Shown here: positions 1 through 50,300 of the stretch, one piece after another
Numbering within the stretch: the first letter of the stretch is position 1
Layout: every line of letters begins with the position of its first letter
DNA from: Chthoniobacterales bacterium
Lineage (GTDB): Bacteria; Verrucomicrobiota; Verrucomicrobiia; Chthoniobacterales; UBA6821
Assembly: GCA_035287205.1 (NCBI GenBank)
Contig: DATEBV010000358.1
Location: 1-50,300, forward strand
DNA: 50,300 bases
Direction: 5' to 3'
Made by a program: the position numbers and the translations under genes
Notes under the pieces: generated by a model
What the model saw: only the letters and a program-made list of their open reading frames with translations
The model's database searches: none
What the model was told of the DNA's origin: nothing

Positions 1-7
1 CTTCTTC

Positions 8-937
8 TTATTTCTGCAGCAACTGCAGCGCTGCAGGGATGGCTTCCTCAATAGAAGAAAATTGGCTGAGGTTCAAATAAGGAAAAGAATGTTGGTTTTT
101 AAACCAGGTTATTTGTCTTTTAGCGTAACGTTTTGTAGCAAGAATAATGGCATTTTTTGTTTCTTCAAGTGTTTGTTCGCCTCGACAATAAGCTCGGATT
201 TCACGTAATCCAAGAGCCATTGAAGCGGTGGAGCTCATTTGTATATTATCAAAGTTAGCGATTTCATTAACCACACCTTGATCAAACATCATATGAACAT
301 TCGCTTCTATTCGACGATGAAGGTCATCACGATCGCGGAGAAGAAATAGCCCGAATGGTGGAGGAATTTTAGCAGAGAGCTCTTTTTTCTTCTGCCATAC
401 TTGAGAGAGAGGCTCTTCTGTCTGGGTAATAATTTCAATGACTCGTTCGACGCGGCGGCGATTTTTTGAGTCAATTTGAGGAAGAGCTGCGGGATCGATC
501 CTTATTAAATGAGCAATAAGTTCTTCATGCGACTTTTGGGCTAGTTCTGCTCGAAGTAAGGGGTCAGCAGGAGGAAGCGGGTCAAGTGATGAGATTAAGG
601 CTCGAAGATAAAATCCTGTTCCTCCAGTAACGATTGGAAGGTGATGTCGAGAGATAATCTCATCGATGACAGGAAGTGCTAGAGCTCGATAGCGAACAGC
701 ATCACATGCTTCCGTAGGAGATAATACTCCAATGAGATGATGAGGAACAACGAATTGTTGTTTTTGAGACGGCTGTGCCGTCAAGAGGGGAAGTCCTTGA
801 TAAAGCTGAAAAGCATCAGCTCCAATAATCTCTCCATCGAGCTGGCACGCCAGCTCGATGGAAAAAGATGATTTGCCAACCCCTGTGGGGCCGACGATAA
901 AGAATGGAGAACTAGAGTTTGTCCGTAAGTAAATCAA
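8..937 (-). CDS. miaA: tRNA dimethylallyltransferase
   Basis: 309-aa ORF; N-terminal P-loop GPTGVGKS followed by MiaA-like sequence throughout (QLYQGLPLLTAQP, TGGTGFYL). Confidence 0.9.
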   Translation of the reverse strand: MIYLRTNSSSPFFIVGPTGVGKSSFSIELACQLDGEIIGADAFQLYQGLPLLTAQPSQKQQFVVPHHLIGVLSPTEACDAVRYRALALPVIDEIISRHHLPIVTGGTGFYLRALISSLDPLPPADPLLRAELAQKSHEELIAHLIRIDPAALPQIDSKNRRRVERVIEIITQTEEPLSQVWQKKKELSAKIPPPFGLFLLRDRDDLHRRIEANVHMMFDQGVVNEIANFDNIQMSSTASMALGLREIRAYCRGEQTLEETKNAIILATKRYAKRQITWFKNQHSFPYLNLSQFSSIEEAIPAALQLLQK

Positions 938-1040
938 ATTTTAAAACGGATTTTTATTTTTATTTGGCAGTTGGCTTAGCTGCAGGCAAGTAACGGGTAA
1001 CGAGTTTATTTTGTTGCCTTCGGCAATTGGTTTTAAAACT

Positions 1041-1107
1041 AACTTCGTCGTCCGATAATGTGATTCAGATCCTTCCTCCCGAAGGAGGGAGGATCTGAAC
1101 ATCTACC
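1041..1107 (+). repeat. Family A element, 5'-truncated copy (A1)
   Basis: Family A consensus by eye: [cagTAGCTTCTCAAAAAACT]ATGCAwTrCATTCAyAyTACgACTTCGCAGTCCGATCATTTrrTTCAGATCC-yCCTCC-gaag-GGAGGr-GGATCTGAACGCCTACC. This copy: acttcgtcgtccgataatgtgaTTCAGATCCttcctcccgaaggagggaGGATCTGAACatctacc; hairpin at 1064-1100. Confidence 0.8.
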
Positions 1108-1113
1108 TAAGAA

Positions 1114-1941
1114 CTAACTATGAAGGTGATCACCTTCATGGCTATGATTACAGCAAGAGGATTCCTCAGGAGATTTTTCTGAGGACTCTGTTTTCTGATC
1201 GTGATGATGTTCCTCAGAAGAATGATGGCAGCAAGAGGTTTCTATTTGCTCTTTATCAGGAGTGTGATGGCAACAAGAAGATTCTTCAGAGGATGTTTCT
1301 GTAGGGGTAGTTTCTGCAGGAGTAGTAGAACAGGTTGTTTCTGATCGTGGTTCAGGACGAGCCTCAGCACGATGTTCAGGAAGAGCTCTAGCACCACTAA
1401 CAACAAGTTTGCGTCCCATATATTCCTTATCATGGAGATCATTTACAGCACGTTTAGCTTCGTCAACGGAGGTCATTTGAATAAAACCAAATCCTTTGGA
1501 ACGATGAGTGTCATGATAAGAAATAAGTTCTACATTTTGAACTTGGCCAATCCCACTAAAGAGTTCGAAAAGATCACTTTCGGTAGCATCGAAGGAGAGA
1601 TTGCCAATATAGAGTCGAGGACTTGTTACTTCTGTAATCTCTGGTTTGCGTGATACAGGGCGAGAAGAACGACGTTCCGTAGAAGAGGCATTGCGTTCAG
1701 TAGAATGTTCTGATCGAGAGGAAGGAGCTGTGTTTTTGCGTTGGATGGGTTTCTTGTTTTTACTATCACTGCCCATTCCAAAAAGAGCTAGGACTTTTCC
1801 AAAAAAACCAACTTTAGGTTCTGTTTTAGAATTGGAACCGACTGTTCTCGTAGGACGAGAAGTGTATGCAGAGTTGTTGCGGGCTTCACGAGCGCGAGGA
1901 TTACGGCGTGGAGGGCGTGAAGAAGAATAGTTAGATGACAT
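1114..1941 (-). CDS. RRM-domain RNA-binding protein with long Arg/Ser-rich N-terminal and His/Cys-rich acidic C-terminal extensions
   Basis: 275-aa ORF; central RNP motifs RLYIGNLSF (RNP2-like) and KGFGFIQM (RNP1-like); C-terminal tail carries three SCC(H/N)H motifs. Confidence 0.75.
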   Translation of the reverse strand: MSSNYSSSRPPRRNPRAREARNNSAYTSRPTRTVGSNSKTEPKVGFFGKVLALFGMGSDSKNKKPIQRKNTAPSSRSEHSTERNASSTERRSSRPVSRKPEITEVTSPRLYIGNLSFDATESDLFELFSGIGQVQNVELISYHDTHRSKGFGFIQMTSVDEAKRAVNDLHDKEYMGRKLVVSGARALPEHRAEARPEPRSETTCSTTPAETTPTETSSEESSCCHHTPDKEQIETSCCHHSSEEHHHDQKTESSEKSPEESSCCNHSHEGDHLHS

Positions 1942-1946
1942 AGTAA

Positions 1947-2053
1947 GGTAGGCGTTCAGATCCCCTCCTTCGAAGGACGGATCTGAACCAAATTATTGTG
2001 CTGCGAAGGTGTAGTGTAAATACATTGCTATAGTTCGTTAAGAAGCTACTGAA
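1947..2053 (-). repeat. Family A element, full length (A2)
   Basis: The reverse complement reads ...agtagcttcttaacgaactatagcaatgtatttacactacaccttcgcagcacaataatttggttcagatccgtccttcgaaggaggggatctgaacgcctacc and ends 5 nt before the RRM-gene ATG, sense to that gene. Confidence 0.88.
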
Positions 2054-2145
2054 CAGCCAGTTTCGACCTGTAGCCTATAGCCTGTAGTTTGTAGTTAATG
2101 AAACATAATTATTCGGCCTGTAGGCTGAATAGTAATTATGTGAGT

Positions 2146-2180
2146 GTTCAGATCCTTTTCCAAGAAGGAAGAATCTGAAC
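2146..2180. repeat. Family A-type hairpin only (A3, degenerate)
   Basis: gttcagatccttttccaagaaggaagaatctgaac; flanks only weakly resemble the rest of family A. Confidence 0.6.
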
Positions 2181-2251
2181 TAAATTAAAGATAACAGTTT
2201 AGTTTGAATATGTCTATAATTACTATGGATTGCAAGTGTTGCCAATTTTAT

Positions 2252-2288
2252 CAACGTCACTTTATTTTGGAGAAATAAAGTGACGTTG
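2252..2288. repeat. Family G palindrome (G1)
   Basis: caacgtcactttattttggagaaataaagtgacgttg; contains the stop codon of ORF 2262-2660. Confidence 0.85.
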
Positions 2289-2660
2289 GTAGCTACCCGA
2301 TGTTGCAGAACAGAGTGATTCTACAATCATTTTGCTACTTAATCCATGATCGAGAGCTGTTAATCTTTTTTCTTCAGGGAATGCAAAATTCATGATTTTT
2401 TCTCCGTAAAGTGTACGAAGCACCTCTATAAAGTCGTCAATAATGGCACGGTTTTCTGCGATGAGAGTAGGATTTTTCTTAATGGCTTTGAAAGAAAAAG
2501 GACAATAAGAGGAAGAAGAGGAGGGTTCAATCGTAGGTGGCCGTAACTTATGATTAAGAATCAGGCATTCTGCTGAAGGATACCGACGAACTGCAGATAA
2601 ATATTTTCCGAGTTCTTCATTGGGAGTCATTGCCGGGAGATGAGCAAAAAGATCATTCAT
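2262..2660 (-). CDS. hypothetical protein
   Basis: 132-aa ORF with no recognisable motifs; last codons and the stop lie inside palindrome G1. Confidence 0.4.
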   Translation of the reverse strand: MNDLFAHLPAMTPNEELGKYLSAVRRYPSAECLILNHKLRPPTIEPSSSSSYCPFSFKAIKKNPTLIAENRAIIDDFIEVLRTLYGEKIMNFAFPEEKRLTALDHGLSSKMIVESLCSATSGSYQRHFISPK

Positions 2661-2912
2661 AACAGTTTGGTCACCGCTGCGCGGCGACTGAAATAAAGGT
2701 GACAGTTTGAAGTTGTTCGGTCACTGCTGCGCAGCGACCGAAGTAACATAAAAGGTTTTTGTTATATCGTTGTCTTTCCTTGGAAAATTGAGAGTTCAAA
2801 CTGAATTGTAACCGTTCAGAGTTTTCTTCTTCGGAGGTGAGCTCTGAAGTAAAGGTCATAAAGTGACAATAAATCAACTTAAATTTAAAATTTCTAAAAC
2901 TTACTGGAAAGA

Positions 2913-3008
2913 AGTAGTGAACTATCCAATGCATTTACATTATTACTTCGCAGTCTGATTATTTAATTTAGATCCTTCCTACGAAGTAGGGAGGATCTGA
3001 ACGCCTAC
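2913..3008 (+). repeat. Family A element (A4)
   Basis: aatgcatttacattattacttcgcagtctgattatttaatttagatccttcctacgaagtagggaggatctgaacgcctac. The asnB stop codon (3005-3007, minus strand) is the CTA of the terminal CCTAC. Confidence 0.88.
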
Positions 3009-4864
3009 ATTGTATTCAAACTCTCCAACGAAATTGCAAGTACTAACAAGAGCCAGACTAACTCATCGAGGCGTTGATCATGCCTAGCAAGAAGCATTAA
3101 CGCTTCTAATCGCTTAGCGGATAATTGTCCTCCTGTAAGATTTTGAAGAGTTCGAGGTAGTTCGTGGCAGCGCAGAGCAAGTTCTCCTTGATGAAGCCAC
3201 TCATGGAGAGGAGGGTTAAATCCTCGTTTTGGTCCCATAACGACTTGAGATCCAATAATACGATCACATAAAAACTTTTTAGGAGGTTGAGTGAAACGTT
3301 CTGAACGTTTCATTCCTTGAATCGATTGAACAAAGAGATGGTCGAGCATTGGGCTGCGTAACTCTAATCCATGAGCCATACCGCAGAGATCTGACTTGCG
3401 CAGGATATATTCAGGAAGGTAGTTCAGTCGATCACAAGCAAGCATCCAGTCAAGAGGTGCAAGTTTTTCTAACGGCTTTTTCCAATAGCTGGTTTGTACC
3501 GCAAAATCAGGTTGCAAAAAAGCACGAGAGAGTGGGTCGAGTGCTGAAAAACGGAGCGTATAAGCATCCTCCCAGCCGAGTTGGTAGCCGAGGAGTATGC
3601 GGCGTAGGCGTCCAGCTCGAGAGGTTTTTAGGCAAAGGTTGGAAGAATTCCAACGTGAAGGCGTTTTCCCATGACGAGGAAGAAGACGTGCCGCACGCTC
3701 ATGAACACCATAGCGCTTGTATCCAGCAAAGAGCTCGTCACCACCATCTCCTGCGAGAGCTACGGTAATTTTTTTAACAGCAGCTTGGCAAAGATACCAT
3801 GTGGGAATAGCCGAAGGATCAGCAAATGGTTCATCAAGATCATGGATAATCGAGAGGGCATCGGAAGGACCCATGGTGATGGGTAACTCTGTATGATTGC
3901 ATTCCCACTGTTTAGCAATTTTGGCAGCGGCTACTGATTCATCATACCTTGGATTATTAGGGAATGTAGCGGTGAAAGTAGATAGTTTAGAAGGGACTTT
4001 ATTATTACCGCTAAGTGAGGCAACAAGAGCTTGAGAATCAATGCCACCGCTGAGAAAAACGCCAAGAGGACGATCAGAAGCGAGGCGAAGATCAACAGCT
4101 TCTCGGAAAAGAAGAGCTGGGTCTTTTTCTGGTGATGGAGTAGGAGCCCAATAGGATTGAGGTTGTTCAATAATCGGTTTCTCTTGGTCGAGGTGTACCA
4201 CCATACTATGCGCAGCAGGCAGTTTATAAAAACCATCAATAATAGAAAGGGGTGCCGGAATATAACGATGTGTTAAGAAGGCATCAATTGCGTTAGGATT
4301 GAATTGAGGTTTTGTATGGGGAGAGGTTAAAGCTAATAAGGCACGAGCTGTACTGGCAAAGGCAAAAGTTCCGTTGGTCGCTGTATAAAAAAGTGGTTTT
4401 TCACCAAGTCGATCGCGTCCTAGAAAGAGGCGCTGTTTTCGCAAGTCCACAATGGCAAAAGCAAACATGCCGCGGAGATGATCTAGAACGGCATCACCCC
4501 ATTCTTCATACCCATGGAGGATAAATTCAGTATCACAATGACTCGCAAAATGGTGACCACGCGACCGAAGTACTTGAGCTTCCTCTTCCCAACCATAAAT
4601 TTCACCATTGTAGACAATCCAGACAGAACCATCTTCATTCTTCATCGGCTGTGCTCCTGCTGATGAAAGATCACGAATACTGAGTCGTGTTTGAAGCAAT
4701 GCTGCTGTTCCTTGGGCAGAGTGATGCCAATGGTTGTTTTCTGAGAAAGAAAAAAAAGTTGTACCTTCTCCATCGGGACCACGGGTACTCAAACAGCTTC
4801 GTGCGTTTATAAGAGACTGCTCACTTAATGTGTTTGAAGAAAAGAGACCAGCTATGCCGCACAT
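3005..4864 (-). CDS. asnB: asparagine synthase (glutamine-hydrolysing) family amidotransferase
   Basis: 619-aa ORF; N-terminal nucleophile MCGIAG, synthetase-domain SGGIDS pyrophosphatase motif; stop codon lies inside repeat A4. Confidence 0.9.
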   Translation of the reverse strand: MCGIAGLFSSNTLSEQSLINARSCLSTRGPDGEGTTFFSFSENNHWHHSAQGTAALLQTRLSIRDLSSAGAQPMKNEDGSVWIVYNGEIYGWEEEAQVLRSRGHHFASHCDTEFILHGYEEWGDAVLDHLRGMFAFAIVDLRKQRLFLGRDRLGEKPLFYTATNGTFAFASTARALLALTSPHTKPQFNPNAIDAFLTHRYIPAPLSIIDGFYKLPAAHSMVVHLDQEKPIIEQPQSYWAPTPSPEKDPALLFREAVDLRLASDRPLGVFLSGGIDSQALVASLSGNNKVPSKLSTFTATFPNNPRYDESVAAAKIAKQWECNHTELPITMGPSDALSIIHDLDEPFADPSAIPTWYLCQAAVKKITVALAGDGGDELFAGYKRYGVHERAARLLPRHGKTPSRWNSSNLCLKTSRAGRLRRILLGYQLGWEDAYTLRFSALDPLSRAFLQPDFAVQTSYWKKPLEKLAPLDWMLACDRLNYLPEYILRKSDLCGMAHGLELRSPMLDHLFVQSIQGMKRSERFTQPPKKFLCDRIIGSQVVMGPKRGFNPPLHEWLHQGELALRCHELPRTLQNLTGGQLSAKRLEALMLLARHDQRLDELVWLLLVLAISLESLNTM

Positions 4865-4865
4865 A

Positions 4866-5054
4866 GATTAGGAGATAGAAGATGGAAGATAGAAGATAGG
4901 AGGTTAGGCCTTCGGCAAGAATATAAGAGACAAAGCATGGAACGAAACAAAATTTAAAAGAGTCAATACAAGCTATACTTATCATAACTACCAACGGTAT
5001 GTTGGTATTCAAAGGCTTTAGATACTATCTTCCATCTCCTATCTTCTATCTTCG
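4866..5054. repeat. Family D element (D1): GAAGATR-heptamer inverted arms around a conserved core
   Basis: Left arm: ggagatagaagatggaagatagaagataggag. Core: gttaggccttcggcaagaa...aaacaaaatttaaaagagtcaatacaagctatacttatc. Right arm: ctatcttccatctcctatcttctatcttc. Abuts the asnB ATG (4862-4864). Confidence 0.88.
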
Positions 5055-5059
5055 GAAAA

Positions 5060-5605
5060 TTAATTATTCAGATTAATTTTCATGGTCTGTCGACGTGAAA
5101 AACGATCGACGAAATGAAGTTCTCCGTGAGCCATGGCAAATTCATGGACGAGTTTTGTGACTTTGACGTCAAAGCAGCAGTACTCAGCAATTTCCATCAT
5201 CTTTCCTTCACGCCACCAGCGAATAGCATCGAGGCCATCACCCGTTTTACCAACGCCTAAGGTAGCACTGGCTACGGCGTCAAGAGAGAGGCGATGTCCT
5301 AATGTTTTTTCGACCACTTCAAGTAGATCAAGTGTTGGTATATAATGAGGGAGGTCCAAGATTGTATATCCCATGAGCACCTCGTAATCGAAGCGACGGA
5401 CATTATACCCAACGACCAGATCGGCTTTGGTGAGTCGATCGATTAAGGCTGGCACGCGAGCTTCACTAAAGATTTCATATTTTCCTTCAGCTGTACTGTA
5501 GGTGACTCCAAGAGAGACTTTCATCGCACTTTTGCGATCCCATCCTCCGACATCATTAGCGGTCAGCTGTGTTTCAAGATCAAAATAAACGATGTCGCGT
5601 GGCAT
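5060..5605 (-). CDS. RNase H-fold DEDD-type 3'-5' exonuclease-like protein
   Basis: 181-aa ORF; FDLET (Exo I), GYNVRRFD (Exo II), YCCFDV (Exo III)-like motifs. Confidence 0.6.
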   Translation of the reverse strand: MPRDIVYFDLETQLTANDVGGWDRKSAMKVSLGVTYSTAEGKYEIFSEARVPALIDRLTKADLVVGYNVRRFDYEVLMGYTILDLPHYIPTLDLLEVVEKTLGHRLSLDAVASATLGVGKTGDGLDAIRWWREGKMMEIAEYCCFDVKVTKLVHEFAMAHGELHFVDRFSRRQTMKINLNN

Positions 5606-5629
5606 GGGAGATTAAGTTAGGGTTTTCGT

Positions 5630-6070
5630 GAGCTCAAACTGAACTGAAGTAATAGGAAGAAGAAAGAAAATAGCCACAAAAGAACACAAAAAAACACAAA
5701 AAAAAGAAGATTAGCAGTGAACTTGATTGCTTAGTTCGGTTAAGCCGTTTTGCAGTTATTGGTGCTCTATGTTTCTCCAGGATCTCAATTCACTACTTTC
5801 TTATTTTTCACGATAGAGAACATTCTTTATCTTGAGTTCTTAAACCTAAAAACGTGAATAGAGAATGGCAAACTGATATAATCTCTTGGTTTCAAAATGC
5901 TTTTTCAAATGTCTTACGTACCTAAAGGTATGCCGCGACCTTTAAAAAAACATTTTTAAATCCAATATCTTACGCCATTTTATCCATTTCTATTCACGTT
6001 TTTAGGTTAAATTCTTTTTTGTGTTCTGATTTTTTGTGTTTTTTTGTGTTCTTTTGTGGCTATTTCTTTT
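5630..6070. mobile_element. Family B inverted-repeat element (B1, about 440 bp) with a nested family F copy
   Basis: Left arm 5630-5710: gagctcaaactgaactgaagtaataggaagaagaaagaaaatagccacaaaagaacacaaaaaaacacaaaaaaaa. Right arm 6013-6070: ttttttgtgttctgattttttgtgtttttttgtgttcttttgtggctatttctttt. The right arm overlaps the stop of the giant ORF. Confidence 0.8.
5843..6008. mobile_element. Family F element (F1, about 166 bp) nested inside B1
   Basis: About 25-bp terminal inverted repeat: aacctaaaaacgtgaatagagaatgg / ccatttctattcacgtttttaggtt. The interior is colinear with F2. Confidence 0.82.
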
Positions 6071-9000
6071 CACAAAGCGATTTAATCATCTCTTCTTGAA
6101 CTTTCTCAATTTCTACAAGAGCAGCTTTGGCTGCTTCTTTGGCTTTTTGAGCGGAAGAACGGGCTTCTTCTTGCTTTCCGGCTTTGAGTGCCTGAGTTGT
6201 TTGGCTTTTATTTTCTAATACCGTCTTGATGAGCTGCACAGCTTCCGACCAATGGGTGAGCGATTGTTCTGCTAGATCCCAGTTGCTTTGAAGCGTTTCT
6301 TGATGTTTATAAGTTTTCCATAGTTGCTCGGTGCGTTGAGCAAGATTGTGAGCAAGCTGGTTCGCAACAGAGGCAGCTTGAGTAACGGGACAATTATCCA
6401 TTAAGGTATTTTCAGCAGATTGAAGTACTTTTTGATCTTCGTCTAAGGCTTTCTGTAATTGTTGAACGACTGTTTTACAAGAATTTTTGTTCTCTACGGA
6501 TTGTGCTTCTTGAGTCCTTTCTAACCAGGTTACAAGCATTGGAAGGGTCTGGTTGTTCATTCTGTTGGCCGATGCTAATTTGCAATTCAATCCAGTGATG
6601 TATTGTTGCGCTCGTGATCGATCCTGTCCAGATTGGTTCATTTGTTGTTGATAGGAATTAATCTGTTGTGGTGCTTGTTGTATTATCCTCTGAGCATGCT
6701 GGAATTGCTCCAAGAGTTTTTTCCAAGCTGTGGCTTGCTCAGAATCTCCTCGTACTTGAGCCTGTTGCGCTTTTTCTAAGTACCCTGCCTCTTTTTCTAA
6801 GCGCTCTATTTGTGGTGGAGCACTCTGAATATACTGCCGAGCAGTATTGATTAGGTTTGGTAGTTGACTTAATTCATTAACTTTCTGTTGTTCTTTTTGA
6901 AGCCGTTTGTATGCTTCGTCCCTTTGTTGATAAGCGTATTGGTCATTTGTTGATCTGTTGCATTGTGAGTCATAAGAGGATCTAGCATTTTGTTCGTTCC
7001 GCCTAGCTTCTTCTAATTGCTGGTGTATCTGAGGCGAATCAAGAGAAAGAGTATGATGATTTGCAGCAAGGCCCTTAAAGAGATTTGCTAATTCCTGACG
7101 TCCTGCGGCTTGTGCTTTTTGAGCCTTTTCTGAATATTCTGCCTGCTTCACAAGAGCTTCTATAATAGGAGGACGGTTGCCTTGAGAAGGTTCTTTTTTT
7201 AAACTTTCAGCAACTTCTTTGTAACAAGCGGCCAGTTCTTGATTGTTGGCTATGTGAGTCTCGTGAGCTTTTGTGAAATATTCAGCACTCTTGATGAGAG
7301 TTTCTGCCGTGGCTGCTTCTGCATAAATTTTGGCGTTGAGACGCTGGATCTCTTCAGACGGCTTGCATGCTTCAGAAGCCTTGATCCATTGATCATATAA
7401 TTGAGCAATAGTTTGAAATTGTTTTGCAGTAGTAGCCCAACTGCTGACTAATTCTGGGTTTCCTGCAACGCGAGCCTCACTGGCTTGGGTTTCATAAAGG
7501 GCACATTTCTTGAGTGCTACTGCACATTTTTCACTAAGATCCATGGAAGGGTTAGAATAACCCATCTGTGTGTATTCTTGATAGTTTTGATATTGCTTGG
7601 CCGTCTCTCTCCAACAAGTCGCTAGATTCTGATCGCCTTTTGCTCGAGCTTCCTGTGACTTTAATAGGGCATTAAAGATTTCTTCGGTTGCTTTTTGAGC
7701 AGGCTGTTGAGCAAGAATCCAGAATTGACCGGCAAGTTCTCTTTCTTGCTGTGCTAAGGTTTTATTTTCTGACTGAGCTTCTTGAGCTTTGAGTAAGTGT
7801 TCAACACACTTGACAGCAGCTTCTGTTGATTTTTTATTGTGAGGTGCCTGAGCAGCAAAATTCCAGATATGAGCTATTTCATGATTTTCTTCAGCTTCTG
7901 CCTGAGTTGCTTTCATCTTATAGTTTATCTCCTCATTTATTTTCTCTTTTATTTCATGGTTTATTTCATGGTTTATTTCATTGTCTAAGGAGGTCTGGCT
8001 GTTTTGAGCGGACTGAAGAGACTGAACCATTGATTCGAACTTTTCTGTTTTGGCATGTTCTAAAGCTTGTAGCAGGGTGTTGGCAACGCTCTTGACTTGT
8101 TGAATAATTTTCATAGCAACTGAAATTTTCATAGCAACTGGAGACTGGGTGATGCCGACAGTTTGGGGCGCTTTTTGGGTGATGCCGACAGTTTGGAGCG
8201 CTTTTGCTGCGTAAATAGTTGCCTCTTGAGCATCTTTTGCAGCCTGTTCAGCTTTTTCCTGTGCTTTTTCTGCAATGGTGGTTGCTTTTTCTGCTTGAGC
8301 CTTTGCCTCTTCGGAATGATCTTCAGCAGTCGTTGCCGTAAAAGTAGCTTTTGAGGCCACGGTTTCAGCTCGTTTGGCATGGGTCTTTGCCTCTTCGGCT
8401 GTAGCACTTGTTTTTTGAAGTTCCTCTTGAGCTGTTGCGAGGGCTTGTTGTACGAAGGCTTTCGTATTTTTGGCCGTTTGCGTAGTTTCAGTACACTCAC
8501 CTTGTAGTTTCAGCATCTTAGCTTGTACCTTTGCCGTGATGTCTGTGGTCTGTTGAGTGCTTTTTTGGGCGTTGTTTGCTACTGTGAGTGCATCCTCTGA
8601 TTGCGTCTTCGTCTTGTCGGATATCTCTTTTATTTTCTGAAATTCTGTTCGTAACAGTGCGAACGCGGTCTTCACGGTACGGACTTCTTCAAGCATTTTA
8701 ACCATGGAGTTAACTCTCTCAGCTCTACCAGGGTTCATGACTTCTTGAATGGCCGCTTTAATCAAAGGAGCTGTGCGAGCGGCTCGAGCTTCTACCTCAT
8801 CTCGAAGAGTGGAGGCTTTTGCCCAATCGCTCTTATTAAATATTTTGGTATCTTGGGTGACTCGATGATCTTTTCCTTGACGTTCTTGATCAACTGAATC
8901 AGTTGCTTTAACCACTCTGCCAGCTCTTCCACGCATATTCGTGATGGTTTTAAGTTCATTTTTTACAGGAGCAAAAAGAGCTTCTCTTTGAACTTTTGCA

Positions 9001-10031
9001 TTTTCCTCTGAATCGATGATTGCTTCTTCAAATGTAGTCGTCGTTGTAGGATCAGAGATTGTTGAGTTAACTATTGTTGCATCAGAAATAATAGTTTCTC
9101 CATTACTTCGGTTCTCTTGAGACCTCTGAGTTCTTGCGGTTTCTAGTGCTTCATAAGCAATCTCTTCTTCTTCTCTTGCCTTTGCAAGATCGGCTTCGGC
9201 TGTAGCGCTCTGCGCAGTATCTCTTACTTCAATGGCCATTAATGTAGCCTTAGCTGTTGTTACTTTTGCTTTCGCAAGTTTTTCAACAAGCACTTTGATC
9301 TGATAATTTTCATACGCTTTATCAGCATATTTTTTCCCATGCAGGATGGCTGAAGTAGAGTTGGATCTTTTTTCAGCCAATTCTTTCTCTTTTTGAGCCG
9401 TCTCTAATATTTGTTGGCTCTTTTCTACATCTCTAATGGCTTGTTTCTCTACAGCGGCCCATTCTTTAGCCTCTTGTAGTGCCTCTTCAGAATTGCCACT
9501 AGCGGTTATCTTTCTATTTCGTGACATTTCTGCGACTCTGGCAAGACAGCTTGTATAGATATTATTGTAAATTTCATTTTTAAGAAATTGGGAGGTATTA
9601 TTTTCTTCAAAGAATTCGTCTTCGTCATTTGTTTCCCATGTGATGACGCTTGATGAACTGTTTCTCACAGGAAGAAGTGTTTCGGTGATAGTGCTGACTG
9701 CTGCGCTATCAAGAGAAGTGATTCTTTTTCCAAAAACTCCTAAGGATTCTTCCAATGCTTTTGCCTCTTCGAGTATTGAGGGATTCATCATTAGGTGGCA
9801 CCTCAAGTTTTGACTTGAGTTGTCACAGTTCGCAATTTGCAGTTCGTAGTTCGTAGTAATATTGCCAAGGAGGTTTTGCCTATGGTTTTCAGTCTGTGAA
9901 AAAAGACTGTCGGGAAAAAATATGAAAAGAGAGAGAATTAAAAATATTTGTAAGCGTTCACATCCCCTCCTTCGGAGGACGGATCTGAACCAAATGAATC
10001 GATTGCGAAGTTGTCGTGTGATGTAATGCAT
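6060..10031 (-). CDS. giant Ala/Glu/Lys/Gln-rich coiled-coil protein (function unknown)
   Basis: 1323-aa ORF in its longest form. From ATG 10031 (inside repeat A5) the N-terminus reads like a Sec signal: RRRGCER, then LQIFLILSLFIFF, then PDSLFSQ. Alternative start is ATG 9791, preceded by GAGGTG. Three in-frame tandem duplications are present. Confidence 0.7.
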   Translation of the reverse strand: MHYITRQLRNRFIWFRSVLRRRGCERLQIFLILSLFIFFPDSLFSQTENHRQNLLGNITTNYELQIANCDNSSQNLRCHLMMNPSILEEAKALEESLGVFGKRITSLDSAAVSTITETLLPVRNSSSSVITWETNDEDEFFEENNTSQFLKNEIYNNIYTSCLARVAEMSRNRKITASGNSEEALQEAKEWAAVEKQAIRDVEKSQQILETAQKEKELAEKRSNSTSAILHGKKYADKAYENYQIKVLVEKLAKAKVTTAKATLMAIEVRDTAQSATAEADLAKAREEEEIAYEALETARTQRSQENRSNGETIISDATIVNSTISDPTTTTTFEEAIIDSEENAKVQREALFAPVKNELKTITNMRGRAGRVVKATDSVDQERQGKDHRVTQDTKIFNKSDWAKASTLRDEVEARAARTAPLIKAAIQEVMNPGRAERVNSMVKMLEEVRTVKTAFALLRTEFQKIKEISDKTKTQSEDALTVANNAQKSTQQTTDITAKVQAKMLKLQGECTETTQTAKNTKAFVQQALATAQEELQKTSATAEEAKTHAKRAETVASKATFTATTAEDHSEEAKAQAEKATTIAEKAQEKAEQAAKDAQEATIYAAKALQTVGITQKAPQTVGITQSPVAMKISVAMKIIQQVKSVANTLLQALEHAKTEKFESMVQSLQSAQNSQTSLDNEINHEINHEIKEKINEEINYKMKATQAEAEENHEIAHIWNFAAQAPHNKKSTEAAVKCVEHLLKAQEAQSENKTLAQQERELAGQFWILAQQPAQKATEEIFNALLKSQEARAKGDQNLATCWRETAKQYQNYQEYTQMGYSNPSMDLSEKCAVALKKCALYETQASEARVAGNPELVSSWATTAKQFQTIAQLYDQWIKASEACKPSEEIQRLNAKIYAEAATAETLIKSAEYFTKAHETHIANNQELAACYKEVAESLKKEPSQGNRPPIIEALVKQAEYSEKAQKAQAAGRQELANLFKGLAANHHTLSLDSPQIHQQLEEARRNEQNARSSYDSQCNRSTNDQYAYQQRDEAYKRLQKEQQKVNELSQLPNLINTARQYIQSAPPQIERLEKEAGYLEKAQQAQVRGDSEQATAWKKLLEQFQHAQRIIQQAPQQINSYQQQMNQSGQDRSRAQQYITGLNCKLASANRMNNQTLPMLVTWLERTQEAQSVENKNSCKTVVQQLQKALDEDQKVLQSAENTLMDNCPVTQAASVANQLAHNLAQRTEQLWKTYKHQETLQSNWDLAEQSLTHWSEAVQLIKTVLENKSQTTQALKAGKQEEARSSAQKAKEAAKAALVEIEKVQEEMIKSLCEKK
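7951..7986 (-). repeat. 12-bp in-frame tandem repeat (about 3 units) inside the giant ORF
   Basis: atttcatggttt atttcatggttt atttcattgtct; encodes NHEI-NHEI. Confidence 0.85.
8106..8141 (-). repeat. 18-bp in-frame tandem duplication inside the giant ORF
   Basis: aattttcatagcaactga / aattttcatagcaactgg; encodes VAMKIS-VAMKII. Confidence 0.9.
8147..8206 (-). repeat. 30-bp in-frame tandem duplication inside the giant ORF
   Basis: gggtgatgccgacagtttggggcgcttttt / gggtgatgccgacagtttggagcgcttttg; encodes the peptide QTVGITQ twice, one copy per unit. Confidence 0.9.
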
Positions 10032-10051
10032 AGTTTGTTGAGGAGCTACTT
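9950..10051 (-). repeat. Family A element (A5), sense and upstream of / fused to the giant coiled-coil ORF
   Basis: The reverse complement reads agtagctcctcaacaaactatgcattacatcacacgacaacttcgcaatcgattcatttggttcagatccgtcctccgaaggaggggatgtgaacgcttac. Its ATG is the first codon of ORF 6060-10031. Confidence 0.88.
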
Positions 10052-10086
10052 TCGAAGGAGAGGAGGCAGAACGGTTATATTTTTGG

Positions 10087-10147
10087 TAATTATTCGGCCA
10101 ACAGGCCGAATAGAGGCTATAGGTTGTAGGCTATAGGCTGTAGGTTG
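10087..10147. repeat. ATTCGGCC hairpin plus CTRTAGG heptamer tract
   Basis: taattATTCGGCCaacaGGCCGAATag followed by aggctataggttgtaggctataggctgtaggttg. Similar combinations occur at 2067-2140 and (hairpin only) 14824-14849. Confidence 0.8.
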
Positions 10148-10359
10148 ATTAATACGCTGATTAAGATTTGATAGATCACTCTGATGATTAATTGATTCTC
10201 TGCCACATTTTACCGATGGGTTAACCGAATATTTACTATTTTTGTATGGTTGTTTTTAAGCCGCCGAAAAAACTTGCGGTTAATTAAGTGATAGTGTAAG
10301 AGTAACAACTTGCCTTTCCTTATGTCAAATCAAGATTGGCTTTTTGATTCCTTTAATTT

Positions 10360-10443
10360 ATGCATTACATCACATTACGACTTCGCAGTCGATTCATTTG
10401 GTTCAGATCCTGCCTCCAAAGGAGGGGGATCTGAACGCTTACC
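10360..10443 (+). repeat. Family A element (A6) ending exactly at the infA start codon
   Basis: atgcattacatcacattacgacttcgcagtcgattcatttggttcagatcctgcctccaaaggagggggatctgaacgcttacc followed directly by ATG 10444; hairpin 10400-10436. Confidence 0.92.
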
Positions 10444-10662
10444 ATGGCAAAAGAACAAGCAATTACTACTGATGGGGTCGTCTTGGAGGTTCTCCCTGGT
10501 ACGATGTTTCGTGTCAGATTATCCAATGGGCATCCTGTTTTAGGGCATATCTCAGGGAAAATGCGAAAGCATTTTATCCGTATTGTTCCTGGAGATAAAG
10601 TTACTGTAGAGATGTCTCCATACGATTTAACTAAGGCGCGTATTGTTTTCCGTACTGCGTAG
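10444..10662 (+). CDS. infA: translation initiation factor IF-1
   Basis: 72-aa ORF; near-canonical IF-1 S1-fold sequence ([20 protein letters not shown]...[16 protein letters not shown]). Confidence 0.95.
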
Positions 10663-10738
10663 ATGTTCAGATTTCCCCTCCTTTGGAGGAAGAATCTGAA
10701 CTAAATGATTAAAATACGAAGTTATAGTGTGAATGCAT
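10659..10738 (-). repeat. Family A element (A7), inverted, between infA and the acyl-CoA synthetase
   Basis: gtagatgttcagatttcccctcctttggaggaagaatctgaactaaatgattaaaatacgaagttatagtgtgaatgcat. It overlaps the infA stop TAG (10660-10662) and contains ATG 10705 of the next ORF. Confidence 0.88.
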
Positions 10739-12813
10739 TGCGTAATTTTTTATCGAGGAAAGGTAACAATAAAATAAAGACATCTTGTTTTACTTCAATT
10801 GCTCCACAGCAGAGACTGAGTGTTTACGAGAATTCGAATATAGCAGCCCTTTTTTTATGGGCTGGTGAATCTTGGGCTGCCAAGCCAGCCTTTGCAACGC
10901 GTCATGATGATGGAAATTTCCATGCGGTGAGTTACCATGAGTGGTGTGACCGTTCCCTCAATTTAGCAACAGCATTAATCGACCTTGGTGTTGCTGCTCG
11001 TGAGCATGTGGGGTTATTTAGCGATAATCGCTTGGAATGGATTTTAGCCGATGCGGCCGTTCAGTTTTGTGGTGCTGCTGATGTTCCTCGAGGGAGTGAT
11101 ATTACCGATGAGGAGATGGTTTATATTCTCAACCATGCTGATATTAAGGTTCTTTTTTTAGAAAACAGCTCTTTGCTCCACAAAATGGAATCCGTTAAAG
11201 AACGTCTTCCTAACCTTTGTCATGTGATTCTCATGGAGGATGCGACCTCTTCCTTTTCGGAGATTAGACTTCTTTCTTTACAAGAATTAGAGATGAGGGG
11301 TGAAACCTTACGTCTCGCTGGAGATCGGCGTGTGGAGGAACGTCTTGATCAAATCGCTGCCGAGGATCTCTGTACGATGATCTATACTTCAGGAACAACA
11401 GGAATTCCTAAAGGGGTGCAGCTGACCCATGCTGCGATAGTTTCACAGATACGCAATGTTCCTTTTGGAAAAGGGGTCAGTCCCCGGATTTTGGAAAAAA
11501 GATCAGGGACTGACCCCTTTTCTCAGAATCCGGGGACTGACCCCTTTTCTGACCCCTTTTGTGAATTTCGAGCACTTTCGATTTTGCCTGTTTGGCACAG
11601 CTATGAACGGATTTTTGAAATTATTACTATTAGCCAAGGGGGGTGTACTTACTATACCTCCTTGCGTCATCTGGCTTCAGATTTTCGTGCTGTACGTCCG
11701 ACGGTGATCGCTTCTTCGCCAAGGCTTTGGGAAGCGCTTTACGAACGGATGATGAAGGGGATTAAGGAGCAGCAAGGAATGGCAAAAAAAATGGTTTTGC
11801 TAGCTCTTTGGTCAGCTAATGCTGTGGGTGAAGCGAAGCGTTTTTTTACAGGGCAACAGTGTGATCTCACAGGAAGGTCTTGGATTAGTTCTTTAGCCTG
11901 TTCTCTAATATATAGTTTGCAATGGATGGTTGCCATTATTCCTTTTCTCTGGCTCGATCGACTAGTCCTTGCGAAGTTTCGCAGTATTGTGGGAGGAGAA
12001 CTCAAGGCCACTATTTCAGGAGGAGGGGCGCTTCCTCCTTACATTGATCGATTTTTTAATAATATCGGTATTGCGCTTCTCGAAGGGTATGGACTTACCG
12101 AGAGTGCTCCTGTATTAGCCGTTCGAACCTTGCAGCATCAGGTTATTGGGACGGTGGGCCCTCTTTTGCCAGAAACAGAGATCAAAATTATCAATTGTGT
12201 CACCGGTGAAACTCTTTATCCTGATTCGTCACAATGTGATTTAGGAAAGGGACTGCGCGGTGAAATTTGTGCTCGAGGCCCTCAACTCATGAAAGGATAT
12301 TATAAGGATCCTGAAGGAACGGAACGAGTTCTTCGCGATGGATGGCTTCATACAGGTGACATTGGCATGATGACTTTTAATAATTGTCTTAAAATTGTCG
12401 GTCGTTGTAAGGAGACCATTGTCCTTCGAAGTGGTGAGAATGTAGAACCATTGCCCATCGAATCACGTCTTCTGGAATCACCTCTTATTGCTCAATGCAT
12501 TGTTGTTGGCCAAGATCAAAAGTATCTTGGAGCATTGATTGTTCCTTCTCTTAATGGGCTAGGTAAGCATGGCTTAAACGCAACATCTCTGATGGAACTA
12601 ATGCAACAGAGGGAGGTACTGCACCGTTTTTTTAGGGAAGAGATACGACGTCTTGTAAGTGCTGAGCATGGTTTTAAGCCATTTGAACGTATTGTTGTCT
12701 GGCATTTACTCTCCAAACCGTTTGAAATTGGAGATGAACTTACTGCTACTTATAAATTAAAACGCCATGTGATTGCTGAGCGGTATAAGGAAGAGATTGA
12801 GGGAATATTCTGA
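10705..12813 (+). CDS. long-chain acyl-CoA synthetase (AMP-forming)
   Basis: 702-aa ORF; motifs YTSGTTGIPKG, GYGLTESAP, GWLHTGDIG. The first ATG lies inside repeat A7 (alternative TTG at 10738). Carries an in-frame palindromic insertion at 11466-11560. Confidence 0.85.
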   Translation: MIKIRSYSVNALRNFLSRKGNNKIKTSCFTSIAPQQRLSVYENSNIAALFLWAGESWAAKPAFATRHDDGNFHAVSYHEWCDRSLNLATALIDLGVAAREHVGLFSDNRLEWILADAAVQFCGAADVPRGSDITDEEMVYILNHADIKVLFLENSSLLHKMESVKERLPNLCHVILMEDATSSFSEIRLLSLQELEMRGETLRLAGDRRVEERLDQIAAEDLCTMIYTSGTTGIPKGVQLTHAAIVSQIRNVPFGKGVSPRILEKRSGTDPFSQNPGTDPFSDPFCEFRALSILPVWHSYERIFEIITISQGGCTYYTSLRHLASDFRAVRPTVIASSPRLWEALYERMMKGIKEQQGMAKKMVLLALWSANAVGEAKRFFTGQQCDLTGRSWISSLACSLIYSLQWMVAIIPFLWLDRLVLAKFRSIVGGELKATISGGGALPPYIDRFFNNIGIALLEGYGLTESAPVLAVRTLQHQVIGTVGPLLPETEIKIINCVTGETLYPDSSQCDLGKGLRGEICARGPQLMKGYYKDPEGTERVLRDGWLHTGDIGMMTFNNCLKIVGRCKETIVLRSGENVEPLPIESRLLESPLIAQCIVVGQDQKYLGALIVPSLNGLGKHGLNATSLMELMQQREVLHRFFREEIRRLVSAEHGFKPFERIVVWHLLSKPFEIGDELTATYKLKRHVIAERYKEEIEGIF
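11466..11560. mobile_element. Palindromic GGGACTGACCCCTTTT-type repeat cluster inserted in frame in the acyl-CoA synthetase gene
   Basis: Perfect 22-bp inverted repeat: aaaaggggtcagtccccggatt (11469-11490) / aatccggggactgacccctttt (11527-11548). Extra right-arm copies at 11506-11521 and 11549-11560. Encodes GKGVSPRILEKRSGTDPFSQNPGTDPFSDPF. Confidence 0.8.
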
Positions 12814-13014
12814 AGCCGCTCTGCGGTTTGAAAGGAAAGGCGAGTTTTTTATCTAAAAAGTAAGTCAATTCGAGACCTGAACCCTGTCCCCTTTCTAGGT
12901 TGAACAACAGTATTTTTATGCTATTGTTTATATAAATATTTTCCAGACCACTGGTATTCAACTTTTGACCTTTTAAGCAGTATTAAGGTTTTACCTTAAT
13001 ACTATTCTCTACGC

Positions 13015-13704
13015 ATGTTTTGTGAAGCTTGTAAAACTAAGGACGCATCTGTTTTTCTCACTCAGATTATTGATGGAGGAATGCAGAAGCTCAATCTTTG
13101 TGAGTCTTGCTCGGTGGAAAAAGGAATCGATGATCCTGCAGGATTTGCTCTAGCCGATATGCTCTTAGGCATTGGTGTTGCTGCGCTCGAAGTTGCTCAA
13201 GAGATTAAAAAATCTTCTGTAATGATTACTTGTTCTTCTTGTGGTTTATCACAAAGTGATTTCAAGAAGAGAGGACGCTTAGGATGTGGTGCTTGTTATG
13301 AAACTTTTGCAGAAGATCTTTCGGTGATACTTCGCACCATGCACCGTGATACAATGCATCGAGGCAAAGTGCCTGCAAAGTTTGCTATAACACGTGCTCA
13401 TCGGATCAATGTTGAAACTCTCCAGGCTACTTTAGAGAAGGCGATTACTGAAGAGCAATATGAACAGGCAGCTCTTTTACGAGATAAACTTACGATGATG
13501 CAGCAGGATATTTCTTCTTCTCAAGATATTCAGCTATCTTCTCACCCCCACAGTTTGTCTTGCCAAGATTCGGAGATGAGCGGTGTTGTTCCTGAGAGTA
13601 TTGTCTCTAAAGTACAAGGAATACTTCCGTTAGAGGAAACGACTGTTGTTTTGGGTGTTTCTCTTAAGAAAAAAATAACTCAAGCGAAAAGAAAGAAATC
13701 ATGA
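13015..13704 (+). CDS. mcsA: McsA-like protein (zinc-finger plus UVR motif activator of arginine kinase)
   Basis: 229-aa ORF; paired CxxC motifs (CEAC...CESC; CSSC...CGAC) and UVR motif EEQYEQAALLRDKL; 4-bp overlap with mcsB. Confidence 0.75.
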   Translation: MFCEACKTKDASVFLTQIIDGGMQKLNLCESCSVEKGIDDPAGFALADMLLGIGVAALEVAQEIKKSSVMITCSSCGLSQSDFKKRGRLGCGACYETFAEDLSVILRTMHRDTMHRGKVPAKFAITRAHRINVETLQATLEKAITEEQYEQAALLRDKLTMMQQDISSSQDIQLSSHPHSLSCQDSEMSGVVPESIVSKVQGILPLEETTVVLGVSLKKKITQAKRKKS

Positions 13705-14855
13705 CCTTTTCCCCCATTATTGCCAGTACAGGAGAGTGGTTGCATGGTACTGGTCCTCACAGTGAAATTGTAGTGAGTAGTCGCGTACGACTTGCTCGTA
13801 ATCTTGAAGGGAAGCCTTTTCCAGGGTGGGCCAAAAAGCCAGAACGGCTTGCAGTGATGGAAGCCTTATTGCCTGTGATTGGAGCTCTTCCTGAGATGGC
13901 ATCTTCTTTTTCTGAAAAAATGGAGAATTTGACCCTTCTTGAAAAGCAAATGCTCGTAGAGCGTCATCTTATTAGTCATGAGCATGCTGCTAAATCGGTT
14001 GGAGGAGCTCTTGTGATGAATGCAGCACAGACGTTAAGTTTCATGATTAACGAGGAAGATCATCTGCGAATGCAGGCCATCCGTTCAGGTCTCCAGCTTC
14101 ATGAAGCTTTTGCCATGATTAACCAAACAGACAGTGAGTTGGAAGAGGTCCTCCCTTTTGCTTTTCATCATGAGTTGGGATACCTGACAGCCTGTCCTTC
14201 AAATGTTGGAACGGGTATGCGAGCCTCCGTGATGCTTCATTTGCCGGGTCTTGTGATTTCTGATCAGATCAACAAAGTTATTAATGCCGTTAATAAAATT
14301 ACTTTTGCAGTGCGTGGTATTCATGGCGAGGGAACTGATGCTATTGGCAATCTCTTTCAAGTTTCTAATCAAATAACTCTTGGAGAGAGCGAGGAGGAGA
14401 TTATCAATCGCCTTCATAAGGTAGTTACTCAGATTCTGCAACATGAGAAGAATGCGAGGACAATGCTTCTCCAGCAACAAACTGAAAAATTACTCGATCA
14501 AGTAGGAAGAGCTTATGGAATATTATTCCATGCTCATTCTATTGCTACCAAGGAGGCGCTCAACCTTCTTTCTTTTATTAAAATGGGAATTGATCTCCAT
14601 CTTTTTCCTGATGTTCATCGTTTGGCCATTGATGAACTTTTTATTGAGACACAGCCAGCTCATTTACAAAAGAGTTTGAAAATCTCTTCTGCTCTAGAAT
14701 CAATTTCTTCTTCAGTAAGCTCTTCTGTGAATTGTGCTGCGACAGAAAAAATGACATCTCAGCAACGAGATTCCTTGCGCGCAGTTGTTATTCAGAAGAG
14801 ATTACAATGCATGCCTGCACCGTGTTATTCGGCCAACAGGCCGAATAACGTTTAA
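13701..14855 (+). CDS. mcsB: protein arginine kinase (ATP:guanido phosphotransferase)
   Basis: 384-aa ORF; guanido-kinase signature CPSNVGTGMRASV; C-terminal YSANRPNNV is read through an ATTCGGCC/GGCCGAAT hairpin. Confidence 0.85.
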   Translation: MTFSPIIASTGEWLHGTGPHSEIVVSSRVRLARNLEGKPFPGWAKKPERLAVMEALLPVIGALPEMASSFSEKMENLTLLEKQMLVERHLISHEHAAKSVGGALVMNAAQTLSFMINEEDHLRMQAIRSGLQLHEAFAMINQTDSELEEVLPFAFHHELGYLTACPSNVGTGMRASVMLHLPGLVISDQINKVINAVNKITFAVRGIHGEGTDAIGNLFQVSNQITLGESEEEIINRLHKVVTQILQHEKNARTMLLQQQTEKLLDQVGRAYGILFHAHSIATKEALNLLSFIKMGIDLHLFPDVHRLAIDELFIETQPAHLQKSLKISSALESISSSVSSSVNCAATEKMTSQQRDSLRAVVIQKRLQCMPAPCYSANRPNNV

Positions 14856-14953
14856 GCTCAGTTCACAGCTCTCCATCATTCACAAAATCATTGAGGGATT
14901 TAAAATTCTTATCCCTTAAACTCTGAAACATTTAACCCCCTAAATTACTACAT

Positions 14954-17452
14954 ATGAATAATTTTACACCACGAGTTCAAGAAGTTCTTGCCTTAGCTAA
15001 GAAAGAGGCAGAGCGTTTACATCATACTTACATTGGTACAGAACATGTGCTCTTAGGCCTTATTGGCTTAGGTCAGGGGGTTGCTGTGAATGTTTTGCAA
15101 AAAATAGGTCTTGATTTAGATGTCGTACGTAAGGAAGTTGAGCAGCTCGTTGTAATAGATGAACCAGTAAAAACAGGAGAAAATCTGCCCTATACACCAC
15201 GGGTCAAAAAAGTTTTTGCACTTGCAGCTAAGGAGGCAAAGGCTTTGAGACATACCTATGTTGGCACCGAACATATTTTACTCGGTTTGTTACGCGAGGG
15301 GGAGGGAGTTGCGGCTCAGGTGCTCAGTGCTCTCGAGGTCGATATTGAGCGTACACGCAATGAGATTCTCAAAGAACTCGATCCTAATTTTGTGCCAGGT
15401 GAAGATGAAGGTGATTTCGTTGCAGCTGGAGGAGGGAGTGGACAAGTTTCCAAAACACCTGCTCTCAAAACTTTTGGTCGTGATCTTACTGAGTTAGCCC
15501 GTAAGGGTGAACTCGATCCTGTGATTGGACGCTCGGAAGAGATTGCCCGAGTAATTCAAATTCTTTGTCGCCGGAGCAAAAATAATCCAGTGCTGTTGGG
15601 TGAGGCAGGTGTTGGTAAGACTGCTATTGCTGAAGGTCTCGCTCAAGAAATTGTGCATGGTAATGTGCCTGAAATTCTAGCAGAGAAGCGGGTGGTTACG
15701 CTTGATCTTGCATTGATGGTCGCCGGTACTAAGTATCGTGGTCAATTTGAGGAACGAATCAAGATGGTGATGGATGAAATCCGCAAGAGTAAGAATGTTA
15801 TACTTTTTATTGATGAACTTCATACTCTTGTAGGAGCGGGCTCTGCAGAGGGAGCAATGGATGCTTCTAATATTATTAAACCTGCGCTTAGTCGTGGTGA
15901 ACTGCAATGCATTGGAGCAACTACTCTCACTGAATATCGTAAATATATTGAAAAAGATTCTGCATTAGAGCGTCGTTTTCAGACCGTAAAAGTAGAAGAA
16001 CCCTCTATTGAAGAGGCTGTGCTCATTTTAAAAGGATTAAGACCTAAGTATGAGACTCATCATAAGGCGGTAATTTCTGATGCTTCCATTGAATTAGCGG
16101 TGAAACTTTCTGAACGTTATTTAACGGGTCGTTTCTTACCTGATAAGGCTATTGATATTATGGATGAAGCAGGTGCTCGTGCTCGTATTCATGGGATGAA
16201 ACGTCCTAGTGAACTGAAGGAAATGGAAGCCAAAATCGATACTCTTCGCATTGAAAAAGAAGAGGCCATTAAAGCACAAAATTTTGAGCAGGCGGCAACT
16301 CTTCGCGACACTGAAAAAGCAGCTAAAGAAGCATTAGAAACTGCTATTACTGCTTGGCGTAAGCAGCGAGAAGAGCAAGAGGTGCTTGTAACCGAAGACG
16401 AGATCAAACATGTTGTGGCAAAGATGACAGGCGTTCCTTTGCAACGTATGGAGCAGAAAGATACTGAAAAACTGCTTGCTATGGAAGATGAACTGAAGGC
16501 TAAAGTCATCGGTCAAGATGAGGCTGTAAGTGCTATTAGCAAAGCGTTACGTCGTTCGCGCGCTGATCTCAAAGATCCGCGTCGTCCGATAGGTTCTTTT
16601 ATTTTTCTAGGACCTACGGGTGTTGGTAAGACATTCCTTGCGCGAAATCTCGCCGAGTTTATGTTTGGTGATCCAGACGCTCTGATTCAGATTGACATGT
16701 CAGAATACATGGAAAAATTTACTTCTTCTCGTCTTATTGGATCTCCTCCAGGCTATGTGGGTCATGAAGAAGGGGGACAACTCTCCGAAGCAGTTCGTCG
16801 TCGTCCTTATTCTGTTGTTCTTTTTGATGAAGTAGAAAAAGCACATCCTGATGTGATGCATCTTATGCTTCAGATTTTAGAAGAAGGCAAGATTACTGAT
16901 AGTTTAGGACGCAAGATCGATTTTAGAAATACGATTATTATTATGACGTCTAATGTTGGTGCTGAGCTTATCAAAAAGCAGACAACCTTAGGATTTGGTG
17001 CTCCCACTCTCGATGGCAATCATGAGACCATGCGTGAGAAAATTTTGGAAGAGAGCAAGAAGGTCTTTAAACCAGAATTTATCAATCGTCTTGATGACTT
17101 AATTGTTTTTCAGACTCTTTCCAAGCCGATGCTCTCTCGTATTGTCACGTTGGAAGTTTCTAAGGTGGTGGAGCGTATTAAAGGGAAGGAAATTGAAATC
17201 ACATTAAATCCTGAAGCTCATGAATTCCTAATTGAAAAAGGATATGATCCTACTTACGGAGCACGTCCGATGCGTCGTGCGGTGGAACGTTTCTTAGAAG
17301 ATCCGATGGCCGAAGAGATATTACGTGGTTCTATGAAACCAGGAGATCATGTTGAAGTTACTCGGGATGGAGAGAAACTTGCTTTTAACGTAGTGAAAAA
17401 CTTGGTTGAAAAATTAACTACGAAAGAACGGTCCAAAAAAATAAAGAGTTAA
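14954..17452 (+). CDS. clpC: ATP-dependent Clp protease ATP-binding subunit ClpC
   Basis: 832-aa ORF; two Clp_N repeats, Walker [14 protein letters not shown] (D1) and [12 protein letters not shown] (D2), UVR-like linker. Confidence 0.92.
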
Positions 17453-17485
17453 CTACCAACGTTTTTACCTTAGTAGTTCTCCTCC

Positions 17486-18487
17486 ATGACTATCTTCTGT
17501 GCTGGCCTTAATCATCGTGTTGCTGATTTGAACGTCAGAGAGCATTTTGCCGTGAGCGAACGGGAAATGGGATCGATGTTAGAGCGGTTGCGTGGGATTG
17601 AGGGGCTTTCAGGCGCGGTAATGCTTTCCACCTGCAATCGTGTAGAACTCTATGCGACCACACTCTGTCCGATGAGGACGTTAGAAGGATTTCATACTAT
17701 TTTACAAGAGCGTGTTGGGGTAGAAATCCCTCTTTATCATCATACAACGCCAGGGGCAGTCCGTCATCTTTTTCGCGTAGCGAGCGGACTTGATTCGATG
17801 GTATTGGGAGAAACGGAGATTTTTGGACAAGTAAAAAAGGCCTATTCGCTTGCTTCGGAATTGGGCTCGACGACAAGGCCGTTACACCGTCTTTTTCAGC
17901 ATGCTTTTCGTGTGGCAAAATCGGTTCGAACGGAAACACAAATTACCCGAGGAGCTTCTTCAGTCGGGTCGGTAGCTGTAGAGTTGGCAGAAAAAATTTT
18001 TGGGAAATTAGAAAAATGTCGTGTGATGATTCTAGGTGCTGGTGAGGTTAGTGAGCGGACCGCACGAAGTCTTCAGTCACGTGGAGTTCGTAGTGTTATT
18101 GTTTCTAATAGAACGTACGATCGTGCTGCAGCATTAGCAGCTGAGATTGGAGGGATGGCACTTCATTTTGATCATTGGGAGAAGGCTTTTAACGATGTTG
18201 ACATCATTATTAGTTCGACTGGTGCTCCTCATGCAATTCTTACGGTAGAAAAAATAAAACCGTTTTTAAAACAACGTCAAGGACGCCCCCTCTTTGTTAT
18301 TGATCTTGCTGTGCCTCGTGATGCTGATCCTGCCATTCATAAATTGGATGGAGTGTTCCTTTATGATATTGATAACCTGCAGCAGCTTGCTGCCCAATCA
18401 TTAGATATTCGGCGTCAAGAAGTGGCTCGCTGTGAATCACTCATCGAAGGACATGTTAGCGGATTTCTTAGATGGATGCATCGGTAA
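17486..18487 (+). CDS. hemA: glutamyl-tRNA reductase (short form, 333 aa)
   Basis: GLNHRVADLNVRE, catalytic STCNRVELY, GETEIFGQVK, NADPH-binding ILGAGEVSE; appears to lack the long C-terminal dimerisation domain. Confidence 0.85.
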   Translation: MTIFCAGLNHRVADLNVREHFAVSEREMGSMLERLRGIEGLSGAVMLSTCNRVELYATTLCPMRTLEGFHTILQERVGVEIPLYHHTTPGAVRHLFRVASGLDSMVLGETEIFGQVKKAYSLASELGSTTRPLHRLFQHAFRVAKSVRTETQITRGASSVGSVAVELAEKIFGKLEKCRVMILGAGEVSERTARSLQSRGVRSVIVSNRTYDRAAALAAEIGGMALHFDHWEKAFNDVDIIISSTGAPHAILTVEKIKPFLKQRQGRPLFVIDLAVPRDADPAIHKLDGVFLYDIDNLQQLAAQSLDIRRQEVARCESLIEGHVSGFLRWMHR

Positions 18488-18582
18488 CTATTCGGCCTGT
18501 TGGCCGAATAGTTAGTTTAAGTTAAGAGTTTAAGTTTAAGTTAATTTTTGGTCACTTCGTGACAAGTTGAAAAATAAAGCGG
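18486..18582 (+). repeat. Family C modular element (C1) directly after the hemA stop
   Basis: Modules: hairpin ctATTCGGCCtgttGGCCGAATag; (A)AGTTTAAG-type short tandem units; TTTTTGGTCACTTCGTGACAAG; gaaaaataaagcgg. Confidence 0.88.
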
Positions 18583-18670
18583 TAACTACCGACATCTATG
18601 GTAACTTTTCAGTCCCCTTTTCTCCGGAGATGAGCTCTGAACTATAGGCTACAGGAGCAGATAGCTGTTT

Positions 18671-18774
18671 AGTAGCTTCTCAAAAAACTATGCAATCCAT
18701 TCATATTACTACTTCGCAGTCCAATCATTTAATTCAGATACCTCCTCCTTTGGAGGAAGTATCTGAACCCCTAA
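18671..18774 (+). repeat. Family A element (A8) forming the 5' end of hemC
   Basis: agtagcttctcaaaaaactATGcaatccattcatattactacttcgcagtccaatcatttaattcagatacctcctcctttggaggaagtatctgaacccctaa; translated in frame as MQSIHITTSQSNHLIQIPPPLEEVSEPL. Confidence 0.92.
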
Positions 18775-19808
18775 TTATTTTAGGAACTAGAGGAAGTGCG
18801 CTGGCGCGTGCGCAGACAACGCTTGTTAGCAAGTTGCTGAGAGCAGCCCACCCCGATCTTAGCATTGAAGAAAAGATTATTACTACAATAGGAGATATTA
18901 CTAGCGAACGGTCAAATTGTTTTATTCAGAGGCCGCCTCCGCAGGAGGTGGGCTCTGAACGCTTAACAGGAGATGCACGTCCTATGATGCCCCTCCATGA
19001 ACCAACTGCAGAAGGATCTGGTCTTTTTACACAACAACTAGAAGAGGCACTGTTCTCGCACGAAATCGATGCTGCGGTTCATAGTCTGAAAGATCTTCCG
19101 GTTAGGACTCCTATGCGGTTGATTTTAGCTGCTATTTTACCACGTGCGGCAACAAATGATCTGTTAATAACTCTTGATCAAGGGGGGCTTGAAGGATTGG
19201 CGTCTGGAGCTACCATAGGAAGTAGTAGTCCACGACGAGTAGAATTGCTCAGACATCGTCGTTGTGATCTTCGCTTTACAACACTTCGAGGTAATGTTCC
19301 GACAAGGTTGCGGAAATTAGCGATGAATCAACGAGATCACCCGCTAGATGCAATTGTTTTAGCACAGGCAGGACTCGAACGACTTGGATATGATTTGAAT
19401 ATCATCAAAGGAGAAGGTTGTTTCATGTTCGATGGTACAATGCTGCATGTGACAGAGTTGACTTGGATGCTTCCAGCACCAGGTCAAGGAGCCATTGCTA
19501 TTGAGACCCGTGATGTAAGTGATGAGAAATCTTCTCATGACGTTTCTGCCTATTTTTCAGCGCTACACGATGAAAAGACGGCAAAGTGTGTTCAAGCTGA
19601 ACGACTGCTCTTACAGTATCTCGGTGGAGGTTGTCATATGGCCCTAGGAGCCTTAGCGACTCTTGATGAGAGTTCACAGCAGATTGCGCTGAAGGGTGTC
19701 TATGTTCCTTATGCTGGGGCTACTCCTCGCGAGGGAGAAGCGAGAGGGGCTACTCCAGAAGAGGTAGCGTTGCTCGTGATGACACAGTTGACGGATAAAT
19801 TGGCGTGA
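18690..19808 (+). CDS. hemC: hydroxymethylbilane synthase (porphobilinogen deaminase) with repeat-derived N-terminus and an internal repeat insertion
   Basis: LGTRGSALA N-terminal motif, HSLKDLP, cofactor region GGGCHMALGA. The only in-frame ATG/TTG codons upstream of GTRGS (18690, 18750) lie inside repeat A8. Confidence 0.88.
   Translation: MQSIHITTSQSNHLIQIPPPLEEVSEPLIILGTRGSALARAQTTLVSKLLRAAHPDLSIEEKIITTIGDITSERSNCFIQRPPPQEVGSERLTGDARPMMPLHEPTAEGSGLFTQQLEEALFSHEIDAAVHSLKDLPVRTPMRLILAAILPRAATNDLLITLDQGGLEGLASGATIGSSSPRRVELLRHRRCDLRFTTLRGNVPTRLRKLAMNQRDHPLDAIVLAQAGLERLGYDLNIIKGEGCFMFDGTMLHVTELTWMLPAPGQGAIAIETRDVSDEKSSHDVSAYFSALHDEKTAKCVQAERLLLQYLGGGCHMALGALATLDESSQQIALKGVYVPYAGATPREGEARGATPEEVALLVMTQLTDKLA
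18897..18967 (+). mobile_element. Family A 3'-module (A9) inserted in frame inside hemC, flanked by a 7-bp direct repeat
   Basis: attactagcgaacggtcaaattgttttattcagaggccgcctccgcaggaggtgggctctgaacgcttaac, bracketed by AGGAGAT at 18890-18896 and 18968-18974. The repeat-to-repeat distance is 78 bp (26 codons). Confidence 0.88.
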
Positions 19809-19987
19809 GCTGCTTTGAGGTCAGAACTAATTCACGGGAATTCATAAACAGGCATGAAAAAGGATGAAAGAAGAAAAAATTAACAAGGATGGAAGGGATG
19901 GAAGGGATAGAAGAAAAAGAATACTGATTACTAAAAATCTAATTATTAATTGATTTCGGATATTCATTAATTTGATGATTTGTTTTC

Positions 19988-21652
19988 TTGATGTTAGCCT
20001 CTAAAACTATGCATTGCATTCACACTACGACTTCGCAGTCCGATCATTTATTTCAGATCTTTCCTCCGAAGGAGGAAAGATCTGAACGCCTACCTATTAC
20101 TCAACAACGTCAACCTGCAGGTATCTGTTTCTTAGTTGGAGCAGGACCTGGTGATCCTGGTCTTCTTACGGTGCGTGGTCAGGAGTTACTGCAGCAGGCA
20201 GAGGTTGTTCTCTATGATTATCTCTGCAATCGAGAACTACTGAGACAGGTGCCGTCGATAGCTGAAAAAATCTATGTTGGGAAAAGTGCTGGCAAACATG
20301 CATTGACTCAAGAGGAGATCAATGCCTTGCTTGTCAAATTCACGAAAGAAGGAAAACGTGTGGTGCGTTTAAAAGGAGGCGATCCTTTTCTTTTTGGGCG
20401 AGGAGGAGAAGAGGCCGAAGCGTTAGTCGATGCAGGGTTGCGGTTTGAAATTGTTCCCGGAGTAACTTCTGCTATTGCAGGATTAGCTTATGCAGGAATT
20501 CCTGTAACGCATCGTAAGAGTAATTCGCAGCTCACGATTTTTACCGGACATGAAGATCCTTCTAAGGATGGGTCATCACTCAATTATCCGTTACTAGCCT
20601 CAACTCCTGGGACGAAAGTTATGCTTATGGGGGTGGAGCAATTAGCTTCAATAACAACAGCGTTAGCAGTAGGAGGAATGGCATCGACAACACCAGTAGC
20701 CCTTGTTCGTTGGGCAACCACAGGACGCCATCAGACGATTGTTGGGACATTGGGGACCATTGCTGCTCTTGCTCAAGAAAACGATTTTAAAGCGCCTGCT
20801 ATTGCTGTTTTTGGAGAGGTTGTAACGCTTCGTGAGAAGCTCAATTGGTTTGAAACGCGACCTCTTTTTGGACGTCGTATTGTCGTCACTCGCACTCGCA
20901 AACAGGCAAGCGGTCTTGTAACAGCATTACGTGAGCTAGGAGCTGATGCTTATGAGTTGCCAACGATTCGTATCGAGCCTTTGAAAGAGAAAAAAGAAAT
21001 CGCTGTTTTTGAACAAGCCATAATGGAAGCTCACCATTATGATTGGATCATCTTTACAAGCCCCAATGGAGTAGTTGCTTTTTTTGACGCTTTTTATAAG
21101 TTGCGCCATGATGCTCGTGAATTAGGCAATGTTCGTCTCGCTGCTATTGGTACTGGAACTGCTCGTAAAATTGAAGAGTATCGCTTTGCCGTTGACTTAA
21201 TACCTCCTGAGTTTGTCGCTGAATCACTTCTTAAAGAGTTCCAGAAGATGAGTGTAGAAAATCTTCGTATTCTTTTACCGCGTGCTGCAGGAGCACGTGA
21301 ATTTTTAGCGACGGAACTCGAAGATCGTGGGGCTATTGTCGATGATATTTCTGCTTATTACACAGTAGCTGAAACAGAGGATGTTGCTGGAGGAATTCAA
21401 CGTTTCTGCGAAGAGGGGGCTGATATGATTACTTTTACCAGTGGTTCTACGGTGCAGCATTTTCAGGAATTGGCAAAACAACGAGCTCTTACGTTGCCTA
21501 AAGAGTTGGTTTTGGCTAGTATTGGTCCTGTGACTTCTTTTATGATGAAGGAATTAGGAATGACCGTAGGATTAGAAGCAGAACAACACGATATTCCAGG
21601 ACTTGTTGAGGCAATTTTAGGTTATTATACCCAACGCCCCTTTATTTCGTAG
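19988..21652 (+). CDS. cobA: fused uroporphyrinogen-III C-methyltransferase / uroporphyrinogen-III synthase
   Basis: 554-aa ORF. N-terminal half has VGAGPGDPGLLTVRG and LKGGDPFLFGRGGEE; C-terminal half is HemD-like. All in-frame start codons (19988, 19991, 20009) are at or inside repeat A10. Stop TAG lies in the loop of palindrome G2. Confidence 0.88.
   Translation: MMLASKTMHCIHTTTSQSDHLFQIFPPKEERSERLPITQQRQPAGICFLVGAGPGDPGLLTVRGQELLQQAEVVLYDYLCNRELLRQVPSIAEKIYVGKSAGKHALTQEEINALLVKFTKEGKRVVRLKGGDPFLFGRGGEEAEALVDAGLRFEIVPGVTSAIAGLAYAGIPVTHRKSNSQLTIFTGHEDPSKDGSSLNYPLLASTPGTKVMLMGVEQLASITTALAVGGMASTTPVALVRWATTGRHQTIVGTLGTIAALAQENDFKAPAIAVFGEVVTLREKLNWFETRPLFGRRIVVTRTRKQASGLVTALRELGADAYELPTIRIEPLKEKKEIAVFEQAIMEAHHYDWIIFTSPNGVVAFFDAFYKLRHDARELGNVRLAAIGTGTARKIEEYRFAVDLIPPEFVAESLLKEFQKMSVENLRILLPRAAGAREFLATELEDRGAIVDDISAYYTVAETEDVAGGIQRFCEEGADMITFTSGSTVQHFQELAKQRALTLPKELVLASIGPVTSFMMKELGMTVGLEAEQHDIPGLVEAILGYYTQRPFIS
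19993..20094 (+). repeat. Family A element (A10) forming the 5' end of cobA/hemD
   Basis: gttagcctctaaaactATGcattgcattcacactacgacttcgcagtccgatcatttatttcagatctttcctccgaaggaggaaagatctgaacgcctacc; translated as MHCIHTTTSQSDHLFQIFPPKEERSERLP. Confidence 0.92.
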
Positions 21653-21671
21653 AAATAAAGGGACGTTGGGT
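21629..21671. repeat. Family G palindrome (G2)
   Basis: acccaacgcccctttatttcgTAGaaataaagggacgttgggt; the cobA/hemD stop TAG (21650-21652) is at the loop centre. Confidence 0.88.
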
Positions 21672-21760
21672 ATAATCGTAAAAAAAACAAACTCGTTATC
21701 TTTTACTCGTTATTCGTTACTTCTCTGTAGGTAACCAAGGTATACTCATCACGAATGAAA

Positions 21761-21867
21761 TTCAGTAGCTTCTCAAACAAACTATACAATGTATTTACAC
21801 TGCATCTTCGCAGCTCAATCATTTGGTTCAAGTCCGTCCTCCGAAGGAGGGGAGCTGAACGCTTACC
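21761..21867 (+). repeat. Family A element (A11), followed by a variant hairpin at 21881-21917
   Basis: ttcagtagcttctcaaacaaactatacaatgtatttacactgcatcttcgcagctcaatcatttggttcaagtccgtcctccgaaggaggggagctgaacgcttacc; then ttcagagctcacccttcgaagaaaggtgaggttgaac. Confidence 0.88.
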
Positions 21868-21914
21868 CTACAGCCTATAGTTCAGAGCTCACCCTTCGAA
21901 GAAAGGTGAGGTTG

Positions 21915-22081
21915 AACCTAAAAACAGGATTAGAGAATGGCGATCTTCCGCAATATACTTGGCCTCAAAAAGTTTTTTCCAAAGTCTCACGTACCGTGAA
22001 GGTATGCCACGCCTTCGTAAAAACCTTTTTGAGACCAAGTTCTTACGAAATATCATCCACTTCTAACCCCGTTTTTAGGTT
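21915..22081. mobile_element. Family F element (F2) abutting the glycosidase TTG start
   Basis: aacctaaaaacaggattagagaatggc...tctcacgtaccgtgaaggtatgccacgcc...ccccgtttttaggtt; shares ends and the internal acgtacc..aaggtatgcc.cg block with F1. Confidence 0.8.
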
Positions 22082-22967
22082 GAATGCTTATGCAGTTGTT
22101 TTATTGCTATTTTTCGCACTTGCAAGGCCTTCTCTGTTAGCTACTGAAACCGCTTGGCATATTGTTGATAGTAGAGAGATTGGATCGTATGTTAACCAGC
22201 AACCAGCAACCAACAATCAGCAATTTCTTTTCCAACCAGCAATTGCCATTCGTTCGGGATACCGAATAGATGAATCCGCTGTATTCCTATCTATTTCTTT
22301 GAGTCGTACGAAGGGTGGTGGTGATAGTGAAAATGTTCATCTCGAAGGTGTGGTTTTTAAAGATCAATTTTTTCGTTTAGAAGTTGTTGATAATTCTATG
22401 CGTGAAAAGACACTTTCTCAAGCAATGCAAGAGGGGCATTTTCTTGCAGGGGTGAATGGAGGATATTTTCAACCTAATGGGACTCCTCTAGGTCTTGTTG
22501 TGCATCAGAAAAAAATTCTACATTCTCAAGAGAAAGCACGCTTATTGAGTGGTTTTCTTATCACAGAGGATCATCGAATGACACTGACACGAGTGGGCGA
22601 GAAGATTCCTGAGGGAGCCATTGAGGTTTTACAAGCAGGACCATTTCTTATAGATCATGAGATGCCTGTGGTCGGTTTGGAAGATCAACGAGTGGCGAGA
22701 CGTACCTTTTTGGCAACTGATGGTCGCGGTCTCTGGGTTATGGGAATCATCTCTCCAGTAACCCTCGCAGATGCTTCTAGGGTGCTCTTAGTAGCATCTC
22801 CTAAGCTTTTTTTAACTGGAAAAATTCAACGTGCTTTAAACTTAGATGGTGGTTCCTCAAGCGCTCTCTGGGTGAATTTTCAATCAGACCCATTTTCCCA
22901 AAGCGAATGGGGTACGGTGAGGAATTTTTTGGGACTAAGAACCTGTGTGAGCTCAAAACGGAACTGA
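22080..22967 (+). CDS. phosphodiester glycosidase (NAGPA/DUF2233) family protein, secreted
   Basis: NGGYF and NLDGGSSSALW motifs. The ORF-track start 21789 lies in repeats A11 and F2. TTG 22080 gives a signal-like MNAYAVVLLLFFALARPSLLA. Confidence 0.6.
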   Translation: MNAYAVVLLLFFALARPSLLATETAWHIVDSREIGSYVNQQPATNNQQFLFQPAIAIRSGYRIDESAVFLSISLSRTKGGGDSENVHLEGVVFKDQFFRLEVVDNSMREKTLSQAMQEGHFLAGVNGGYFQPNGTPLGLVVHQKKILHSQEKARLLSGFLITEDHRMTLTRVGEKIPEGAIEVLQAGPFLIDHEMPVVGLEDQRVARRTFLATDGRGLWVMGIISPVTLADASRVLLVASPKLFLTGKIQRALNLDGGSSSALWVNFQSDPFSQSEWGTVRNFLGLRTCVSSKRN

Positions 22968-23104
22968 AATATTCGGGTTAACTTTAGAATTTCTACTCGC
23001 CATTCGTTACTCTTTACCCGTTAATTATTTTCTGTTAACTTTATTTTAGTTGCCGCGCCGTGCAAAGCGGAGGCTGAACGATTAACTAAACTTCTAAATA
23101 TTTT

Positions 23105-23449
23105 ATGCAAATTCATCTAAGTCCTCGCCATATGGTGCTCACCGCAGCAATTCATTCTTACGTTTGTGAAAAAATTGCTCATCTTGAGTTAAAAACTCCT
23201 TCTCTAATTGCTGCGCATATTGTGATTTTGCATGATGAGACCAAGAAAAAACGCTATGTTGTCAAGGTGCATCTAGCCCTTCCTGGTCCTGATATCTTTG
23301 CCGAAGATGCTGAAGATAACCTTTATGCGGCCATTGATCTTGTGATTGATAAACTGGCTCAACAACTGCGCAAGCATAAAACAAAACTCAAAGAAACAAA
23401 AACTCATAAATTGCGTCTTGCTAAAGAGTCGATGAAGCGTGGGGTTTGA
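23105..23449 (+). CDS. hpf: ribosome hibernation promoting factor / RaiA family (short form)
   Basis: 114-aa ORF with S30AE/sigma-54 modulation protein-like sequence (NLYAAIDLVIDKLAQQLRKHK). Confidence 0.8.
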   Translation: MQIHLSPRHMVLTAAIHSYVCEKIAHLELKTPSLIAAHIVILHDETKKKRYVVKVHLALPGPDIFAEDAEDNLYAAIDLVIDKLAQQLRKHKTKLKETKTHKLRLAKESMKRGV

Positions 23450-23453
23450 TAAT

Positions 23454-23542
23454 ATGCAATGCATTCCTCTACTACTTCGCAGTACGATCATTTGATTCAG
23501 ATTCCTCCTCCTCCTTCGGCGGAGGAGAGGTCTGAACTAAGC
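23454..23542 (+). repeat. Family A element (A12) at the 5' end of scpA
   Basis: atgcaATGcattcctctactacttcgcagtacgatcatttgattcagattcctcctcctccttcggcggaggagaggtctgaactaagc; translated as MHSSTTSQYDHLIQIPPPPSAEERSEL. Confidence 0.88.
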
Positions 23543-24298
23543 ATTGTGCAACAATGTGCCAACGTCGATTTGGAATATAAGATAAGCCTTGAGGTTTTTG
23601 AAGGGCCGCTCGATTTATTACTTTATCTCATTAAAAAAGATGAAGTTGATATCTATGATGTCTCTATTGAGCGTATTACCAAACAATACCTAACTTATCT
23701 TGAAGCCTTTGAGGTCTTAAATATTGAGATTGCTGGAGAGTTCATTGTGATGGCAGCAAACTTACTCTATATTAAAAGCCGTACACTTCTTCCAAAAGAT
23801 CAGCAAATGCCTGATGAAGAAGTGGAGGAGGATGATCCTCGGTGGGAACTTATCCGGCAGCTTATTGAGTATAAAAAATTCAAAGAAGCTTCTTTCTATT
23901 TGCGTGATCAAGAAGAGTTACAATCGGCTCTTTTTCCTCGTCCAGGAGAATTAGCGGGAACGATTTCTAAGTTGCTTCCTGAAGAACCACTCCTGTTTAG
24001 TGAAGTGAGTATTTTTGATCTCATCAATGCTTTTCAAAAGGCACTTCGTCGTATTCCTAAAGGAGAATCGTTCCAAGAAATTTATGAAGAGACTTATACG
24101 GTTGCTGATAGAATACAATATCTCATTCGTTCGATTGATCCCGGAATTTCGCTAAAATTTGAAGAGCTTTTTTCTGAAGCCGCAACGCGTTCTGAATTAG
24201 TCGTGACTTTTCTTGCGATGCTGGAGCTCATTCGTATGAGGCAATTTATCGTGCGCCAAGCAGAACAGTTTGGAGAAATATGGATTGAGAGAGTGTAA
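23459..24298 (+). CDS. scpA: segregation and condensation protein A
   Basis: FEGPLDLLLYLIKKDEVDIYDVSI motif. The first 27 codons are repeat A12; alternative start GTG 23546. Confidence 0.85.
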   Translation: MHSSTTSQYDHLIQIPPPPSAEERSELSIVQQCANVDLEYKISLEVFEGPLDLLLYLIKKDEVDIYDVSIERITKQYLTYLEAFEVLNIEIAGEFIVMAANLLYIKSRTLLPKDQQMPDEEVEEDDPRWELIRQLIEYKKFKEASFYLRDQEELQSALFPRPGELAGTISKLLPEEPLLFSEVSIFDLINAFQKALRRIPKGESFQEIYEETYTVADRIQYLIRSIDPGISLKFEELFSEAATRSELVVTFLAMLELIRMRQFIVRQAEQFGEIWIERV

Positions 24299-24403
24299 AG
24301 CAGGTAACAGGTAGTAGATGACAGGCAGAAGAGTTGCTACTGAGCGATTTTTAAAACCAATTAACGGATGGGAAAATAAATTCGTTACTTGTCGTTACTA
24401 ACT

Positions 24404-24585
24404 CAGATATTTCATGCCCATCTACTACGACTTGCGAGAAACTTGATAAATACTGCGTTGGATTTGAATTTTTCTCTCTGCTAAAAATAATGTCCTTCTT
24501 ACAGCTACTGCGTTAAAATCCTTCGTCCACCTTGTCTTATCAAGCTTCGTGCTGCATCTCGCTACGATGTGTATGAAATATCCGG
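24404..24585 (-). repeat. Family E long-hairpin element, core-only copy (E1)
   Basis: cagatatttcatgcccatctactacgacttgcgag...gcgttaaaatccttcgtccaccttg...ctcgctacgatgtgtatgaaatatccg. Colinear with the reverse complement of E4; terminal stem atatttcat/atgaaatat. Confidence 0.82.
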
Positions 24586-24607
24586 GTTAACCTCCAAATT
24601 TATTTTT

Positions 24608-25369
24608 ATGAATAATTCTAATATAGATAGTGCAATGAAATCTTCTGAGGAAACTTTGAATGCTTCTCAGAAGATTTTGCCTCACCTTTCTCAAATTCTC
24701 GAAGCCCTACTTTTTGCTTCACAAAAAGCAATTACAATGAAAGAGTTTTTATCGTATTTCAAGGGAGCTTCTCATGCTTTGCCCGAAAGCGCAGCAGCAA
24801 CTTTTGCTCAACTTCAAGAGAATGATGTACTCACCGCTCTTCAGAAACTTCGTGAGGAAATTACAGCAACAGATCGTTCTTATGAATTGCGTGAAACCGC
24901 TTCAGGATGGCAGTTTGTCACTGCTGCTCAATTTGCTCCGTGGTTAAAACAGATGTTTCCAGAGGCTCGGCCTTCGCGTTTGAGTGCTCCAGCATTGGAA
25001 ACTTTGGCTATTATTGCTTACCGTCAACCCATGACTCGTGCTGATGTTGAGGCCGTCAGAGGTGTTGCTGTAGACGGAGTTGTTCAGACTTTGCTCGACC
25101 GTGGGTTCATCAGAATTGCAGGTCGCTCGGAACTTCCAGGAAGGCCATTACTTTATTCTACGAGTCAATTTTTCTTAGATCATTTTGGATTACGCCATCT
25201 AGAGGAACTACCTAATGCTGCCGAGCTTCGTTATGTCCCGCTCCCTAAGGTGGCAAAAGATTCTGAAGCTTCGCAGGTAGTAGCTCTTTCAGAAGTAGCG
25301 ACCATAATACCTTCTCAGAATGAGGAGGAACCATCTTCCGAGAATAACGTAGCGCTGTCTTTTGAGTAG
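24608..25369 (+). CDS. scpB: segregation and condensation protein B
   Basis: ILEALLFAS and GRSELPGRPLLYSTS..FLDHFGL motifs. ORF-track start 24569 lies in repeat E1, so ATG 24608 is preferred. Confidence 0.85.
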   Translation: MNNSNIDSAMKSSEETLNASQKILPHLSQILEALLFASQKAITMKEFLSYFKGASHALPESAAATFAQLQENDVLTALQKLREEITATDRSYELRETASGWQFVTAAQFAPWLKQMFPEARPSRLSAPALETLAIIAYRQPMTRADVEAVRGVAVDGVVQTLLDRGFIRIAGRSELPGRPLLYSTSQFFLDHFGLRHLEELPNAAELRYVPLPKVAKDSEASQVVALSEVATIIPSQNEEEPSSENNVALSFE

Positions 25370-25641
25370 TCAAAACGGTTCGTTTTGGAAGTGATAACAC
25401 ACCAGTAATTTTTCTTAAAAACTAAAAGGATTAAAAAAAAGTAATTCTTAGGCTTGTCGTGACGATCTATTTTCTATTAAATAGAAGACATCGAAGGCAG
25501 TCCTTGTATTTCATTATTATCGCTGTCAGATGCAGCTATCATCAGCTTCTTGCAATTTGTACTTGATTGATGATAATATATTCTGGCTAGTGGGATCGTC
25601 TTTTGCAGCAGTTTTTATTTTAAAAAAAATAAAAATTTCTG

Positions 25642-25671
25642 TTGACTTCAATCTCTTTAATGCATTATGCA
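25642..25671 (+). promoter_or_regulatory. Candidate sigma-70-type promoter for OMP paralog 1
   Basis: TTGACT (25642-25647), 18-nt spacer, TATGCA (25666-25671), preceded by an A/T-rich tract; about 48 nt upstream of ATG 25719. Confidence 0.3.
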
Positions 25672-25718
25672 AGGGGGTCTCAGATACATTCTCAAATCAT
25701 CTCAAACCAATTAAATCT

Positions 25719-26270
25719 ATGAATAAAACATTATCACTACTTGCTATTGTTCTTGCAACGGCAGCTACGTCGTTCGCAGGCCAAACCTGTTCCAAAAAAG
25801 TTGTCTGTGCTCCTGAAGATTGCCGCTTTCGTGCTAACGAGTGGCAAGTTGACACCGCTGTTGTTGGTGGTGTAGGAAAGTATGGCAACAATTCCTTCGG
25901 CGCTCTTGGCGGCGGACTTGGAGTCAATTACTTCTGGTCAAAATACTTTGGTGTCGGCGTTGACGATTCTATTGGTGGTTTGAGACAATCAGGTAGCTCT
26001 TCGACTCAGTTCGTTAACAGTCTCCAGGCTGATCTCATCGCTCGTTATCCTATCTGCTCTTGGAATCTTGCTCCTTACGCCATGGTTGGTGGTGGTGGCA
26101 ACTGGACTAAGAGTGTTAGCCAAGGTAATGGTAACGTTGGTGGTGGTCTTGAGTACCGCCTCACTCGTAACGTTGGTCTCTTTGCTGATTGCCGTTGGCT
26201 CTACGGAAGCAATTCTGCTTCACGCCTCAGCGCAGCTCTCCCACGTGCAGGTGTTCGTTTAGCTTTCTAA
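25719..26270 (+). CDS. small beta-barrel outer-membrane protein, paralog 1
   Basis: Signal peptide MNKTLSLLAIVLATAATSFA/GQ, Gly/aromatic-rich strands, C-terminal ...VRLAF; ORF-track N-terminal extension rejected; own terminator. Confidence 0.75.
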   Translation: MNKTLSLLAIVLATAATSFAGQTCSKKVVCAPEDCRFRANEWQVDTAVVGGVGKYGNNSFGALGGGLGVNYFWSKYFGVGVDDSIGGLRQSGSSSTQFVNSLQADLIARYPICSWNLAPYAMVGGGGNWTKSVSQGNGNVGGGLEYRLTRNVGLFADCRWLYGSNSASRLSAALPRAGVRLAF

Positions 26271-26299
26271 GGTTTTTTAAGAAAGTTAATTTTAGTTTT

Positions 26300-26333
26300 A
26301 AACGGCGCTGGATTTATCCAGCGCCGTTTTTTT
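26300..26333 (+). terminator. Rho-independent terminator after OMP paralog 1
   Basis: aaacggcgctgg-attta-tccagcgccgttt followed by a T-run. Confidence 0.85.
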
Positions 26334-26494
26334 GCATCATACTTTTATTCTAATTGCTACAAACTGAAAATTATGCTTGCCATCTCCTTTTTGAAATTAG
26401 TACGATCACTAAGTTAAATTAACTAAATCTTTAGATAGCTAGATAGCTGTGCAGTTTTTTACAAGTTCTCTACATTTCTAAAACCCTAAAATCT

Positions 26495-27049
26495 ATGAAT
26501 AAAACATTATCACTACTTGCTATTGTTCTTGCAACGGCAGCTACGTCGTTCGCAGGTCAAACCTGTTCCAAAAAAGTTGTCTGTGCTCCTGAAGATTGCC
26601 GTTTCCGTGCTAACGAGTGGCAAGTTGACACCGCAGTTGTTGGTGGTGCTGGAACGTATGGTGATCATTCGTTCGGCGCCATTGGCGGTGGAATTGGGGT
26701 TAATTACTTCTGGTCAAAATATTTTGGTGTCGGTATTGACGATTCTCTTGGTGGCTTGAAAGAAACTTGTCATTCTAGTTCAACTGAGTTTGTTAATAGT
26801 TTTCAAGCGGATCTCATCGCTCGTTATCCTATCTGTTCTTGGAATCTTGCTCCTTACGCCATGGTTGGTGGTGGTGGCAACTGGACTCAGAATGTTAGCC
26901 AAGGTAATGGTAACGTTGGTGGTGGTCTTGAGTACCGCCTCACTCGTAACGTTGGTCTCTTTGCTGATTGCCGTTGGCTCTATGGAAGTAATGCTGCTTC
27001 ACGCCTCAGCGCAGCTCTTCCACGTGCAGGTGTTCGTTTAGCTTTCTAA
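26495..27049 (+). CDS. small beta-barrel outer-membrane protein, paralog 2
   Basis: 184 aa. Nearly identical to paralog 1 at the 5' and 3' ends and divergent in three internal patches; C-terminal F. Confidence 0.8.
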   Translation: MNKTLSLLAIVLATAATSFAGQTCSKKVVCAPEDCRFRANEWQVDTAVVGGAGTYGDHSFGAIGGGIGVNYFWSKYFGVGIDDSLGGLKETCHSSSTEFVNSFQADLIARYPICSWNLAPYAMVGGGGNWTQNVSQGNGNVGGGLEYRLTRNVGLFADCRWLYGSNAASRLSAALPRAGVRLAF

Positions 27050-27078
27050 GGTTTTTTAAGAAAGTTAATTTTAGTTGT

Positions 27079-27112
27079 AAACGGCGCTGGATTTATCCAG
27101 CGCCTTTTTTTT
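27079..27112 (+). terminator. Rho-independent terminator after OMP paralog 2
   Basis: aaacggcgctgg-attta-tccagcgcc followed by tttttttt. Confidence 0.85.
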
Positions 27113-27175
27113 GTAACTATTTAGATTGCATAGAATATTATTTTTGTTACTGTTTCGGTTCTTAAAAAATATATT

Positions 27176-27733
27176 ATGAATAAAACACTATCACTCCTTG
27201 CTATAGTCCTTATGGCAACAACGTCATTTGCAGGTCAAGCAGTTTCTTCGAAGAAGGTTGTTTGCACATCTGATGATTGCCGCTTCCATGCTAATGAATG
27301 GCAAGTTGATGTATCTACTGTAGGCGCTGTAGGTGTTTATGGTGGTCAAAACAAACAGGCGCTAGGAGCTAATCTAGGAGTGAATTACTTCTGGTCAAAA
27401 TACTTTGGTGTTGGTATTGATAACTCAGTTGGTAGTGAAAGAAATGCTGGGATGACAGGGTTTAATGGATTGCAGGCTTACGACAGTCTTCAAGCGGATC
27501 TGATCGCTCGTTATCCTATCTGTTCTTGGAATCTTGCTCCTTACGCCATGGTAGGTGGTGGTGCAAGTTGGGGTCCTGCTAGCCAAGGCAATGGTAATGT
27601 TGGTGGGGGTTTGGAATATCGTTTAATGAAGAATGTCGGTTTCTTTACTGATTGTCGTTGGCTTTATGGTAATAATGGGACTATGTCACTGAGCATGGCG
27701 ATGCCACGTATAGGTATGCGTTTGGGTTTCTAA
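27176..27733 (+). CDS. small beta-barrel outer-membrane protein, paralog 3 (more divergent)
   Basis: 185 aa; same architecture (signal peptide, CRFxANEWQVD, LQADLIARYPICSWNLAPYAMVGGG, C-terminal ...RLGF). Confidence 0.8.
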   Translation: MNKTLSLLAIVLMATTSFAGQAVSSKKVVCTSDDCRFHANEWQVDVSTVGAVGVYGGQNKQALGANLGVNYFWSKYFGVGIDNSVGSERNAGMTGFNGLQAYDSLQADLIARYPICSWNLAPYAMVGGGASWGPASQGNGNVGGGLEYRLMKNVGFFTDCRWLYGNNGTMSLSMAMPRIGMRLGF

Positions 27734-27751
27734 GGCAAAAAATAATTGTAA

Positions 27752-28213
<462 letters not shown>

Positions 28214-28218
28214 TCTCT

Positions 28219-29193
28219 ATGCAAACAATTCTTGTAACTGGTGGAGCTGGCTATATTGGAAGTATCTGTACGGAGGAACTCCTCAATGCAGGTTATGATG
28301 TAGCTGTTTTTGATAATCTTTCTGAAGGGCATCGTGCTGCCGTCGATCCAAGAGCTTCTTTTTTTCAAGGAGAGCTTGCTGATCGTGAAGCGATCAAGTA
28401 TGCCCTTCGGGAATCAAAGGCTACAGCGGTAATGCATTTTGCGGCCAATGCTCTCGTTGGAGAATCAATGGAAAATCCTTCCAAGTATTTTCATAATAAT
28501 GTTGTTTGTGGGCTCAATCTTCTCGATGCCATGGTTGAGGTAGGGGTGAAACGCTTTGTCTTTTCGTCAACCTGTGCGACATTCGGTATTCCAGAGCACA
28601 TGCCGATTGATGAAACTATGCCGCAGCGTCCTATCAATCCTTATGGTGAATCGAAATTAATATTCGAACGCATTCTTCGTTGGTATGGATTAATTCATCA
28701 GATTACTTTTGTAGCACTCCGTTATTTTAATGCTGCAGGAGCTACCGAACAACTTGGTGAGGATCATCGCATAGAGACGCATTTAATTCCCAATGTTCTT
28801 AAAGTAGCGCTTGGTCAGAAGGAAGCTGTTGAAATCTATGGTACCGATTATGAAACTCCTGATGGTAGTTGTCTTCGTGATTATATTCATATCATCGATT
28901 TAGCACAGGCTCATCTCTTAGCATTGAAGGCTAAGCAGAGTGCCTTTTATAATCTTGGGACAGGTGGAGGTACTTCTGTTAAAGAGGTCATTGAATGTGC
29001 TCGTCGTGTAACGGGACATTCTATTCCTGTGGTAGAAAAACCACGGCGTGCAGGCGATCCTCCACAGCTTATTGGATCTTCCAATAAAATTAAGAAAGAG
29101 CTTGGATGGAACCCTCGCTACCAAAATATTGAAGCCATTATAACGAGCGCTTGGGCTTGGCATCAGAAGCACCCGAAGGGATACTTATCTTAG
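28219..29193 (+). CDS. galE: UDP-glucose 4-epimerase
   Basis: ILVTGGAGYIGS Rossmann motif, PYGESK catalytic YxxxK; ATG 28219 preferred over TTG 28210. Confidence 0.9.
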   Translation: MQTILVTGGAGYIGSICTEELLNAGYDVAVFDNLSEGHRAAVDPRASFFQGELADREAIKYALRESKATAVMHFAANALVGESMENPSKYFHNNVVCGLNLLDAMVEVGVKRFVFSSTCATFGIPEHMPIDETMPQRPINPYGESKLIFERILRWYGLIHQITFVALRYFNAAGATEQLGEDHRIETHLIPNVLKVALGQKEAVEIYGTDYETPDGSCLRDYIHIIDLAQAHLLALKAKQSAFYNLGTGGGTSVKEVIECARRVTGHSIPVVEKPRRAGDPPQLIGSSNKIKKELGWNPRYQNIEAIITSAWAWHQKHPKGYLS

Positions 29194-29363
29194 GAGATGG
29201 TAGATAGAAGATAGGAGATAGAAGATTAGGCCTTCGGCAAGAAGGCAGGATGCAAAGCGTGAATCTAAACAAAATTTAAAAGTCAATAAAGCTATACTTA
29301 TCCCTATTCGCCTGCTTTAGCAGGCCTCGATCCTATCTTCTATCTTCCATCTTCCATCTTCTA
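29192..29363. repeat. Family D element (D2)
   Basis: taggagatggtagatagaagataggagatagaagattaggccttcggcaagaagg...aaacaaaatttaaaagtcaataaagctatacttatc...cctatcttctatcttccatcttccatcttc. Fills the galE-tatD spacer from stop codon to start codon. Confidence 0.9.
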
Positions 29364-29365
29364 AT

Positions 29366-30175
29366 ATGATTGATACTCACGCCCATCTCGATAGTCCTCA
29401 ATTTGCTGATGACCTTGATGCTGTTCTTGAGCGAGCTCATGCTTCAGGTGTCACACGAATTATTTCCATTGGTACAGGGATTGAGAGTAGTCGTAGAGTC
29501 GTGGCTCTCGCTGAAAAATATTCTTCAATTTATGCTGTCGTAGGGGTTCATCCAACTGATGTTGCAGAACAAGGATGCAATTTTATAAAAGAGCTTCGTA
29601 CACTTGCATGCCATCCGAAGGTAGCTGCTCTTGGAGAGATTGGTATCGACTATTATCATAAGCCTTCAGAATTATCCCCTGAAGGAGAGATTCACTGGAA
29701 GCAGGATCAAGCAGAGGCCTTTCAACACCAGCTCGATTTAGCTGTAGAAATAGGCCTTAATGTTATTATTCATGTGCGTGATGCAAAAGGAAGTAATGAT
29801 GCATGGCAAGAGACATTACGGTTGTTACAGCCTTATTCAGGAAAAACACGAGGTGTTTTTCACTGTTTTGGAGGTACAGCGGCACAAGCTACAGAAGTAA
29901 TCTCTTTAGGACATCTGGTCTCTTTTACAGGGATTATTACTTTTAAGAATGCTCCTTTGGTTCGAGAGACGGCTGCTATAGTCTCATCGGATAGCTACAT
30001 GGTGGAGACTGATTGTCCCTACCTTGCACCAGTACCATATCGTGGGAAGCGGGCTGAACCTGCTCATACGCGGCTTGTTGCCGAGAAGATTGCCGAAGTA
30101 AGAGGCATTTCTTTAGAGGAGGTGGCTAGAGCAACAACAGCAACAGCTGAGAAGTTTTTTAACCTAAAATCGTAA
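29366..30175 (+). CDS. tatD: TatD-family metal-dependent DNase/hydrolase
   Basis: MIDTHAHLD start, GEIGIDY, HVRDA, ETDCPYLAP motifs. Confidence 0.88.
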   Translation: MIDTHAHLDSPQFADDLDAVLERAHASGVTRIISIGTGIESSRRVVALAEKYSSIYAVVGVHPTDVAEQGCNFIKELRTLACHPKVAALGEIGIDYYHKPSELSPEGEIHWKQDQAEAFQHQLDLAVEIGLNVIIHVRDAKGSNDAWQETLRLLQPYSGKTRGVFHCFGGTAAQATEVISLGHLVSFTGIITFKNAPLVRETAAIVSSDSYMVETDCPYLAPVPYRGKRAEPAHTRLVAEKIAEVRGISLEEVARATTATAEKFFNLKS

Positions 30176-30194
30176 CTAACAACGTCTCAAAAAA

Positions 30195-30431
30195 GAATTC
30201 ACCACAAAAAGCACAAAGATTACACAAAGAACACAAAAAGAATTTTTTTATAAAAAAATTCTAAATACTAAAAGCAGAAATCCTCTTTCGATTTTCTGAG
30301 ATGATAATTTTTAAACTTTAAATTTTATCTGCCGGTTGTAATTCTCAAAACTTTAAAATTTTTTATAAAAAATTTTATTTTGTGTTCTTTGTTTGCCGCT
30401 TTAGCGGCTTTGTGATCTTTGTGGTAAATTT
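30195..30431. mobile_element. Family B element, GAATTCACCACAA subfamily (B2)
   Basis: Left arm: gaattcaccacaaaaagcacaaagattacacaaagaacacaaaaagaatttttttataaaaaaattc. Right arm: aaaattttttataaaaaattttattttgtgttctttgtt[tgccgctttagcggc]tttgtgatctttgtggtaaatttc. Sits at the convergent tatD/dnaN junction. Confidence 0.82.
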
Positions 30432-30461
30432 CTTCCTGCTTGGACTACGTTGGTAGTTACC

Positions 30462-31574
30462 TTAAATCGAAACTTTAATTGGCATGAGAACATACACAAA
30501 GCGTCGAGCAGAATTAATTTTAAAGACGCCGGGACTCATTTCATCAATTAGTTCCAAGACAACGGTATCTTCATTAAGATTTTTTAATGGGTCTAAGAAG
30601 AAGTCTGGATTAAAAGACATACAGAGGCTGCGACCTTTATAAGAAATAGGTAGGGATTCTTTGGTCTCACCGATTTCAGGTGCATTAGAAGTAATGTCGA
30701 GATTGTTTTCTGTAAATTTGAGACAAATCGAGCTGTTGCGATCAATGCTTAAAAGAGCTGCTCGGCGAGCTGCTTGAAGAAGAGGTTCCCTTTCTAAAAC
30801 AATGCGCTCATTGATTTCTGTGGGGATGACTTGGCGATAGTTGGGATAGGTTCCATCAACTAATTTGGTAGCTAATACAGAGGTTCCAAGATCAAATACT
30901 GCACGATTTTCTCCTATATAAAGGCGAATATCTTGATCGGTGGTAAGAAGGCGTTCTAGTTCGTTAATTGCTTTTGTAGGAACAATGAAATCACATTCAT
31001 GACCTGTAGGATATTTGATTTCACCAAGCTCGACATCACAGAGAGCAAGTCTACGACCATCGGTGGCAACAAGGGTTAGACTGCTTTCTTTAAAAGAAAA
31101 GAGAAGTCCATTGAGCACATAACGTGCTTCATCTTGAGAGACTGCATAAGAAGTTTTATCGAGACCATCTTTGAGTTCATTTTGTTTCATGGAGAAACCA
31201 CGCATTTCTTCGAATGATGGGAATGCTGGATATTCTTCTTTAGAGAGGCCGTAAACTTTAAAAAAGCTAGGGCCACTGCGGATGGAAGTAAGATTACGAC
31301 TATCCGTTTCCATGAAGATTTCTTCTGCTGGTAGTTCTCGAATGATGGAGGCAAGACGACGTGCAGGGAGTGTCGTTCCGCCTTGTTTTTCAATTGTAGC
31401 AGGAACATGAGTACTAATACTGAGTTCTGTATCAGTAGCCATAAGACGCAGACCTGTTGGTGTTGTCTCTACAAGAACATTGGAGAGAATAGGGAGCGTG
31501 ACGCGCGTGCTAACGACATTTTGGATGCGCTGCAATCCATCAAGGAAGGCTTGTTTAGTAACGGTAAATTTCAT
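30462..31574 (-). CDS. dnaN: DNA polymerase III beta sliding clamp
   Basis: 370-aa ORF of typical DnaN length and sequence (MKFTVTKQAFLDGLQRIQNVV...), directly downstream of dnaA. Confidence 0.92.
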   Translation of the reverse strand: MKFTVTKQAFLDGLQRIQNVVSTRVTLPILSNVLVETTPTGLRLMATDTELSISTHVPATIEKQGGTTLPARRLASIIRELPAEEIFMETDSRNLTSIRSGPSFFKVYGLSKEEYPAFPSFEEMRGFSMKQNELKDGLDKTSYAVSQDEARYVLNGLLFSFKESSLTLVATDGRRLALCDVELGEIKYPTGHECDFIVPTKAINELERLLTTDQDIRLYIGENRAVFDLGTSVLATKLVDGTYPNYRQVIPTEINERIVLEREPLLQAARRAALLSIDRNSSICLKFTENNLDITSNAPEIGETKESLPISYKGRSLCMSFNPDFFLDPLKNLNEDTVVLELIDEMSPGVFKINSARRFVYVLMPIKVSI

Positions 31575-31585
31575 GACTATTGGCT

Positions 31586-31630
31586 AGCAATGTCCTTTTT
31601 CATTTCTGCGAAATGAAAAGTGACGTTGCT
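31586..31630. repeat. Family G palindrome, imperfect (G3), just upstream of the dnaN start
   Basis: agcaatgtcctttttcatttctgcgaaatgaaaagtgacgttgct. Confidence 0.7.
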
Positions 31631-31867
31631 AAAATTAGAATTATTTGCAATCTATAGTAATAGATAGGTAGAAATGTTCAGGATAACAGAAAGTTTTGCT
31701 TATTTGCAATATCTCTCTCAAGAATGGTATGTCTTTAGACGTAACAGGAATGATGACAACGTAGTTAGCGTCAAAATAACAAGCAAAAAACCTAAATATT
31801 GATTGAGAAAGGTATATAGTCTGTTTAAAATTTTGAATGATTGATTAGAAGTTAGGCTTATATTTAT

Positions 31868-31904
31868 CAACATCACTTTATTTCGTAGAAATGAAGTGAC
31901 GTTG
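31868..31904. repeat. Family G palindrome (G4), just downstream of the dnaA stop
   Basis: caacatcactttatttcgtagaaatgaagtgacgttg. Confidence 0.85.
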
Positions 31905-31912
31905 AGCCTCGA

Positions 31913-33271
31913 CTACTGAGTAAGTTGTTTGTCAAGATTACGAACAACGTGGCGTAATTGTGCATCTGTAGAAAGACGGGTTTTGATTAGCTTACAGGCA
32001 TGAAGTACAGTGCCATGGTCTTTGCCGCCAAAAGCCTCTCCAATTTCTTTAAGTGTAGAACCGGTCATTTCACGTGCCAGAAACATTGCTACTTGGCGGG
32101 GGTAAGCAATATTACTTTGACGACGTTTACTCGACATATCGGCGAGTCGGATATCGAAATGTTCTGCAACCTGTTTTTGAATGTGGTCGATGGTAATCTT
32201 TTGGCGAGCTTGCTCTTGTAAAACATCACGCAGAAGATGGTCTATTGAATCTTTGGAGAGTGGTTTTCCACTAAGTGATTTGTAAGCAGCAACACGCATG
32301 AGTGCTCCTTCCAGACGCCGAATATCAGAACGAATATGTTCTGCAAGAAATTCGAGAACCCATGTTTCTACATCAATATGAAGCCGTTCAGCTTTTCCCT
32401 TAAGAATAGCAATACGTGTTTCCATATCAGGAGGTTGAACTTCGGCAGTCATACCCCATTCAAAACGTGAAACAAGTCGTTTTTCGAGTTTGTCGATTTC
32501 ACTGGGAGGACGATCACTTGAGAGAATGATTTGTTTATGCCCATCATGGAGCGCTCCAAAGGTGTGAAAAAACTCTTCTTGAGAACGTTCCTTGCCAGCA
32601 AAAAACTGAATATCATCGATCATTAAGATGTCTGCCTGGCGATAACGTTTTCGAAATTGAAAAAGAGTGCCATGTTGGATAGCATCAATAAATTCATTAG
32701 TGAACTGTTCACTGCGTAGGTAAACAACCTTTGCTCCCTTCTTAGTAGCTAAAATACGATGGCCTACGGCTTGAAGAAGGTGTGTTTTGCCAAGACCACT
32801 ATCGCCATAGATAAAGAGGGGATTATAAGTGCGTGCTGGTGCTTGAGCAACAGCCATGGCTGCAGCATGAGCGAATTGATTATTAGATCCTACAATGAAA
32901 CTCTCAAAAGTGTAGGAGGGATTGAGCCCTGCCGTAGCAGATGATTTTTTAGCAGAAGAAGCGCTTTGTTGTTCTGCAGGACGAAGGCCTGTTGAGGGGT
33001 CTTCTTTTTCTTGTTCTTGAAGTTCTCGAGGAACAAAATGAAGAGTCCGTGGATTTTTAAAAATTTCTTCAACGGACGAGTTGAGAAGATTCGAATAATT
33101 GCTTTCAATAAAAAACTGATGGATTGGATTAGGAACACTCAAGGTGACCGAATTTACATCGCTGTTCATAATATGAACATCACTAAACCATCGTTTGTAA
33201 CCATCAGCGCTAATACGCTGACGAATAATTTGAGAGAGCTGTTGCCAAAGTTGTTCGTTGCTGAATTGCAT
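31913..33271 (-). CDS. dnaA: chromosomal replication initiator DnaA
   Basis: Walker A GDSGLGKTHLL, IDDIQFFAGKERSQEEFFH, C-terminal DNA-binding helix region. Start moved to ATG 33271 because ORF-track codons 1-27 are a heptamer-repeat tract. Confidence 0.92.
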   Translation of the reverse strand: MQFSNEQLWQQLSQIIRQRISADGYKRWFSDVHIMNSDVNSVTLSVPNPIHQFFIESNYSNLLNSSVEEIFKNPRTLHFVPRELQEQEKEDPSTGLRPAEQQSASSAKKSSATAGLNPSYTFESFIVGSNNQFAHAAAMAVAQAPARTYNPLFIYGDSGLGKTHLLQAVGHRILATKKGAKVVYLRSEQFTNEFIDAIQHGTLFQFRKRYRQADILMIDDIQFFAGKERSQEEFFHTFGALHDGHKQIILSSDRPPSEIDKLEKRLVSRFEWGMTAEVQPPDMETRIAILKGKAERLHIDVETWVLEFLAEHIRSDIRRLEGALMRVAAYKSLSGKPLSKDSIDHLLRDVLQEQARQKITIDHIQKQVAEHFDIRLADMSSKRRQSNIAYPRQVAMFLAREMTGSTLKEIGEAFGGKDHGTVLHACKLIKTRLSTDAQLRHVVRNLDKQLTQ

Positions 33272-33306
33272 GGGACAGGCTACAGGTTGCAGGCTACAGG
33301 CTGCAG
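33272..33306 (-). repeat. CCTGYAR heptamer tract abutting the dnaA start codon
   Basis: The sense strand reads ctgcagcctgtagcctgcaacctgtagcctgtccc-ATG. An inverted partner tract lies at 33468-33504. Confidence 0.85.
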
Positions 33307-33734
33307 AAAGTTTGGTGTGGAGATTATTAAAATTATGATCACTTTTTCTCAAAGAAATATTGATGGATTAAGAAGTAAGGCTACAGCATTTTTGAATGAA
33401 GAGCAAAATATCAAAAAATCGAGATAAAGCTAAGGTAACCAAAAAAATTGGCTGCCGGGATGAACTCCCTGCAGTCTGCAGTCTGTACTCTGCAATTTGT
33501 TACCGTGCTATTCTAAAAAAGAAGCGAATTTATACTCAAGAAAAAAGCAATCGATACTTATAATATATTTTCTAAAAAAGAATCAAAATGCTTGACCTGG
33601 ATGTCACTTCTCGACAGTGAAAGGTGAGAAGTGAAGTGGAAGCAATAGGGCTAAAAATAGAAGATAATCTTATTATATAGGATAATTTATTTTTTTAATT
33701 TTATCTATTAACCAGTGCGATAGTGACTTAAAAA

Positions 33735-33914
33735 GTATATTTCATGCTCCTGTACTATGGCTTGCAAGAAGCTTAATAAATACTGTGTCGGATCTGAACC
33801 GTTATCTTCGCTAAAATAATACCCTTCTATAGTCACTGCGTCAAAATCCTTCGTTCTTTTTGTCTTATTAAGTTTTGTGTTGCGTCTTATTACGACGTCT
33901 ATGAAATAGACGGG
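33735..33914 (-). repeat. Family E element, core-only copy (E2)
   Basis: gtatatttcatgctcctgtactatggcttgcaag...gcgtcaaaatccttcgttc...cttattacgacgtctatgaaatagacggg. Very close to E1; contains the symporter stop codon (33899-33901). Confidence 0.82.
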
Positions 33915-35500
33915 CTCATCGTTTTGTGGTTTTCGGTGCGAAAAGGTAAGGCACAAATCATCGTGACCATGCTTCCTATAAAAACATACCAGGGCCAAGA
34001 AATCTCGGGCCACCAAGTTGGCATGAAATGAGCAAATTTGATAATACCTGGGAGTTCTACTTTTCCAAGAAAGAGAACACTGGTCATGCCAATCACCATA
34101 GCGATAACATTTGTTTTATCATTCCCCCGTGTTTTTGTAAGCATGCCAATTAAGAAGATACCTAGTAGCCCCCCATACGTATAACCTAAGATGCCAATGG
34201 CAATCGGAATAATAGTTAGCCGAGGATTTAGAAGTACAGAATAAGCGGCTATTGTAGCAACGCCTACCATAAGTAATCCAAAGATGAGGGTGGCTCTGCG
34301 AGCGGCCCTTACCGAAGTTCGCTCATTTGCAAGAGGGTTGATATAGGGGAGATAAAAATCGGTAGTGAAACTAGTTGCCAAGGCATTGAGTGATGCTGAG
34401 GTGGATCCCATCATGGTTGCCAAAACACCAGCAATAATTAGTCCACGTAATCCGACGGGGATATTATGGATAATAAAGTAAGCAAAAATTTCATTGTCAG
34501 GTATTGCAGGAGCACTTTCCATGTGTGAATAGTAAACAAAGAGAAGGATGCCAATACTCAGGAATCCTAGAGCCAGTGGAATATCAGCAAATCCACTTAA
34601 GATAAGGGAGAGTCTTGATTTGTTGACATTGGAAGCGGTCAGAAGACGTTGTACCATATCTTGATCGGTGCCATGAGTGGCCATGGTAAGAAAGGTAGCG
34701 CCAACTAAAGCAGCTGGGAGAGTATACGGTTCAGCTAACATTTTTGAGAGAGCAGGTCCAAAAGGGAGTGTTGTATCCCATCCACTTTGAATCCATTGAA
34801 GGTTTTGCCAACTACCAAAAGTTTCTTTTACAGTATGAATTCCACCAATACGATAGAGTAGGAGCCAGATAGTAAAGAAAAGAGAGCCAATCATTAAGCT
34901 TGCCTGAATGAGGTCAGTCCAGACAACAGCCTTAATTCCGCCAACCATGGTATAGATTGTCGTAATGAGAGTAATTAGCAAAATTCCCCAGAAGTAGTGA
35001 GTAAGAGTTGTTGGTGTTGTCGGATAAAAGTAATGCCAAAGGACAACCAGGATAAGACCTCCTAAGTAGAGGCGGACTCCAATTCCCAAAACACGCGTAA
35101 AAAGAAAAATAGCACTGGCAGTATTTTTCGTTGCTGGGCCAAAACGAACGGTGAGAAATTCATAGATACTTCTAACGCGGTAACGGTAATAAGGAGAAAT
35201 AAAAGTATAGGCAATAATAATACGGGCTAGAATTGTTCCAATAGCTAGTTGGCCATAGAAAAAAGCACGTGTCTTAAACCCTTCCGCAGGAGTTCCCAAA
35301 AATGTTGCGGCACTTGTTTCTGCTGCAATAATGGAAGCTAAGATTGCCCACCAGGGAAGGGCATGGCCGCCAAGTGAAAATTCTTCTAAAGTTCGGTTAT
35401 TGCGTCCTGCATAAAGTCCAATGCCGATAATTACGACAAAGTAGAGCAATATAATAGATGAATCAATGGATACAGAGTACCAAGTAATGGGGTTATCCAT
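33899..35500 (-). CDS. sodium:solute symporter (SSF) family transporter
   Basis: 533-aa polytopic membrane ORF with SSF-like helices (e.g. GGIKAVVWTDLIQ). Stop codon lies in the terminal stem of repeat E2. Confidence 0.8.
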   Translation of the reverse strand: MDNPITWYSVSIDSSIILLYFVVIIGIGLYAGRNNRTLEEFSLGGHALPWWAILASIIAAETSAATFLGTPAEGFKTRAFFYGQLAIGTILARIIIAYTFISPYYRYRVRSIYEFLTVRFGPATKNTASAIFLFTRVLGIGVRLYLGGLILVVLWHYFYPTTPTTLTHYFWGILLITLITTIYTMVGGIKAVVWTDLIQASLMIGSLFFTIWLLLYRIGGIHTVKETFGSWQNLQWIQSGWDTTLPFGPALSKMLAEPYTLPAALVGATFLTMATHGTDQDMVQRLLTASNVNKSRLSLILSGFADIPLALGFLSIGILLFVYYSHMESAPAIPDNEIFAYFIIHNIPVGLRGLIIAGVLATMMGSTSASLNALATSFTTDFYLPYINPLANERTSVRAARRATLIFGLLMVGVATIAAYSVLLNPRLTIIPIAIGILGYTYGGLLGIFLIGMLTKTRGNDKTNVIAMVIGMTSVLFLGKVELPGIIKFAHFMPTWWPEISWPWYVFIGSMVTMICALPFRTENHKTMSPSIS

Positions 35501-35541
35501 CAGATTACAGGTTACAGGTTGAAGGCTGCAGGTTGCAGATT
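35501..35541 (-). repeat. CCTGYAR heptamer tract abutting the symporter start codon
   Basis: The sense strand reads aatctgcaacctgcagccttcaacctgtaacctgtaatctg-ATG. Confidence 0.85.
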
Positions 35542-35596
35542 ATTAGGGAAGTAGTAACCACCAATGTTGGTAGTTGAGAGATAGAAGATAGAAGAT

Positions 35597-35674
35597 TGCA
35601 TTTTAAATGATTACTTTGCAGTCCGATTATTTAATTCAGATCCGTCCTCCGAAGGAGGGGATCTGAATGCCTAC
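35597..35674 (+). repeat. Family A element (A13), antisense at the 3' end of the hydrolase gene
   Basis: tgcattttaaatgattactttgcagtccgattatttaattcagatccgtcctccgaaggaggggatctgaatgcctac; encodes the hydrolase C-terminus and stop on the minus strand. Confidence 0.88.
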
Positions 35675-36670
35675 TTCACGTTCAATAGCCGTAATGAGTG
35701 AGGAGGGATTGGCTAAAGGGGCAAGGAAACCAGGTGATTCTACTTCTGTAATAGAAAAACGATGAGCCAAGGGGCGCAGGCTCGTGATAGTTTCTGTTGT
35801 TTGACGGTTTGATTCTTGCGCTACAAGTAGTGCTATGGGAGCCGTGATCGTTGTTAGCCTTGCTGGAAGACTACGCCAGAATTTACGGGAGCTTTGAGCT
35901 AAAAAAGCATGCTCAGTTCCATATTGTTGTGCTGTGGATGTTAGGACAGTGAGGATTTCTTCAAAAGAGGGATCTTCGGAAGGAAAATGAGAGCGGATAA
36001 GCCAGTTTCTAATAGAAGCCTCTGTGCTTAACTGACGATGATAGACTAAGCGTGCAAGAGGGGGAAACCAAGAAAGAGAATAGGTGCCTGCTAAAGGGAA
36101 AGGACTTTTAGTTCCTTTTATGGCCAATAAAGGCATCCAGAGAAGAAGACGCACCACTTTATTGGGATAGGAGGCGCTTAAAAGAAGAGCAAGGTTAGCA
36201 CTCAGTCCCGAAGCAATAATAGTAACTGGCTTACCCTTGGTTGTGGCTTCTAGAAACTCTGCAAGAGAACGTGTTTGGGCATGAGCAGAGATGGCAGGAC
36301 GAGGGCGCTGAGACTCTCCGAAACCAATCAAATCAGGAACTAAGACCTGATAATTAGGTGCAAAGTGAGGATACACTTTAGACCATTCGAAAGAGGACGC
36401 CCCTGGGAAAACACCATGGAGAAAGAGGAGAGGCTCTCCTTCTCCTGAAGTATGATAAACGATTTCACCCGAAGAGGTATTTAGAACACGGGTGGCAAAG
36501 ACGGCGGGTGAAATAGCTTCTGAAAGAGGACTACGCAATGGATTTTTCCAACCTGATCGAAGTGCTAAAAGAAGAGCTCCTAGAAGTCCCACACCAAGAC
36601 CCGCCCCAACACTCATACCGATGGGGGAGAGCTTGTCCGGAGAATGATTTTTTTTAAAAGACTTGCTCAT
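35636..36670 (-). CDS. alpha/beta-fold hydrolase with N-terminal membrane anchor
   Basis: 344 aa; LLFLHGVFPG oxyanion-type HG motif, nucleophile-elbow-like IIASGLSAN. C-terminal GIQIPSFGGRI is encoded by repeat A13. Confidence 0.65.
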   Translation of the reverse strand: MSKSFKKNHSPDKLSPIGMSVGAGLGVGLLGALLLALRSGWKNPLRSPLSEAISPAVFATRVLNTSSGEIVYHTSGEGEPLLFLHGVFPGASSFEWSKVYPHFAPNYQVLVPDLIGFGESQRPRPAISAHAQTRSLAEFLEATTKGKPVTIIASGLSANLALLLSASYPNKVVRLLLWMPLLAIKGTKSPFPLAGTYSLSWFPPLARLVYHRQLSTEASIRNWLIRSHFPSEDPSFEEILTVLTSTAQQYGTEHAFLAQSSRKFWRSLPARLTTITAPIALLVAQESNRQTTETITSLRPLAHRFSITEVESPGFLAPLANPSSLITAIEREVGIQIPSFGGRI

Positions 36671-36735
36671 TTGATGCTGTAATTGCTCATTTCCTTCTGG
36701 CGATCAGGAAACCTTGAAATCACTAGTCAGCGGCT

Positions 36736-37863
36736 TCACAATTTCCCTAAACTCTTAGATGTTTTCTTATAGTCTTTGCCAGAATGAGTTAAACAATTAG
36801 CTGGTTCTAATTGAACATCACCAGTGCCTTTGATGATTTTTCCAATAATTTTGCCTCCGACAAGTTTGGCTACTTGTTTTTCATTTTCTTTGGATACGAC
36901 AAGAACCATGCCAATGCCCATATTAAAGACACGGTACATTTCTAGCGGATCGATGGAGCCGCCCTGTGCAATCAGTTGAAAAATAGCAGGAATTTTCCAA
37001 GAGGTAGAATCAATAAAAGCATCACAATGACTAGGAAGAATTCGAGGAAGGTTATCGATGAGGCCTCCTCCTGTAATGTGAGCTGCTGCGTGGAGAGTTT
37101 TTTTTCCTAATGTTGCTACTTTTTCAAATGCTGGAAGGTAACTGCGATGGACTTTGAGTAATTCTGCCTCCAATGTTGTGGTAAGGCCTTGTGGACGGCT
37201 TGAGAGTTTCAACTTCATTGTTTCCAATAGGACCTTTCTTGCAAGAGAGTAGCCATTCGTATGGAGACCATTCGAAGGGAGTCCAATAAGACTATCACCT
37301 ACGGTGACACGACTTCCATCGAGGAGTTGTTTGCGATCAACAACACCAACAATGGTTCCAGCAAGATCATACTCACCAGGATGATAAAGTCCTGGCATTT
37401 GGGCTGTTTCACCTCCGATGAGGGCGCAACCAGCAGCTTTACAAGCACGTGCTACTCCTGTGATGATCTGGCGAAGTACAGTGGGTTCAAGTTTTTCTGC
37501 AGCAATATAATCCAAGAAAAAAAGAGGGCGGGCCCCTGTCACTGCAATATCATTCAGACAATGATTGACAAGATCAGCGCCAATGGTGTCATGACGGTTA
37601 GTTGCAAAAGCAATTTTTAACTTTGTGCCAACACCATCAACACTAGAAACCAAAACAGGATCTTTGATTTTACGTCCTTTAAAGTCAGGGCGAAAAAGAC
37701 CACCAAACCCACCGATACCACCTAAAACTTCAGCTCCATGTGTAGGACGTACGAGCTGACCAATTCCTGATTTAAGACGATTGCCTAAGGCAACATCAAC
37801 TCCTGCTTTAGCATAGGAACTGGTTGAAGAACGTTTTGAGAGAATTTTGGAAGGAGAAGGCAT
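36736..37863 (-). CDS. purM: phosphoribosylformylglycinamidine cyclo-ligase (AIR synthetase)
   Basis: GGFGGLF, SVDGVGTKLKIA, GGETAQMPG motifs. Confidence 0.92.
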   Translation of the reverse strand: MPSPSKILSKRSSTSSYAKAGVDVALGNRLKSGIGQLVRPTHGAEVLGGIGGFGGLFRPDFKGRKIKDPVLVSSVDGVGTKLKIAFATNRHDTIGADLVNHCLNDIAVTGARPLFFLDYIAAEKLEPTVLRQIITGVARACKAAGCALIGGETAQMPGLYHPGEYDLAGTIVGVVDRKQLLDGSRVTVGDSLIGLPSNGLHTNGYSLARKVLLETMKLKLSSRPQGLTTTLEAELLKVHRSYLPAFEKVATLGKKTLHAAAHITGGGLIDNLPRILPSHCDAFIDSTSWKIPAIFQLIAQGGSIDPLEMYRVFNMGIGMVLVVSKENEKQVAKLVGGKIIGKIIKGTGDVQLEPANCLTHSGKDYKKTSKSLGKL

Positions 37864-37950
37864 GGTAACTATTCGGCCAATAGGCCGAATGTAAGTTTAA
37901 GTTGTAAGTTTAAGTTGAAGTTGATTTTTGGTCACTTCGTGACAATGTAA
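37864..37950 (+). repeat. Family C element (C2) filling the whole purF-purM spacer
   Basis: ggtaactATTCGGCCaataGGCCGAATgtaagtttaagttgtaagtttaagttgaagttgatttttGGTCACTTCGTGACaatg. Abuts the purM ATG (37861-37863) and ends 4 nt from the purF stop. Confidence 0.9.
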
Positions 37951-37954
37951 AAAT

Positions 37955-39484
37955 TTATGAGAGAGGAAAAAGGGGAGGTTGAATGGTTTCGTCAGGCAAG
38001 AAATGAGCTTTTTTGCGACGTTGTTCCATGATAAGTTTATCAAAAGAAGCATCGAAGGGTACCGGATACTCACCTGTAAAGCAGGCAAGACAGAAACTCT
38101 CTTTAGGAAGTCTTGTGGCCTTGACCATACCGGCTACATCAAGGTAACCAATGCTATCTGCGCCGAGGTATTTGCAGATTTCTTCTTGAGTGTATTGATT
38201 AGCGATCAGTTGTTTTGGATCAGGAAAATCAATGCCGTAATAACAAGCATGGCGATGAGGGGGACAACTAATGCGAAGGTGGACCTCTTTGGCACCTGCT
38301 TCTCTGAGGTTGATAACTCGTGTTTTAGCGGTAGTGCCCCGGACAATGGAATCATCAACTACAACCACACGTTTTCCTTTTACAGAATCCCCAATAAGGT
38401 TGAGTTTCACACGTACATTAAAGTCACGAATAAGTTGTGTTGGTTGGATAAATGTACGTCCGATGTAATGATTGCGTACAAAAGCAGGGTCGTAAGGAAT
38501 ATTGAGTTCTTCAGCAAATCCGAGAGCGGCATAAATTCCTGAGTCAGGAACAGGAATTACCATATCAGCTTCTACAGGATGAAGTCGTGCGAGTTCTTGC
38601 CCCATACGAACACGAGCCTGACTTACATTAACATTATGAATATTACTATCAGGACGTGCAAAATAGACATATTCAAAAATACAAAAAGCTTCTCTAGTGC
38701 TTGTGAAGGGAAACTCCGAGCGGATACCTGATTCATTAATAATAACAACCTCTCCAGGTTCTACATCACGAATAAAGGTAGCTCCAATAAGATCAAAAGC
38801 GCAGGTTTCCGAGGCAAGGACCCAAGCATCGCCAAGCTTTCCGAGAGAAAGTGGACGAAATCCATGAGGGTCACGCACTCCAAGAATTTCCTTTTCGCCC
38901 ATGATGACTACACTAAACGCTCCTTCAAGATGGCGTAGAGAACCCAGAGGGCTTGTTTCTTCTCCGTTACTGCTTGGCTGAGCTAGGAGGTGAAGGATGA
39001 TTTCACTATCTGAGGTAGCTTGAAAAACGGATCCCGTTTGTTCTAATTCGGCACGCAAGCGTGTGGCATTGACTAAATTTCCATTATGGGCAATAGCTAA
39101 TTGTCCACGGTGGGTATCTGCCGTGAGTGGTTGCGCATTAAGGAGACTACTTGATCCTGTGGTTGAATAGCGGACATGACCAATGGCTCTTGTTCCGTGA
39201 AGTTTTTCTAGCTCTTCTTGTTTGAAAACCTGACCGACAAGGCCCATACCTTTGGTAATTTGGAAGGGAGTTTGATCTCCACTATAAGTGGCAATGCCGG
39301 CGCTCTCTTGACCTCGATGTTGAAGTGCAAAAAGGCCGTAATAGGTTATCAATGCTGCTTCAGGATGCCCGTAAATAGCAAAGACGCCGCATTCGTGTTT
39401 AGGATAACTCTCAAGATCACAACCAAGGTCGTGATTTTCAGGTTGATTTGGAGGTTGAAAACTCGCAGTTGGGAGTGGATTCAT
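37955..39484 (-). CDS. purF: amidophosphoribosyltransferase
   Basis: Propeptide followed by nucleophile CGVFAIYGH; PRPP loop VVVVDDSIVRGTT; C-terminal Cys ligands (CYYGIDFP, CLACFTGEYP). Confidence 0.92.
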   Translation of the reverse strand: MNPLPTASFQPPNQPENHDLGCDLESYPKHECGVFAIYGHPEAALITYYGLFALQHRGQESAGIATYSGDQTPFQITKGMGLVGQVFKQEELEKLHGTRAIGHVRYSTTGSSSLLNAQPLTADTHRGQLAIAHNGNLVNATRLRAELEQTGSVFQATSDSEIILHLLAQPSSNGEETSPLGSLRHLEGAFSVVIMGEKEILGVRDPHGFRPLSLGKLGDAWVLASETCAFDLIGATFIRDVEPGEVVIINESGIRSEFPFTSTREAFCIFEYVYFARPDSNIHNVNVSQARVRMGQELARLHPVEADMVIPVPDSGIYAALGFAEELNIPYDPAFVRNHYIGRTFIQPTQLIRDFNVRVKLNLIGDSVKGKRVVVVDDSIVRGTTAKTRVINLREAGAKEVHLRISCPPHRHACYYGIDFPDPKQLIANQYTQEEICKYLGADSIGYLDVAGMVKATRLPKESFCLACFTGEYPVPFDASFDKLIMEQRRKKAHFLPDETIQPPLFPLS

Positions 39485-39525
39485 TTATGAAGGCAGATAA
39501 CCGTTCAGCCCTCGCTGTGCGGCAA

Positions 39526-40319
39526 CTGAAGTAATAGGAAGAAGGAAAAAAGAGGAAAAAACAGCCACAAAAGAACGACCAGAAAAGTGCAGGGTAAAGA
39601 GTAAAGGGTTAAGAGTTCTGAGGCGGAATTTGCTAAGTCAACACTATATGACCAACAGATGGGATCTAGCCAGCGAGAAGAGCAGAAATTAACCGCAAAA
39701 GAACACACAGGAACAACAAAAATTCTGTAATCAAGATAAGAACCTTAGTAGTGTAAAAGTTGATACGGTATAAGATATCATACGATACGATTGCTGTCGA
39801 GTAACCGTATAGGTCCTTCCAAAGAAGAGTAGGTCTTAATACCTATGGTTAAGGTAGTAGTAATTTTTAATAGCTTTTTTAATCAATGGCCTAAATTTTA
39901 TGTTTAATGACAATTCTTTAAAAGCCTTTTCTAATTTTTCAGGATGCTCTATGAGGTCCTTGCAGATAACTGCCGAATTTTTTGGCAATACGAGTTACAA
40001 ATTCTTTCTCATGAGGAGGCATTGTGTTGCGATTCACAAAAGCCCAGTTGGTTTCATACAGGCGCAGAGCTGTCTCCTCCGTCATTTGTGGAGTATGACG
40101 ATTCCAACATAACGCTGCCAATTCTGGAAAGTCATTCCAAAAAATGAGCTGATCTTTATGATGCTCGAGAATTGCATTTTGCATGAGAAAAGTATAGGCG
40201 TTGGCGTTACGGCTGTCGACAGGAAGAAGGAGCAAATTAACGACAATAATTACTCTGTTAATTACTTCTACGTTCTTTGTGTTCTTTTGTGGCTATTTTC
40301 TTCCTTCTGCTTATTTCAG
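39526..40319. mobile_element. Family B-bounded 794-bp segment (B3) enclosing ORF 39939-40235
   Basis: Left arm: ctgaagtaataggaagaaggaaaaaagaggaaaaaacagccacaaaagaac, plus a second arm-like block at 39684-39725. The right arm reverse complement reads ctgaaataagcagaaggaagaaaatagccacaaaagaacacaaagaacg. The right arm contains the protease stop codon. Confidence 0.6.
39939..40235 (-). CDS. hypothetical small helical protein (possible cargo of a family-B-bounded segment)
   Basis: 98-aa ORF (81 aa from ATG 40184); no family recognised; the only ORF between inverted family-B arms 39526-39587 and 40271-40319. Confidence 0.35.
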   Translation of the reverse strand: MLLLPVDSRNANAYTFLMQNAILEHHKDQLIFWNDFPELAALCWNRHTPQMTEETALRLYETNWAFVNRNTMPPHEKEFVTRIAKKFGSYLQGPHRAS

Positions 40320-42106
40320 TTTTCGTCTGCCGGTTGAACGAATAGTAGCTCTACGAATTTTCCAGTGACCTCACCAAGAGGTTGAAAAATTTCCTTGTTC
40401 CACCAGTGATAGCAATTGGTTGAGTAAGAGTACCAGGTAGTAGAAGATTCTGGTACTGCTGGTGGTGAAAGTTTCAAAAGAGCCTCGAGTGCTTTAGGAA
40501 TATTCAGTCGTCCTGCAATAATTTTTCCTTCGAGCGAGGGGATTTTATCCGTTGTGTTGAGTAGTGTCGTAATGAGGGTATCATAAGGTTGATCAGGAAA
40601 TTGATCTTTAAGGAGAGCAAAGGTTCCGCTAACAAAAGGCGCTGCCATGGAGGTGCCACTACAGATGGCATAGGAGGTATTAGAGTCGGCATATGTTGAT
40701 GTGATATCCACTCCAGGGGCAGCTAAATGAATTGTTTTAGAACCATAATTTGAAAAGGGAGCAAGCTTGTCATCCCATGTTGTTGCTGCCACGGCCACAA
40801 TGTTATCAAGTCCATAGCAAGCTGGATAGATAGGGCAGAGATCGCTATTGACCGATTCATTTCCTGCTGCGGTGACAAAGATAATGCCTGCCAGGCGAGC
40901 GCGAAAGATGGCGCTTAAAAGCGAAAAATCAAAGCCTCCTTCAGAGCACCAGCTATTATTTAAAATTTGAGCTCCATGCCTACGTGCATAGTCGATGCAT
41001 TGAATTGCATCGCTGCTTATACCGACACCATCAGTATTAAGATATTTGCACGCCATCAGTTGAACATGTGGAGCAATGCCAGCAACTCTAAAATAGTTGT
41101 CGCTTGTTCCTCCAATGATTCCTGCGCAATGGGTACCATGGCCATCGTCATCCATTGGATTACCATTATTATCATAAGCATTCCAGCCATAGGTGTCGCC
41201 GTAGGTTGGAGAAGGGTTGCACCACATGTTAGGAGCAAGGTTGTGATGAGTATAACGGATTCCTGAATCGATGACCGCAACGATGGGTGCAGAGTTATTG
41301 AGTTGATTCTTTTTCGTTGTAGGAAAAGAGGTGTTCTGAATTGTTGGTTGATCGAATTTCCAGCTCCACCAGGAATTCCAATTTTCATAAAAGCTGTTTA
41401 TATTAGGAATGGTAGTAGCTTTGCAGATAAAATCGGGTCCGCTCATCGAAGCAATCATTTCACTGGTCGCAAGTTGATCTAAAGCCTGTGGTAATGATTC
41501 AAGTGATGATGAGGAAAGATTGACTTGGTAAAGAGGGGCGTCGGGAGTTACTTGTTTGATAGAGATTGCTAAGGATCCCAAGTTTTTGAGAAGAGTCATT
41601 GGTTCTTGTTCATCGGCTAAGGTGACTAGTAAATGGTCGGCAGCCATTTCTTGCCGCGTAATGATACAGCCCGAAGTTGTATCAATGATTTCTTCAGTGC
41701 GAATATAAGGGTATTTAAAATCAGTTTGTAAGATTCTTAATCGCGTATTCTGATGAGGTTTAGGACCTGCAATCTCTTGAGATTCGACCACATGAGCACC
41801 GGGAAAGAAGTGTAATTCCTCATCAGAGGGATGATCAAGAGGGGCAGGGAAAGAAGCAGTGATTCGTGGTGGTAAGAAGGCGCTGGTGGGTGCTGATGGA
41901 ATGAAAGGATTTCTTGCACTCTTTGCGTGAGCTGTAGCAATAACTGAACGATTGTGATGAGAGTGATTGCGAGAGGAAGAGAGAATGGAAGTGGTTGAAA
42001 CAGGAGTAACTGTTTTCTTTTGATAAAAGATTCCGATAAAATATGTGATGACAATGGCAACTAATGCTACATTCACCCTGAAAATTTGAGAATGATGTCG
42101 TTTCAT
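40316..42106 (-). CDS. membrane-anchored subtilisin-like (S8) serine protease
   Basis: N-terminal TM helix; catalytic triad contexts VAVIDSGI (D), HGTHCAGIIGG (H), SGTSMAAPFVSG (S). Confidence 0.85.
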   Translation of the reverse strand: MKRHHSQIFRVNVALVAIVITYFIGIFYQKKTVTPVSTTSILSSSRNHSHHNRSVIATAHAKSARNPFIPSAPTSAFLPPRITASFPAPLDHPSDEELHFFPGAHVVESQEIAGPKPHQNTRLRILQTDFKYPYIRTEEIIDTTSGCIITRQEMAADHLLVTLADEQEPMTLLKNLGSLAISIKQVTPDAPLYQVNLSSSSLESLPQALDQLATSEMIASMSGPDFICKATTIPNINSFYENWNSWWSWKFDQPTIQNTSFPTTKKNQLNNSAPIVAVIDSGIRYTHHNLAPNMWCNPSPTYGDTYGWNAYDNNGNPMDDDGHGTHCAGIIGGTSDNYFRVAGIAPHVQLMACKYLNTDGVGISSDAIQCIDYARRHGAQILNNSWCSEGGFDFSLLSAIFRARLAGIIFVTAAGNESVNSDLCPIYPACYGLDNIVAVAATTWDDKLAPFSNYGSKTIHLAAPGVDITSTYADSNTSYAICSGTSMAAPFVSGTFALLKDQFPDQPYDTLITTLLNTTDKIPSLEGKIIAGRLNIPKALEALLKLSPPAVPESSTTWYSYSTNCYHWWNKEIFQPLGEVTGKFVELLFVQPADEN

Positions 42107-42462
42107 AGTAGCCGCTCAGTCCCCGTTCCGCGTAGACTGAAGAAAAAAAGAGTTTTTTATTGTAACGTTGTCTTTCTTAAAGAAAAATCGTCATTATAAA
42201 TGATGCCGTAACTACCAAGGTAGATGCCTTGGTAGTTGTTTAGGAGTTTAGGGGAGCAACTATTTACGGCAGGCCTTAAGACCTATCTAAGTGACTACTT
42301 TTTGAATAAAATGCAGGAGTTATAGAAAAACTTTCCCTTAAACCCTTAAACATTTAAACTATTAAACACTACCAACGTCTTCATAGGCGTTGGTAGTTAC
42401 AAGATGTCTAAAAAAAGAAATTAACAAGGATAGAAGCGATGAATGAAAGAAACCTGGAAAAT

Positions 42463-42541
42463 AAAAATACCGGTTCGCTTTTTACCTTGTCACGAAGTGA
42501 CCAAAAATCAACTTAAACTTAAACTCTCAACTTAAACTTAC
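42463..42541 (-). repeat. Family C element lacking the ATTCGGCC hairpin (C6)
   Basis: aaaataaaaataccggttcgctttttaccttgtcacgaagtgaccaaaaatcaacttaaacttaaactctcaacttaaactta. Confidence 0.8.
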
Positions 42542-42577
42542 TGCAAAGTAGTAAATACTCTTTACCCATTACTTTTT

Positions 42578-43528
42578 ATGAGACTCCTTCTTGTCGATGG
42601 TCACTATTATCTTTATCGGTCTTTTTTTGCAATTCGTGGATTGAAAAATTCCCTGGGAGAACCAACGAATGCCATTTATGGATTTGCAAAAGCCCTGCGC
42701 AAGATGTTAGTTGATTTGAAGCCTGATGTGGCAGCAGTGGTTTGGGATGCAGGGTTGCCAGAGCGTCGTACAGAGCTTCAACCAGCTTATAAACAGCATC
42801 GTGAGGAAATGCCTGATGAATTAGTAGTTCAAGAAAGACCCCTCCGTGAATTAGTCTCCTTTTTGGGATTTAAGAGTGTTTTACTGCCTAATACAGAAGC
42901 TGATGATTTAATTGCGTCTTATGTTATAGCGGCTCGTACTGAGGGGATAGAATGTGTGGTGGCAACCAATGATAAAGATATTTTGCAGCTTGTCAGGGAG
43001 GGAGTCTCGATTTATTCGGTGTCTAAAGTAGACTTAGAGAATTCTAAGACAGGTCCTACAGGATATGCATTGCTTGGGATCGATGAGGTAAAGGCTAAAT
43101 GGGGTGTTGAACCAGCTCAGATTGCTGATGTTTTAGCTCTGACAGGGGATGCGGCTGATAATATTCCAGGAGTTGTTGGTGTTGGAAAAAAAACAGCGGC
43201 TAAATGGATTCAGCAGTATGGATCGCTTGACGCTTTGCTCTCAGAACCCAACCTGGAACCTAAGATTAAGGTTAAAGTGGATACTTCGAGAACTCAGATT
43301 GAAGAAAATCGTCTTATGGTAGGGCTTGATCTTGATCTTCCTCTTCCTTTACCCATCAGCGAGATGATGATTACCCCTCGTTATCCAGAACTTATTAAAG
43401 CCCTGAAGCATTTTGAATTTCGATCTTTAACCGCAGAGGTAGAAAAAGAGGCGAAAAATGCTGGCGTAGTAATTCAAGAGGAAAAGAAAATAGAGAGGGC
43501 TTCACAGCAAGGAGAGTTCGCATTTTAA
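42578..43528 (+). CDS. stand-alone 5'-3' exonuclease (Pol I N-terminal / FEN-like)
   Basis: 316 aa; MRLLLVDGHYYLYRSFFA, TNDKDILQL, H3TH region LTGDAADNIPGVVGVGKKTA; no polymerase domain. Confidence 0.88.
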   Translation: MRLLLVDGHYYLYRSFFAIRGLKNSLGEPTNAIYGFAKALRKMLVDLKPDVAAVVWDAGLPERRTELQPAYKQHREEMPDELVVQERPLRELVSFLGFKSVLLPNTEADDLIASYVIAARTEGIECVVATNDKDILQLVREGVSIYSVSKVDLENSKTGPTGYALLGIDEVKAKWGVEPAQIADVLALTGDAADNIPGVVGVGKKTAAKWIQQYGSLDALLSEPNLEPKIKVKVDTSRTQIEENRLMVGLDLDLPLPLPISEMMITPRYPELIKALKHFEFRSLTAEVEKEAKNAGVVIQEEKKIERASQQGEFAF

Positions 43529-43560
43529 CGTGCCAACGTCAAATAAAACTATTAAGAGAA

Positions 43561-43622
43561 GAAAAGAAGGAATAGCCACAAAAGAACACAAAGAAACACA
43601 AAAAAGAAAACCGGATCGTAAC
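43561..43622 (+). repeat. Family B solo arm (B4)
   Basis: attaagagaagaaaagaaggaatagccacaaaagaacacaaagaaacacaaaaaagaaaacc, about 30 nt after the 5'-3' exonuclease stop. Confidence 0.8.
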
Positions 43623-43651
43623 TTTGTTTGTTTCGGCTTTAATGAATCATT

Positions 43652-43885
43652 AGACTTCTTTGAAAATTCGCCTATGCTAATGAAGTACAAGGAGTCTACG
43701 GCGCGCAAAACCTGAGTGTACAGCAGTACTCGATGGTTTAAGATCGAAACTTTTATTTCCATCGTAGCGAGACGTAGCGTTCATCGAATCTTCCGCAAGT
43801 CGTAGTAGATGGAAATAAAAGTTTCGTTCTAACACCGGAGCGACGAAGTAATTTATTAGCAGAAGTAGAATTTCCAAAGAAGTCT
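43652..43885 (+). repeat. Family E element with outer arms and an internally deleted core (E3)
   Basis: Outer arms: agacttctttgaaaattcgcctatgctaatgaagtac / gtaatttattagcagaagtagaatttccaaagaagtct. Inner 22-bp stem: 43742-43763 / 43808-43829. 28-nt block cctgagtgtacagcagtactcgatggtt at 43711-43738. Ends 1 nt before ATG 43887. Confidence 0.85.
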
Positions 43886-43886
43886 T

Positions 43887-44522
43887 ATGAAACGACAATT
43901 TGTCCAAGAGATGGGGCGTAGCCCCCGTTTTACCATTCTTGAGTTACTCCGATGCTCAGAAGGAGGGCTTCCTGTTGATGATCTCGCGACAAAGCTTTCG
44001 ATGAGTTATATGGGAGTTAAAGCTCATTGCCTTGAAATGGACGATGAAGGATACCTCGAAACATGGCGTCAACCAGGAAAACGTGGTCGTCCTCGGATGC
44101 TCTATCGGTTAACAGAAAAAGCTTATGATCTTTTTTCTGAAGAGAAAAATGATCTGGCTCTTTCATTTCTTACTGTCTCAAAGAAGCTTTTTGGTGCTAC
44201 AGCACCTCAGAAAATTTTGATGCTTCATTATCGTGCCGTTTCTGCCAAGTATAATGAGCAGATCAAAGGTGCTACGACAGAAGAACGAGCAGCTTCTTTT
44301 GCTCGTATACGTCATCGTGAAGGATATCTCAGTGATTTTGAGGAAGGTCCTCCTTGGCGTATTATTGAGAATCACTATCTTTATCGCGATCTTTTAATGG
44401 CCTATCCCGAAGTGGATGCCTTTGAATGTCAGATGATCAGTGAAGTTCTTGGTGTGCCCGTACGGCGTGAAGTGACGATGGTTGCAGGATTGTATCGGGC
44501 AATTATTAGCAGCAAGCTGTAA
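43887..44522 (+). CDS. winged-helix (ArsR-like, COG2345-type) transcriptional regulator
   Basis: 211 aa; N-terminal wHTH with GKRGRPRMLYRLT wing motif; the start codon is abutted by the 3' arm of repeat E3. Confidence 0.65.
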   Translation: MKRQFVQEMGRSPRFTILELLRCSEGGLPVDDLATKLSMSYMGVKAHCLEMDDEGYLETWRQPGKRGRPRMLYRLTEKAYDLFSEEKNDLALSFLTVSKKLFGATAPQKILMLHYRAVSAKYNEQIKGATTEERAASFARIRHREGYLSDFEEGPPWRIIENHYLYRDLLMAYPEVDAFECQMISEVLGVPVRREVTMVAGLYRAIISSKL

Positions 44523-44547
44523 GTGCTGCTTTGCAGTTTGTTTAAGT

Positions 44548-44860
44548 GGGAAGAAGGAATAGCCACAAAAGAACACAAAAAAGCACAAAAAAAGAACCTG
44601 GGTGGTGGAATTAATTAATTAGAGTCTCTAAGTTGAATAGATAGGTCATTAGTACCTCAATTCCATTTTGTAAAAAGATTATCGATGATATAGGAAATTT
44701 TTGTATTTCTTTGTGTTATTTTGACTCGCTCGCTCCCGTTCAGCAGCCCTATAGGGCTATTCGAGCAAGGCTCTTCATAGTCCATCTCACGGCCGCTCGA
44801 TTACTGGTATTGTGGCTATTTTCTTCCTTCTTTCTATTACTTTAGCTTAGTTTGAGCTCT
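44548..44860. mobile_element. Family B inverted-repeat element (B5); right arm split by an 84-bp GC-rich insert
   Basis: Left arm: gggaagaaggaatagccacaaaagaacacaaaaaagcacaaaaaaagaacc. Right arm is in two pieces, 44697-44722 and 44808-44860 (tattgtggctattttcttccttctttctattactttagcttagtttgagctc). The insert 44723-44806 contains the palindrome agccctatagggct. Confidence 0.75.
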
Positions 44861-44904
44861 CAAAAAATGTTTCAAAAATAAAATTAATTGTTGAGATGAA
44901 TTTT

Positions 44905-44941
44905 CTGTAGCCTGCCACCTGTAACCTGTAACCTGCTGCTT
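44905..44941 (+). repeat. CCTGYAR heptamer tract abutting the lysA start codon
   Basis: ctgtagcctgccacctgtaacctgtaacctgctgctt-ATG. Confidence 0.85.
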
Positions 44942-46351
44942 ATGCATTCTTTTCATTACAATCATGGAACTTTTCACTGTGAAGAAGTTGATCTAACTAC
45001 CGTCGCTAAAGAGGTGGGAACACCAGCTTATGTCTACTCAGCGAAAACTGTTCTTGAAAACTACCGTCGTCTTAACCAGGCATTAAATCCTCTCGATCGG
45101 ATGATTTGCTATGCAGCCAAGGCCAATAGTAATCTTGCTATCCTTGGTTTATTAGCCAAAGAGGGAGCTGGGTTTGATATTGTTTCTGGAGGAGAGCTCT
45201 TTAAAGTATTGAAAGCAGGAGGACGTGCTGATCGTTGTACTTTTGCCGGCGTAGGGAAAATGGTTTTTGAAATTGAATATGCACTTAAGCAAGGAATTTA
45301 TTGCTTTAACGTTGAGTCAGAGGGGGAGTTAGAGCTTATCAATGAGGTAGCCGAACGACTTGGGTGTGTGGCTCCTATAGCTCTTCGTGTAAATCCTGAT
45401 GTTGATGCACCAACGCATCATTATATTTCTACAGGGAAGAGTAAAAATAAATTTGGCATTGGGCTCGATCGCGCTGAAGCTGTTTATGCGCGTGCAGCAG
45501 CACTTCCTTATCTTAAGATTCGGGGGCTCCAGACGCATATTGGTTCTCAGATTTTAGACGCAGCTCCTTTTGCAGAGGCTGTCCATAAATTGACGCCCCT
45601 TGTTAGGAAGCTTCAAAAACTTTATGGATTAGAATTTTTTAGTATAGGAGGGGGTGTAGGGATTGGCTATCGTGGCGCTTTAGCAAGTGATCCGGCTTGC
45701 ATGAAGCCGATGACTGCGGCGTTGGACTCGAAATCTTTCTCAGGCAGTATGCCCCTATACAGCCATCCTCAGATTTCATCGTCCGCCTTGCAGCATCGCC
45801 GTCCTGCGTCGCCGGATAATGAGGTATCAGGTCTGAGTCCAGAGGCCTATGCAGCTCAAGTTATTGAACCACTACGAGCGCTTGGTTTAAGGATTCTTTT
45901 TGAACCTGGGCGTTTTATTGTTGGTAATGCAGGGGTGCTTTTAACAACAGTTCTCTATCGCAAGTCGACACCTGCCAAGAATTTTCTGATTGTTGATGCT
46001 GGTATGAATGACCTTATTCGTCCTGCACTCTATCAAGGCTATCATGAAATTGAACCACTTCGGGAACCCATTGATCGTCCTCTAGAAAAGATCGATGTAG
46101 TCGGTCCTGTCTGTGAGAGTGGTGATTTCTTTGCTCAAGATCGTATGATACCTCGTGTTGAACCTGGAGAACAAGTAGCACTCATGAGTACGGGAGCTTA
46201 CGGTTTGGTGATGGGTTCTAATTATAATGCACGTCCTATGCCACCCGAAGTTCTCGTGGAAGGAAAAAAAGCGACCGTGGTGCGGAGACGGCAGACCTGG
46301 GAGGATCTTATTAGCCTGGAGGTACATATTCGGCCAACAGGCCAAATATAA
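44942..46351 (+). CDS. lysA: diaminopimelate decarboxylase carrying an in-frame repeat insertion
   Basis: PLP-Lys context YAAKANSNLAIL, GGGVGIGY, VVGPVCESGDFF. About 45-50 extra residues after GIGYRG are encoded by E-family core 45690-45817. C-terminal IRPTGQI is read through the C3 hairpin. Confidence 0.9.
   Translation: MHSFHYNHGTFHCEEVDLTTVAKEVGTPAYVYSAKTVLENYRRLNQALNPLDRMICYAAKANSNLAILGLLAKEGAGFDIVSGGELFKVLKAGGRADRCTFAGVGKMVFEIEYALKQGIYCFNVESEGELELINEVAERLGCVAPIALRVNPDVDAPTHHYISTGKSKNKFGIGLDRAEAVYARAAALPYLKIRGLQTHIGSQILDAAPFAEAVHKLTPLVRKLQKLYGLEFFSIGGGVGIGYRGALASDPACMKPMTAALDSKSFSGSMPLYSHPQISSSALQHRRPASPDNEVSGLSPEAYAAQVIEPLRALGLRILFEPGRFIVGNAGVLLTTVLYRKSTPAKNFLIVDAGMNDLIRPALYQGYHEIEPLREPIDRPLEKIDVVGPVCESGDFFAQDRMIPRVEPGEQVALMSTGAYGLVMGSNYNARPMPPEVLVEGKKATVVRRRQTWEDLISLEVHIRPTGQI
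45690..45817 (-). mobile_element. Family E core (E5) inserted in frame within lysA
   Basis: Ordered shared blocks with the reverse complement of E4: cggcttg, gatga, ctgcg, ggact, cagtatg, atacagcc, tcgtcc, gccttgca. Inverted ends atccggc (45690) / gccggat (45811). Visibly more GC-rich than the flanking lysA sequence. Confidence 0.72.
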
Positions 46352-46465
46352 GTTTAAGTTTTAAGTTTAAGTTTAAGTTGATTTTTGGTCACTTCGTGAC
46401 AAAGTGAAAAGTGAAGCGGCATTTTTATTTGCACCTAGTTTTTTGCTTTCAAAGTCGCTTCAGGA
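46326..46465 (+). repeat. Family C element, long form (C3), overlapping the lysA 3' end
   Basis: atATTCGGCCaacaGGCCAAATataagtttaagttttaagtttaagtttaagttgatttttGGTCACTTCGTGACaaagtgaaaagtgaagcggc...gtcgcttcag. The lysA stop (46349-46351) follows the hairpin. Confidence 0.9.
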
Positions 46466-46520
46466 TAGGGGTTCAACGTGTCTAGAAAATTTTATCGTCT
46501 GGGTTAACTGAATACTTACG

Positions 46521-46653
46521 CCTGAAGGGCGGAGAAGAAGAAATTAACCACAAAAGGACACAAAAGAAGAAGTAAAGAGTGAAGGATAAAGAGATGGAAG
46601 AAATAGCCACAAAAGAACACAAAGAACGCAAAGAAGAAGGGCACAAAAAAAGA
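46521..46653 (+). repeat. Two tandem family B arms (B7)
   Basis: cctgaagggcggagaagaagaaattaaccacaaaaggacacaaaagaagaag...gaagaaatagccacaaaagaacacaaagaacgcaaagaagaagggcacaaaaaaaga, then ATG 46654. Confidence 0.75.
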
Positions 46654-46785
46654 ATGTCAGTTAAAGTGAGCAGTGCCGAAATGGATGCTATTAATGAAGC
46701 TTTAAAAGATACAAAAAAAGGGATTTCTTTAGAAGACTTGCATCAGCAGTTAAAGAAGGAACGCTTAAAAAACTGGAGAGAATAA
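46654..46785 (+). CDS. hypothetical 43-aa protein
   Basis: MSVKVSSAEMDAINEALKDTKKGISLEDLHQQLKKERLKNWRE; the ORF-track N-terminus (IATKEHKERKEE) is translated family-B repeat; weak call. Confidence 0.3.
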   Translation: MSVKVSSAEMDAINEALKDTKKGISLEDLHQQLKKERLKNWRE

Positions 46786-46871
46786 AAATATCGCTTCGCG
46801 TCTTACCTTGTTACAAAGTGACCAAAAACTAACTTAAACTTAAACTTTTATTCGGCCTGTTGGGCGAATAA
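46786..46871 (-). repeat. Family C element (C4), inverted, overlapping the proB 3' end
   Basis: aaaatatcgcttcgcgtcttaccttgttacaaagtgaccaaaaactaacttaaacttaaacttttattcggcctgttgggcgaataa. The proB stop (46840-42) lies in the AAGTTTAAG tract. Confidence 0.88.
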
Positions 46872-47622
46872 ACCTCGTCCCCACATCTTCTCCAACGAGT
46901 GCTTTCTCGATTTGCTGTGGCTTTCGTCCATCTGCAATGATGGTTTCAATGCCTGCGGTTGTGGCAACTTCTACGGCTTTGAGTTTGGTGGCCATTCCTC
47001 CAGTAGAATGTTCTCCTTTTTCAGGAGTAACATGACATAAGACGTCTTGGAGGTTAGTAACCAAGGGGATTCTTTGTTGAGGGATGCCGCCTAATGTTGT
47101 CATCAGCCCATCAGTACTGGTTAAAAGAATTAATAGACGAGCCTTCATCATGACGGCAACTTCTGCTGAGAGTTGATCATTATCTCCTAGGCGCAATTCT
47201 TCGACAGCAACGGAATCATTTTCATTGATAATGGGAATAACATGACGCGACGTTAAAAGATGGTTTAATGTTGCTTGAGCATTATGACGTCGTGATTTTG
47301 TATAAATATCTTCATGGGTTAGCAAGAGTTGTGCTGTGGTCACTTCATGATAAGCAAACTCTTTGGCATAAGTTGCCATTAGCATCGGTTGTCCTACGGC
47401 AGCACATGCCTGCTTTCCTGCAACATCGTTGGGACGTTTTTCTAAATTTAGAGCATGGACACCAGCGGCTATGGCACCACTACTAACAATAATACAAGGG
47501 ATTCCTTGTTTGATAAGAGTTGAAATTTCGGAAGCAAGACGTTGAATTTGCGCTAAGTCAATGGCACATCCACCTGGTTCTGCTAAAATGCCAGTACCGA
47601 ATTTAATAATAAGAGGATTCAT
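46840..47622 (-). CDS. proB: glutamate 5-kinase (no PUA domain)
   Basis: IIKFGTGIL, IIVSSGAIAAG, NENDSVAVEELRLGDNDQLSA. Start moved to ATG 47622 because upstream codons are family-B repeat. C-terminal FIRPTGRIKV is read through the C4 hairpin. Confidence 0.88.
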   Translation of the reverse strand: MNPLIIKFGTGILAEPGGCAIDLAQIQRLASEISTLIKQGIPCIIVSSGAIAAGVHALNLEKRPNDVAGKQACAAVGQPMLMATYAKEFAYHEVTTAQLLLTHEDIYTKSRRHNAQATLNHLLTSRHVIPIINENDSVAVEELRLGDNDQLSAEVAVMMKARLLILLTSTDGLMTTLGGIPQQRIPLVTNLQDVLCHVTPEKGEHSTGGMATKLKAVEVATTAGIETIIADGRKPQQIEKALVGEDVGTRFIRPTGRIKV

Positions 47623-47633
47623 AGGCTGTAGGA

Positions 47634-47890
47634 AAAAATTCACCACAAGGAACACAGAGATACACAAAGAGCACAAAAAAAGAATTTTTATAAAAATTCT
47701 TTAACATGTTAAGAACTAAAGAAGATTAGTGAAAATAAATCATAACGCATTAGTTATAAACATAATAAATATTTTTGAATTCTCTTTTTAACACTGGGTT
47801 TGCGTTCACAATTCCCCACTTTAAAATTTTTTATAAAAAATTTTATCTATGTGTTCTTTGTGTATCTATGTGTTCCTTGTGGTGAATTTC
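47634..47890. mobile_element. Family B element, GAATTCACCACAA subfamily (B6)
   Basis: Left arm: aaaaaattcaccacaaggaacacagagatacacaaagagcacaaaaaaagaatttttataaaaattc. Right arm: aaaattttttataaaaaattttatctatgtgttctttgtgtatctatgtgttccttgtggtgaatttc. Arms match B2, but the central cores are unrelated. Confidence 0.85.
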
Positions 47891-47916
47891 TGCCAACTAC
47901 GATGACATTTGTATAA

Positions 47917-48873
47917 CTACGAACAGTTACCTTGGTAGTTTTGCATGAGTTCTAAGAATCCCGCTTCAAGAGCCAATGCTTCCTGAATACCTTGTTCCAA
48001 GGAACGGCGAAGTGACTCGATGGCATCTAGAGACCGCAGTAGGCATTTCGTTTCATTTTCACTCATTTTTTGTTCGTGATTTTCCTTATAAACAGCACGT
48101 AATCGAGCTCCAAAATAGTCTGCTAAGGAGCCGAGTAAAAAGGTGCGTTGTTCGAGTGCTGTTGCTTCAGAAGAAGCTTTAAAATATTCGTCGCGTTGGT
48201 TTTCCCAATTACCTTCTGTTGTTTTGCTATAATGTTTTTTTTCAGCATTAAATTCTTCTTCTGCCGCATTAAGGGCCTCTTCTCGTGCTTCCCCTAGCAA
48301 TGCTTGAAACGAACGCGCTAGTTGAAACGCTGCCGTGGCATCTGTAGGTGCTCCAGGAGCAAAAAATTTCTCCATAAGAAGAGTCACTTTTTTTTCTTTC
48401 TCTTCAAGAGGGCGTTCTTCTTTAGAGTGAATAGAGAGAAGAATACAACGTGAACGAATTGTTTCTAATAAGGCTTCTGGTAAGGTTGTTAGTAAGAGTA
48501 GGAGAGTGCGTTCTGGTGGTTCTTCAAGCGTTTTAAGAAAAGCATTCGCTGCTGCAGGAACCATCCGATCAGCATCTTCAATAACAGCTACTTTATAGGA
48601 ACTTATTTGAGATTTGAGATGAAGTTCTTCCTCAAGCTTGCGGATCTGTTCGGTAAGAATTTTTCGTGATTTTGATTCGGGAGCTATTTGGTGAAAATCG
48701 GGATGTGTAAGAACATGAAGTGGACCGCATCCTAAGACTAAGGCTGCAACTTCCTCGCTAAGGAGTCGAGCTCCAGCATGAAGGTTGCCAGAAATAAGAT
48801 AAGCATGACCAAGGCGATCTTCGGTAGTAGCTTTTTGTAGAAAATGAAGTGCTTCTTCTTTAGAAAATGCCAT
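47917..48873 (-). CDS. holB: DNA polymerase III delta-prime subunit
   Basis: GHAYLISG, KVAVIEDADRM, ANAFLKTLEEPP, IRSRC motifs. Confidence 0.8.
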   Translation of the reverse strand: MAFSKEEALHFLQKATTEDRLGHAYLISGNLHAGARLLSEEVAALVLGCGPLHVLTHPDFHQIAPESKSRKILTEQIRKLEEELHLKSQISSYKVAVIEDADRMVPAAANAFLKTLEEPPERTLLLLLTTLPEALLETIRSRCILLSIHSKEERPLEEKEKKVTLLMEKFFAPGAPTDATAAFQLARSFQALLGEAREEALNAAEEEFNAEKKHYSKTTEGNWENQRDEYFKASSEATALEQRTFLLGSLADYFGARLRAVYKENHEQKMSENETKCLLRSLDAIESLRRSLEQGIQEALALEAGFLELMQNYQGNCS

Positions 48874-48876
48874 GAT

Positions 48877-49016
48877 AATTATTCGGCCAACAGACCGAAT
48901 ATAAGTTTAAGTTAAAAGTTTAAGTTTAAGTTGATTTTTGGTCACTCCGTGACGAGTTGAGAAGCGAAGCGGTGGTTTTATTTTTTCCCAATTTTTGATT
49001 TTGAAGTCGCTTCAGT
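48877..49016 (+). repeat. Family C element, long form (C5), abutting the holB start codon
   Basis: aattATTCGGCCaacaGACCGAATataagtttaagttaaaagtttaagtttaagttgatttttGGTCACTCCGTGACgagttgagaagcgaagcgg...gtcgcttcag; starts 3 nt from the holB ATG (48871-48873). Confidence 0.9.
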
Positions 49017-49057
49017 AAAGAATCTCAATAAATTTTACCGGGTGAGTGGACGAATAT

Positions 49058-49795
49058 TTACAGGATATGGGTGAGAGCTTTAAGTTTGGATAGGATTTTT
49101 TCAGTGACTTCGTCAGCTGATCCTGAGGCATCGATAACAATAATACGGTCAGGTTCTTGCTCTGCCAGGGTGAGATAACCATGGCGAATAGCTTCAAAAA
49201 AAACTTCTGATTCTTGTTCGATACGATCAGGCATTGTTGATGAATTGGCATTACGTGATACCATTCGTTTACGCCCTATAGCAACTTCAAGATCAAGTAA
49301 GATCGTAATATTAGGAAGTGTTCCTCCTGTGGCAAATTGGTTCATCCAGGTTACTTCTTCTTGATTTAATGCACGTGCTACCCCTTGATAAACGGTGGTA
49401 GAATCAAGAAAACGATCGCAGAGCACAATAGCTCCACGAGAGAGAGCGGGACGAATGATTTCACGTACGAGTTGAGCCCGACTTGCTGCGAAGAGAAGTA
49501 ACTCTGTTTCAGGAGCCATAGCCGCGGATTCTGGAGCATATTGTAAAATAGAACGAATCTGTTCACCTACACCTGTTCCTCCCGGTTCTCGCAAGAGCAG
49601 AACCTCACGGGAGGGGGATGTGACATTGCCCTTTTGAAAAAACTCTGCCAGGCGAGCAATCTGCGTTGATTTGCCACACCCCTCCGAACCCTCAAAAGTA
49701 ATAAAAAATCCACCATTATTCAAATTTTCCTCGTGGGGAAGAGAACTCTGAATGAAATGATTCGACTGTTCATTAATGGTACGATTTAATTGCAT
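49058..49795 (-). CDS. tmk: thymidylate kinase
   Basis: P-loop FEGSEGCGKSTQ, LCDRF, LLDL motifs. The first 24 codons are a decayed family-A copy; alternative TTG 49723 is preceded by GAGGAA. Confidence 0.9.
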   Translation of the reverse strand: MQLNRTINEQSNHFIQSSLPHEENLNNGGFFITFEGSEGCGKSTQIARLAEFFQKGNVTSPSREVLLLREPGGTGVGEQIRSILQYAPESAAMAPETELLLFAASRAQLVREIIRPALSRGAIVLCDRFLDSTTVYQGVARALNQEEVTWMNQFATGGTLPNITILLDLEVAIGRKRMVSRNANSSTMPDRIEQESEVFFEAIRHGYLTLAEQEPDRIIVIDASGSADEVTEKILSKLKALTHIL

Positions 49796-49797
49796 GG
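49724..49797 (-). repeat. Decayed family A copy (A14) absorbed into the tmk 5' end
   Basis: The reverse complement reads ATGCAAttaaatcgtaccattaatgaaCAGTCgAATCATTTcATTCAGAgttctcttccccacGAGGAAaattTG. The peptide QSNHFIQSSLPHEE parallels QSNHLIQIPPPLEE of hemC. The hairpin is no longer intact. Confidence 0.5.
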
Positions 49798-49960
49798 TTT
49801 ATAATTTATCGTTGTTCTCGAAAAAGAGCATCAAAAAAATCTATTCTATTCTTCAAATAGAATTACTTACAGTCAGTAGACTCTAAGTAGGCCTATTGAC
49901 TGAATAGTTACGTCTATCTGAATACAATTCTTATGAATATATCAAAATCTTCTGAAAAGA

Positions 49961-50282
49961 GAGTTCTTTCCAAACTCGCTTCTGTTGATGAAGTGCAAGG
50001 AGTCGACGGCACGCAGAACCTGAGTGTACAGCAGTACTCGATGGTTCAAGATCGGATGTTTCATACACATCGTAATGAGGCGCAGTGCAAGGCCGATGAG
50101 GTCAGGAGGACGAAGGATTTTGATGCAGGGCTGTATGTTTCATACTGTCCCAGTCAAAATCCAAGTCCGACGCAGCATTCATCGAGCCTTCCTCAAGCCG
50201 CAGTAGATGAGGATGAAATATCCGATCTAACACCGGCGCGACGAAACAATTCATCAGCAGAAGTAGAGCTTGGAAAGAACTC
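49961..50282 (+). repeat. Family E element, full-length copy (E4, about 320 bp)
   Basis: Outer arms 49961-49995 / 50247-50282. Inner stem agatcggatgtttcat (50049-50064) / atgaaatatccgatct (50213-50228). Apical stem ggattttga...tcaaaatcc with tip gtatgtttcatac. An identical 28-nt block lies at 50019-50046. Confidence 0.85.
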
Positions 50283-50300
50283 TACGGGGTATTGGCTTGT

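Follow-up and report, generated by a model that had tools for sequence, protein, structure and literature searches.

Repeat systems comparable to the one studied here have been described as REP2, RPE, Borrelia IR, MIRU and GTAG-REPs, and in Neisseria REP2 marks a co-regulated gene set. We analysed a stretch of 50,300 nucleotides (the window) from a lineage of uncultured Verrucomicrobia close to Chthoniobacterales, for which a sequence-only reading had proposed that several repeat families serve unrelated genes as interchangeable leaders independent of Shine-Dalgarno (SD) sequences, always in the same orientation. All of the repeat-start junctions that it quoted were found in the sequence. We explain them, with a probability of about 0.6, by two layers together: a general filling of gene junctions with repeats, and a MITE, here called family A, that would supply start codons.

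Repeat coverage was measured in an unbiased 60 kb of the Chthoniobacterales-like MAG, where repeats made up 53–65% of intergenic bases vs 4.7% of coding sequence. Since intergenic DNA here consists mostly of small mobile repeats, repeats that touch start codons are expected. Coverage at positions –1 to –5 of starts was 37%, which is under the intergenic mean; in the same 60 kb, the first 30 nt were repeat-covered in 18–25% of genes and points within the last 30 nt in 16–30%. Stop codons were abutted or overlapped by the same repeat families about as often as starts, and the proposed enrichment at start codons did not hold for repeats in general. The repeats outside family A lie in the window as follows:

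4865..5059, no strand, second heptamer-armed unit, filling the whole spacer from the stop of an RNaseH-like gene to the asnB ATG
14820..14855, no strand, hairpin C within the last codons of mcsB
18483..18615, no strand, composite element C, whose hairpin gives hemA its TAA stop (18485-18487)
29194..29365, no strand, MITE-like unit of family D19 with heptamer (TAGAAGA / TCTTCTA) inverted arms
30176..30461, no strand, 286-nt MITE, TIR GGTAACTACCAACGT, lying between the stops of tatD and dnaN
33272..33306, minus strand, CCTGYAG heptamer array ending 5′ of the dnaA ATG (33271)
35501..35542, minus strand, CCTGYAA heptamer array flush with the SSF symporter ATG (35500)
37864..37954, no strand, composite element C (D2, D6, D12), the whole spacer from the purF stop to the purM ATG
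43652..43886, no strand, family E MITE (D14, D16) with ~30-nt TIRs (AGACTTCTTTGRAAA...), ending 1 nt before the ATG at 43887
44905..44941, plus strand, CCTGTAA heptamer array ending 5′ of the lysA ATG (44942)
46321..46452, no strand, composite element C, with its hairpin within the last lysA codons (...IRPTGQI*)
48874..49005, no strand, composite element C flush with the holB ATG

Relatives show how short these junctions can be. The hemA-hemC spacer is 8 nt or –11 nt in relatives vs 202 nt here, the hemC-cobA spacer is 43 nt in a relative vs 200 nt here, and the dnaA-dnaN distance is ~90 nt in a 98.4%-identical strain vs 338 nt here. The 3′ ends of dnaN and tatD overlap in the 98.4%-identical strain, and the MITE at 30176..30461 is missing from the 98%-identical strain with these overlapping ends.

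The heptamer arrays, hairpin C and family E do not behave as oriented leaders. CCTGYAR heptamers end 3–8 nt 5′ of the ATG of dnaA (33271, minus), the SSF symporter (35500, minus) and lysA (44942), and the dnaA array is also kept in the 98.4%-identical strain. Arrays of this kind were found in both orientations, and 10 of the 12 strictly matched ones were not flush with a start, a count based on a strict pattern that missed the SSF and lysA arrays. ATCTTCY heptamers end 3–5 nt 5′ of the ATG of asnB (4864, minus) and tatD (29366); they form the pair of inverted arms of a single element, which at tatD occupies the entire spacer from the epimerase stop, and the interior of the asnB copy is inverted relative to the tatD copy while both present the same leader. 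Hairpin C, a perfect palindrome, ends 0 nt 5′ of purM (37863, minus) and holB (48873, minus). In the purM copy, the palindromic hairpin GGTAACTATTCGGCC..GGCCGAATAGTTACC is followed by (AACTTA)n and then by a GGTCAC..GTGACC hairpin. Among 50 copies of hairpin C, 10 were flush to starts and 13 to stops. The ATCTTCY arms, hairpin C and family E are symmetric, so that their orientation is uninformative. The claim of one orientation in every case says nothing for these families and is wrong for CCTGYAR and also for family A, of which 11 of 63 copies are antisense; as interchangeable leaders, the heptamers, hairpin C and family E are not supported. The starts themselves are backed by homology for asnB (MCG...) and infA (MAKE...), and the Pfam profiles of tatD, holB and dnaA begin at residues 1–7.

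SD-like 4-mers at –18 to –5 were found at 3 of 147 starts (2%) vs a background of 10.5%, and the G content at –7 to –1 of starts was 7–12%. We conclude that this genome does not use SD sequences. The lack of an SD-like run is a property of the whole genome and not of the repeat leaders. In the general layer, TIR-type MITEs, palindromic hairpins and heptamer-armed units, all of them families of small non-autonomous mobile repeats, would have filled junctions that were once compact, and an insertion into a junction of 0–40 nt would contact both flanking genes. Because no SD sequence has to be spared, repeats that reach a start codon or extend into the first and last codons of a gene can be retained, so that they abut starts and stops alike. 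The shared leaders of unrelated genes are thus a by-product of junctions filling with repeats.

Family A is different. It is ~113 nt long, carries a hairpin tagged with GTAG and shows a target duplication of 7 bp. Its 5′ module carries stop codons and is followed by an ATG in an A-rich, G-free context that resembles native starts; the reading frames then remain open through a 13–16-bp CCTCC/GGAGG hairpin up to the 3′ end ...GATCTGAACGCCTAC(C), with the GTAG tag on the other strand. The copies are 80–95% alike along their full length, and the hairpin is preserved in 54 of them, with some two-sided changes. The copies in the window are:

1041..1112, plus strand, partial antisense copy, ending 1–6 nt past the RRM gene stop
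1940..2056, minus strand, copy before the RRM-protein gene, ending 5 nt before its ATG (1941), with a mutational TAA that closes the element frame
2913..3021, plus strand, antisense copy, whose GTAG end provides the asnB stop (TAG, 3005-3007)
9943..10053, minus strand, fused to a 1323-aa secreted coiled-coil ORF (the giant ORF), ATG 10031, in the Arg-rich third frame
10336..10449, plus strand, flush with infA (CTACC end 10443, infA ATG 10444)
10647..10754, minus strand, antisense copy, whose GTAG end provides the infA stop (TAG, 10660-10662)
18665..18785, plus strand, fused to hemC (98 bits by nhmmer), for which the element ATG (18690) is the sole start available
18890..18974, plus strand, internal in-frame copy in hemC (71-nt element 18897-18967)
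19990..20105, plus strand, fused to cobA/hemD, element ATG 20009, 16-bp perfect hairpin
21760..21877, plus strand, fused to a NAGPA-domain gene, ATG 21789, in the second element reading frame
23448..23541, plus strand, fused to scpA, ATG 23459; a GTG 1 nt past the element is a possible alternative start
35579..35688, plus strand, antisense copy overlapping the last 12–17 abhydrolase codons and giving the gene its TGA (35636-35638)
49719..49800, minus strand, degenerate copy fused to tmk, ATG 49795 (17–21 bits, the weakest copy)

The fusions to hemC, cobA/hemD, scpA, tmk and the giant ORF that had been reported are present, and the NAGPA fusion had been missed. In hemC, the element encodes residues 1 to ~27, and the stretch from the element to the conserved ILGTRGS motif has no ATG, GTG or TTG. 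Residue 6 of the PDB HemC aligns with query residue 29, and homologs at 76–81% identity begin MSTKSSLILGTRGS, without the N-terminal extension and without a 26-aa internal insert. This insert is a second copy flanked by the 7-bp duplication AGGAGAT (18890-18896, 18968-18974), and element plus duplication add 26 codons; it is missing in 10 of 10 aligned homologs, each with a single TGDA, and the PDB alignment has a gap at query residues 72–107. In cobA/hemD, no canonical start was found ahead of LVGAGPGD, the element RNA folds at –37.8 kcal/mol (z = –4.2), and the CobA of the relative with the 43-nt spacer begins MTKSAKKQQ...GICFLVGAGPGD. The ScpA Pfam profile begins at residue 57. Residues 2–5 of the PDB Tmk align with query residues 29–31, with no in-frame start in between. 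In the coiled-coil ORF, the hydrophobic core of the signal peptide begins at the junction, and its homolog P0126 begins MKILFSLSTILL... at the equivalent position. At infA, the element ATG opens a uORF of 24 codons in the frame of infA; the TGA of GATCTGAAC closes it 9 nt short of the infA ATG. The antisense copy at 10647..10754 overlaps the longest-ORF start of an AMP-ligase gene.

The census covered 63 copies in ~270 kb, namely the window and 24 metagenome loci that were retrieved via the family A pattern and whose gene models came from an in-house ORF and codon-usage caller. The sequence was identical across at least five independent assemblies. In line with the sequence-only reading, the distribution at gene 5′ ends was strongly non-random, with 43 of 63 copies lying there in sense. 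In-frame N-terminal fusions from the element's own ATG accounted for 29 of these 43, and in none of the 29 did the interval between 2 nt ahead of the element end and 15 nt beyond it contain an in-frame ATG. Another 10 were flush, with ATG gaps of 0, 0, 0, 0, 3, 3, 3, 4, 5 and 9 nt, and in all 10 the in-phase element frame was closed by a stop. ATG-open frames occurred in the gene's phase in 22 of 32 cases vs 18% per phase in copies away from 5′ ends (p = 5e-10). Eleven copies lay antisense beside gene 3′ ends, seven of them with the stop codon inside the element, and ~10 lay elsewhere. Full-length family profiles placed the native N-terminus ~3 residues or less from the junction in GatB, Mpl, QueD, HpnD, HutH and Wzm, and PDB sequences likewise placed it there in HemC and Tmk; in CobA, too, the native N-terminus lay at the junction. 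In a library of 1.84 billion proteins, unrelated proteins carried element-derived peptides, both at residue 1 and at internal positions.

These results suggest that family A is best read as an RPE/REP2-like MITE that supplies start codons, and about one-fifth of genes appear to owe it their start codon and their first ~27 amino acids. When a copy inserts in sense at the opening codons of a gene, translation would run from the element ATG into the gene and add an N-terminal extension of 22–34 aa. Where a stop, be it the TGA of GATCTGAAC or a different one, interrupts the in-phase frame, the gene would keep or need an ATG 0–9 nt after the element, possibly served by termination-reinitiation; antisense copies would end upstream genes with the element TAG or TGA. 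We infer the mobility mechanism, as well as persistence through rescue or tolerance of insertions at gene ends. The proposal of a portable translation-initiation module is largely supported by the sequence for family A, in a stronger form with its own ATG in frame with dozens of unrelated genes, and is not supported for the other families.

A possible though unlikely alternative is that the 5′ enrichment reflects mainly insertion bias and not selection, with a transposase that targets the start-codon region through an AT-rich, G-poor signature, a resident repeat, or a DNA structure linked to transcription or translation. N-terminal copies (39) far outnumber internal in-frame copies (~4) and unclassified ones, the first few codons are a small target by rough estimate, the element 3′ end is intact at nearly all junctions, and medium-length copies are often preceded by (AACTTA)n, hairpin C or some other repeat. 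However, no target consensus was visible at the junctions, the candidate duplications differ in sequence, and 11 antisense copies at 3′ ends and ~10 elsewhere are not at starts. Targeting is compatible with the start-supplying MITE, which would still need its ATG. The absence of a native ATG at the junction in 29 of 29 fused copies despite the intact 3′ end, and the ~7:1 excess of N-terminal over internal copies, have no obvious cause in simple insertion plus selection, and some gene-start targeting may be needed.

Somewhat less probable is that family A is an untranslated 5′ leader or non-transcribed DNA and that the fusions are ORF-calling artefacts, with genes starting at the junction from a near-cognate codon (ATT, ATA, ATC or CTG) or from GTG or TTG. 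NCBI's PGAP places ATT starts right after the element at 20096 (cobA) and 23543 (scpA) and CTG/ATT starts for two other genes, an Ile codon lies within 4 codons of the junction in 16 of 29 fused copies, and GTG or TTG lies 1–5 nt past the element in scpA and at loci L141 and L142. A weak –35/–10-like match lies 3′ of the element ATG; if it is used, this ATG would be absent from the mRNA. Yet all 10 genes with a closed in-phase frame have a proper ATG at most 9 nt away, which argues that an ATG is required in this genome. Open ATG-initiated frames are ~4-fold enriched in the gene's phase, which an untranslated leader does not need, and no near-cognate codon occupies the native Met position at the Mpl, HpnD and HutH junctions.

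It is improbable that family A is a selected cis-regulatory leader whose CCTCC/GGAGG hairpin binds a protein (e.g. the RRM protein, 1114-1941) or acts as a thermosensor, with ~20% of genes in one post-transcriptional regulon. The hairpin is very stable, and its conservation includes some compensatory changes; housekeeping genes carry copies, two copies flank the RRM gene itself, and REP2 offers a precedent. Against this, the likeness extends over the whole length and beyond a motif, as in young mobile DNA, a target duplication has matching empty sites in relatives, some copies are antisense or intragenic, transposition may be what preserves the hairpin, and no functional coherence was seen in the gene set. 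Chance juxtaposition in a repeat-saturated genome is very improbable for the whole set and already contradicted for family A: total coverage beside starts does not exceed the intergenic mean and heptamer arrays are mostly non-flush, but family A has 43 sense vs 11 antisense copies with gaps of 0–9 nt, a perfect 29/10 split of flush ATG by frame state and the excess of in-phase open frames, and hairpin C lies within 12 nt of a gene boundary in 23 of 50 copies vs roughly 14% expected (an estimate for a 200-nt spacer).

The proposed start-supplying MITE has described counterparts, contrary to the statement that no system of this kind was known. Family A itself has weak TIRs, and empty sites support just one of its target duplications.

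All of the junctions between repeats and start codons quoted in the sequence-only reading were found in the sequence, and several of the starts concerned are secure, those of asnB and infA by homology (the products begin MCG... and MAKE...) and those of tatD, holB and dnaA by Pfam profiles that begin at residues 1-7. That reading had taken repeats at the ATG of about 15 of 39 genes as special, yet repeat saturation alone predicts that number. When the window plus 10 kb of the same contig (60 kb, unbiased) was masked by comparison against ~280 kb of sequence, repeats accounted for 53% (at least two matches) to 65% (at least one match) of intergenic bases versus 4.7% of coding bases, and their coverage at positions -1 to -5 of starts, 37%, was lower than the intergenic mean. 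In the same 60 kb, repeats extended into the first 30 nt of 18-25% of genes and, at points within the last 30 nt, were present in 16-30% of genes. Stop codons, too, have members of the leader families flush with them or overlapping them, and only half of this picture had been seen before: hemA takes its TAA stop from hairpin C, the palindromic hairpin of composite element C, and an abhydrolase gene has its 3' end inside family A, a MITE-like element with its own ATG. Among 50 copies of hairpin C, 23 were located within 12 nt of a gene boundary (10 at starts and 13 at stops), compared with ~14% expected as an estimate under uniform placement. For the tandem heptamer arrays, 10 of 12 strictly matched CCTGYAR arrays were not flush with a start, by a pattern that missed the arrays of SSF and lysA, and neither were 12 of 19 ATCTTCY arrays.

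The lack of a Shine-Dalgarno (SD) motif, proposed earlier as a property of the repeat leaders, turned out to be general. Of 147 starts without a family A leader, 3 had SD-like 4-mers at -18 to -5, compared with 10.5% of random 14-mers, and G made up 7-12% of the bases at -7 to -1. SD motifs are depleted genome-wide; since the whole genome initiates without SD, their absence is not a repeat property and the bases before the ATG are unprotected. The proposal that repeats keep one orientation relative to the gene stood only insofar as family A is asymmetric; family A itself was found both ways, and the other families are symmetric or unfixed. Hairpin C is a perfect palindrome, and terminal inverted repeats (TIRs) are clear in the MITE E (~30 nt), in a 286-nt element and in a 170-195-nt unit with inverted heptamer arms. 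This last unit, whose right-hand arms are the ATCTTCY 'leaders', takes up all of the spacer between the upstream stop and the ATG; its interior points in opposite directions in the asnB and tatD copies, so the same leader arises from either orientation. Arrays of the CCTGYAR type run in either direction and are often found at the flanks of long-form family A copies. Families B, C and E and the 286-nt element are each multi-copy, small dispersed repeats. The general shared-leader pattern is best read as the filling of compact junctions with repeats in a genome that initiates without SD, and shared leaders are an expected by-product of this saturation.

Two further observations concern these small repeats. 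Hairpin C was found inside the last codons of three genes, always in the frame encoding I-R-P-x-G-(R/Q)-I, and owing to the palindrome this peptide is nearly the same in both orientations; the unrelated database protein P0141 likewise ends ...NIRPTGRI. Another abundant family, AATAGCCACAAAAGAACACAAA with CACAAA(G)AA repeats, is also present in the 10 kb left of the window. It gives the giant ORF and queF their TAG stops, and in reverse orientation it precedes hflX, queC, argB and a TPR gene by 7-26 nt.

Dispersed repeats inside and between genes
14827-14846: hairpin C, last codons of mcsB
46328-46347: hairpin C, last codons of lysA
46850-46869: hairpin C, last codons of argB
5672-5700, 6030-6061, 39560-39720, 43574, 44561, 46605: AATAGCCACAAAAGAACACAAA family

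The window has a GC content of 42%, and 38 of its ORFs were annotated by Pfam. The same DNA was present at 99.98-100% identity in a Rifle aquifer NCBI MAG (GCA_001830205.1) and again in several ENA and Logan assemblies produced independently, so the repeats are not an assembly artefact. The closest HemC homologs carry the source names Chthoniobacterales or Verrucomicrobia and no HIP1 sites were found in the window; a cyanobacterial origin (STRR/HIP1), our first suspicion, was dropped on these two grounds. GC skew was positive over the whole window (1-50300) with no sign change at dnaA-dnaN; although these two genes are paired and a 627-nt spacer lies upstream of dnaA, the window therefore shows no evident replication origin. 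The protein-arginine kinase system mcsA-mcsB-clpC, best known from Firmicutes, is present here in a Verrucomicrobia lineage. Three tandem paralogs are each followed by a near-identical terminator-like hairpin (AACGGCGCTGGATTTATCCAGCGCCGTTTTTTT).

Host genes in the window
13015-17452: mcsA-mcsB-clpC cluster
25530-27790: three tandem paralogous genes for small outer-membrane beta-barrel-like proteins
30462-31574: dnaN
31913-33271: dnaA

Family A is ~113 nt long, contains no transposase gene and has 63 dispersed copies in ~270 kb. It consists of an optional 5' module (CTGTTCAGTAGCTTCTCAA), AAACT-ATG-CA, ACTTCGCAGTC, the hairpin TTCAGATCC-TCCTCC-GAA-GGAGG-GGATCTGAA and the 3' end CGCCTAC(C), which reads as a GTAG tag on the opposite strand; the palindrome with the GTAG end is GTAGGCGTTCAGATCC...GGATCTGAAC, and the element ends are GGTAGGCGTTCAG. 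The hairpin was kept in 54 copies, with some two-sided change in 6 of 13 pairs, and in the cobA copy it reached -37.8 kcal/mol in context (z = -4.2). For TIRs there is a weak match in long-form copies (AGGC(T)GTTCAG / CTGAACGCCT), and one related copy has perfect TIRs (GTAACCGTTCAG). The 7 nt ahead of the element ATG are A-rich and G-free, and no ribosome-binding site was found in the element ahead of this ATG; the GGAGG of the hairpin is downstream of it and ~20 nt upstream of a flush ATG. Downstream of their ATG, 3 copies have a weak promoter-like match, TTCACA-17-GATCAT (9 of 12); across the region, promoter-like matches were no more numerous than in shuffles. Scanning the window for Rfam families and tRNAs gave no hits, and family A is thus no described RNA family. 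A scan of database genome contigs with the 15-mer GATCTGAACGCYTAC gave chance matches in unrelated genomes only.

Sigma-70-like TT(C/T)ACA-17-(G/A)ATCAT at a fixed position in family A
20019-20047
21794-21822
10705-10733, minus strand

The copies were placed relative to genes in the window and in the 24 metagenome loci retrieved by a specific 23-base family A pattern (219 kb in total, none overlapping the window, nearly all from one IMG genome), which were selected for containing family A and not for its position relative to genes. Genes in these loci were called with our own codon-usage ORF finder, which recovers the genes of the window, and a threshold of at least 30 bits gave 63 copies in window and loci together. 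A coding ORF was present at the 3' end of 43 copies in the sense orientation (68% upstream of genes or fused to genes). Of these, 29 were fused: an element ATG lies in the frame of the gene, that frame stays open across family A, and the stretch between 2 nt before and 15 nt after the family A end contains no in-frame ATG. Another 10 were flush, with an ATG 0, 0, 0, 0, 3, 3, 3, 4, 5 or 9 nt past the element, and in all 10 the in-phase element frame was closed, in 8 by the TGA of GATCTGAAC and in 2 by a mutational stop. The split was perfect: a closed frame with a flush ATG (10) versus an open frame without one (29). Three of the six stop-closed flush copies that retain the 5' part contain an ATG...TGA uORF of the element in the ATG frame of the gene, ending 9 nt ahead of it. 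Furthermore, full-length copies had an ATG-initiated open frame in the phase of the gene in 22 of 32 cases, compared with 18% per phase for copies not at gene 5' ends (p = 5e-10). Eleven copies were antisense beside the 3' end of a gene, whose stop codon falls between 69 nt inside the element 3' end and 111 nt past it, and in 3 of these (including asnB and infA) the gene stop is the TAG of the tag; ~10 copies belonged to neither the sense-5' nor the antisense-3' class. In the unbiased 60 kb, family A affects 9 of 46 genes (~20%). N-terminal copies of family A exceed internal ones about 7:1. Closed-frame copies are followed by an ATG within 9 nt, and open-frame copies precede genes that have no ATG of their own and, as their reading frames predict, must use that of the element.

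Two more observations concern reading frames. Two signal-peptide proteins read family A in its Arg-rich third frame (MH.ITRQLRNRFIWFRSVLRRRGCERL), which directly precedes the hydrophobic core, and cytoplasmic enzymes use the other two frames; with n = 2 this may be coincidence. The palindromic ATGCAT in an antisense copy is the start of an 87-codon ORF that has no Pfam match and that some pipelines call a gene; it may be spurious.

Other reading frames at family A copies
9949-10031: Arg-rich frame in a signal-peptide protein
2568-2680 of metagenome locus L140: Arg-rich frame in a second signal-peptide protein
2671-2934, minus strand: 87-codon ORF

Comparison with homologs located the native N-termini just past the element. 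Residue 29 of the window HemC aligns with residue 6 of the PDB HemC, and residues 29-31 of the window Tmk align with residues 2-5 of the PDB Tmk; HemC homologs start MSTKSSLILGTRGS. In GatB, Mpl, QueD, HpnD, HutH and Wzm, position 1-6 of the full-length NCBIfam profile sits 1-5 residues past the element-encoded part, and the homolog of the giant ORF starts (MKILFSLS...) exactly at the element end. No ATG, GTG or TTG was found between family A and the conserved N-terminal motif in hemC, cobA or tmk. Predicted N-terminal or semi-tryptic peptides include MQSIHITTSQSNHLIQIPPPLEEVSEPLIILGTR for HemC and MHCIHTTTSQSDHLFQIFPPK for CobA. When a profile of the element peptide was searched against 1.84 billion representative proteins, ~20 convincing matches in unrelated proteins were obtained, 8 with ...QSDHFIQSAPPQEVGSERL at residue 1, 3 near the N-terminus and about 9-10 with it internally, the internal ones mostly in large secreted coiled-coil proteins; one matching protein also ends ...IRPTGRI, the hairpin C peptide. 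A 40-aa profile of the peptide gave nothing significant against 5.8 billion sequences, a database size for which the peptide is too short.

Empty sites and short junctions were seen in relatives. A second, internal family A copy in hemC (71 nt, window 18890-18974) is in frame and adds 26 codons; it has a 7-bp duplication, AGGAGAT, on either side, and 10 of 10 aligned homologs lack it. Other duplications of 7-10 bp are candidates only. The 286-nt MITE is absent from a 98%-identical strain, which has an empty site. Insertion into junctions as short as those of the relatives necessarily touches both genes.

Junctions in relatives and in the window
hemA-hemC: 8 nt or -11 nt in relatives (71-76% HemC identity); 202 nt in the window
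hemC-cobA: 43 nt in relatives; 200 nt in the window
dnaN-tatD: 3' ends overlap in the 98.4%-identical strain; 286-nt TIR MITE in the window
dnaA-dnaN: ~90 nt in the 98.4%-identical strain; 338 nt in the window
30176-30461: the 286-nt MITE (TIR GGTAACTACCAACGT), between the dnaN and tatD stops; compared with 4300-4360 of L005, the locus from the 98.4%-identical strain

The 286-nt MITE re-creates the tatD stop and alters the last TatD residues, and the dnaA-dnaN spacer holds a different repeat sequence in the 98%-identical strain. For the infA copy of family A no empty site was found, and an exact-protein look-up of infA matched the same genome only.

From its sequence, family A appears to behave as an RPE/REP2-like mobile element whose sense strand is able to start translation. 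A competing explanation is that the true start would be a near-cognate codon just past the element, as the NCBI pipeline implies by choosing ATT for cobA and scpA; it is weakened by the proper ATG present at every closed-frame copy. The positions of family A may reflect an insertion bias or the survival of rescued insertions, and the 7:1 N-terminal excess together with the intact element ends at junctions without a native ATG hints at some targeting. Neutral loss of a native ATG that had been retained in fused copies is unlikely, since at ~85% identity among copies ~60% of such codons should survive and 0 of 29 do. Deletion of the native start after insertion was dropped, the element 3' end being intact at nearly all junctions, as was insertion of the long-form copies just after a native ATG, the 27 nt upstream of their ATG being conserved.

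Non-canonical starts in the NCBI MAG annotation
20096: ATT, cobA
23543: ATT, scpA
10816: CTG, AMP-ligase
39376: ATT, purF

Other pipelines place these starts at upstream ATGs, and gene callers thus disagree systematically at repeat-led genes.

A bolder version of the RPE/REP2-like reading, to which we assign a probability of roughly one in four, is that family A would be a transposable 'start-codon cassette', a MITE that has evolved stops at the 5' edge, an SD-independent start, frames open through the hairpin and a reinitiation stop. Such a cassette could settle in the opening codons of essential genes and perhaps home in on them; about one-fifth of proteins would start in a mobile element, and the shared hairpin would be a genome-wide handle for post-transcriptional control. 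If HemC, CobA, Tmk, GatB, Mpl and others do begin in a repeat, this would be the most extensive supply of start codons and N-termini by selfish DNA known to us, REP2 and RPE being smaller in scale or differently positioned, and SD-independent initiation would relax gene-boundary constraints and allow mobile DNA to remodel protein termini. In practice, callers pick the element ATG, ATT or CTG, and the annotations and protein families of such lineages are systematically affected.

Several known repeats share parts of this behavior. Neisseria REP2 and Borrelia IR-A/IR-B are dispersed repeats of ~100-150 nt with internal inverted repeats, and REP2 lies in sense just upstream of many unrelated ORFs (14 genes), to which it contributes a promoter and a ribosome-binding site, together with an ATG fused to the ORF, features also carried by the IR repeats (Delihas, 2011; PMC3184786). 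Compared with REP2 by description, family A is likewise in sense directly upstream of ORFs with its ATG fused to the ORF (43 of 63 copies, 29 of them open in frame, with use of the ATG predicted), but it has no SD in an SD-free genome and only a weak promoter-like match, downstream of the ATG; it is also intragenic, antisense at 3' ends and associated with a target duplication, and affects ~20% of genes versus 14 genes. Rickettsia palindromic elements (RPE) insert in frame into unrelated housekeeping genes and add a conserved peptide (Ogata et al., 2000, via PMC10969869); they are mostly internal to proteins and CGTC-tagged. Family A, again compared by description, resembles RPE in its in-frame insertion, its conserved added peptide and the empty sites in orthologs, whereas its copies mostly occupy the very N-terminus and appear to provide the start codon, all three of its frames are used and its end is of the GTAG type instead of CGTC; its host is a free-living Verrucomicrobia lineage and that of RPE an obligate intracellular alphaproteobacterium.

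GTAG-tagged REPs carry a hairpin and GTAG at one end, with the TAG often serving a flanking ORF as its stop codon and some copies within ORFs, and are reportedly abundant in the verrucomicrobium Opitutus terrae; REPs are 20-40 bp and mainly downstream of genes, and their proposed mobilization by RAYT tyrosine transposases leaves no target duplication (Di Nocera et al., 2013; PMC3733652). At asnB and infA, antisense copies of family A likewise give TAG stop codons, but family A is ~113 nt, has a 5' ATG module, is mostly upstream or fused and shows a 7-bp duplication. MIRU are intercistronic repeats whose small ORFs overlap adjacent gene ends in a polycistron (Supply et al., 1997, via PMC3184786), with empty and filled sites and short direct repeats; they form tandem VNTRs at ~40-50 loci, and replacement of a downstream native start codon is not reported. 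The uORF of the infA copy stops 9 nt short of the infA ATG and is MIRU-like, although family A is without the tandem VNTR structure. BRE, BOX and ERIC sometimes extend the ends of ORFs. Cyanobacterial STRR heptamer repeats reportedly form tandem arrays in intergenic DNA, as do the heptanucleotides of the window, but the ATCTTCY arrays seen here serve as inverted arms within MITE-like units, the CCTGYAR-type arrays flank long-form family A and the host is not a cyanobacterium. Family A combines traits of REP2/IR, MIRU, BRE/BOX/ERIC, RPE and GTAG-REP elements and differs in its lack of an SD, in its N-terminal dominance and in its scale.

Follow-up and report, generated by a model that had tools for sequence, protein, structure and literature searches.

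The Rickettsia palindromic elements (RPEs; Ogata et al. 2000, 2002) are palindromic repeats that lie in frame in unrelated housekeeping genes, where each family encodes one conserved peptide falling in tolerated surface or loop regions (PMC10969869). The repeat analysed here, Family A, resembles them as a short, palindrome-bearing repeat with an open frame, which inserts in frame and contributes an element-encoded peptide. In contrast, Family A occurs in another phylum, and its genic copies lie mostly at the extreme 5′ end, replacing or preceding the start codon. It also has clear terminal inverted repeats (TIRs), 9-bp target duplications (TSDs) that are clear in two copies, two or three frames in use instead of one, and antisense copies that supply stop codons. 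Compared by behaviour and host, Family A appears to be RPE-like without being a member of the RPEs, and it has no match in Rfam.

Bacterial MITEs, such as Correia/CREE of Neisseria, ERIC, Nezha and the Anabaena MITEs, make in-frame fusions and alter the expression of adjacent genes (PMC10969869). Family A resembles them in being small and abundant, in its TIRs and in lacking a transposase, and in two copies it also has clear TSDs. That such repeats insert in frame is not new, but Family A is unusual in being concentrated at gene starts. In Correia elements the target duplication is TA, and their effects come from promoters, RNase III or IHF sites. We know of no bacterial MITE that is described as having about half of its copies on start codons, or as the only source of the start codon of essential genes.

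Two other classes are close in some respects. The RAYT-mobilised REP/REPIN sequences share with Family A a hairpin of two inverted units of ~22 nt beginning with GTAG, a very high copy number and a location at gene boundaries. REPINs make no target duplications, whereas Family A has 9-bp TSDs in two copies, together with a ~50-nt non-palindromic 5′ part containing ATGs; on account of the TSDs we rejected membership in that class. The MIRUs that Supply et al. are said to have described in 1997 are reportedly intergenic and oriented with transcription, the ends of their small ORF overlapping the flanking stop and start codons. ATGA overlaps of this kind are seen in Family A copies L055_4494 and L055_4911, and an arrangement suggestive of MIRU-like coupling is seen in four of the seven full-length copies with a retained ATG (two by ATGA, two by TGA-9 nt-ATG), the ORF being broken in the other three. 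Unlike Family A, MIRUs are tandem, minisatellite-like repeats that lack TIRs, hairpin and TSDs and do not fuse to the downstream protein.

In the window, by which we mean the whole 50,300-nucleotide stretch that was analysed, the sequence-only reading had recognised Family A as a repeat, and its abundance is indeed far beyond chance. The 21-nt core pattern has 6 matches against 0.01 expected, and an nhmmer profile detected 10 full-length copies (E 3e-29 to 4e-21) and 5 partial ones. These 15 copies in 50 kb are joined by 67 more in ~280 kb of further loci. An alignment was built from 42 copies. The element is ~70-130 nt long, encodes no transposase and is present in many dispersed copies. Its TIRs are GTAGGC(T)GTTCAG in module X and CTGAACGCCTAC at the 3′ end; in the hutU copy (L056) the pair reads GTAACCGTTCAG...CTGAACGGTTA. 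The left repeat also has an internal copy, which pairs with the right repeat into a hairpin of 15-16 bp. At the start of the sense strand are two ATGs whose A-rich surroundings are predicted to be unstructured, and at the 3′ junction two of its three frames are open; the antisense strand is rich in stop codons. The architecture of hairpin, CTACAG repeats, module X and core that is found ahead of hemC recurs in ~10 other copies. Subfamilies can be told apart, among them a 1-nt deletion type at a giant ORF and an older type in the hutU, gatB and tmk copies.

Traces of mobility are preserved at a few sites. A perfect target duplication (9/9, AATACCCTT) flanks the hutU copy of L056, where the ancestral ATG is retained upstream and in frame. 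The match is 8/9 at a copy inside hemC and 7/9 (AT-rich) at the giant ORF, and ~19 other tested copies match at 4-6 of 9 positions, as expected by chance. In the available loci, a scan of TIR pairs 0.6-3 kb apart gave no parent IS with Family A TIRs; the pairs are neighbouring MITEs around ordinary genes, and the scan is uninformative because the MITEs are so dense. No Rfam family reached the gathering threshold, and the only matches, at E up to 1, were at chance level.

Comparison with relatives, which had been suggested as a check, revealed two syntenic loci (L061, L062) in which hemC, cobA/hemD, the NAGPA-domain gene and scpA are present without any Family A copy. In database scans, Family A was matched in this genome's contigs alone. 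A 20-base element pattern searched against a contig collection gave single chance matches (Paenibacillus and similar genomes), and a protein-database search with the 41-aa cobA N-terminus gave no candidate, the alignment of the 29-aa element peptide being too short. As a MITE, Family A is specific to one Verrucomicrobial lineage and very dense there. The host is an uncultured soil or groundwater bacterium, a Chthoniobacterales-like Verrucomicrobium.

A census of 82 copies combines the window with 30 loci of the IMG dataset Ga0155638; the two share repeat families only, from which an origin in the same genome is assumed rather than proven. A long sense ORF (≥100 codons) exits the 3′ end of the element in 44 of the 82 copies. 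At gene 5′ ends the ratio of sense to antisense copies is 41:1 (p = 2e-11), at gene 3′ ends it is 0:8, and copies touching no gene (15:10) have no orientation bias. The sole antisense copy at a 5′ end is that of the AMP-binding gene (Table 1). An orientation linked to replication was rejected: GC skew is uniform across the window, and the strand of the element tracks that of the gene. About 11 copies stop 0-10 nt short of a retained canonical start, an arrangement of which the copy at the RRM-protein gene is typical. Among nine copies with a retained ATG ≤10 nt downstream, the in-frame element ATG is open to it in none, which would be expected if the old start is free to decay once an in-frame element ATG is available. 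Besides the N-terminal fusions, in-frame genic copies were found inside hemC, in lpxD (L060_9187), in hutU (L056_3043) and twice in L049.

Table 1. Family A copies in the window and the gene features next to them
Feature	Position	Strand	Remarks
Copy near RRM-protein gene	1943..2037	-	1 nt before ATG 1941 (nhmmer limit; ~6 nt after GCCTAC)
Antisense copy	2919..3013	+	Contains asnB stop codon 3005-3007
Full-length copy (1-nt-deletion subfamily), 5′ end of 1323-aa ORF	9947..10078	-	
Antisense copy over AMP-binding gene start	10653..10749	-	ATG 10705, GTG 10729 and TTG 10738 all within element
Decayed hairpin-only copy	18605..18659	+	TTCAGTCCCC...GAGCTCTGAAC, then TATAGGCTACAGG spacer
Full-length MITE, hemC 5′ end	18660..18773	+	nhmmer E 4e-24
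hemC ORF	18690..19808	+	372 aa read from element ATG; same start annotated in GenBank
ATT ATT, first codons past element	18774..18779	+	I-I of IILGTRGS; near-cognate start candidates
In-frame insertion within hemC, 78 nt	18897..18974	+	nhmmer E 3e-9; second copy, missed by the sequence-only reading
MITE, cobA/hemD 5′ end	19987..20093	+	nhmmer E 3e-29
ATT, 2 nt past element	20096..20098	+	GenBank (NCBI) cobA start, 518 aa
Copy upstream of NAGPA-domain gene	21778..21870	+	ORF extends to ATG 21789, DLNAY frame
Copy filling hpf-scpA spacer	23448..23537	+	ATG 23459 in scpA frame, unneeded
Antisense copy	35585..35679	+	Contains alpha/beta-hydrolase gene stop 35636-35638
Decayed copy, tmk 5′ end	49719..49800	-	ATG 49795, TTG 49723; nhmmer E 1e-5

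It had been claimed that Family A supplies the only usable start codons of hemC and cobA/hemD, and probably of scpA, tmk and the giant ORF. A start scan upheld this for the first two genes. In hemC, read from the upstream stop ending at 18647, only ATG 18690 and TTG 18750 precede the LGTRGS motif, both in the element, and the next canonical in-frame start (TTG 18834) is already past it. The element carries a left TIR-like GATAGCTGTTTAG (18660-18672, module X) and a right TIR CTGAACCCCTA (18763-18773), and TTG 18750 sits in the loop of its hairpin (18733-18768; -26 kcal/mol, z -5.0). The decayed copy ahead of it has a weak nhmmer match (18598-18644), and an in-frame TAG at 18645-18647 closes the hemC frame upstream. 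In-frame ATT codons past the element do exist, at 18774 and 18777 and not at 18772 and 18775 as first quoted. They are ordinary conserved Ile codons, because homologues have L/I-I-L-G there, and their predicted accessibility (0.32-0.34) is similar to that of intragenic positions.

The insertion within hemC consists of a 69-nt 5′-truncated Family A copy and one copy of the 9-bp target duplication (ATAGGAGAT 18888-18896 / ACAGGAGAT 18966-18974), which together add the residues ITSERSNCFIQRPPPQEVGSERLTGD. It is missing from all 17 homologues and falls between GD46 and G57 of the PBGD structure 4mlq, in a flexible loop. The catalytic and invariant residues of HemC are conserved across 18 sequences, and N-terminal extensions of 20-35 aa are tolerated in related HemC proteins. 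Such extensions (e.g. MSNPLPPRVSNHRLP) were considered as decayed Family A and rejected, since nhmmer has no match at those loci.

In cobA/hemD, TTG 19988, ATG 19991 and ATG 20009 are the only starts that precede GAGPGDP, all within Family A, and the next in-frame start, GTG 20171, lies past the motif. The first two belong to a decayed module X (CTTGATGTTAGCCTCT); ATG 20009 follows, and the element ends with a right TIR CTGAACGCCTAC (20082-20093) and folds into a hairpin at 20052-20087 (-29 kcal/mol, z -5.2). Read from the element, the ORF is intact over 547 codons. The GenBank gene (4407-5963 in L001, window 20096-21652) begins at ATT 20096, where the relatives place the ancestral CobA Met; position 1 of the NCBIfam profile is 5 residues past this codon.

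Shine-Dalgarno usage is absent in the 36 genes checked. The predicted accessibility is 0.69 at ATG 18690 and 0.55 at ATG 20009, compared with 0.53±0.12 at control starts and 0.38±0.10 at intragenic positions, and on this prediction the element ATG is as accessible as the genuine starts of this genome. The GGAGG of the hairpin was rejected as a Shine-Dalgarno site, as it lies 17-23 nt from the candidate starts, is base-paired and would act in a genome with no such usage.

On balance, we lean towards the following account. Family A, a non-autonomous MITE, would have burst in one Verrucomicrobial lineage, its copies building up at translation start sites, where essentially only sense copies persist. 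A sense copy leaves the reading frame open and would provide a start codon; antisense copies are kept at gene 3′ ends, where they end translation quickly. Either target preference or selection may lie behind the enrichment at start sites. In hemC and cobA/hemD, the 3′ end of the element lies on the ancestral N-terminus, and initiation at the element ATG (18690; 20009) would yield functional enzymes with an element-encoded N-terminal extension of 28-29 residues. With no canonical start downstream and the element at the ancestral N-terminus, we infer that the element ATG is the codon most likely used by ribosomes in these genes.

The same pattern extends to other genes. At least six more among the Ga0155638 loci have no downstream canonical start, namely gatB, mpl, two GT2 genes, hutH and an AI-2E transporter. 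For gatB, mpl, cobA and tmk, profile models put the ancestral N-terminus right at the edge of the element, and in the two GT2 genes, HutH, the AI-2E transporter and HemC it likewise falls at the junction. In the giant ORF, the start scan agrees that ATG 10031 is the only canonical start ahead of the hydrophobic segment; it yields MHYITRQLRNRFIWFRSVLRRRGCERL, followed by that segment, and this arrangement recurs in the unrelated gene L047_2586. The claim did not hold for scpA, in which canonical in-frame starts follow the element (GTG 23546, TTG 23570) and the alignment to full-length ScpA models starts at residue 40-41, corresponding to TTG 23570. Nor did it hold for tmk. There TTG 49723, at the 3′ edge of the decayed copy and derived from the 3′-arm CTGAAC, fits the homology-predicted N-terminus better than the element ATG, as position 1 of the dTMP-kinase model coincides with it or with the next residue. 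The NAGPA-domain gene probably starts near TTG 22080, because its orthologues are 265 aa long with the signal peptide at the beginning.

A broader version of this account would make Family A a portable initiation module that works without Shine-Dalgarno, with start codons targeted or copies retained there genome-wide and initiation of a sizeable share of the proteome, including essential genes, taken over. The unstructured, A-rich ATG would recruit ribosomes, leading either to an N-terminal fusion or to a stop at the 3′-arm TGA and re-initiation at an adjacent ATG. We put this forward as a tentative possibility. Essential genes named under it are hemC, cobA/hemD, gatB and mpl.

A serious but less likely alternative is that initiation occurs at near-cognate ATT, ATA or ATC codons in the ancestral position just past the element (hemC 18774 or 18777; cobA 20096), the element being a 5′ leader whose ATG-led frame contributes nothing to the mature protein. 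In cobA, ATT 20096 aligns with the initiator Met of the syntenic CobA/HemD orthologues (518 aa against 515 and 518 aa), has a predicted accessibility of 0.64 and was chosen by PGAP. An ATC in hutH is likewise aligned with the orthologous Met, and an ATH codon lies 0-3 codons past the junction in the nine start-less genes examined (hemC, cobA, gatB, mpl, two GT2, hutH, the giant ORF and L047_2586). However, the ATT codons of hemC encode the conserved Ile of the first β-strand at a predicted structured site, and a start there, 1-2 residues before LGTRGS, would be shorter than in any of the 17 homologues. Nor is there an ATH codon opposite the ancestral Met in gatB and mpl, which have ACC or AAA at that position. 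Since Ile is frequent in N-terminal strands and signal peptides, the ATH coincidence is weaker than it appears. AUU, AUA and AUC starts are very inefficient in the bacteria studied.

Another possibility, which we think unlikely, is a functional and selected form of the favoured account, a leader cassette in which the element ATG would be used in every sense copy, with either fusion or a stop at the 3′-arm TGA and re-initiation, depending on the frame. The consensus short-hairpin variant does contain an ORF of 24-25 codons ending at that TGA, in L042 (mutL) and L029 the TGA is followed after 9 nt by the ATG, and leader stop and gene start overlap as ATGA in the two L055 copies. Against this, the leader ORF is broken in three of the seven full-length copies with a retained ATG, and intact leader ORFs are no commoner at gene starts than elsewhere.

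Quite unlikely, in our judgement, is a mobile promoter and leader, with TTCACA-N17-GATCAT (20019-20047 in the cobA/hemD copy) as a sigma-70-like outward promoter, the hairpin as a stabiliser of the transcript 5′ end and the upstream ATGs untranscribed from it; if active, it would start transcripts downstream of the element ATG. The copies 0-10 nt before a retained start would suit it, and the 41:1 bias at gene 5′ ends, although the TIR ends are near-identical, calls for some orientation-dependent function or tolerance. Yet a promoter scan found 1 promoter-like site against 2.9 expected in shuffled sequence, in the older subfamily (hutU, gatB and tmk copies) the hexamers are spaced ~4 nt differently, and copies that do not abut genes lack an orientation bias. 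This model also leaves hemC, cobA, gatB, mpl and others without a canonical start, and would thus need near-cognate initiation as well.

It is very improbable that hemC and cobA/hemD are insertion-inactivated pseudogenes or that their starts are assembly artefacts: hemC was hit by two insertions (5′ end and internal) and has no canonical ancestral start left, but the two reading frames run unbroken through 372 and 547 codons, the catalytic and invariant residues of HemC are kept, model matches are strong, the internal hemC insert is a multiple of three in a flexible loop, the essential gatB and mpl share the pattern, and three assemblies agree. The sequence is identical in the ENA and Logan assemblies apart from one substitution at 16309, and this agreement of three independent assemblies excludes the frameshift errors that had been raised as a caveat.

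Returning to the account based on the element ATG, we considered what the shared peptide signifies. The peptides quoted in the sequence-only reading translate as written; its idea of a conserved N-terminal tag fared less well. Copies are read in several frames, the junction being crossed 24 times in the SERL frame and 15 times in the DLNAY frame, and in the giant protein and in L047_2586 the 5′ part of the element is read in a third frame. The N-terminal peptide is shared because the copies are ~80% identical in DNA. Intact ATG-led frames are found in 8 of 11 copies touching no gene and in 24 of 29 5′ copies; as they are equally common at gene starts and elsewhere, the idea of a tag was dropped. 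By the same comparison of intact-ORF frequency, the element ORF shows no sign of selection. The peptide is shared as a by-product of the identity between repeats, and a selected tag is unsupported. To call the repeat co-opted would also imply selection, whereas an insertion that was tolerated, with the old start then lost, fits equally well.

Gene callers already conflict on these loci, starting hemC at the element ATG and cobA at ATT (GenBank) or ATG 19991 (ENA), which makes annotation systematically uncertain for this and similar MAGs. Near-cognate ATT starts, if they were used instead, would themselves be unusual at such a frequency. Should ribosomes use the element ATG, many housekeeping proteins of one lineage have had their N-termini and start sites rewritten by a selfish repeat. 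Family A would then offer a natural experiment on start choice without Shine-Dalgarno, on tolerance of N-terminal extensions and on coding sequence made by MITEs.

Family A, a short interspersed repeat (MITE) with ATGs near its 5' end and a hairpin at its 3' end, had been read as the only source of usable starts for hemC and cobA/hemD, and a codon-by-codon scan confirmed this for canonical codons. The hemC frame opens after TAG 18645-18647, and only ATG 18690 and TTG 18750 precede the LGTRGS motif; the next start, TTG 18834, would remove it. In cobA/hemD, only TTG 19988, ATG 19991 and ATG 20009 precede GAGPGDP, and the next canonical start is GTG 20171. In the giant ORF (1323 aa), ATG 10031 is the only canonical start ahead of the hydrophobic segment. 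The peptides quoted in the sequence-only reading translate correctly. Its proposal for scpA was wrong, as GTG 23546 and TTG 23570 follow the element, and four full-length ScpA models have their alignment begin at residue 40-44 of the translated frame, corresponding to TTG 23570. The start of tmk is probably not the element ATG (49795), and homologues fit TTG 49723 at the edge of a decayed copy. The ORF of a NAGPA-domain gene also extends to an element ATG; its orthologues, 265 aa long with an N-terminal signal peptide, fit TTG 22080. The observation holds up and reaches beyond what was first seen.

The possibility of frameshift errors in the sequence was not borne out. GenBank contig MIDR01000041.1 (assembly GCA_001830205.1) matches the window. 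In the 7-kb stretch around hemC, the NCBI record is identical and the ENA assembly differs at one base (16309), and the Logan read-set assembly agrees over hemC. The window has a GC content of about 42%, and HemC homologues place the host among Chthoniobacterales-like Verrucomicrobia. A metagenome scan gave 30 loci of the IMG dataset Ga0155638, which have only repeat families in common with the window. Because of these families, we infer that the loci come from elsewhere in the same genome or from a sister genome. They contribute 67 further copies to the 10 full-length and 5 partial ones in the window (profile built from ten copies).

Aligning 42 full-length copies, and extending the alignment upstream, revealed a module at the left, (GTA)GGCTGTTCAGTAGCTTCTCAACA, then a core that starts with AACTATGCAATGCA, and a 15-16 bp hairpin, TTCAGATCC.TCCTCC-GAAG-GGAGG..GGATCTGAA, followed by CGCCTAC. 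The hairpin folds with energies of -26 to -30 kcal/mol (z about -5). The termini are inverted repeats (GTAGGC(T)GTTCAG versus CTGAACGCCTAC; TIR sequence GTAGGCGTTCAG), and hairpin-only copies are approximately both repeats back to back. A 9-bp target duplication, AATACCCTT, accompanies the hutU copy of locus L056, where the ancestral MSKNTL start is kept upstream in frame, and another accompanies the copy inside hemC (ATAGGAGAT / ACAGGAGAT, 8/9 match); none is detectable in most other copies. The syntenic loci of two relatives, whose HemC is 63-65% identical, preserve the gene order and lack Family A. No Rfam family matches the element. Family A is a lineage-specific MITE. Where the hemC-cobA spacer of the window holds repeats, both relatives carry small toxin-antitoxin-like genes (HTH_3, HipA-coupling, HicA/HicB).

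Placement was scored by open frames of at least 100 codons crossing either element boundary on either strand. A long sense ORF leaves the 3' end of 44 of the 82 copies, two of which are also entered by a long ORF at the 5' end; homology comparison finds more internal insertions (e.g. hemC, lpxD) than these two. One copy lies antisense at a gene 5' end, eight are antisense copies at the 3' ends of genes and contain the stop codon of the gene, none lies in sense at a 3' end only, and 30 touch no long ORF. The sense to antisense ratio at gene 5' ends is 41:1 (p = 2e-11), and the bias is absent among copies touching no gene (15:10). Two sense frames (...SERL and ...DLNAY) stay open across the 3' junction, each reached from one of the two 5' ATGs, and the third is stopped by a TGA in ATCTGAAC; six-frame translation revealed antisense frames rich in stops. 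The asymmetry at 5' ends follows in part from these open sense and stop-filled antisense frames. The orientation bias is explained by selection against intragenic and antisense insertions. The sharp positional peak, with half of the copies ending within a few codons of a start, is not explained in this way and needs an AT-rich start-region target preference or an orientation-dependent benefit. The single antisense copy at a 5' end holds every canonical start candidate of an AMP-binding (acyl-CoA ligase-like) gene (ATG 10705, GTG 10729, TTG 10738), the only such case among the 82 copies.

We placed the ancestral N-terminus against the element 3' end by full-length profile models (see table), and two classes of gene emerged. 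Class 1 (about 11 copies) keeps a canonical start directly past the element. Nine of these copies keep an ATG; in none of them does the gene's frame reach back to an element ATG, and in six it is the TGA frame. Class 2 numbers eight genes or more (hemC, cobA/hemD, gatB, mpl, two GT2 genes, hutH and an AI-2E transporter), and the giant ORF and L047_2586, an unrelated gene of similar arrangement, may also belong to it. In class 2, the stretch from the element to the conserved core lacks any canonical start, and every gene has an open frame back to an element ATG. One would expect such a split if the old start were no longer needed once an in-frame element ATG is available, and so decayed, but were kept where the frame is closed.

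No Shine-Dalgarno motif at proper spacing was seen for any of the 36 genes in the window, and a Shine-Dalgarno-like motif 5-15 nt upstream is absent at all but one of their starts. The starts typically follow ...CT or ...TT. Initiation presumably depends on leaders that are unstructured and A/U-rich, and accessibility was taken as the predicted unpaired probability from -18 to +11. In hemC, the element ATG clearly resembles a start more than any other site does, while for cobA the evidence is balanced between the element ATG and ATT 20096. The in-frame hemC ATT codons named in the sequence-only reading are present, each lying two bases away from its stated position, at 18774 and 18777.

Class 2 genes could instead initiate on near-cognate codons just past the element. 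ATT, ATA or ATC lies 0-3 codons from the junction in the nine class 2 genes examined, and cobA ATT 20096, the GenBank start, aligns with the Met of 515- and 518-aa orthologues. However, an ATT start would leave hemC fewer residues ahead of LGTRGS than any homologue has, and gatB and mpl have ACC or AAA where the ancestral Met codon would align, which favours decay over ATH initiation. The junction ATH codons could be decayed ATGs, since every third-position change gives ATH, or could arise because N-terminal strands and signal peptides are rich in Ile.

The element ORF might be read as a leader ahead of the gene's own start, an arrangement that recalls MIRU-type coupling. In four class 1 copies, the element ORF stop overlaps the gene ATG as ATGA or precedes it by 9 nt, whereas the leader ORF is broken in three others. 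The layout in L055, L042 and L029 is typical of translational coupling. Another proposal is a promoter inside Family A (TTCACA-N17-GATCAT, 20019-20047), from which transcripts would begin at the hairpin. It would explain why sense copies end just ahead of retained ATGs, but the match is weak, with promoter-like sites numbering 1 versus 2.9 expected in shuffles, the hexamer spacing differs in the older subfamily, and class 2 genes would still have no canonical start. The idea of a conserved N-terminal tag found no support as selection on the peptide: the DNA is about 80% identical among copies, two or three frames are used, and no single peptide is favoured, since junction frames split 24 : 15 : 5. 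ORFs of 22 or more codons that begin with an ATG occur in 24/29 sense copies at 5' ends versus 8/11 copies touching no gene. An Arg-rich stretch followed by a hydrophobic segment occurs in the giant ORF and in L047_2586, both with copies of a 1-nt-deletion subfamily; in the giant ORF the Arg-rich part may act as a signal-peptide n-region. Pseudogenes or assembly artefact are excluded for practical purposes.

Features of the window and of Ga0155638 or syntenic loci, with model alignments and predicted accessibility
Feature	Coordinates	Observation
hemC element ATG	18690	accessibility 0.69
hemC TTG	18750	hairpin loop; accessibility 0.21
hemC ATT codons	18774 / 18777	accessibility 0.32-0.34
cobA element ATG	20009	accessibility 0.55
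cobA ATT	20096	accessibility 0.64
Giant ORF ATG	10031 (-)	accessibility 0.75
23 element-free control starts		accessibility 0.53 ± 0.12
Random intragenic positions		accessibility 0.38 ± 0.10
GatB		model position 1 = residue after element
Mpl		model start = second residue after element
CobA		model start = fifth residue after element
Tmk	49723	dTMP-kinase model position 1 = residue directly after TTG, element edge
GT2, two genes		domain position 1 = 3-5 residues after element
HutH		model start 7 residues after element
MutL, RRM protein, others		normal ATG 0-10 nt past element
Leader TGA/gene ATG overlap (ATGA)	L055 4494-4588 (-), 4911-5003 (+)	
Leader TGA 9 nt before gene ATG	L042 1058-1150 (-); L029 390-480 (-)	L042: mutL
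AMP-binding gene	10705-12813 (+)	antisense copy 10653-10749 (-)
hemC internal insert	18888-18974	including 9-bp duplication
Toxin-antitoxin-like genes in spacer	L061 8885-10919; L062 3758-4198	
GGTAAC...GTTACC palindromes	18483-18523, 37864-37904, 46321-46361, 48874-48914, 10085-10125, 14820-14860, 2104-2144	
Short-period repeat leaders	4861-4960, 29183-29282	also upstream of 33899-35500 and 44942-46351
CAACGTCACTTTATTTCGTAGAAATAAAGTGACGTTG hairpins	2233-2288, 21613-21668, 31849-31904	gene 3' ends
AATAGCCACAAAAGAACACAAA repeats	5662-5717, 39545-39721, 43564-43619, 44551-44606, 46536-46650	purine-rich, intergenic
Three tandem paralogues	25530-27789	about 184-246 aa, DNA 63-95% identical
RRM protein	1114-1941 (-)	275 aa; RRM domain residues 110-179

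Other repeats also border genes in the window. A second palindromic family, GGTAAC-TATTCGGCC-NNNN-GGCCGAATA-GTTACC, abuts coding boundaries exactly: the hemA TAA stop (18485-18487) sits within GGTAAC, and in the opposite orientation GTTACC is directly followed by the ATG of an AIR-synthase-like gene (37863) and of a DNA pol III delta' gene (48873). Short-period repeat leaders lie directly upstream of start codons, GATAGAAGATAGGAGAT-type ahead of asnB and the gene at 29366, and AACCTGTAACCTG-type ahead of a symporter and the gene at 44942. Heptamer (G/A)CTACAG repeats adjoin many Family A copies. The CAACGTCACTTTATTTCGTAGAAATAAAGTGACGTTG hairpins, one of them right at the cobA/hemD end, are terminator-like in look without a T-run. 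A shared terminator, made of a GC-rich hairpin and a T-run, follows each of the three tandem paralogues. The RRM protein carries its single domain after a 109-residue Ser/Arg/Pro-rich low-complexity N-terminus; bacterial RRM proteins are rarely this long.

Judging from the reading frames, Family A is also translated within genes. hemC carries a 78-nt in-frame insert, overlooked in the sequence-only reading, that none of 17 homologues has. It maps between GD46 and G57 of the B. megaterium PBGD structure 4mlq, which we take to be the flexible active-site (lid) loop. An insert is also present in lpxD at about model position 17, and one membrane protein contains two more. In-frame insertion into genes has likewise been described for Rickettsia palindromic elements (RPE), and in-frame MITE fusions are not unusual according to a recent review (PMC10969869). 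Family A is an RPE-like MITE in kind, and the new aspect is its concentration on start codons in a genome without detectable Shine-Dalgarno sites.

Follow-up and report, generated by a model that had tools for sequence, protein, structure and literature searches.

The hemC gene (hydroxymethylbilane synthase) encoded in a 50,300-nucleotide stretch of DNA from a Chthoniobacterales bacterium, the whole of which is referred to here as the window, contains an insertion that is real and lineage-specific and is no artefact, as indicated by comparison of its sequence with that of orthologues and of other assemblies. To judge from its sequence, the insert is an A2-subfamily copy of a dispersed repeat, family A, and family A is a genuine, conventional MITE. 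Taken as a whole, we consider it likely (probability around 0.8) that an A2 element was inserted into hemC with an 8-bp duplication of its target and was later shortened by an in-frame deletion. Coordinates of the features concerned are collected in Table 1.

Table 1. Positions of hemC, of the family-A sequences in and beside it, and of the elements flanked by perfect 8-bp duplications (positions without a locus name are those of the window)
Feature	Position	Strand	Details and basis
hemC (hydroxymethylbilane synthase) ORF	18690..19808	+	372 aa; ORF list, Pfam, homologue alignment
Long-form (174-bp) family-A MITE at hemC 5' end	18601..18774	+	ends GTAACTTTTCAG...CTGAACCCCTAA; replaces native start region
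Left target-site duplication copy, TAGGAGAT	18889..18896	+	8 bp; family-wide duplication length; relatives' sequence
Truncated MITE	18897..18966	+	70 nt; A2 positions ~46-115; nhmmer E=1.2e-8, alignment
Subterminal palindrome, TTCAGAGGCCGCCTCC-GCA-GGAGGTGGGCTCTGAA	18925..18959	+	RNA fold
Right terminal inverted repeat, CTGAACGCTTAA	18955..18966	+	family consensus CTGAACGGTTAC
Right duplication copy, CAGGAGAT	18967..18974	+	native hemC codons for (T)GD; alignment, relatives' DNA
Element with perfect 8-bp duplication	L089 2813-2927		115 bp
Element with perfect 8-bp duplication	L089 4928-5037		110 bp
Element with perfect 8-bp duplication	L093 5855-6038		184 bp
Element with perfect 8-bp duplication	L098 4860-5038		179 bp
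Element with perfect 8-bp duplication	L110 4508-4622		115 bp
Element with perfect 8-bp duplication	L117 3045-3159		115 bp

The insert in hemC

The hemC ORF (18690-19808) carried no stop codon across the inserted segment and had, besides the internal insert, an N-terminal extension derived from an element; in its product, Pfam recognised Porphobil_deam in two separate stretches, plus Porphobil_deamC. The HemC homologues collected were 304-362 amino acids long, and the 17 closest ones (identity up to 81%; annotated as Chthoniobacterales/Verrucomicrobia) were aligned with the protein of the window. Extra residues, placed between "KIITT" and "TGDA", were present in the window HemC alone and corresponded to a gap in 17 out of 17 homologues. 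These 26 residues can be written as ITSERSNCFIQRPPPQEVGSERLTGD, or as any rotation of it, and the extra sequence amounts to 78 bases, which are exactly 26 codons. In DNA from the three nearest relatives (L084, L085, and L087), hemC was also devoid of the insert, the site reading, for example, ...ATC ACA ACA ACA GGC GAC GCA..., with ACA/ACT/ACG GGx GAY at the position of the duplication; no further empty site was found at the DNA level in 1.28 Mb from 80 genomes plus the contigs of the closest relatives. The alignment with orthologues suggested in the initial annotation thus bore out its claim that removal of the insert restores the usual HemC spacing.

An identical insert-bearing sequence was present in three independent assemblies (NCBI GCA_001830205.1, ENA ERZ4903070, and Logan SRR2090157), indicating that the insert is not an assembly artefact. 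Other lineage-specific inserts do occur in HemC homologues (28 residues in P0030, for instance), and the segment might accordingly be regarded as an ancestral or lineage-specific loop of the enzyme, or else as a chimera of assembly. We find this barely credible, given the agreement among the three assemblies; it was refuted by the gap in all the nearest homologues, by the DNA of the relatives and by the match of the insert to a repeat with dozens of intergenic copies on both strands. The NCBI contig MIDR01000041.1, which carries the same hemC, stops at the equivalent of window position 26860; the window must accordingly stem from another and longer assembly of this organism.

Two size classes were distinguished in family A: A2, of 110-115 bp and with one subterminal palindrome, and A1, a composite of 174-201 bp with a palindrome at each end. 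With a profile made from seven full family-A copies, the hemC segment was recovered in the window by nhmmer at E=1.2e-8 (model positions 34-89 of 90), which, together with the open ORF and the length of 26 codons, upheld the earlier recognition of an in-frame family-A copy within hemC. Of the 115-bp A2 element, the copy retained 70 nt on the 3' side and lacked the left 45 nt; these include the left terminal inverted repeat (TIR), so that the hemC copy can no longer be mobilised. Identity to A2 copies was 79% over element positions 43/48-115 (about 46-115), A2 copies being 70-88% identical among themselves, vs. 69% to the A1 copy located at the hemC 5' end. The TTAA ending of its right TIR was shared with two other A2 copies that have perfect duplications. 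RNA folding of 18897-18966 gave -30.4 kcal/mol (z=-4.36), and none out of 200 shuffled sequences folded as well.

At the borders of the insert, AGGAGAT was found at 18890-18896 and 18968-18974, with a start-to-start spacing of 78 bp. This heptamer occurs 11 times on the plus strand of the window, and the chance of an exact 7-mer at two positions set by the ortholog alignment is about 6e-5. The initial annotation had taken it for an intact 7-bp target-site duplication; a duplication is indeed present, but its length is 8 bp rather than 7, AGGAGAT being the part of TAGGAGAT/CAGGAGAT left intact. Both flanks agree at 7 out of 8 positions. The left copy shows a single C>T with respect to the right one, which replaced Thr by Ile, so that the ancestral form T-T-T-G-D, seen in P0002-P0004, became T-T-I-G-D; this one-base difference counts against our account.

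An origin other than transposition, such as gene conversion or template switching from the hemC 5' copy, with the flanking repeat arising by coincidence or microhomology, would have a donor close at hand, as a family-A copy (18601-18774) lies just 120 bp upstream of the insert, and ATTACTA is found in native hemC (18878-18884) and again at the insert start. Such an origin seems quite improbable to us: the insert resembles A2 copies more than the upstream A1 copy, and gene conversion from the latter was rejected on this subfamily identity; moreover, a 7/8 repeat of the family-typical 8-bp length is placed exactly at both junctions, and the right end of the insert is the TIR terminus of the family.

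Termini, duplications and mobility of family A

The window contained 11 full-length family-A copies and several partial ones, on both strands. When JGI metagenomes were scanned for the hairpin pattern of the family, 29 contigs matched, all of them from one data set only (Ga0155638), whose loci had the same G+C content (41.5%) and did not overlap with the window. In the 305 kb formed by the window and these 29 loci there were 91 non-overlapping copies or fragments, around one per 3.3 kb. When 1.28 Mb of hemC surroundings in 80 other genomes, along with the contigs of the closest relatives, were searched with a family-A profile, nothing was found outside the organism of the window. No match to family A or to anything else was obtained by Rfam scan of the window, and a tRNA scan of the window found nothing.

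Family-A elements bounded by TIRs of 12 bp (GTAACCGTTCAG...CTGAACGGTTAC, with variants GTAAGCG and GTAGGCG) measured 110-201 bp and had no transposase gene inside. Termini of the GTANNCGTTCA form numbered 40 in 305 kb as compared to 0.6 expected (13 GTAAGCG, 16 GTAGGCG, and 7 GTAACCG). Perfect 8/8 flanking direct repeats were present in six elements with TIR pairs 110-184 bp apart (Table 1), and a seventh TIR-bounded element, of 195 bp, displayed a 7/8 repeat; the perfect 8-bp matches expected by chance over the 41 candidate TIR pairs were about 6e-4. A scan anchored on right ends gave 6 exact 8-mers, which came from 5 distinct elements and without exception lay at left ends resembling a TIR, vs. 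0-2 at control offsets. The unanchored longest-common-substring test for duplications hardly differed from the null, and a one-mismatch duplication scan at any distance gave 27 matches vs. 14-29 in controls; the decisive test was the TIR-anchored one restricted to exact 8-bp duplications. The clear 12-bp TIRs along with the 8-bp duplications indicated that family A is a conventional MITE, and the earlier proposal that it is, or was, mobile held good through the perfect duplications at six other elements. The flanking duplications that the initial annotation had proposed to seek at other copies were encountered, with 8 bp and around TIR-bounded elements. In long-form MITEs at L098 2750-2944, L107 3725-3918, and L093 5855-6038, tandem heptamers (CTGTAGC/T) were located between the palindromes, in numbers that varied by copy.

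These data also bear on the unit of movement, which the initial annotation had identified with the 3' module. That this module of some 70 nt is itself mobile, with a 7-bp duplication, would agree with the exact part of the hemC repeat (7 bp) and with about a dozen other short copies that begin at a similar internal point (model positions 14-28). Nevertheless, every copy with a perfect flanking repeat was TIR-bounded, 110-184 bp long and accompanied by an 8-bp repeat, and ATTACTAGCGAA, with which the hemC copy begins, fits the TIR at 4 out of 12 positions only. In addition, the short forms other than hemC in the 305 kb showed no flanking repeat above background in the one-mismatch scan and their 5' boundaries were scattered, not fixed, which argues that the short module is no independent mobile unit. 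We therefore hold this possibility to be unlikely and treat the hemC copy as a remnant of a longer element. Many family-A copies lie in sense orientation just upstream of genes, and a conserved 5'-UTR or regulatory motif was also considered; it was rejected as the primary explanation in view of antisense copies and copies at gene 3' ends (1019, 2920, 10659, and 35593), along with the TIRs and duplications.

With regard to the mobilising enzyme, inverted repeats of the IS66 family begin with GTAAGCG and its insertions are flanked by 8-bp direct repeats (PMC11946415; see also PMC12888890). Family A resembles IS66 in its termini, either GTAAGCG (13) or the close variants GTAGGCG and GTAACCG, and in its 8-bp direct repeats, whereas it differs in having no tnpA/B/C and no full-length IS in the 305 kb sampled; past the first 7 bases its inverted repeat (GTTCAG...) is also unlike that of the Pseudomonas IS66 (PMC12888890). 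The 305 kb, whose loci were inspected by eye, yielded neither an autonomous IS nor an IS66-type transposase with matching ends, and no TIR pair 0.3-5 kb apart in these approximately 305 kb enclosed a transposase, the sole candidate (L098 2475-5761) containing ordinary genes. From two short signatures only, the GTAAGCG ends and the 8-bp duplications, an IS66-type transposase is most likely the best candidate for the mobiliser.

Reading frame, location in the enzyme and proposed history

A 115-bp element plus the 8-bp duplication adds 123 nt, equal to 41 codons. Four 115-bp copies were checked, and in each of them only one out of the six frames was free of stops, encoding V-T-V-Q-x-x-S-Q-Q-T-...-H-F-I-Q-S-A-P-P-Q-E-V-G-S-E-R-L. 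Three of these four copies were located inside ORFs in this open frame; the ORF products are an FGE-sulfatase-domain protein, an SH3-domain protein, and a 1037-aa protein. In-frame insertion into ORFs is therefore recurrent, in hemC and three more, and always in the same frame; the hemC peptide also shares its element frame with the N-terminal fusions, as the initial annotation had stated. In the FGE-sulfatase-domain ORF, the perfect duplication CAAATGGA resulted in a duplicated "TNG", parallel to "(T/I)GD...TGD" in HemC. A profile of the MITE peptide gave no match at E<=1 in a database of 5.8 billion proteins, a size for which a 40-residue profile is too weak.

Residues 29-71 of the window HemC aligned to E. 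coli HemC 6-48, ending in ...TRGD46-VI, and residue 108 onward aligned to E. coli 57 onward. The alignment to solved structures broke at the insert, after the residue equivalent to E. coli D46, which places the insert at the start of the lid loop 45-57. This loop, a mobile one beside the active site, is as a rule disordered in crystal structures (PMC8561815). An AlphaFold2 model of the protein (mean pLDDT 79) presented a confident three-domain core, with target-normalised TM of 0.83-0.86 against PBGD structures, whereas pLDDT was below 50 for residues 67-96 and residues 65 to 114 lacked secondary structure. A surface loop had been anticipated at this point; what was found is more precisely the mobile lid loop of the active site, modelled with low pLDDT, and the 26-residue peptide is expected to form a disordered extension of this already mobile loop. 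The catalytic and cofactor residues R34, K134, D135, R182, R183, R200, R206, and C315, which we take to be E. coli R11, K83, D84, R131, R132, R149, R155, and C242, fell in invariant columns of the alignment. The intact ORF, these residues and the location of the insert, which extends a loop that was mobile beforehand, suggest that the enzyme probably still works, where the initial annotation had taken tolerance of the insert as shown. A further hemC gene might exist in another part of the genome, which counts against the account given below.

We propose that a lineage-specific family-A MITE was moved in trans by a DDE transposase, most probably an IS66-family enzyme, that cuts with an 8-bp stagger. 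An A2 copy of 115 bp would have entered hemC at the target CAGGAGAT, formed by the codons of the conserved T-G-D at the start of the active-site lid loop, and would have fallen in the only stop-free frame of the element, so that hemC would have stayed open with 123 nt (41 codons) added. A later in-frame deletion of 45 bp (15 codons) would have taken the left inverted repeat and the adjoining part of the element; since 123 minus 45 equals 78 nt, such a deletion from the full insertion accounts for the insert in hemC. The outcome would be a 70-nt remnant plus the duplication, 26 extra residues and an element unable to move.

We infer that insertion preceded deletion. The truncation point abuts the left duplication exactly, which a random secondary deletion would rarely give, and among same-species alleles neither the full 115-bp insert nor an empty site was seen; both facts count against the account. 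One possible cause of the exact truncation is transposase cleavage at the TIR followed by imprecise repair. Alternatively, an already truncated copy may have been inserted aberrantly.

Comparison with known systems, gene starts and other repeats

In-frame fusions of MITEs with ORFs are not unusual, the RPEs of Rickettsia being the extreme case (PMC10969869). According to the account given there of Ogata et al. (2000, 2002), RPEs are short palindrome-containing repeats inserted in frame in unrelated housekeeping genes (PMC10969869). Family A and RPEs are alike in their size of about 100-150 bp, their palindromes, a single usable frame, in-frame insertion in unrelated housekeeping genes and an added peptide thought to be at the protein surface, so the analogy with RPEs drawn in the initial annotation is apt in view of the single open frame and the recurrent insertions. 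The likeness is functional and does not imply membership: family A occurs in another phylum (Verrucomicrobiota, Chthoniobacterales), has no Rfam match, displays clear 12-bp TIRs and 8-bp duplications, and has most of its copies in intergenic positions or at gene 5' ends. RPEs are not known to show TIR and duplication hallmarks as clear as these.

Other multicopy, non-autonomous, TIR-bearing and hairpin-forming elements, namely Coxiella QMITE, Neisseria Correia/NEMIS, ERIC, BOX, and Anabaena MITEs (PMC5896051, PMC10969869, PMC3184786), share these features with family A, as well as occasional in-frame fusions or the supply of protein termini. QMITEs mostly change gene 3' ends (PMC5896051), and their fusions to functional genes are found at those ends, in contrast with a family-A insertion internal to a core enzyme and beside its active site; many family-A copies, unlike QMITE, also provide genes with their 5' ends and start codons. 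The REP/BIME elements, which RAYT mobilises, are likewise abundant, short, palindromic and mostly intergenic; however, REPs measure 20-40 bp, with GTAG/CGTC heads and no target duplication, as compared with the 110-201 bp, TIRs and 8-bp duplications of family A (PMC3733652). The size and the duplications ruled out that family A belongs to the REP/RAYT group.

The hemC locus offers a clean and datable case of a transposable element that became part of a core enzyme, and its value lies in a target site that can be reconstructed from orthologues, a family defined by TIRs and an 8-bp duplication, and a location in the lid loop of the active site. "Selfish DNA inside protein-coding genes", best known in Rickettsia, is hereby extended to uncultured Chthoniobacterales and tied to an ordinary, apparently IS66-like, cut-and-paste mechanism. 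More tentatively, and with considerable doubt, family A could be viewed as a further RPE-like system, independent of the first and either built or filtered for coding compatibility (115+8=123, single open frame). It would supply internal loops and also provide numerous housekeeping genes (hemC, cobA/hemD, scpA, tmk, and the NAGPA-family gene) with start codons and N-terminal peptides, and its CCUCC...GGAGG hairpin could in turn influence translation of these genes. If this were true, peptides encoded by MITEs would be widespread in the proteome of the organism.

The only in-frame start codons of hemC, ATG at 18690 and TTG at 18750, are both inside the 174-bp MITE. In the nearest relatives (L084, L085, and L087), hemA directly adjoins or overlaps hemC and no repeats intervene, whereas here the two genes are separated by 202 bp of stacked repeats (window 18488-18774). 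Family-A copies at 20005-20093, 21780-21866, 23453-23537, 49719-49795 (minus), and 9950-10035 (minus) overlap the 5' ends of genes (cobA/hemD, the NAGPA-family gene, scpA, tmk, and a 1323-aa ORF), in which MITE-derived N-terminal extensions, e.g., MHCIHTTTSQSDHLFQIFPPKEERSERL, were observed. Because of such overlaps the annotated starts in this genome are doubtful and, with many gene starts lying inside MITE copies, predicted N-termini are unreliable. Between another copy (10356-10446) and the ATG of an IF-1-like gene there is just one nucleotide, a C; the sole Shine-Dalgarno-like motif of this gene (GGAGG) falls within the 3' arm of the MITE hairpin, around 18 nt upstream of the ATG. The plus-strand copy 35593-35674 reaches into the 3' end of gene 35636-36670 on the minus strand, and consequently the C-terminal residues of its product would come from the antisense strand of the MITE.

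The window harboured further repeats. A 22-nt palindrome, TATTCGGCCnnnnGGCCGAATA, constitutes a second family (2110, 10091, 14826, 18489, 37870, 46327, 46849, and 48880); it is mostly placed just past gene 3' ends, often followed by short repeats of the GTTTAAGTT type, and possibly represents an element similar to REPs or to terminators. Seven copies were noted of a third repeat, which contains the A-rich core AGCCACAAAAGAACACAAA, at 5654-5717, 39545-39721, 43556-43619, 44543-44606, and 46536-46650. Finally, the region 25530-27789 consists of three tandem units of approximately 680-780 bp, each one followed by the same terminator-like hairpin; units 2 and 3 encode paralogous secreted proteins of around 185 aa (MNKTLSLLAIVL...).

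Follow-up and report, generated by a model that had tools for sequence, protein, structure and literature searches.

A palindromic hairpin in a Chthoniobacterales contig as a probable composite of two nested MITE-like repeats

Insertion sequences of the IS5 type target YTAR sites and generate a 4-bp duplication, while those of the IS630 type target CTAG or NTAN and duplicate TA. For ERIC elements, orientation-dependent effects on mRNA have been reported. Rickettsia palindromic elements (RPE-1 to RPE-10; Ogata et al. 2000), as outlined in PMC10969869, are palindromic repeats of about 100–200 bp which reach high copy numbers without a transposase of their own. They recurrently insert in-frame into unrelated housekeeping genes, where the added peptide is tolerated by the fold (PMC10969869). 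According to this source no mobilising enzyme is known, nearly half of the RPE-1 copies are genic, and in-frame, protein-coding palindromes are treated as a speciality of Rickettsia (PMC10969869). The same source mentions that some ERIC/IRU copies are intragenic and have open frames (PMC10969869, citing Delihas 2007). REP sequences, finally, measure 20–40 bp, carry a GTAG or CGTC tag, and have neither terminal inverted repeats nor target duplications (PMC3733652).

The element treated here, E3, is located in a 50,300-nt stretch of contig DATEBV010000358.1 from a Chthoniobacterales bacterium (the window), where the gene content is of an ordinary housekeeping kind (scpA/scpB, dnaA, lysA, holB, tmk, and a 5'-3' exonuclease gene). 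A preliminary description based on the window alone had placed E3 in a single five-copy “Family E” of long hairpins, and regarded it as a candidate structured RNA or a novel MITE. The latter proposal is supported by sharp ends, terminal inverted repeats, YTAR or TA flanks, nesting, and hundreds of copies in unrelated flanks. E3 is very probably the fossil of two nested, non-autonomous, MITE-like palindromic transposable elements, referred to in the following as the E core and the O repeat. The positions and sequences reported earlier for the E copies proved accurate; Table 1 compiles the parts as they are assigned here.

Table 1. Positions and assigned composition of the E and O elements in the window
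Feature	Start	End	Strand	Assignment and remarks
E3	43653	43884	+	Composite: O repeat with a 90-nt-deleted E core in its apex; O profile match 43653–43890, E = 3.2e-35
E3 flanks				TTA 43650–43652 (left), TTA 43885–43887 (right)
E3 left O arm	43653	43710	+	Contains terminal inverted repeat GACTTCTTTG
E3 “28-nt block”	43711	43738	+	Apical stem-loop of the O repeat; core inserted just 3', block displaced to the 5' side
E3 core remnant	43742	43829	+	88 nt, apex deleted; flanks TTAA 43738–43741 and TAAC 43830–43833
E3 right O arm	43834	43884	+	
E4	49961	50282	+	Full composite: O left arm 49961–50018, apical block 50019–50046, core 50050–50227, O right arm 50232–50282
E4 nested full-length E core	50050	50227	+	178 nt; flanks TCAA and (C)TAA; nhmmer 50053–50229, E = 1e-41
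E1	24402	24586	-	Solo E core, 185 nt, between scpA and scpB; flanks CTAA 24398–24401 and TTAA 24587–24590
E2	33732	33914	-	Solo E core with degenerate left terminal repeat
E5	45688	45817	-	Decayed E core without terminal repeats, in-frame within lysA (44942–46351); core profile E = 7.9e-15

In agreement with the preliminary description, E3 and E4 are homologous, and each folds into one long hairpin whose stability is well beyond that of shuffled sequences (RNA z-scores -7.5 for E3 and -12.2 for E4). They share about 80% identity in two blocks, parted by ~90 nt that are present in E4 only, and the shortening of the E3 core (88 nt compared to 178 nt in E4) is likewise confirmed. The grouping of five copies was correct insofar as E1, E2 and the lysA copy match the core profile (E1 at 24398–24590, strand -, E = 1.6e-27 by nhmmer; E2 at 33735–33916, strand -, E = 1.9e-11), but the copies comprise two families rather than one. 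The outer arms and the 28-nt block are missing from E1, E2 and E5, and both belong to a separate palindromic repeat of ~148 nt. This O repeat is TA-flanked, carries the terminal repeats GACTTCTTTC...GAAAGAAGTC, and folds as a hairpin. When the core was excised from the long copies, the joined flanks aligned end to end with stand-alone ~148-nt repeats at up to 94% identity. O repeats without a core were found at the related loci L028, L075, L032, L108 and L128, and at L085 O holds only a 24-nt remnant of the core, made up of its fused terminal repeats. The core occupies the identical position of O in all four composites (E3, E4, and two copies at L004), immediately 3' of the apical hairpin. Judged from these alignments, E3 and E4 are best described as an E core inserted into the apex of O.

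The nesting also bears on the 28-nt block, which had been considered unpaired, invariant, and a possible recognition site. The 28-mer CCTGAGTGTACAGCAGTACTCGATGGTT is indeed identical in E3 and E4 and occurs exactly twice in the window (43711–43738 and 50019–50046), with no further match in the window at up to three mismatches. Still, in O-only copies the equivalent sequence forms the apical stem-loop (for example GGAGTTGAGCGTATATAACATACTCGATGCTCC and GAAGTTGAGTGTACAGAAGCTACTCGATGCTTC), and the block is thus a paired element of O. It appears asymmetric and partnerless because insertion of the core displaces the apical hairpin of O to the 5' side. Nor is it invariant: when other copies were checked, the block was not conserved there, the two long copies at L004 reading ATTGAGCGTATATAACATACTCGATGCT and O-only copies diverging further. 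An identical run of 28 nt was obtained in 7.6% of simulated 241-column alignments at 80% identity (p≈0.08), and its presence in E3 and E4 is not unusual at this identity.

The L085 remnant shows that cores nested in O are eroded through internal deletions, and E3, in which 88 nt of a 178-nt core are left, is an intermediate of this decay. The inner stem of the E3 core remnant is perfect (AAACTTTTATTTCCATC / GATGGAAATAAAAGTTT) and differs from that of E4 in numerous places, with the two arms changed simultaneously. Such a pattern would fit one hairpin-templated repair or deletion event and not stepwise compensatory substitution. At 70–80% identity, the window's own copies are old.

Several gene models of the window are affected by these elements. 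The right flank of E3 overlaps the ATG of ORF 43887–44522, and the right end of E2 provides the last codons and the stop codon of a sodium:solute symporter gene (33899–35500, strand -). A point absent from the preliminary description is that E4 lies wholly inside a frame that is open from ATG 49933 to the end of the window. This frame runs off the window, and a matching metagenome contig ends at the same place. Its translation matches a hypothetical protein of “Verrucomicrobia bacterium RIFCSPHIGHO2_12_FULL_41_10”; two more long copies were recovered, from the contig of that protein and from contigs of three ENA metagenomes that also carry the tmk gene of the window. The option that E4 represents the true 5' end of a gene and E3 a pseudogene fragment was rejected, as this DNA is also met with in unrelated surroundings and O and E are each found without the other.

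The E core is an imperfect palindrome along its entire length of ~176–185 nt, with terminal inverted repeats of 17 nt (CCCGGATATTTCATAC / GTATGAAATATCCGGG) and terminal positions that are mostly at least 90% conserved among 98 copies. Scanning a metagenome collection with the apex motif GGCTGTATGTYTCATACYGYCC returned at least 119 stretches, mostly from lake metagenomes; several contigs bear multiple copies and, among the matches listed, many copies are located at contig ends. In 1.07 Mb of DNA from related Verrucomicrobia, an nhmmer profile identified 329 non-redundant core copies, including 151 of full length. The short form of ~185 nt, to which E1, E2 and the interior of E4 also correspond, accounts for 78 of the 81 non-redundant copies with full flanks. 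Conservation is bounded abruptly by TTAACCCGG...CCGGGTTAA (TTAACCCGGATATTTCAT...ATGAAATATCCGGGTTAA), beyond which the flanks are unrelated. Thirteen pairs of cores are at least 97% identical at unrelated loci, pointing to a recent spread in lake populations.

The flanking tetranucleotides define the target site. Left and right tetranucleotides are the same in 75 of 96 copies with YTAR on both sides, namely TTAA/TTAA (50), CTAG/CTAG (19), TTAG/TTAG (5) and CTAA/CTAA (1), and a minority of flank pairs differ at one outer base. The non-palindromic pairs are arranged directly in six cases and inverted in none. Both TTAA and CTAG flanks are found inside single subfamilies of at least 88% identity, which argues that the tetranucleotide is borne by the target and not by the element. 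The E core targets YTAR (TTAA > CTAG > TTAG), most likely with duplication of all four base pairs, a reading of the flanks for which it should be noted that 4-bp and TA duplications look alike since most YTAR sites are palindromic. Eight cores were found at TTAA inside another repeat family, D2, which follows several stop codons in the window. The window copies of D2 (e.g. 46313–46456) are uninterrupted at the core site and serve as paralogous empty sites. The empty sites considered here are paralogous throughout (D2 and O) or, for LysA, at the protein level, rather than orthologous pairs of filled and empty DNA. The core (176–185 nt), O (~148 nt) and the composite (234–322 nt) are all of MITE size, and none encodes a transposase; their sole frames are short and element-internal.

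Combining these observations, the following history of E3 is proposed. An E core would have landed just 3' of the apical hairpin of O, and the composite would then have multiplied via the ends of O, giving rise to E3, E4 and the two L004 copies. A later internal deletion in E3 removed 90 nt of the core, and most likely the same hairpin-templated event left its perfect new inner stem. Mobilisation of the copies presumably takes place in trans, by a transposase whose gene lies elsewhere. A 4-bp YTAR duplication would be consistent with an enzyme of the IS5 type, and duplication of TA alone with one of the IS630 type. Palindromy may have been kept because it is required in proliferating source copies, perhaps at the stage of a single-stranded intermediate, and the resident copies would be largely neutral passengers. 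A search for an autonomous element or transposase with matching terminal repeats in the window and the 1.07 Mb of related DNA found none. Pairs of terminal repeats 0.45–6 kb apart bracket ordinary genes between separate copies, and the only transposase enclosed by such a pair is that at L080. This gene was rejected as a partner: it gives a weak rve match and belongs to an rve-type IS that possesses ends and an 8-bp duplication of its own and had inserted into an E copy.

The structural features of the hairpin were analysed across 98 copies. RNAalifold gave no consensus structure on the unguided 98-sequence MAFFT alignment, and the consensus hairpin was instead imposed and its pairs counted. 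With this procedure 84.3% of the cells were paired, as compared to 77.4% in column shuffles and 27–43% for slid partners, and double-sided changes were seen in 50 of 65 hairpin pairs. The arms fall into discrete, matched subfamily types, with mismatched chimeric copies also present. Taken together, the 98 sequences and 65 pairs contain 642 G:T cells as against 262 A:C cells. In 90 of 95 copies it is the forward strand that gives the better fold, and the same holds, by 10–21 kcal/mol, for all seven subfamily consensuses, which are 63–85% identical to each other. Variants restricted to one or two copies do not favour G:U over A:C (24 vs 38). The lack of a G:U preference among these rare, copy-specific variants places the palindrome constraint on the proliferating source copies and not on the residents. 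A mobile element predicts a constraint of this kind, a host RNA gene does not. The earlier argument that compensated stems exclude a simple MITE therefore fails: the arms covary family-wide, but the rare variants are unbiased; moreover, the covariation of paired arms would show the same pattern in any palindromic DNA repeat family. The strand asymmetry, on the other hand, is not explained by a plain double-stranded cut-and-paste model.

This asymmetry is the main reason to weigh a different mode of transport for the same mobile element, in which an HUH/Y1 enzyme (IS200/IS605- or RAYT/REP-like) moves it as single-stranded DNA, or movement proceeds through an RNA intermediate. Under this mode, the whole-length hairpin of one particular strand would serve as substrate; of the two YTARs, the left would represent the target and the right would be part of the element. 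Such a mode would account for the forward-strand preference of the copies and of their divergent subfamily consensuses, as well as for the excess of G:T pairs. The arm covariation also extends far past the ~17-nt terminal repeats a DDE transposase would need, and no DDE partner was found in the window and the 1.07 Mb examined. Nevertheless, transport as single-stranded DNA or via RNA is judged unlikely. Left and right tetranucleotides co-vary per copy within subfamilies, which fits target duplication better, and the ends are true terminal inverted repeats, which are absent from IS200/IS605. No Y1 or RAYT gene was seen in a non-exhaustive screen of the loci. The asymmetry itself could be inherited from a purine-rich ancestor (forward G 4802 vs C 3853). 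A more far-reaching version, according to which the translation-compatible, whole-length palindromes of free-living Verrucomicrobia, entering conserved genes in-frame in either orientation, maintained on one strand across diverged subfamilies and lacking a DDE partner, move via a single-stranded DNA hairpin by a mechanism undescribed for elements with terminal inverted repeats, is rather improbable too; if movement through a single-stranded hairpin were true, RPE-like in-frame insertion would not be peculiar to reduced intracellular genomes.

The preliminary description had favoured a functional RNA or a protein-recognition site. As a host-functional RNA, the hairpin would be transcribed and act as a small RNA, a cis-regulatory structure or a protein-binding RNA, with the block as its recognition site. 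The very stable hairpins, the family covariation and the enrichment of G:U pairs on one strand are in line with this idea. A host-functional structured RNA is not supported by the remaining data, however, and appears very unlikely. Rfam 15 gave no match in the whole window at the gathering threshold, and at E <= 1 the region 43400–50300 returned a single chance-level snoRNA match inside lysA, so that even at this cutoff no relevant match was obtained. Besides the missing RNAalifold consensus, there is no orientation bias with respect to transcription and no preference for a gene context. Based on rough ORF-based gene calls, 55 copies lie in tandem, 22 in divergent and 21 in convergent contexts; in tandem contexts 29 copies are co-oriented and 26 opposed, and inside genes 10 are co-oriented and 8 opposed. 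A role as terminator was ruled out, as a T-tract and any bias to convergent or co-oriented contexts are missing. Copies in coding regions occur in both orientations, chimeric copies have arms that do not match, and the rare variants are not biased to G:U. The block varies elsewhere and belongs to a different repeat, E3 is a deletion derivative, and its folding is equally significant when computed for DNA (z = -7.6).

The MITE-like elements have repeatedly entered protein genes. In the window, LysA has ~45 extra residues (approx. aa 250–295) exactly at the core fragment, whereas LysA homologues of 73–79% identity and 416–440 aa have merely 2–15 residues at this point. Solved LysA structures align on either side of the insert and not across it. 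In an AlphaFold model (shallow alignment, mean pLDDT 66.6), the insert has a pLDDT of 23–28 and no secondary structure, between confidently modelled elements, and it is predicted to be disordered and situated in a loop. Among the related loci, 18–24 copies are found in frames that remain open over 150 nt or more to either side. The genic share is ~5–7% of copies, most being intergenic. Pfam matches show these host genes to be real, with insertion of the core into NadE, where it splits the NAD_synthase domain, into PheT, between the tRNA_bind and B3_4 domains, and into MalQ, an aldose epimerase, an SBP_bac_5 protein and Nnr. The inserted peptide starts with L(T/A)RIFHT and ends with YEI(S/C)GL in either orientation, as the termini are palindromic.

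A word-index protein search with the E4 frame gave three matches, whereas 64 proteins carrying the element-derived peptide emerged when 1.84 billion representative sequences were searched exhaustively with HMMER. Likewise, a peptide-pattern scan of genome contigs returned four loci, and scanning metagenomes with the DNA apex pattern was far richer. Of these 64 proteins, 17 are at least 288 aa long and 47 are shorter, with 39 below 150 aa; the longer carriers include a GT9 heptosyltransferase split by a whole O+E composite, and 3-dehydroquinate (DHQ) synthase. Frame 0 is stop-free in 30 of 89 copies on the forward strand (34%) and in 42 of 89 on the reverse strand (47%), as compared to ~5% of shuffles, and for 73 of 128 copies (57%) the core length plus 4 nt is divisible by three. 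With one frame per strand often stop-free, insertions that are a multiple of three can survive in genes as extra surface loops. That the peptide (LTRIFHT...YEISGL) is the conserved unit of a mobile protein-coding module and the DNA palindrome incidental, as these frame statistics and the 64 proteins might suggest, has next to no probability, given that most copies are intergenic and more than half have stops in all frames, that both orientations are used in-frame and yield unrelated peptides, that the LysA insert is predicted to be disordered, that the peptide has no Pfam family, and that what is conserved is the DNA sequence, up to a sharp limit at the terminal repeats.

Regarding the hosts, all those named in the records are Verrucomicrobia or Chthoniobacterales MAGs. 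The closest LysA homologues with organism names are from Chthoniobacterales and other Verrucomicrobiota, most matches being unnamed. A blastn search of E4 against 72,556 plasmids gave no match, and a literature search found no description of the E and O repeats in Verrucomicrobia. Both are apparently undescribed, large repeat families of freshwater Verrucomicrobia. That they behave in this way in the abundant Verrucomicrobia of freshwater and groundwater, with hundreds of copies for each megabase of contig sequence recovered, shows that the phenomenon of in-frame, protein-coding palindromes is broader than thought, and offers a second, independent system for how enzymes tolerate inserts of 45–60 residues. 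In practical terms, E and O repeats break metagenome assemblies and create spurious small ORF calls. In the window they distort the gene models of scpB, the symporter gene and ORF 43887, where starts, stops and C-termini are affected, and a family profile would improve the annotation of these lineages.

When compared to known systems, the E and O elements resemble different families in different respects. Like REP/BIME sequences mobilised by RAYT they are palindromic and present in high copy, and REPs have a strand-specific recognition of their hairpins; unlike REPs, they measure 148–322 nt, possess terminal repeats and probable flanking duplications, and have ends that read CCCGG.../GACTTC.... 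With the MITEs derived from IS5 and IS630 (Correia, RUP, Nezha) they share the small size, the terminal inverted repeats, TA-centred flanks, and the nesting in one another, and such MITEs are mobilised in trans. The differences are that no parent IS was found in the DNA examined and that complementarity is whole-length and covaries between subfamilies. ERIC/IRU elements (~127 bp; Enterobacteria and Vibrio) are likewise imperfect palindromes over their whole length with MITE-like dispersal, albeit of unrelated sequence and in unrelated hosts; ERICs are mostly found in transcribed intergenic regions, with reported effects on mRNA that depend on orientation, and the E copies show no orientation bias. 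The closest parallel in behaviour is with the RPEs: both are palindromic, abundant, devoid of a transposase, and recurrently inserted in-frame into unrelated genes. In contrast to RPEs, the E and O elements reside in freshwater and groundwater Verrucomicrobiota and not in obligate intracellular Alphaproteobacteria, the E core ends in clear terminal inverted repeats of 17 nt and is flanked by YTAR, and E elements are translated in both orientations. Their genic share is also far from the proportion of nearly one half given for RPE-1 in PMC10969869. By analogy, the E and O elements may be said to work like RPEs, while not being classed as RPEs.

In related genomes, the E core, a palindromic repeat of about 176–185 nt, has one of its preferred insertion points at the TTAA sites of a separate repeat family, D2/D6. 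In the window, this family is positioned directly 3' of stop codons, and its layout comprises a hairpin ATTCGGCCnnnnGGCCGAAT, a run of (ACTTAA)n and a second hairpin GTCACGAAGTGAC. In related loci, E copies are also found head-to-tail with one common TTAA (...GGGTTAACCCGG...); the presumed target duplication of one copy therefore serves the following copy as well.

In the related Verrucomicrobia loci, one core copy is interrupted by an IS of ~1.4 kb. This IS has inverted ends of its own (ATTGACTCATAAG...), shows what looks like a duplication of 8 bp (GCRCAAGC) and encodes a 380-aa product that matches rve (integrase core) weakly. The left arm of some cores holds an additional G+C-rich module of 100–190 nt (...CACCACCGGCGGTCGGGAGACCGCGG...GAGCGGGAGCGAGCGAGTCAACG), possibly a third nested repeat, and in L026 a related stretch adjoins an element resembling O, the TA-flanked palindrome of ~148 nt. 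In L085, an O repeat has no more than 24 nt of E sequence where the core usually sits, the two E termini fused to each other (GAGTGGATGAAACTATCCGCTC); this is either the end-product of a deletion or the footprint of an excision. In L009, a core has a left arm that matches the right-arm type in reverse complement, with its apex in the usual orientation. This arrangement, unique among the 81 core copies, suggests that an arm can be rewritten with its partner as template.

Element ends also shape gene models in the window. The solo core E2 provides the final codons and stop codon of the sodium:solute symporter gene, the predicted GTG start of scpB falls within the solo core E1, and the ATG of ORF 43887–44522 begins 2 nt past the end of E3, a decayed composite of core and O. 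An intergenic purine-rich repeat (AATAGCCACAAAAGAACACAAA...) has one copy directly upstream of E3. Another family, ~70–110 nt in length with the hairpin CAGATCYTTCCTCCGAAGGAGGRAAGATCTG, is present in both orientations and frequently overlaps predicted gene starts in the window; it could be a 5'-UTR/promoter-associated repeat or another MITE. Finally, three paralogous genes (246, 184 and 185 aa; DNA identity 63–96%) are arranged in tandem, with a common terminator-like hairpin, AACGGCGCTGGATTTATCCAGCGCCGTTTTTTT, located 3' of each (repeats D1, D3, D9 and D16).

Positions of repeats, element ends and rearranged copies in the window and in related loci
Feature	Sequence	Positions
D2/D6 repeat	window	18483-18615, 37864-37995, 42458-42542, 46313-46456, 46767-46870, 48874-49005
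CAGATCYTTCCTCCGAAGGAGGRAAGATCTG-hairpin repeat	window	1038-1106, 1943-2053, 2919-3019, 9950-10032, 10354-10442, 10652-10749, 18685-18785, 20003-20104, 21761-21871, 23470-23512, 35587-35679
Purine-rich repeat	window	5654-5717, 6030-6071, 39545-39721, 40273-40323, 43556-43619, 44543-44606, 44810-44866, 46536-46650
Tandem paralogues	window	25530-27733
E2 end, symporter gene	window	33899-33914
E1 end, scpB	window	24569-24590
E3 end, ORF start	window	43885-43889
E core with G+C-rich module	L014	6198-6603
E core with G+C-rich module	L024	96-470
E core with G+C-rich module	L101	13402-13815
E core with G+C-rich module	L112	3075-3450
E core with G+C-rich module	L114	6228-6603
IS within E core	L080	212-1800
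O repeat with E remnant	L085	801-972
E core with atypical left arm	L009	4419-4601 (-)
Head-to-tail E copies	L089	4137-4369, 5499-5862
Head-to-tail E copies	L022	about 2214
Head-to-tail E copies	L080	about 1800

What the first reader, a model, noticed from the sequence alone, without database searches (positions are those of the whole stretch)
45674..45830. lysA carries an in-frame insertion derived from the family E core
After the conserved GGGVGIGY motif, LysA has about 45-50 extra residues (ALASDPACMKPMTAALDSKSFSGSMPLYSHPQISSSALQHRRPASPDNEVS). The normal ...PEAYAAQVIEPL... region resumes afterwards. The corresponding DNA is visibly more GC-rich than the rest of the gene and has inverted ends atccggc / gccggat. 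It shares an ordered series of blocks with the reverse complement of E4: cggcttg, gatga, ctgcg, ggact, cagtatg, atacagcc, tcgtcc, gccttgca. The ORF stays open, so an essential PLP enzyme either tolerates a roughly 50-residue loop or the segment is removed at the RNA or protein level. I could not identify a clean target duplication.
Basis: partly seen in the sequence, partly recalled or inferred. Interest (0 to 1): 0.75.

Follow-up and report, generated by a model that had tools for sequence, protein, structure and literature searches.

The report
Palindromic repeat inserted in-frame in lysA

Summary

- **The insert.** lysA (44942-46351, +) has 42 extra codons (P251-D292, 45692-45817) after the GGGVGIGY motif. 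They are absent from every solved LysA and from the 119 closest homologues.
- **Its origin.** The DNA is a near-perfect 128-nt hairpin (45690-45817, 57% GC). It is homologous, in antisense orientation, to the apical core of repeat family E:
  - nhmmer E = 2e-8 to 8e-13;
  - shuffle z = 21;
- **The family.** E is a nested palindromic, MITE-like family. An outer element O encloses an inner element I. I counted 23 copies in 120 kb of this genome (Verrucomicrobia bacterium RIFCSPHIGHO2_12_FULL_41_10). Eight sit inside long ORFs, including a heptosyltransferase, a TolC-like protein, an Fe-S assembly protein and an epimerase. Related copies are in-frame in genes of other Verrucomicrobia MAGs.
- **Effect on LysA.** AlphaFold keeps the LysA fold (TM 0.90-0.92 to solved structures) and predicts residues 249-293 as disordered. 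The host loop varies from about 3 to 30 residues in relatives.
- **What was excluded.** There is no intron, intein or Rfam signal.
- **Best reading.** This is a Rickettsia-palindromic-element-like insertion that is translated and tolerated.
- **Still unexplained.** Only the apical hairpin is present. It is read in a third frame. It is the most stable hairpin in the family.

The parts
44942..46351 (+). lysA (diaminopimelate decarboxylase), 469 aa, intact ORF that hosts the insertion
   Evidence: ORF list. PDB LysA matches at E = 3e-123. Pfam PF02784 + PF00278. It carries all 146 columns that are invariant across an alignment of 55 LysA sequences. The AF2 model has TM 0.90-0.92 to solved DAPDC structures.
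45690..45817 (-). 128-nt palindromic core of repeat family E, antisense relative to E4. The net insertion is 126 nt = codons 251-292 (45692-45817), encoding PACMKPMTAALDSKSFSGSMPLYSHPQISSSALQHRRPASPD.
   Evidence: Hairpin z = -3.55. nhmmer E = 1.9e-8, 1.9e-10 and 8e-13. Shuffle z = 21. Aligned to HMM positions 40-171 of 202, which is symmetric about the apex. pLDDT is below 50 for residues 249-293.
45689..45691 (+). GAT (D250) at the left junction. It is repeated at the right junction (45815-45817, D292). This could be a 3-nt duplication or microhomology, or chance.
   Evidence: Read directly from the sequence. A 3-nt repeat is weak evidence.
45815..45817 (+). GAT (D292), right-junction copy of the triplet
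49959..50298 (+). E4: full long form (outer palindrome O plus inner element I). It is open in the sense frame from ATG 49933, and the contig ends in it.
   Evidence: Long HMM 344 bits. Hairpin z = -8.95. Translation.
43650..43888 (+). E3: O plus I, with the central ~92 nt of I lost between two ACGCAG/ACGTAG direct repeats. It ends at the ATG of ORF 43887-44522.
24397..24592 (-). E2: inner element I alone (short form), intergenic, with stops in all six frames
33726..33922 (-). E1: inner element I alone. It overlaps the stop end of the SSF transporter gene (33899-35500, -).
46321..46361 (+). Copy of a second, unrelated repeat family (TATTCGGCCAACAGGCCGAATA hairpin). It supplies the last ~9 codons (VHIRPTGQI) and the stop of lysA.
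   Evidence: Repeat family D7. C-terminal alignment against homologues and the repeat copies.

Best explanation
A copy of the apical hairpin of a non-autonomous, nested palindromic repeat family ("E": outer palindrome O of about 135 nt enclosing inner element I of about 190 nt) became inserted into lysA. The family is abundant in this Verrucomicrobia genome. The insertion lies between the codons for ...GALASD and NEVSGLSPEAY... and adds 126 nt.

Because the length is a multiple of three and the reading frame used has no stop, the gene stays open. The element is transcribed and translated as part of LysA. It forms a 42-residue, Ser/Pro-rich, probably disordered excursion. This sits in a loop between the PLP-phosphate-binding GGG strand and the next barrel helix. 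That loop already varies from about 3 to 30 residues among relatives, so the enzyme tolerates it. Nothing removes it.

- **Shown:** the insertion, its homology to the family and its orientation, the hairpin, the family's copy number, the family's frequent in-frame residence in other genes, and an intact LysA sequence and predicted fold.
- **Inferred:** that the protein is made with the loop and is active, and that purifying selection filtered for a frame-preserving, stop-free copy in a tolerant loop.
- **Not resolved:** how the copy arrived (transposition in trans versus templated copying from another E copy).
For: - **Insert absent from homologues.** It is missing from solved LysA structures and from 119 homologues.
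- **Homology to E.** E = 1.9e-8, 1.9e-10, 8e-13; shuffle z = 21; eight colinear blocks.
- **Hairpins.** The insert folds as a hairpin and so do E copies. The family consensus structure has 47 pairs, 23 of them with compensatory changes.
- **Copy number.** There are 23 E-family elements in 120 kb of this genome, 8 of them inside long ORFs.
- **Host genes identified:**
  - GT9 heptosyltransferase and OEP/TolC-like protein;
  - an NAD-dependent epimerase and a TPR protein, which I identified from ORF translations;
  - the Fe-S assembly protein, confirmed by my own Pfam scan, with glycosyltransferase, metallo-beta-lactamase, PurK-like, PIG-L, Obg and kinase domains among the database hits;
  - STAS, AsmA-like, erythromycin esterase and TRCF among the database hits, from source names and precomputed Pfam.
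- **Open frames.** Long copies are open in one sense and one antisense frame even when intergenic.
- **Other Verrucomicrobia MAGs.** I-type copies are in-frame in AroB (twice), DUF2071 and a DsbH-like protein.
- **Dynamic element.** In near-identical contigs of the Fe-S gene, the inner element is present in one and absent in the other.
- **LysA intact.** All 146 invariant columns are kept. The AF2 model has pTM 0.83, and residues 249-293 have pLDDT below 50. TM to solved DAPDC structures is 0.90-0.92.
- **Reproducible.** The same sequence occurs in six or more independent contigs or runs.
- **Precedent.** In-frame palindromic elements are described in PMC10969869 (which cites Ogata et al. 2000) and PMC5896051.
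Against: - There are no expression, proteomic or enzymatic data. Tolerance is inferred from sequence conservation and a structure prediction.
- The loop follows the PLP-phosphate-binding motif on the catalytic face of the barrel (my knowledge of the fold), so an effect on activity cannot be excluded.
- The lysA copy is atypical for the family:
  - It contains only the apical 128 nt.
  - It lacks the TA-type flanks seen at most O and I ends.
  - It is only 60-67% identical to every sampled copy.
  - It nevertheless has the most stable hairpin of 22 equivalent segments.
- No empty-site allele or close lysA orthologue exists in the databases; the next best is 73% identical. The ancestral junction is therefore inferred.
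- I could not check whether the genome has a second lysA.
Confidence: 0.82

Rival explanations
1. Same insertion, different route of arrival. The hairpin was not transposed as a unit. It was copied into lysA from another E copy by template switching or microhomology-mediated repair, or a full-length I element inserted and both arms were later trimmed.
For: - Only a GAT triplet flanks the insert, and there are no TA flanks of the kind seen at most O and I ends.
- No other core-only copy was found in about 160 kb of this genome, nor among the protein-database hits.
- At the Fe-S gene, the with-I and without-I alleles differ by three substitutions at the junction in otherwise identical DNA. That looks like exchange between copies rather than clean insertion or excision.
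Against: - The ends are exactly symmetric about the hairpin apex (HMM 40 and 171 of 202) and form a 7-bp terminal inverted repeat. Two independent trimming deletions would not be expected to produce that.
- In the frame lysA uses, the sampled long copies carry a stop just outside the core. A full-length intermediate would have truncated LysA.
Confidence: 0.3
2. The insertion has inactivated or crippled lysA, so the gene is a young pseudogene or is redundant with another copy.
For: - The insert lies about 10 residues after the PLP-phosphate-binding GGG motif.
- The gene's 3' end has also been overrun by another repeat.
- The genome is full of repeats, with 12% of the window covered by intra-window repeats.
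Against: - The ORF is intact, and all 146 columns invariant across an alignment of 55 LysA sequences are kept.
- The predicted fold is unperturbed.
- The host loop is naturally variable.
- The sequence is identical across assemblies, with one aa difference in another run.
- Many other genes carry in-frame E modules and keep both flanking halves of their domains.
Confidence: 0.08
3. The segment is removed after transcription or translation, as a small intron, an RNase-processed hairpin followed by religation, or an intein-like element.
For: The RNA would form a very stable hairpin.
Against: - Rfam gives no match at gathering thresholds in the window.
- The permissive scan gave only three matches, at E = 0.07-0.9 and well below gathering score, to snoRNA and ALIL models.
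- 128 nt is far below group I or group II intron sizes.
- 42 aa is far below mini-intein size, and the junctions (D|P ... D|N) lack the Cys/Ser/Thr and His-Asn residues (read directly from the sequence, combined with established intein knowledge).
- The same family is read through in at least two other frames and in both orientations in other genes. That argues against a specific splicing signal.
Confidence: 0.03
4. The extra loop is a lineage-specific loop expansion unrelated to the repeats, or an assembly chimera.
For: The loop is length-variable in relatives. Assemblies do break and vary at repeats: the contig ends in E4, and the mismatches between assemblies fall inside repeats.
Against: - The homology statistics are strong.
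- The insert lies in the middle of a contig in five other assemblies made with different assemblers, and in a second run.
- The reading frame is preserved.
Confidence: 0.01

Closest known systems
Rickettsia palindromic elements (RPE; Ogata et al. [quoted passage not shown]
   Same: - A palindromic repeat of about 100-150 nt present in many copies.
- A large fraction of copies inserted in-frame in unrelated housekeeping genes.
- The element consensus is stop-free in particular frames, so each insertion adds a 30-50-aa (here up to ~108-aa) peptide.
- Insertions are predicted to be compatible with the host fold.
- No clear target duplication at the lysA copy.
   Different: - A different phylum (Verrucomicrobiota MAGs from an aquifer and other environments). 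I did not compare the sequences with RPEs, so homology is untested and should not be assumed.
- The family is nested (O encloses I), with each layer found alone as well as combined.
- The lysA copy is only the apical hairpin of I and is read in a third frame.
Bacterial MITEs with intragenic in-frame copies (Coxiella QMITE1/2, PMC5896051; intragenic ERIC elements and Anabaena MITEs, as listed in PMC10969869)
   Same: - Small, non-autonomous and multi-copy, with terminal inverted repeats and hairpin-forming.
- Some copies fuse in-frame to ORFs or supply C-terminal residues and stop codons. E1 at the SSF gene end does the latter.
- Most O and I ends are flanked by TA, which is compatible with IS630/Tc1-type target duplication.
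   Different: - No parental IS or transposase was identified.
- The TA could be part of the inverted repeat rather than a duplication.
- The lysA copy has no TA flanks.
- The share of genic in-frame copies (8 of 23 sampled) is much higher than is usual for MITEs and is closer to the RPE situation.
REP/BIME elements mobilised by RAYT transposases (PMC3733652)
   Same: Repeated extragenic palindromes that form hairpins. A different family in this window (TATTCGGCCAACAGGCCGAATA at gene ends) resembles REPs in size.
   Different: E elements are 130-330 nt rather than 20-40 nt, lack GTAG/CGTC heads, and occur inside genes.
Mini-inteins and self-splicing introns in essential genes
   Same: An extra in-frame segment inside a conserved enzyme.
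   Different: The segment is too small, has no junction residues and no Rfam match. It is a multi-copy element read in several frames and in both orientations.

Membership tests
RPE-like in-frame palindromic element (functional class, not sequence homology) | Multi-copy palindromic repeat of about 100-150 nt or more | tested here: met
   There are 23 family elements in 120 kb of the same genome. Hairpin z-scores range from -3.6 to -9. 23 of 47 consensus pairs show compensatory changes.
RPE-like in-frame palindromic element (functional class, not sequence homology) | Copies inserted in-frame in unrelated protein-coding genes, splitting conserved domains | tested here: met
   Hosts include lysA, GT9, OEP, Fe-S assembly, epimerase, TPR, AroB and DUF2071 proteins.
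RPE-like in-frame palindromic element (functional class, not sequence homology) | Element consensus free of stops in defined frame(s) | tested here: met
   Long copies are open in one sense and one antisense frame even when intergenic. The lysA core is open in three of six frames.
RPE-like in-frame palindromic element (functional class, not sequence homology) | Insertion site compatible with the host protein's fold (surface loop) | tested here: met
   This rests on prediction only. AF2 gives pLDDT below 50 for residues 249-293, and the rest of the fold matches DAPDC at TM 0.90-0.92. The loop is length-variable in 119 homologues.
Rickettsia RPE families (sequence membership) | Sequence similarity to RPE-1 to RPE-10 consensus sequences | not tested
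   No RPE sequences were available in the tools used. The organism is in a different phylum, so membership is not claimed.
MITE | Terminal inverted repeats, small size, no transposase gene | tested here: met
   O ends are TTAGAmC...GkTCTAA, I ends are (TTA)ACCCGGATATTTCATAC and its complement, and the lysA core ends are ATCCGGC/GCCGGAT. Elements are 128-330 nt.
MITE | Target-site duplication | tested here: inconclusive
   Most O and I copies are flanked by TA on both sides, but this cannot be separated from the inverted repeat. lysA has only a GAT triplet. No empty site is available.
MITE | Parental autonomous IS with matching ends | not tested
A DDE_3 (IS630-type) gene fragment was seen only in a distant relative's contig, L020.
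Intein | At least ~130 aa with Cys/Ser at the N-junction and His-Asn plus Cys/Ser/Thr at the C-junction | tested here: not met
   The insert is 42 aa and the junctions are D|PAC... and ...SPD|N.
Group I/II intron or other catalogued structured RNA | Match to an Rfam covariance model | tested here: not met
   There are 0 matches at gathering score in the window. The permissive scan gave only E = 0.07-0.9 chance-level matches.
Diaminopimelate decarboxylase (host gene) | PLP-binding Lys, GGG phosphate loop, EPGR and CESGD motifs, two-domain fold | tested here: met
   K60, G236-238, E321-R324 and C391-D395 are among the invariant columns. PDB E = 3e-123.

The most novel reading that the evidence does not exclude
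Family E may be an RPE-like system of Verrucomicrobiota that is still active. It is a three-tier nested palindrome whose layers move or exchange independently; the Fe-S gene has alleles with and without the inner element. It has remodelled dozens of proteins, including essential enzymes.

In lysA, the hairpin itself may be maintained by selection or by intra-palindrome conversion. It is the most stable hairpin in the family despite about 35% sequence divergence. If so, it acts at the nucleic-acid level, for example as an mRNA structure that affects translation or decay of lysA, and is not merely tolerated.
Probability: 0.15. Interest if true: 0.7.

Novelty: new member of a known kind. Interest (0 to 1): 0.45.

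Why it matters
In-frame palindromic "selfish DNA" inside housekeeping genes is best known from Rickettsia. It bears on how new peptide segments arise in proteins. Here the same phenomenon appears in uncultured Verrucomicrobiota, where about a third of the sampled copies lie inside genes. One copy sits in an essential PLP enzyme, right after its cofactor-binding motif.

This gives a second, independent system in which to ask:
- which loops tolerate such insertions;
- whether the hairpin or the peptide is the selected feature;
- how nested palindromes spread.

There is also a practical point. These elements inflate protein lengths, break assemblies, and generate spurious small "hypothetical proteins" in MAG annotation. 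Dozens of 60-110-aa database entries are simply translated copies.

Tried and rejected
- **Genome-contig scan** with the conserved E block GRACGAAGGATTTTRAYGCAG. It gave only three chance hits in unrelated bacteria.
- **Contig look-up for P0132.** Not on record.
- **Peptide search in the lysA reading frame.** Only LysA itself matched, so no other protein is known to read the element in that frame.
- **Search for a closer source subfamily.**
  - The virtual sense-frame peptide of the lysA core resembles the 'MKSDDGC' I-type modules of other MAGs.
  - At DNA level, however, the lysA copy is equally distant (60-67%) from both subfamilies.
- **Search for an empty-site allele or a close orthologue.** The next LysA is 73% identical and not syntenic. 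The only other member of its protein cluster also carries the insert.
- **Rfam**, at gathering and at permissive thresholds. Nothing credible.
- **E3 as evidence that the core excises precisely.** Rejected. Its 92-nt gap lies between ACGCAG/ACGTAG direct repeats and is asymmetric, so it is a slippage deletion.
- **Intein, intron, chance similarity and assembly chimera.** Each was considered and rejected; see the rival explanations.
Full report
**1. The observation**

lysA is a single intact ORF at 44942-46351 (+), 469 aa. A search against solved structures gives LysA at E = 3e-123. The match splits into two stretches: query 3-246 and 299-460 correspond to residues 25-269 and 275-437 of the Brucella enzyme. 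About 47 residues after GGGVGIGY therefore have no counterpart.

The 119 best homologues among 5.8 billion proteins are 416-475 aa and at most 73% identical, and those that carry a source name are annotated as Verrucomicrobia or Chthoniobacterales. None has the segment. Their loop at this site is itself variable, from about 3 to 30 residues, typically ALASGDxAWWK...ERLxPE.

Comparison with the shortest-loop relatives places the insertion between ...GALASD and NEVSGLSPEAY.... It spans codons 251-292, 126 nt at 45692-45817. The DNA from 45690 to 45817 is 57% GC, against 44% for the rest of the gene and 42% for the window. It begins with ATCCGGC and ends with GCCGGAT. It folds as one long hairpin (z = -3.55; none of 200 dinucleotide shuffles folds as well).

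**2. Homology to family E**

- A profile built only from the three E cores elsewhere in the window hits 45691-45810 on the minus strand at E = 1.9e-8.
- A profile of seven long copies gives E = 8e-13.
- The insert alone, used as a query, finds E copies on independent contigs of the same genome at E down to 1.9e-10. The orientation is always the same and nearly the full length is covered.
- A local-alignment shuffle test gives a score of 71, against 19.8 +/- 2.4 (maximum 31 in 1000 shuffles).

Neither is the second (orthologues sharing the loop).

**3. Source organism and reality of the insert**

The same LysA, with the insert, is encoded on contigs from five other assemblies. One of them is GCA_001830205.1. 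They differ from the window at 0-6 positions, and those positions fall mostly inside repeats. A further run gives the same 469-aa protein with one substitution. Source names identify the organism as Verrucomicrobia bacterium RIFCSPHIGHO2_12_FULL_41_10. The window ends at the same position as one of these contigs, inside E4, as expected if assemblies break at a repeat.

**4. Anatomy of family E**

A scan of JGI metagenome contigs with a conserved E block recovered seven more contigs of this genome. One further genome contig (L018) came from the Fe-S gene look-up. The window and these eight contigs together total 120 kb and hold 23 family elements. Alignments show a nested design:

- **O**, an outer palindrome of about 135 nt, with ends TTAGAmC...GkTCTAA.
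- **I**, an inner element of about 190 nt, with ends (TTA)ACCCGGATATTTCATAC and its complement.

The forms found are O+I (about 325 nt, e.g. E4), O alone, and I alone (E1, E2).

E3 is O+I with 92 nt lost between ACGCAG/ACGTAG direct repeats. That is an asymmetric slippage deletion, not a precise excision.

The consensus structure has 47 pairs, 23 of which show compensatory double changes. So the palindrome is maintained across copies.

The lysA segment matches positions 40-171 of the 202-position I model. That range is exactly symmetric about the apex. lysA therefore holds only the apical hairpin of I, with its own 7-bp terminal inverted repeat.

**5. The family lives inside genes**

Long copies are free of stops in one sense frame (...ADEVQGVDGAQKLSVQELLDASGADISSPS...RRTKDFDAGLYVSYC...) and in one antisense frame (...APVLERIVSSPSTTTCGRLDECCVGLEFGLGQYETYSPASKSFVRLASS...). 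This holds even for intergenic copies.

Eight of the 23 sampled elements lie within long ORFs, with conserved sequence on both sides. The hosts include:

- a GT9 heptosyltransferase and a TolC-like OEP protein;
- an NAD-dependent epimerase, a TPR protein and an Fe-S assembly protein.

A protein-database search with the two module peptides found 22 further proteins from this MAG and from Chthoniobacterales MAGs. They include glycosyltransferase, erythromycin esterase, metallo-beta-lactamase, PurK-like, STAS, AsmA-like, PIG-L, phosphoglucomutase, Obg, protein kinase and TRCF proteins.

An exhaustive HMMER search found 64 representative proteins. They include an AroB carrying two I modules and a DUF2071 protein split by one. 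Contigs from other Verrucomicrobia MAGs show I copies inside DUF2071 and DsbH-like genes. Many other hits are 60-110-aa 'hypothetical proteins' that are simply translated intergenic copies.

In two near-identical contigs (1 mismatch in about 6 kb of flank), the Fe-S gene carries O+I (290 aa) in one and O alone (230 aa) in the other, with three substitutions at the junction. The elements are therefore dynamic. This looks like exchange between copies rather than clean insertion or excision. I cannot exclude an assembler effect.

**6. Consequences for LysA**

- The protein retains every one of the 146 columns invariant across an alignment of 55 LysA sequences. These include the PLP lysine, the GGG loop, EPGR and CESGD.
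- AlphaFold2 with that alignment gives pTM 0.83. It places residues 249-293 at pLDDT 31-37, with almost no secondary structure, between strand 232-236 and helix 300-312.
- The model superposes on solved diaminopimelate decarboxylases with target-normalised TM 0.90-0.92.
- The 42-aa peptide is rich in Ser and Pro.
- The loop follows the phosphate-binding motif on the catalytic face of the barrel. This is my knowledge of the fold; it was not measured here. An effect on catalysis cannot be ruled out. However, natural length variation at the same site argues for tolerance.

**7. Rivals**

- **Removal at the RNA or protein level.**
  - Rfam gives nothing at gathering thresholds. The permissive scan gave only chance-level matches.
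  - The segment is far too small for an intron or an intein, and the junctions lack intein residues.
  - The family is read through in several frames and in both orientations elsewhere.
- **Pseudogene or crippled gene.** This cannot be excluded without experiments. The perfect retention of invariant residues argues against it.
- **Chance similarity or assembly chimera.** Both are excluded by the statistics and by the independent assemblies.

**8. How it got there and what remains odd**

The lysA copy differs from the rest of the family in five ways:

- It is the only core-only copy in about 160 kb sampled from this genome, and among all protein hits.
- It lacks the TA flanks seen at most O and I ends. 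It has only a GAT triplet at both junctions.
- It is translated in a third frame. Its peptide ...MTAALDSKSFSGSM...SSSALQHRRP... lines up with the non-canonical antisense frame ...MNAALDLNLDLGSM...PSSALPHRFP... of long copies. In those copies that frame is closed by a stop just outside the core. A full-length element in this frame would therefore have truncated LysA.
- It is only 60-67% identical to every sampled copy of either subfamily.
- It nevertheless forms the most stable hairpin of 22 equivalent segments (-34.3 against at best -25.1 kcal/mol).

Three explanations are possible, and I cannot decide between them:

- an unsampled short, GC-rich subfamily exists;
- the hairpin was copied in by a templated repair event;
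- the stem is being maintained, by selection or by intra-palindrome conversion.

**9. Comparison with what is known**

The closest analogue is the Rickettsia palindromic elements. These are 100-150-nt palindromes, many of them inserted in-frame in unrelated metabolic genes, with insertions predicted to be compatible with the protein fold (Ogata et al. 2000, as reviewed in PMC10969869). Bacterial MITEs with occasional in-frame or C-terminal fusions are also comparable (Coxiella QMITEs, PMC5896051; ERIC elements and Anabaena MITEs).

The present case meets the functional criteria of that class. I did not test sequence membership in the RPE families, and I do not claim it.

A literature search found no description of such elements in Verrucomicrobia or of this MAG. 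Absence from the searchable library is not proof that none exists.

I rate this as a new member of a known kind. The wider family (nested, gene-invading, spread across Verrucomicrobiota MAGs) is the more interesting result.

Noticed in passing
window 46321-46361 (other copies at 10085, 14820, 18483, 37864, 48874): A second repeat family (TATTCGGCCAACAGGCCGAATA hairpin followed by an AAGTTT-rich tail) overlaps the 3' end of lysA. It supplies the last ~9 codons (VHIRPTGQI) and the stop; homologues end ...WEDLVRGE... instead. The same encoded peptide (IRPTGRI / IRPVGRIV) appears at the C-terminus of P0122 and twice inside the L013 membrane-protein ORF.
   Followed up: partly
L018 3001-3873 vs L019 3001-3693: The Fe-S assembly gene exists as two alleles in near-identical contigs from two assemblies. 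One has the outer element plus the 180-nt inner element (290 aa). The other has the outer element only (230 aa). There are three substitutions right at the junction and 1 mismatch in about 6 kb of flank.
   Followed up: partly
window 33726-33922 and 33899-35500 (-): Element E1 overlaps the stop end of the SSF-family transporter gene, so its last few codons and its stop come from the repeat.
   Followed up: no
window 43650-43888 and ORF 43887-44522: Element E3 ends exactly at the ATG of the downstream 211-aa ORF. The repeat may supply that gene's translation-initiation region or its promoter.
   Followed up: no
window 49933-50298: E4 lies in an ORF that starts at ATG 49933 and is open through the whole element to the end of the contig. 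The contig ends inside the repeat, so it is unknown whether this is another in-frame genic copy.
   Followed up: no
P0142 and P0126 (protein database): A further ~90-nt element, encoding ...GGPRDRLRRAELEQPEGRAERERAS..., is nested inside the right arm of the outer element in an AsmA-like protein. P0133, which is otherwise near-identical apart from a longer N-terminus, lacks it. This is a third layer of nesting.
   Followed up: no
L023 1189-3534, L023 9054-9980; P0151, P0193: In other Verrucomicrobia MAGs, I-type elements sit in-frame in a DsbH-like thioredoxin protein, a DUF2071 protein and 3-dehydroquinate synthase (two copies in one AroB).
   Followed up: partly
L026 8934-9956: In this genome a gene with a nucleoside-diphosphate-kinase domain is 340 aa, whereas NDK is normally about 150 aa. 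It may carry insertions or be a fusion.
   Followed up: no
window, many sites (e.g. 1031, 1943, 2919, 9943, 10354, 18685, 20004, 21779, 35587; and 5662, 39545, 43564, 44551, 46536, 46595): At least two more abundant repeat families are present. One is a ~100-nt hairpin, GTTCAGATCC..CCTCCGAAGGAGG..GGATCTGAAC. The other is an A-rich unit, AATAGCCACAAAAGAACACAAAGAA. In total, 12% of the window is covered by intra-window repeats.
   Followed up: no
window 25530-27790: Three tandem paralogous genes (246, 184 and 185 aa), each followed by the same terminator-like hairpin (repeat families D1, D3, D10, D17).
   Followed up: no
L020 9812-10122 (GCA_049314455.1): A more distant Chthoniobacterales MAG, whose LysA lacks the insert, carries a diverged I-type element that is itself interrupted by other sequence. 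The same contig has an IS630-type DDE_3 transposase fragment.
   Followed up: no
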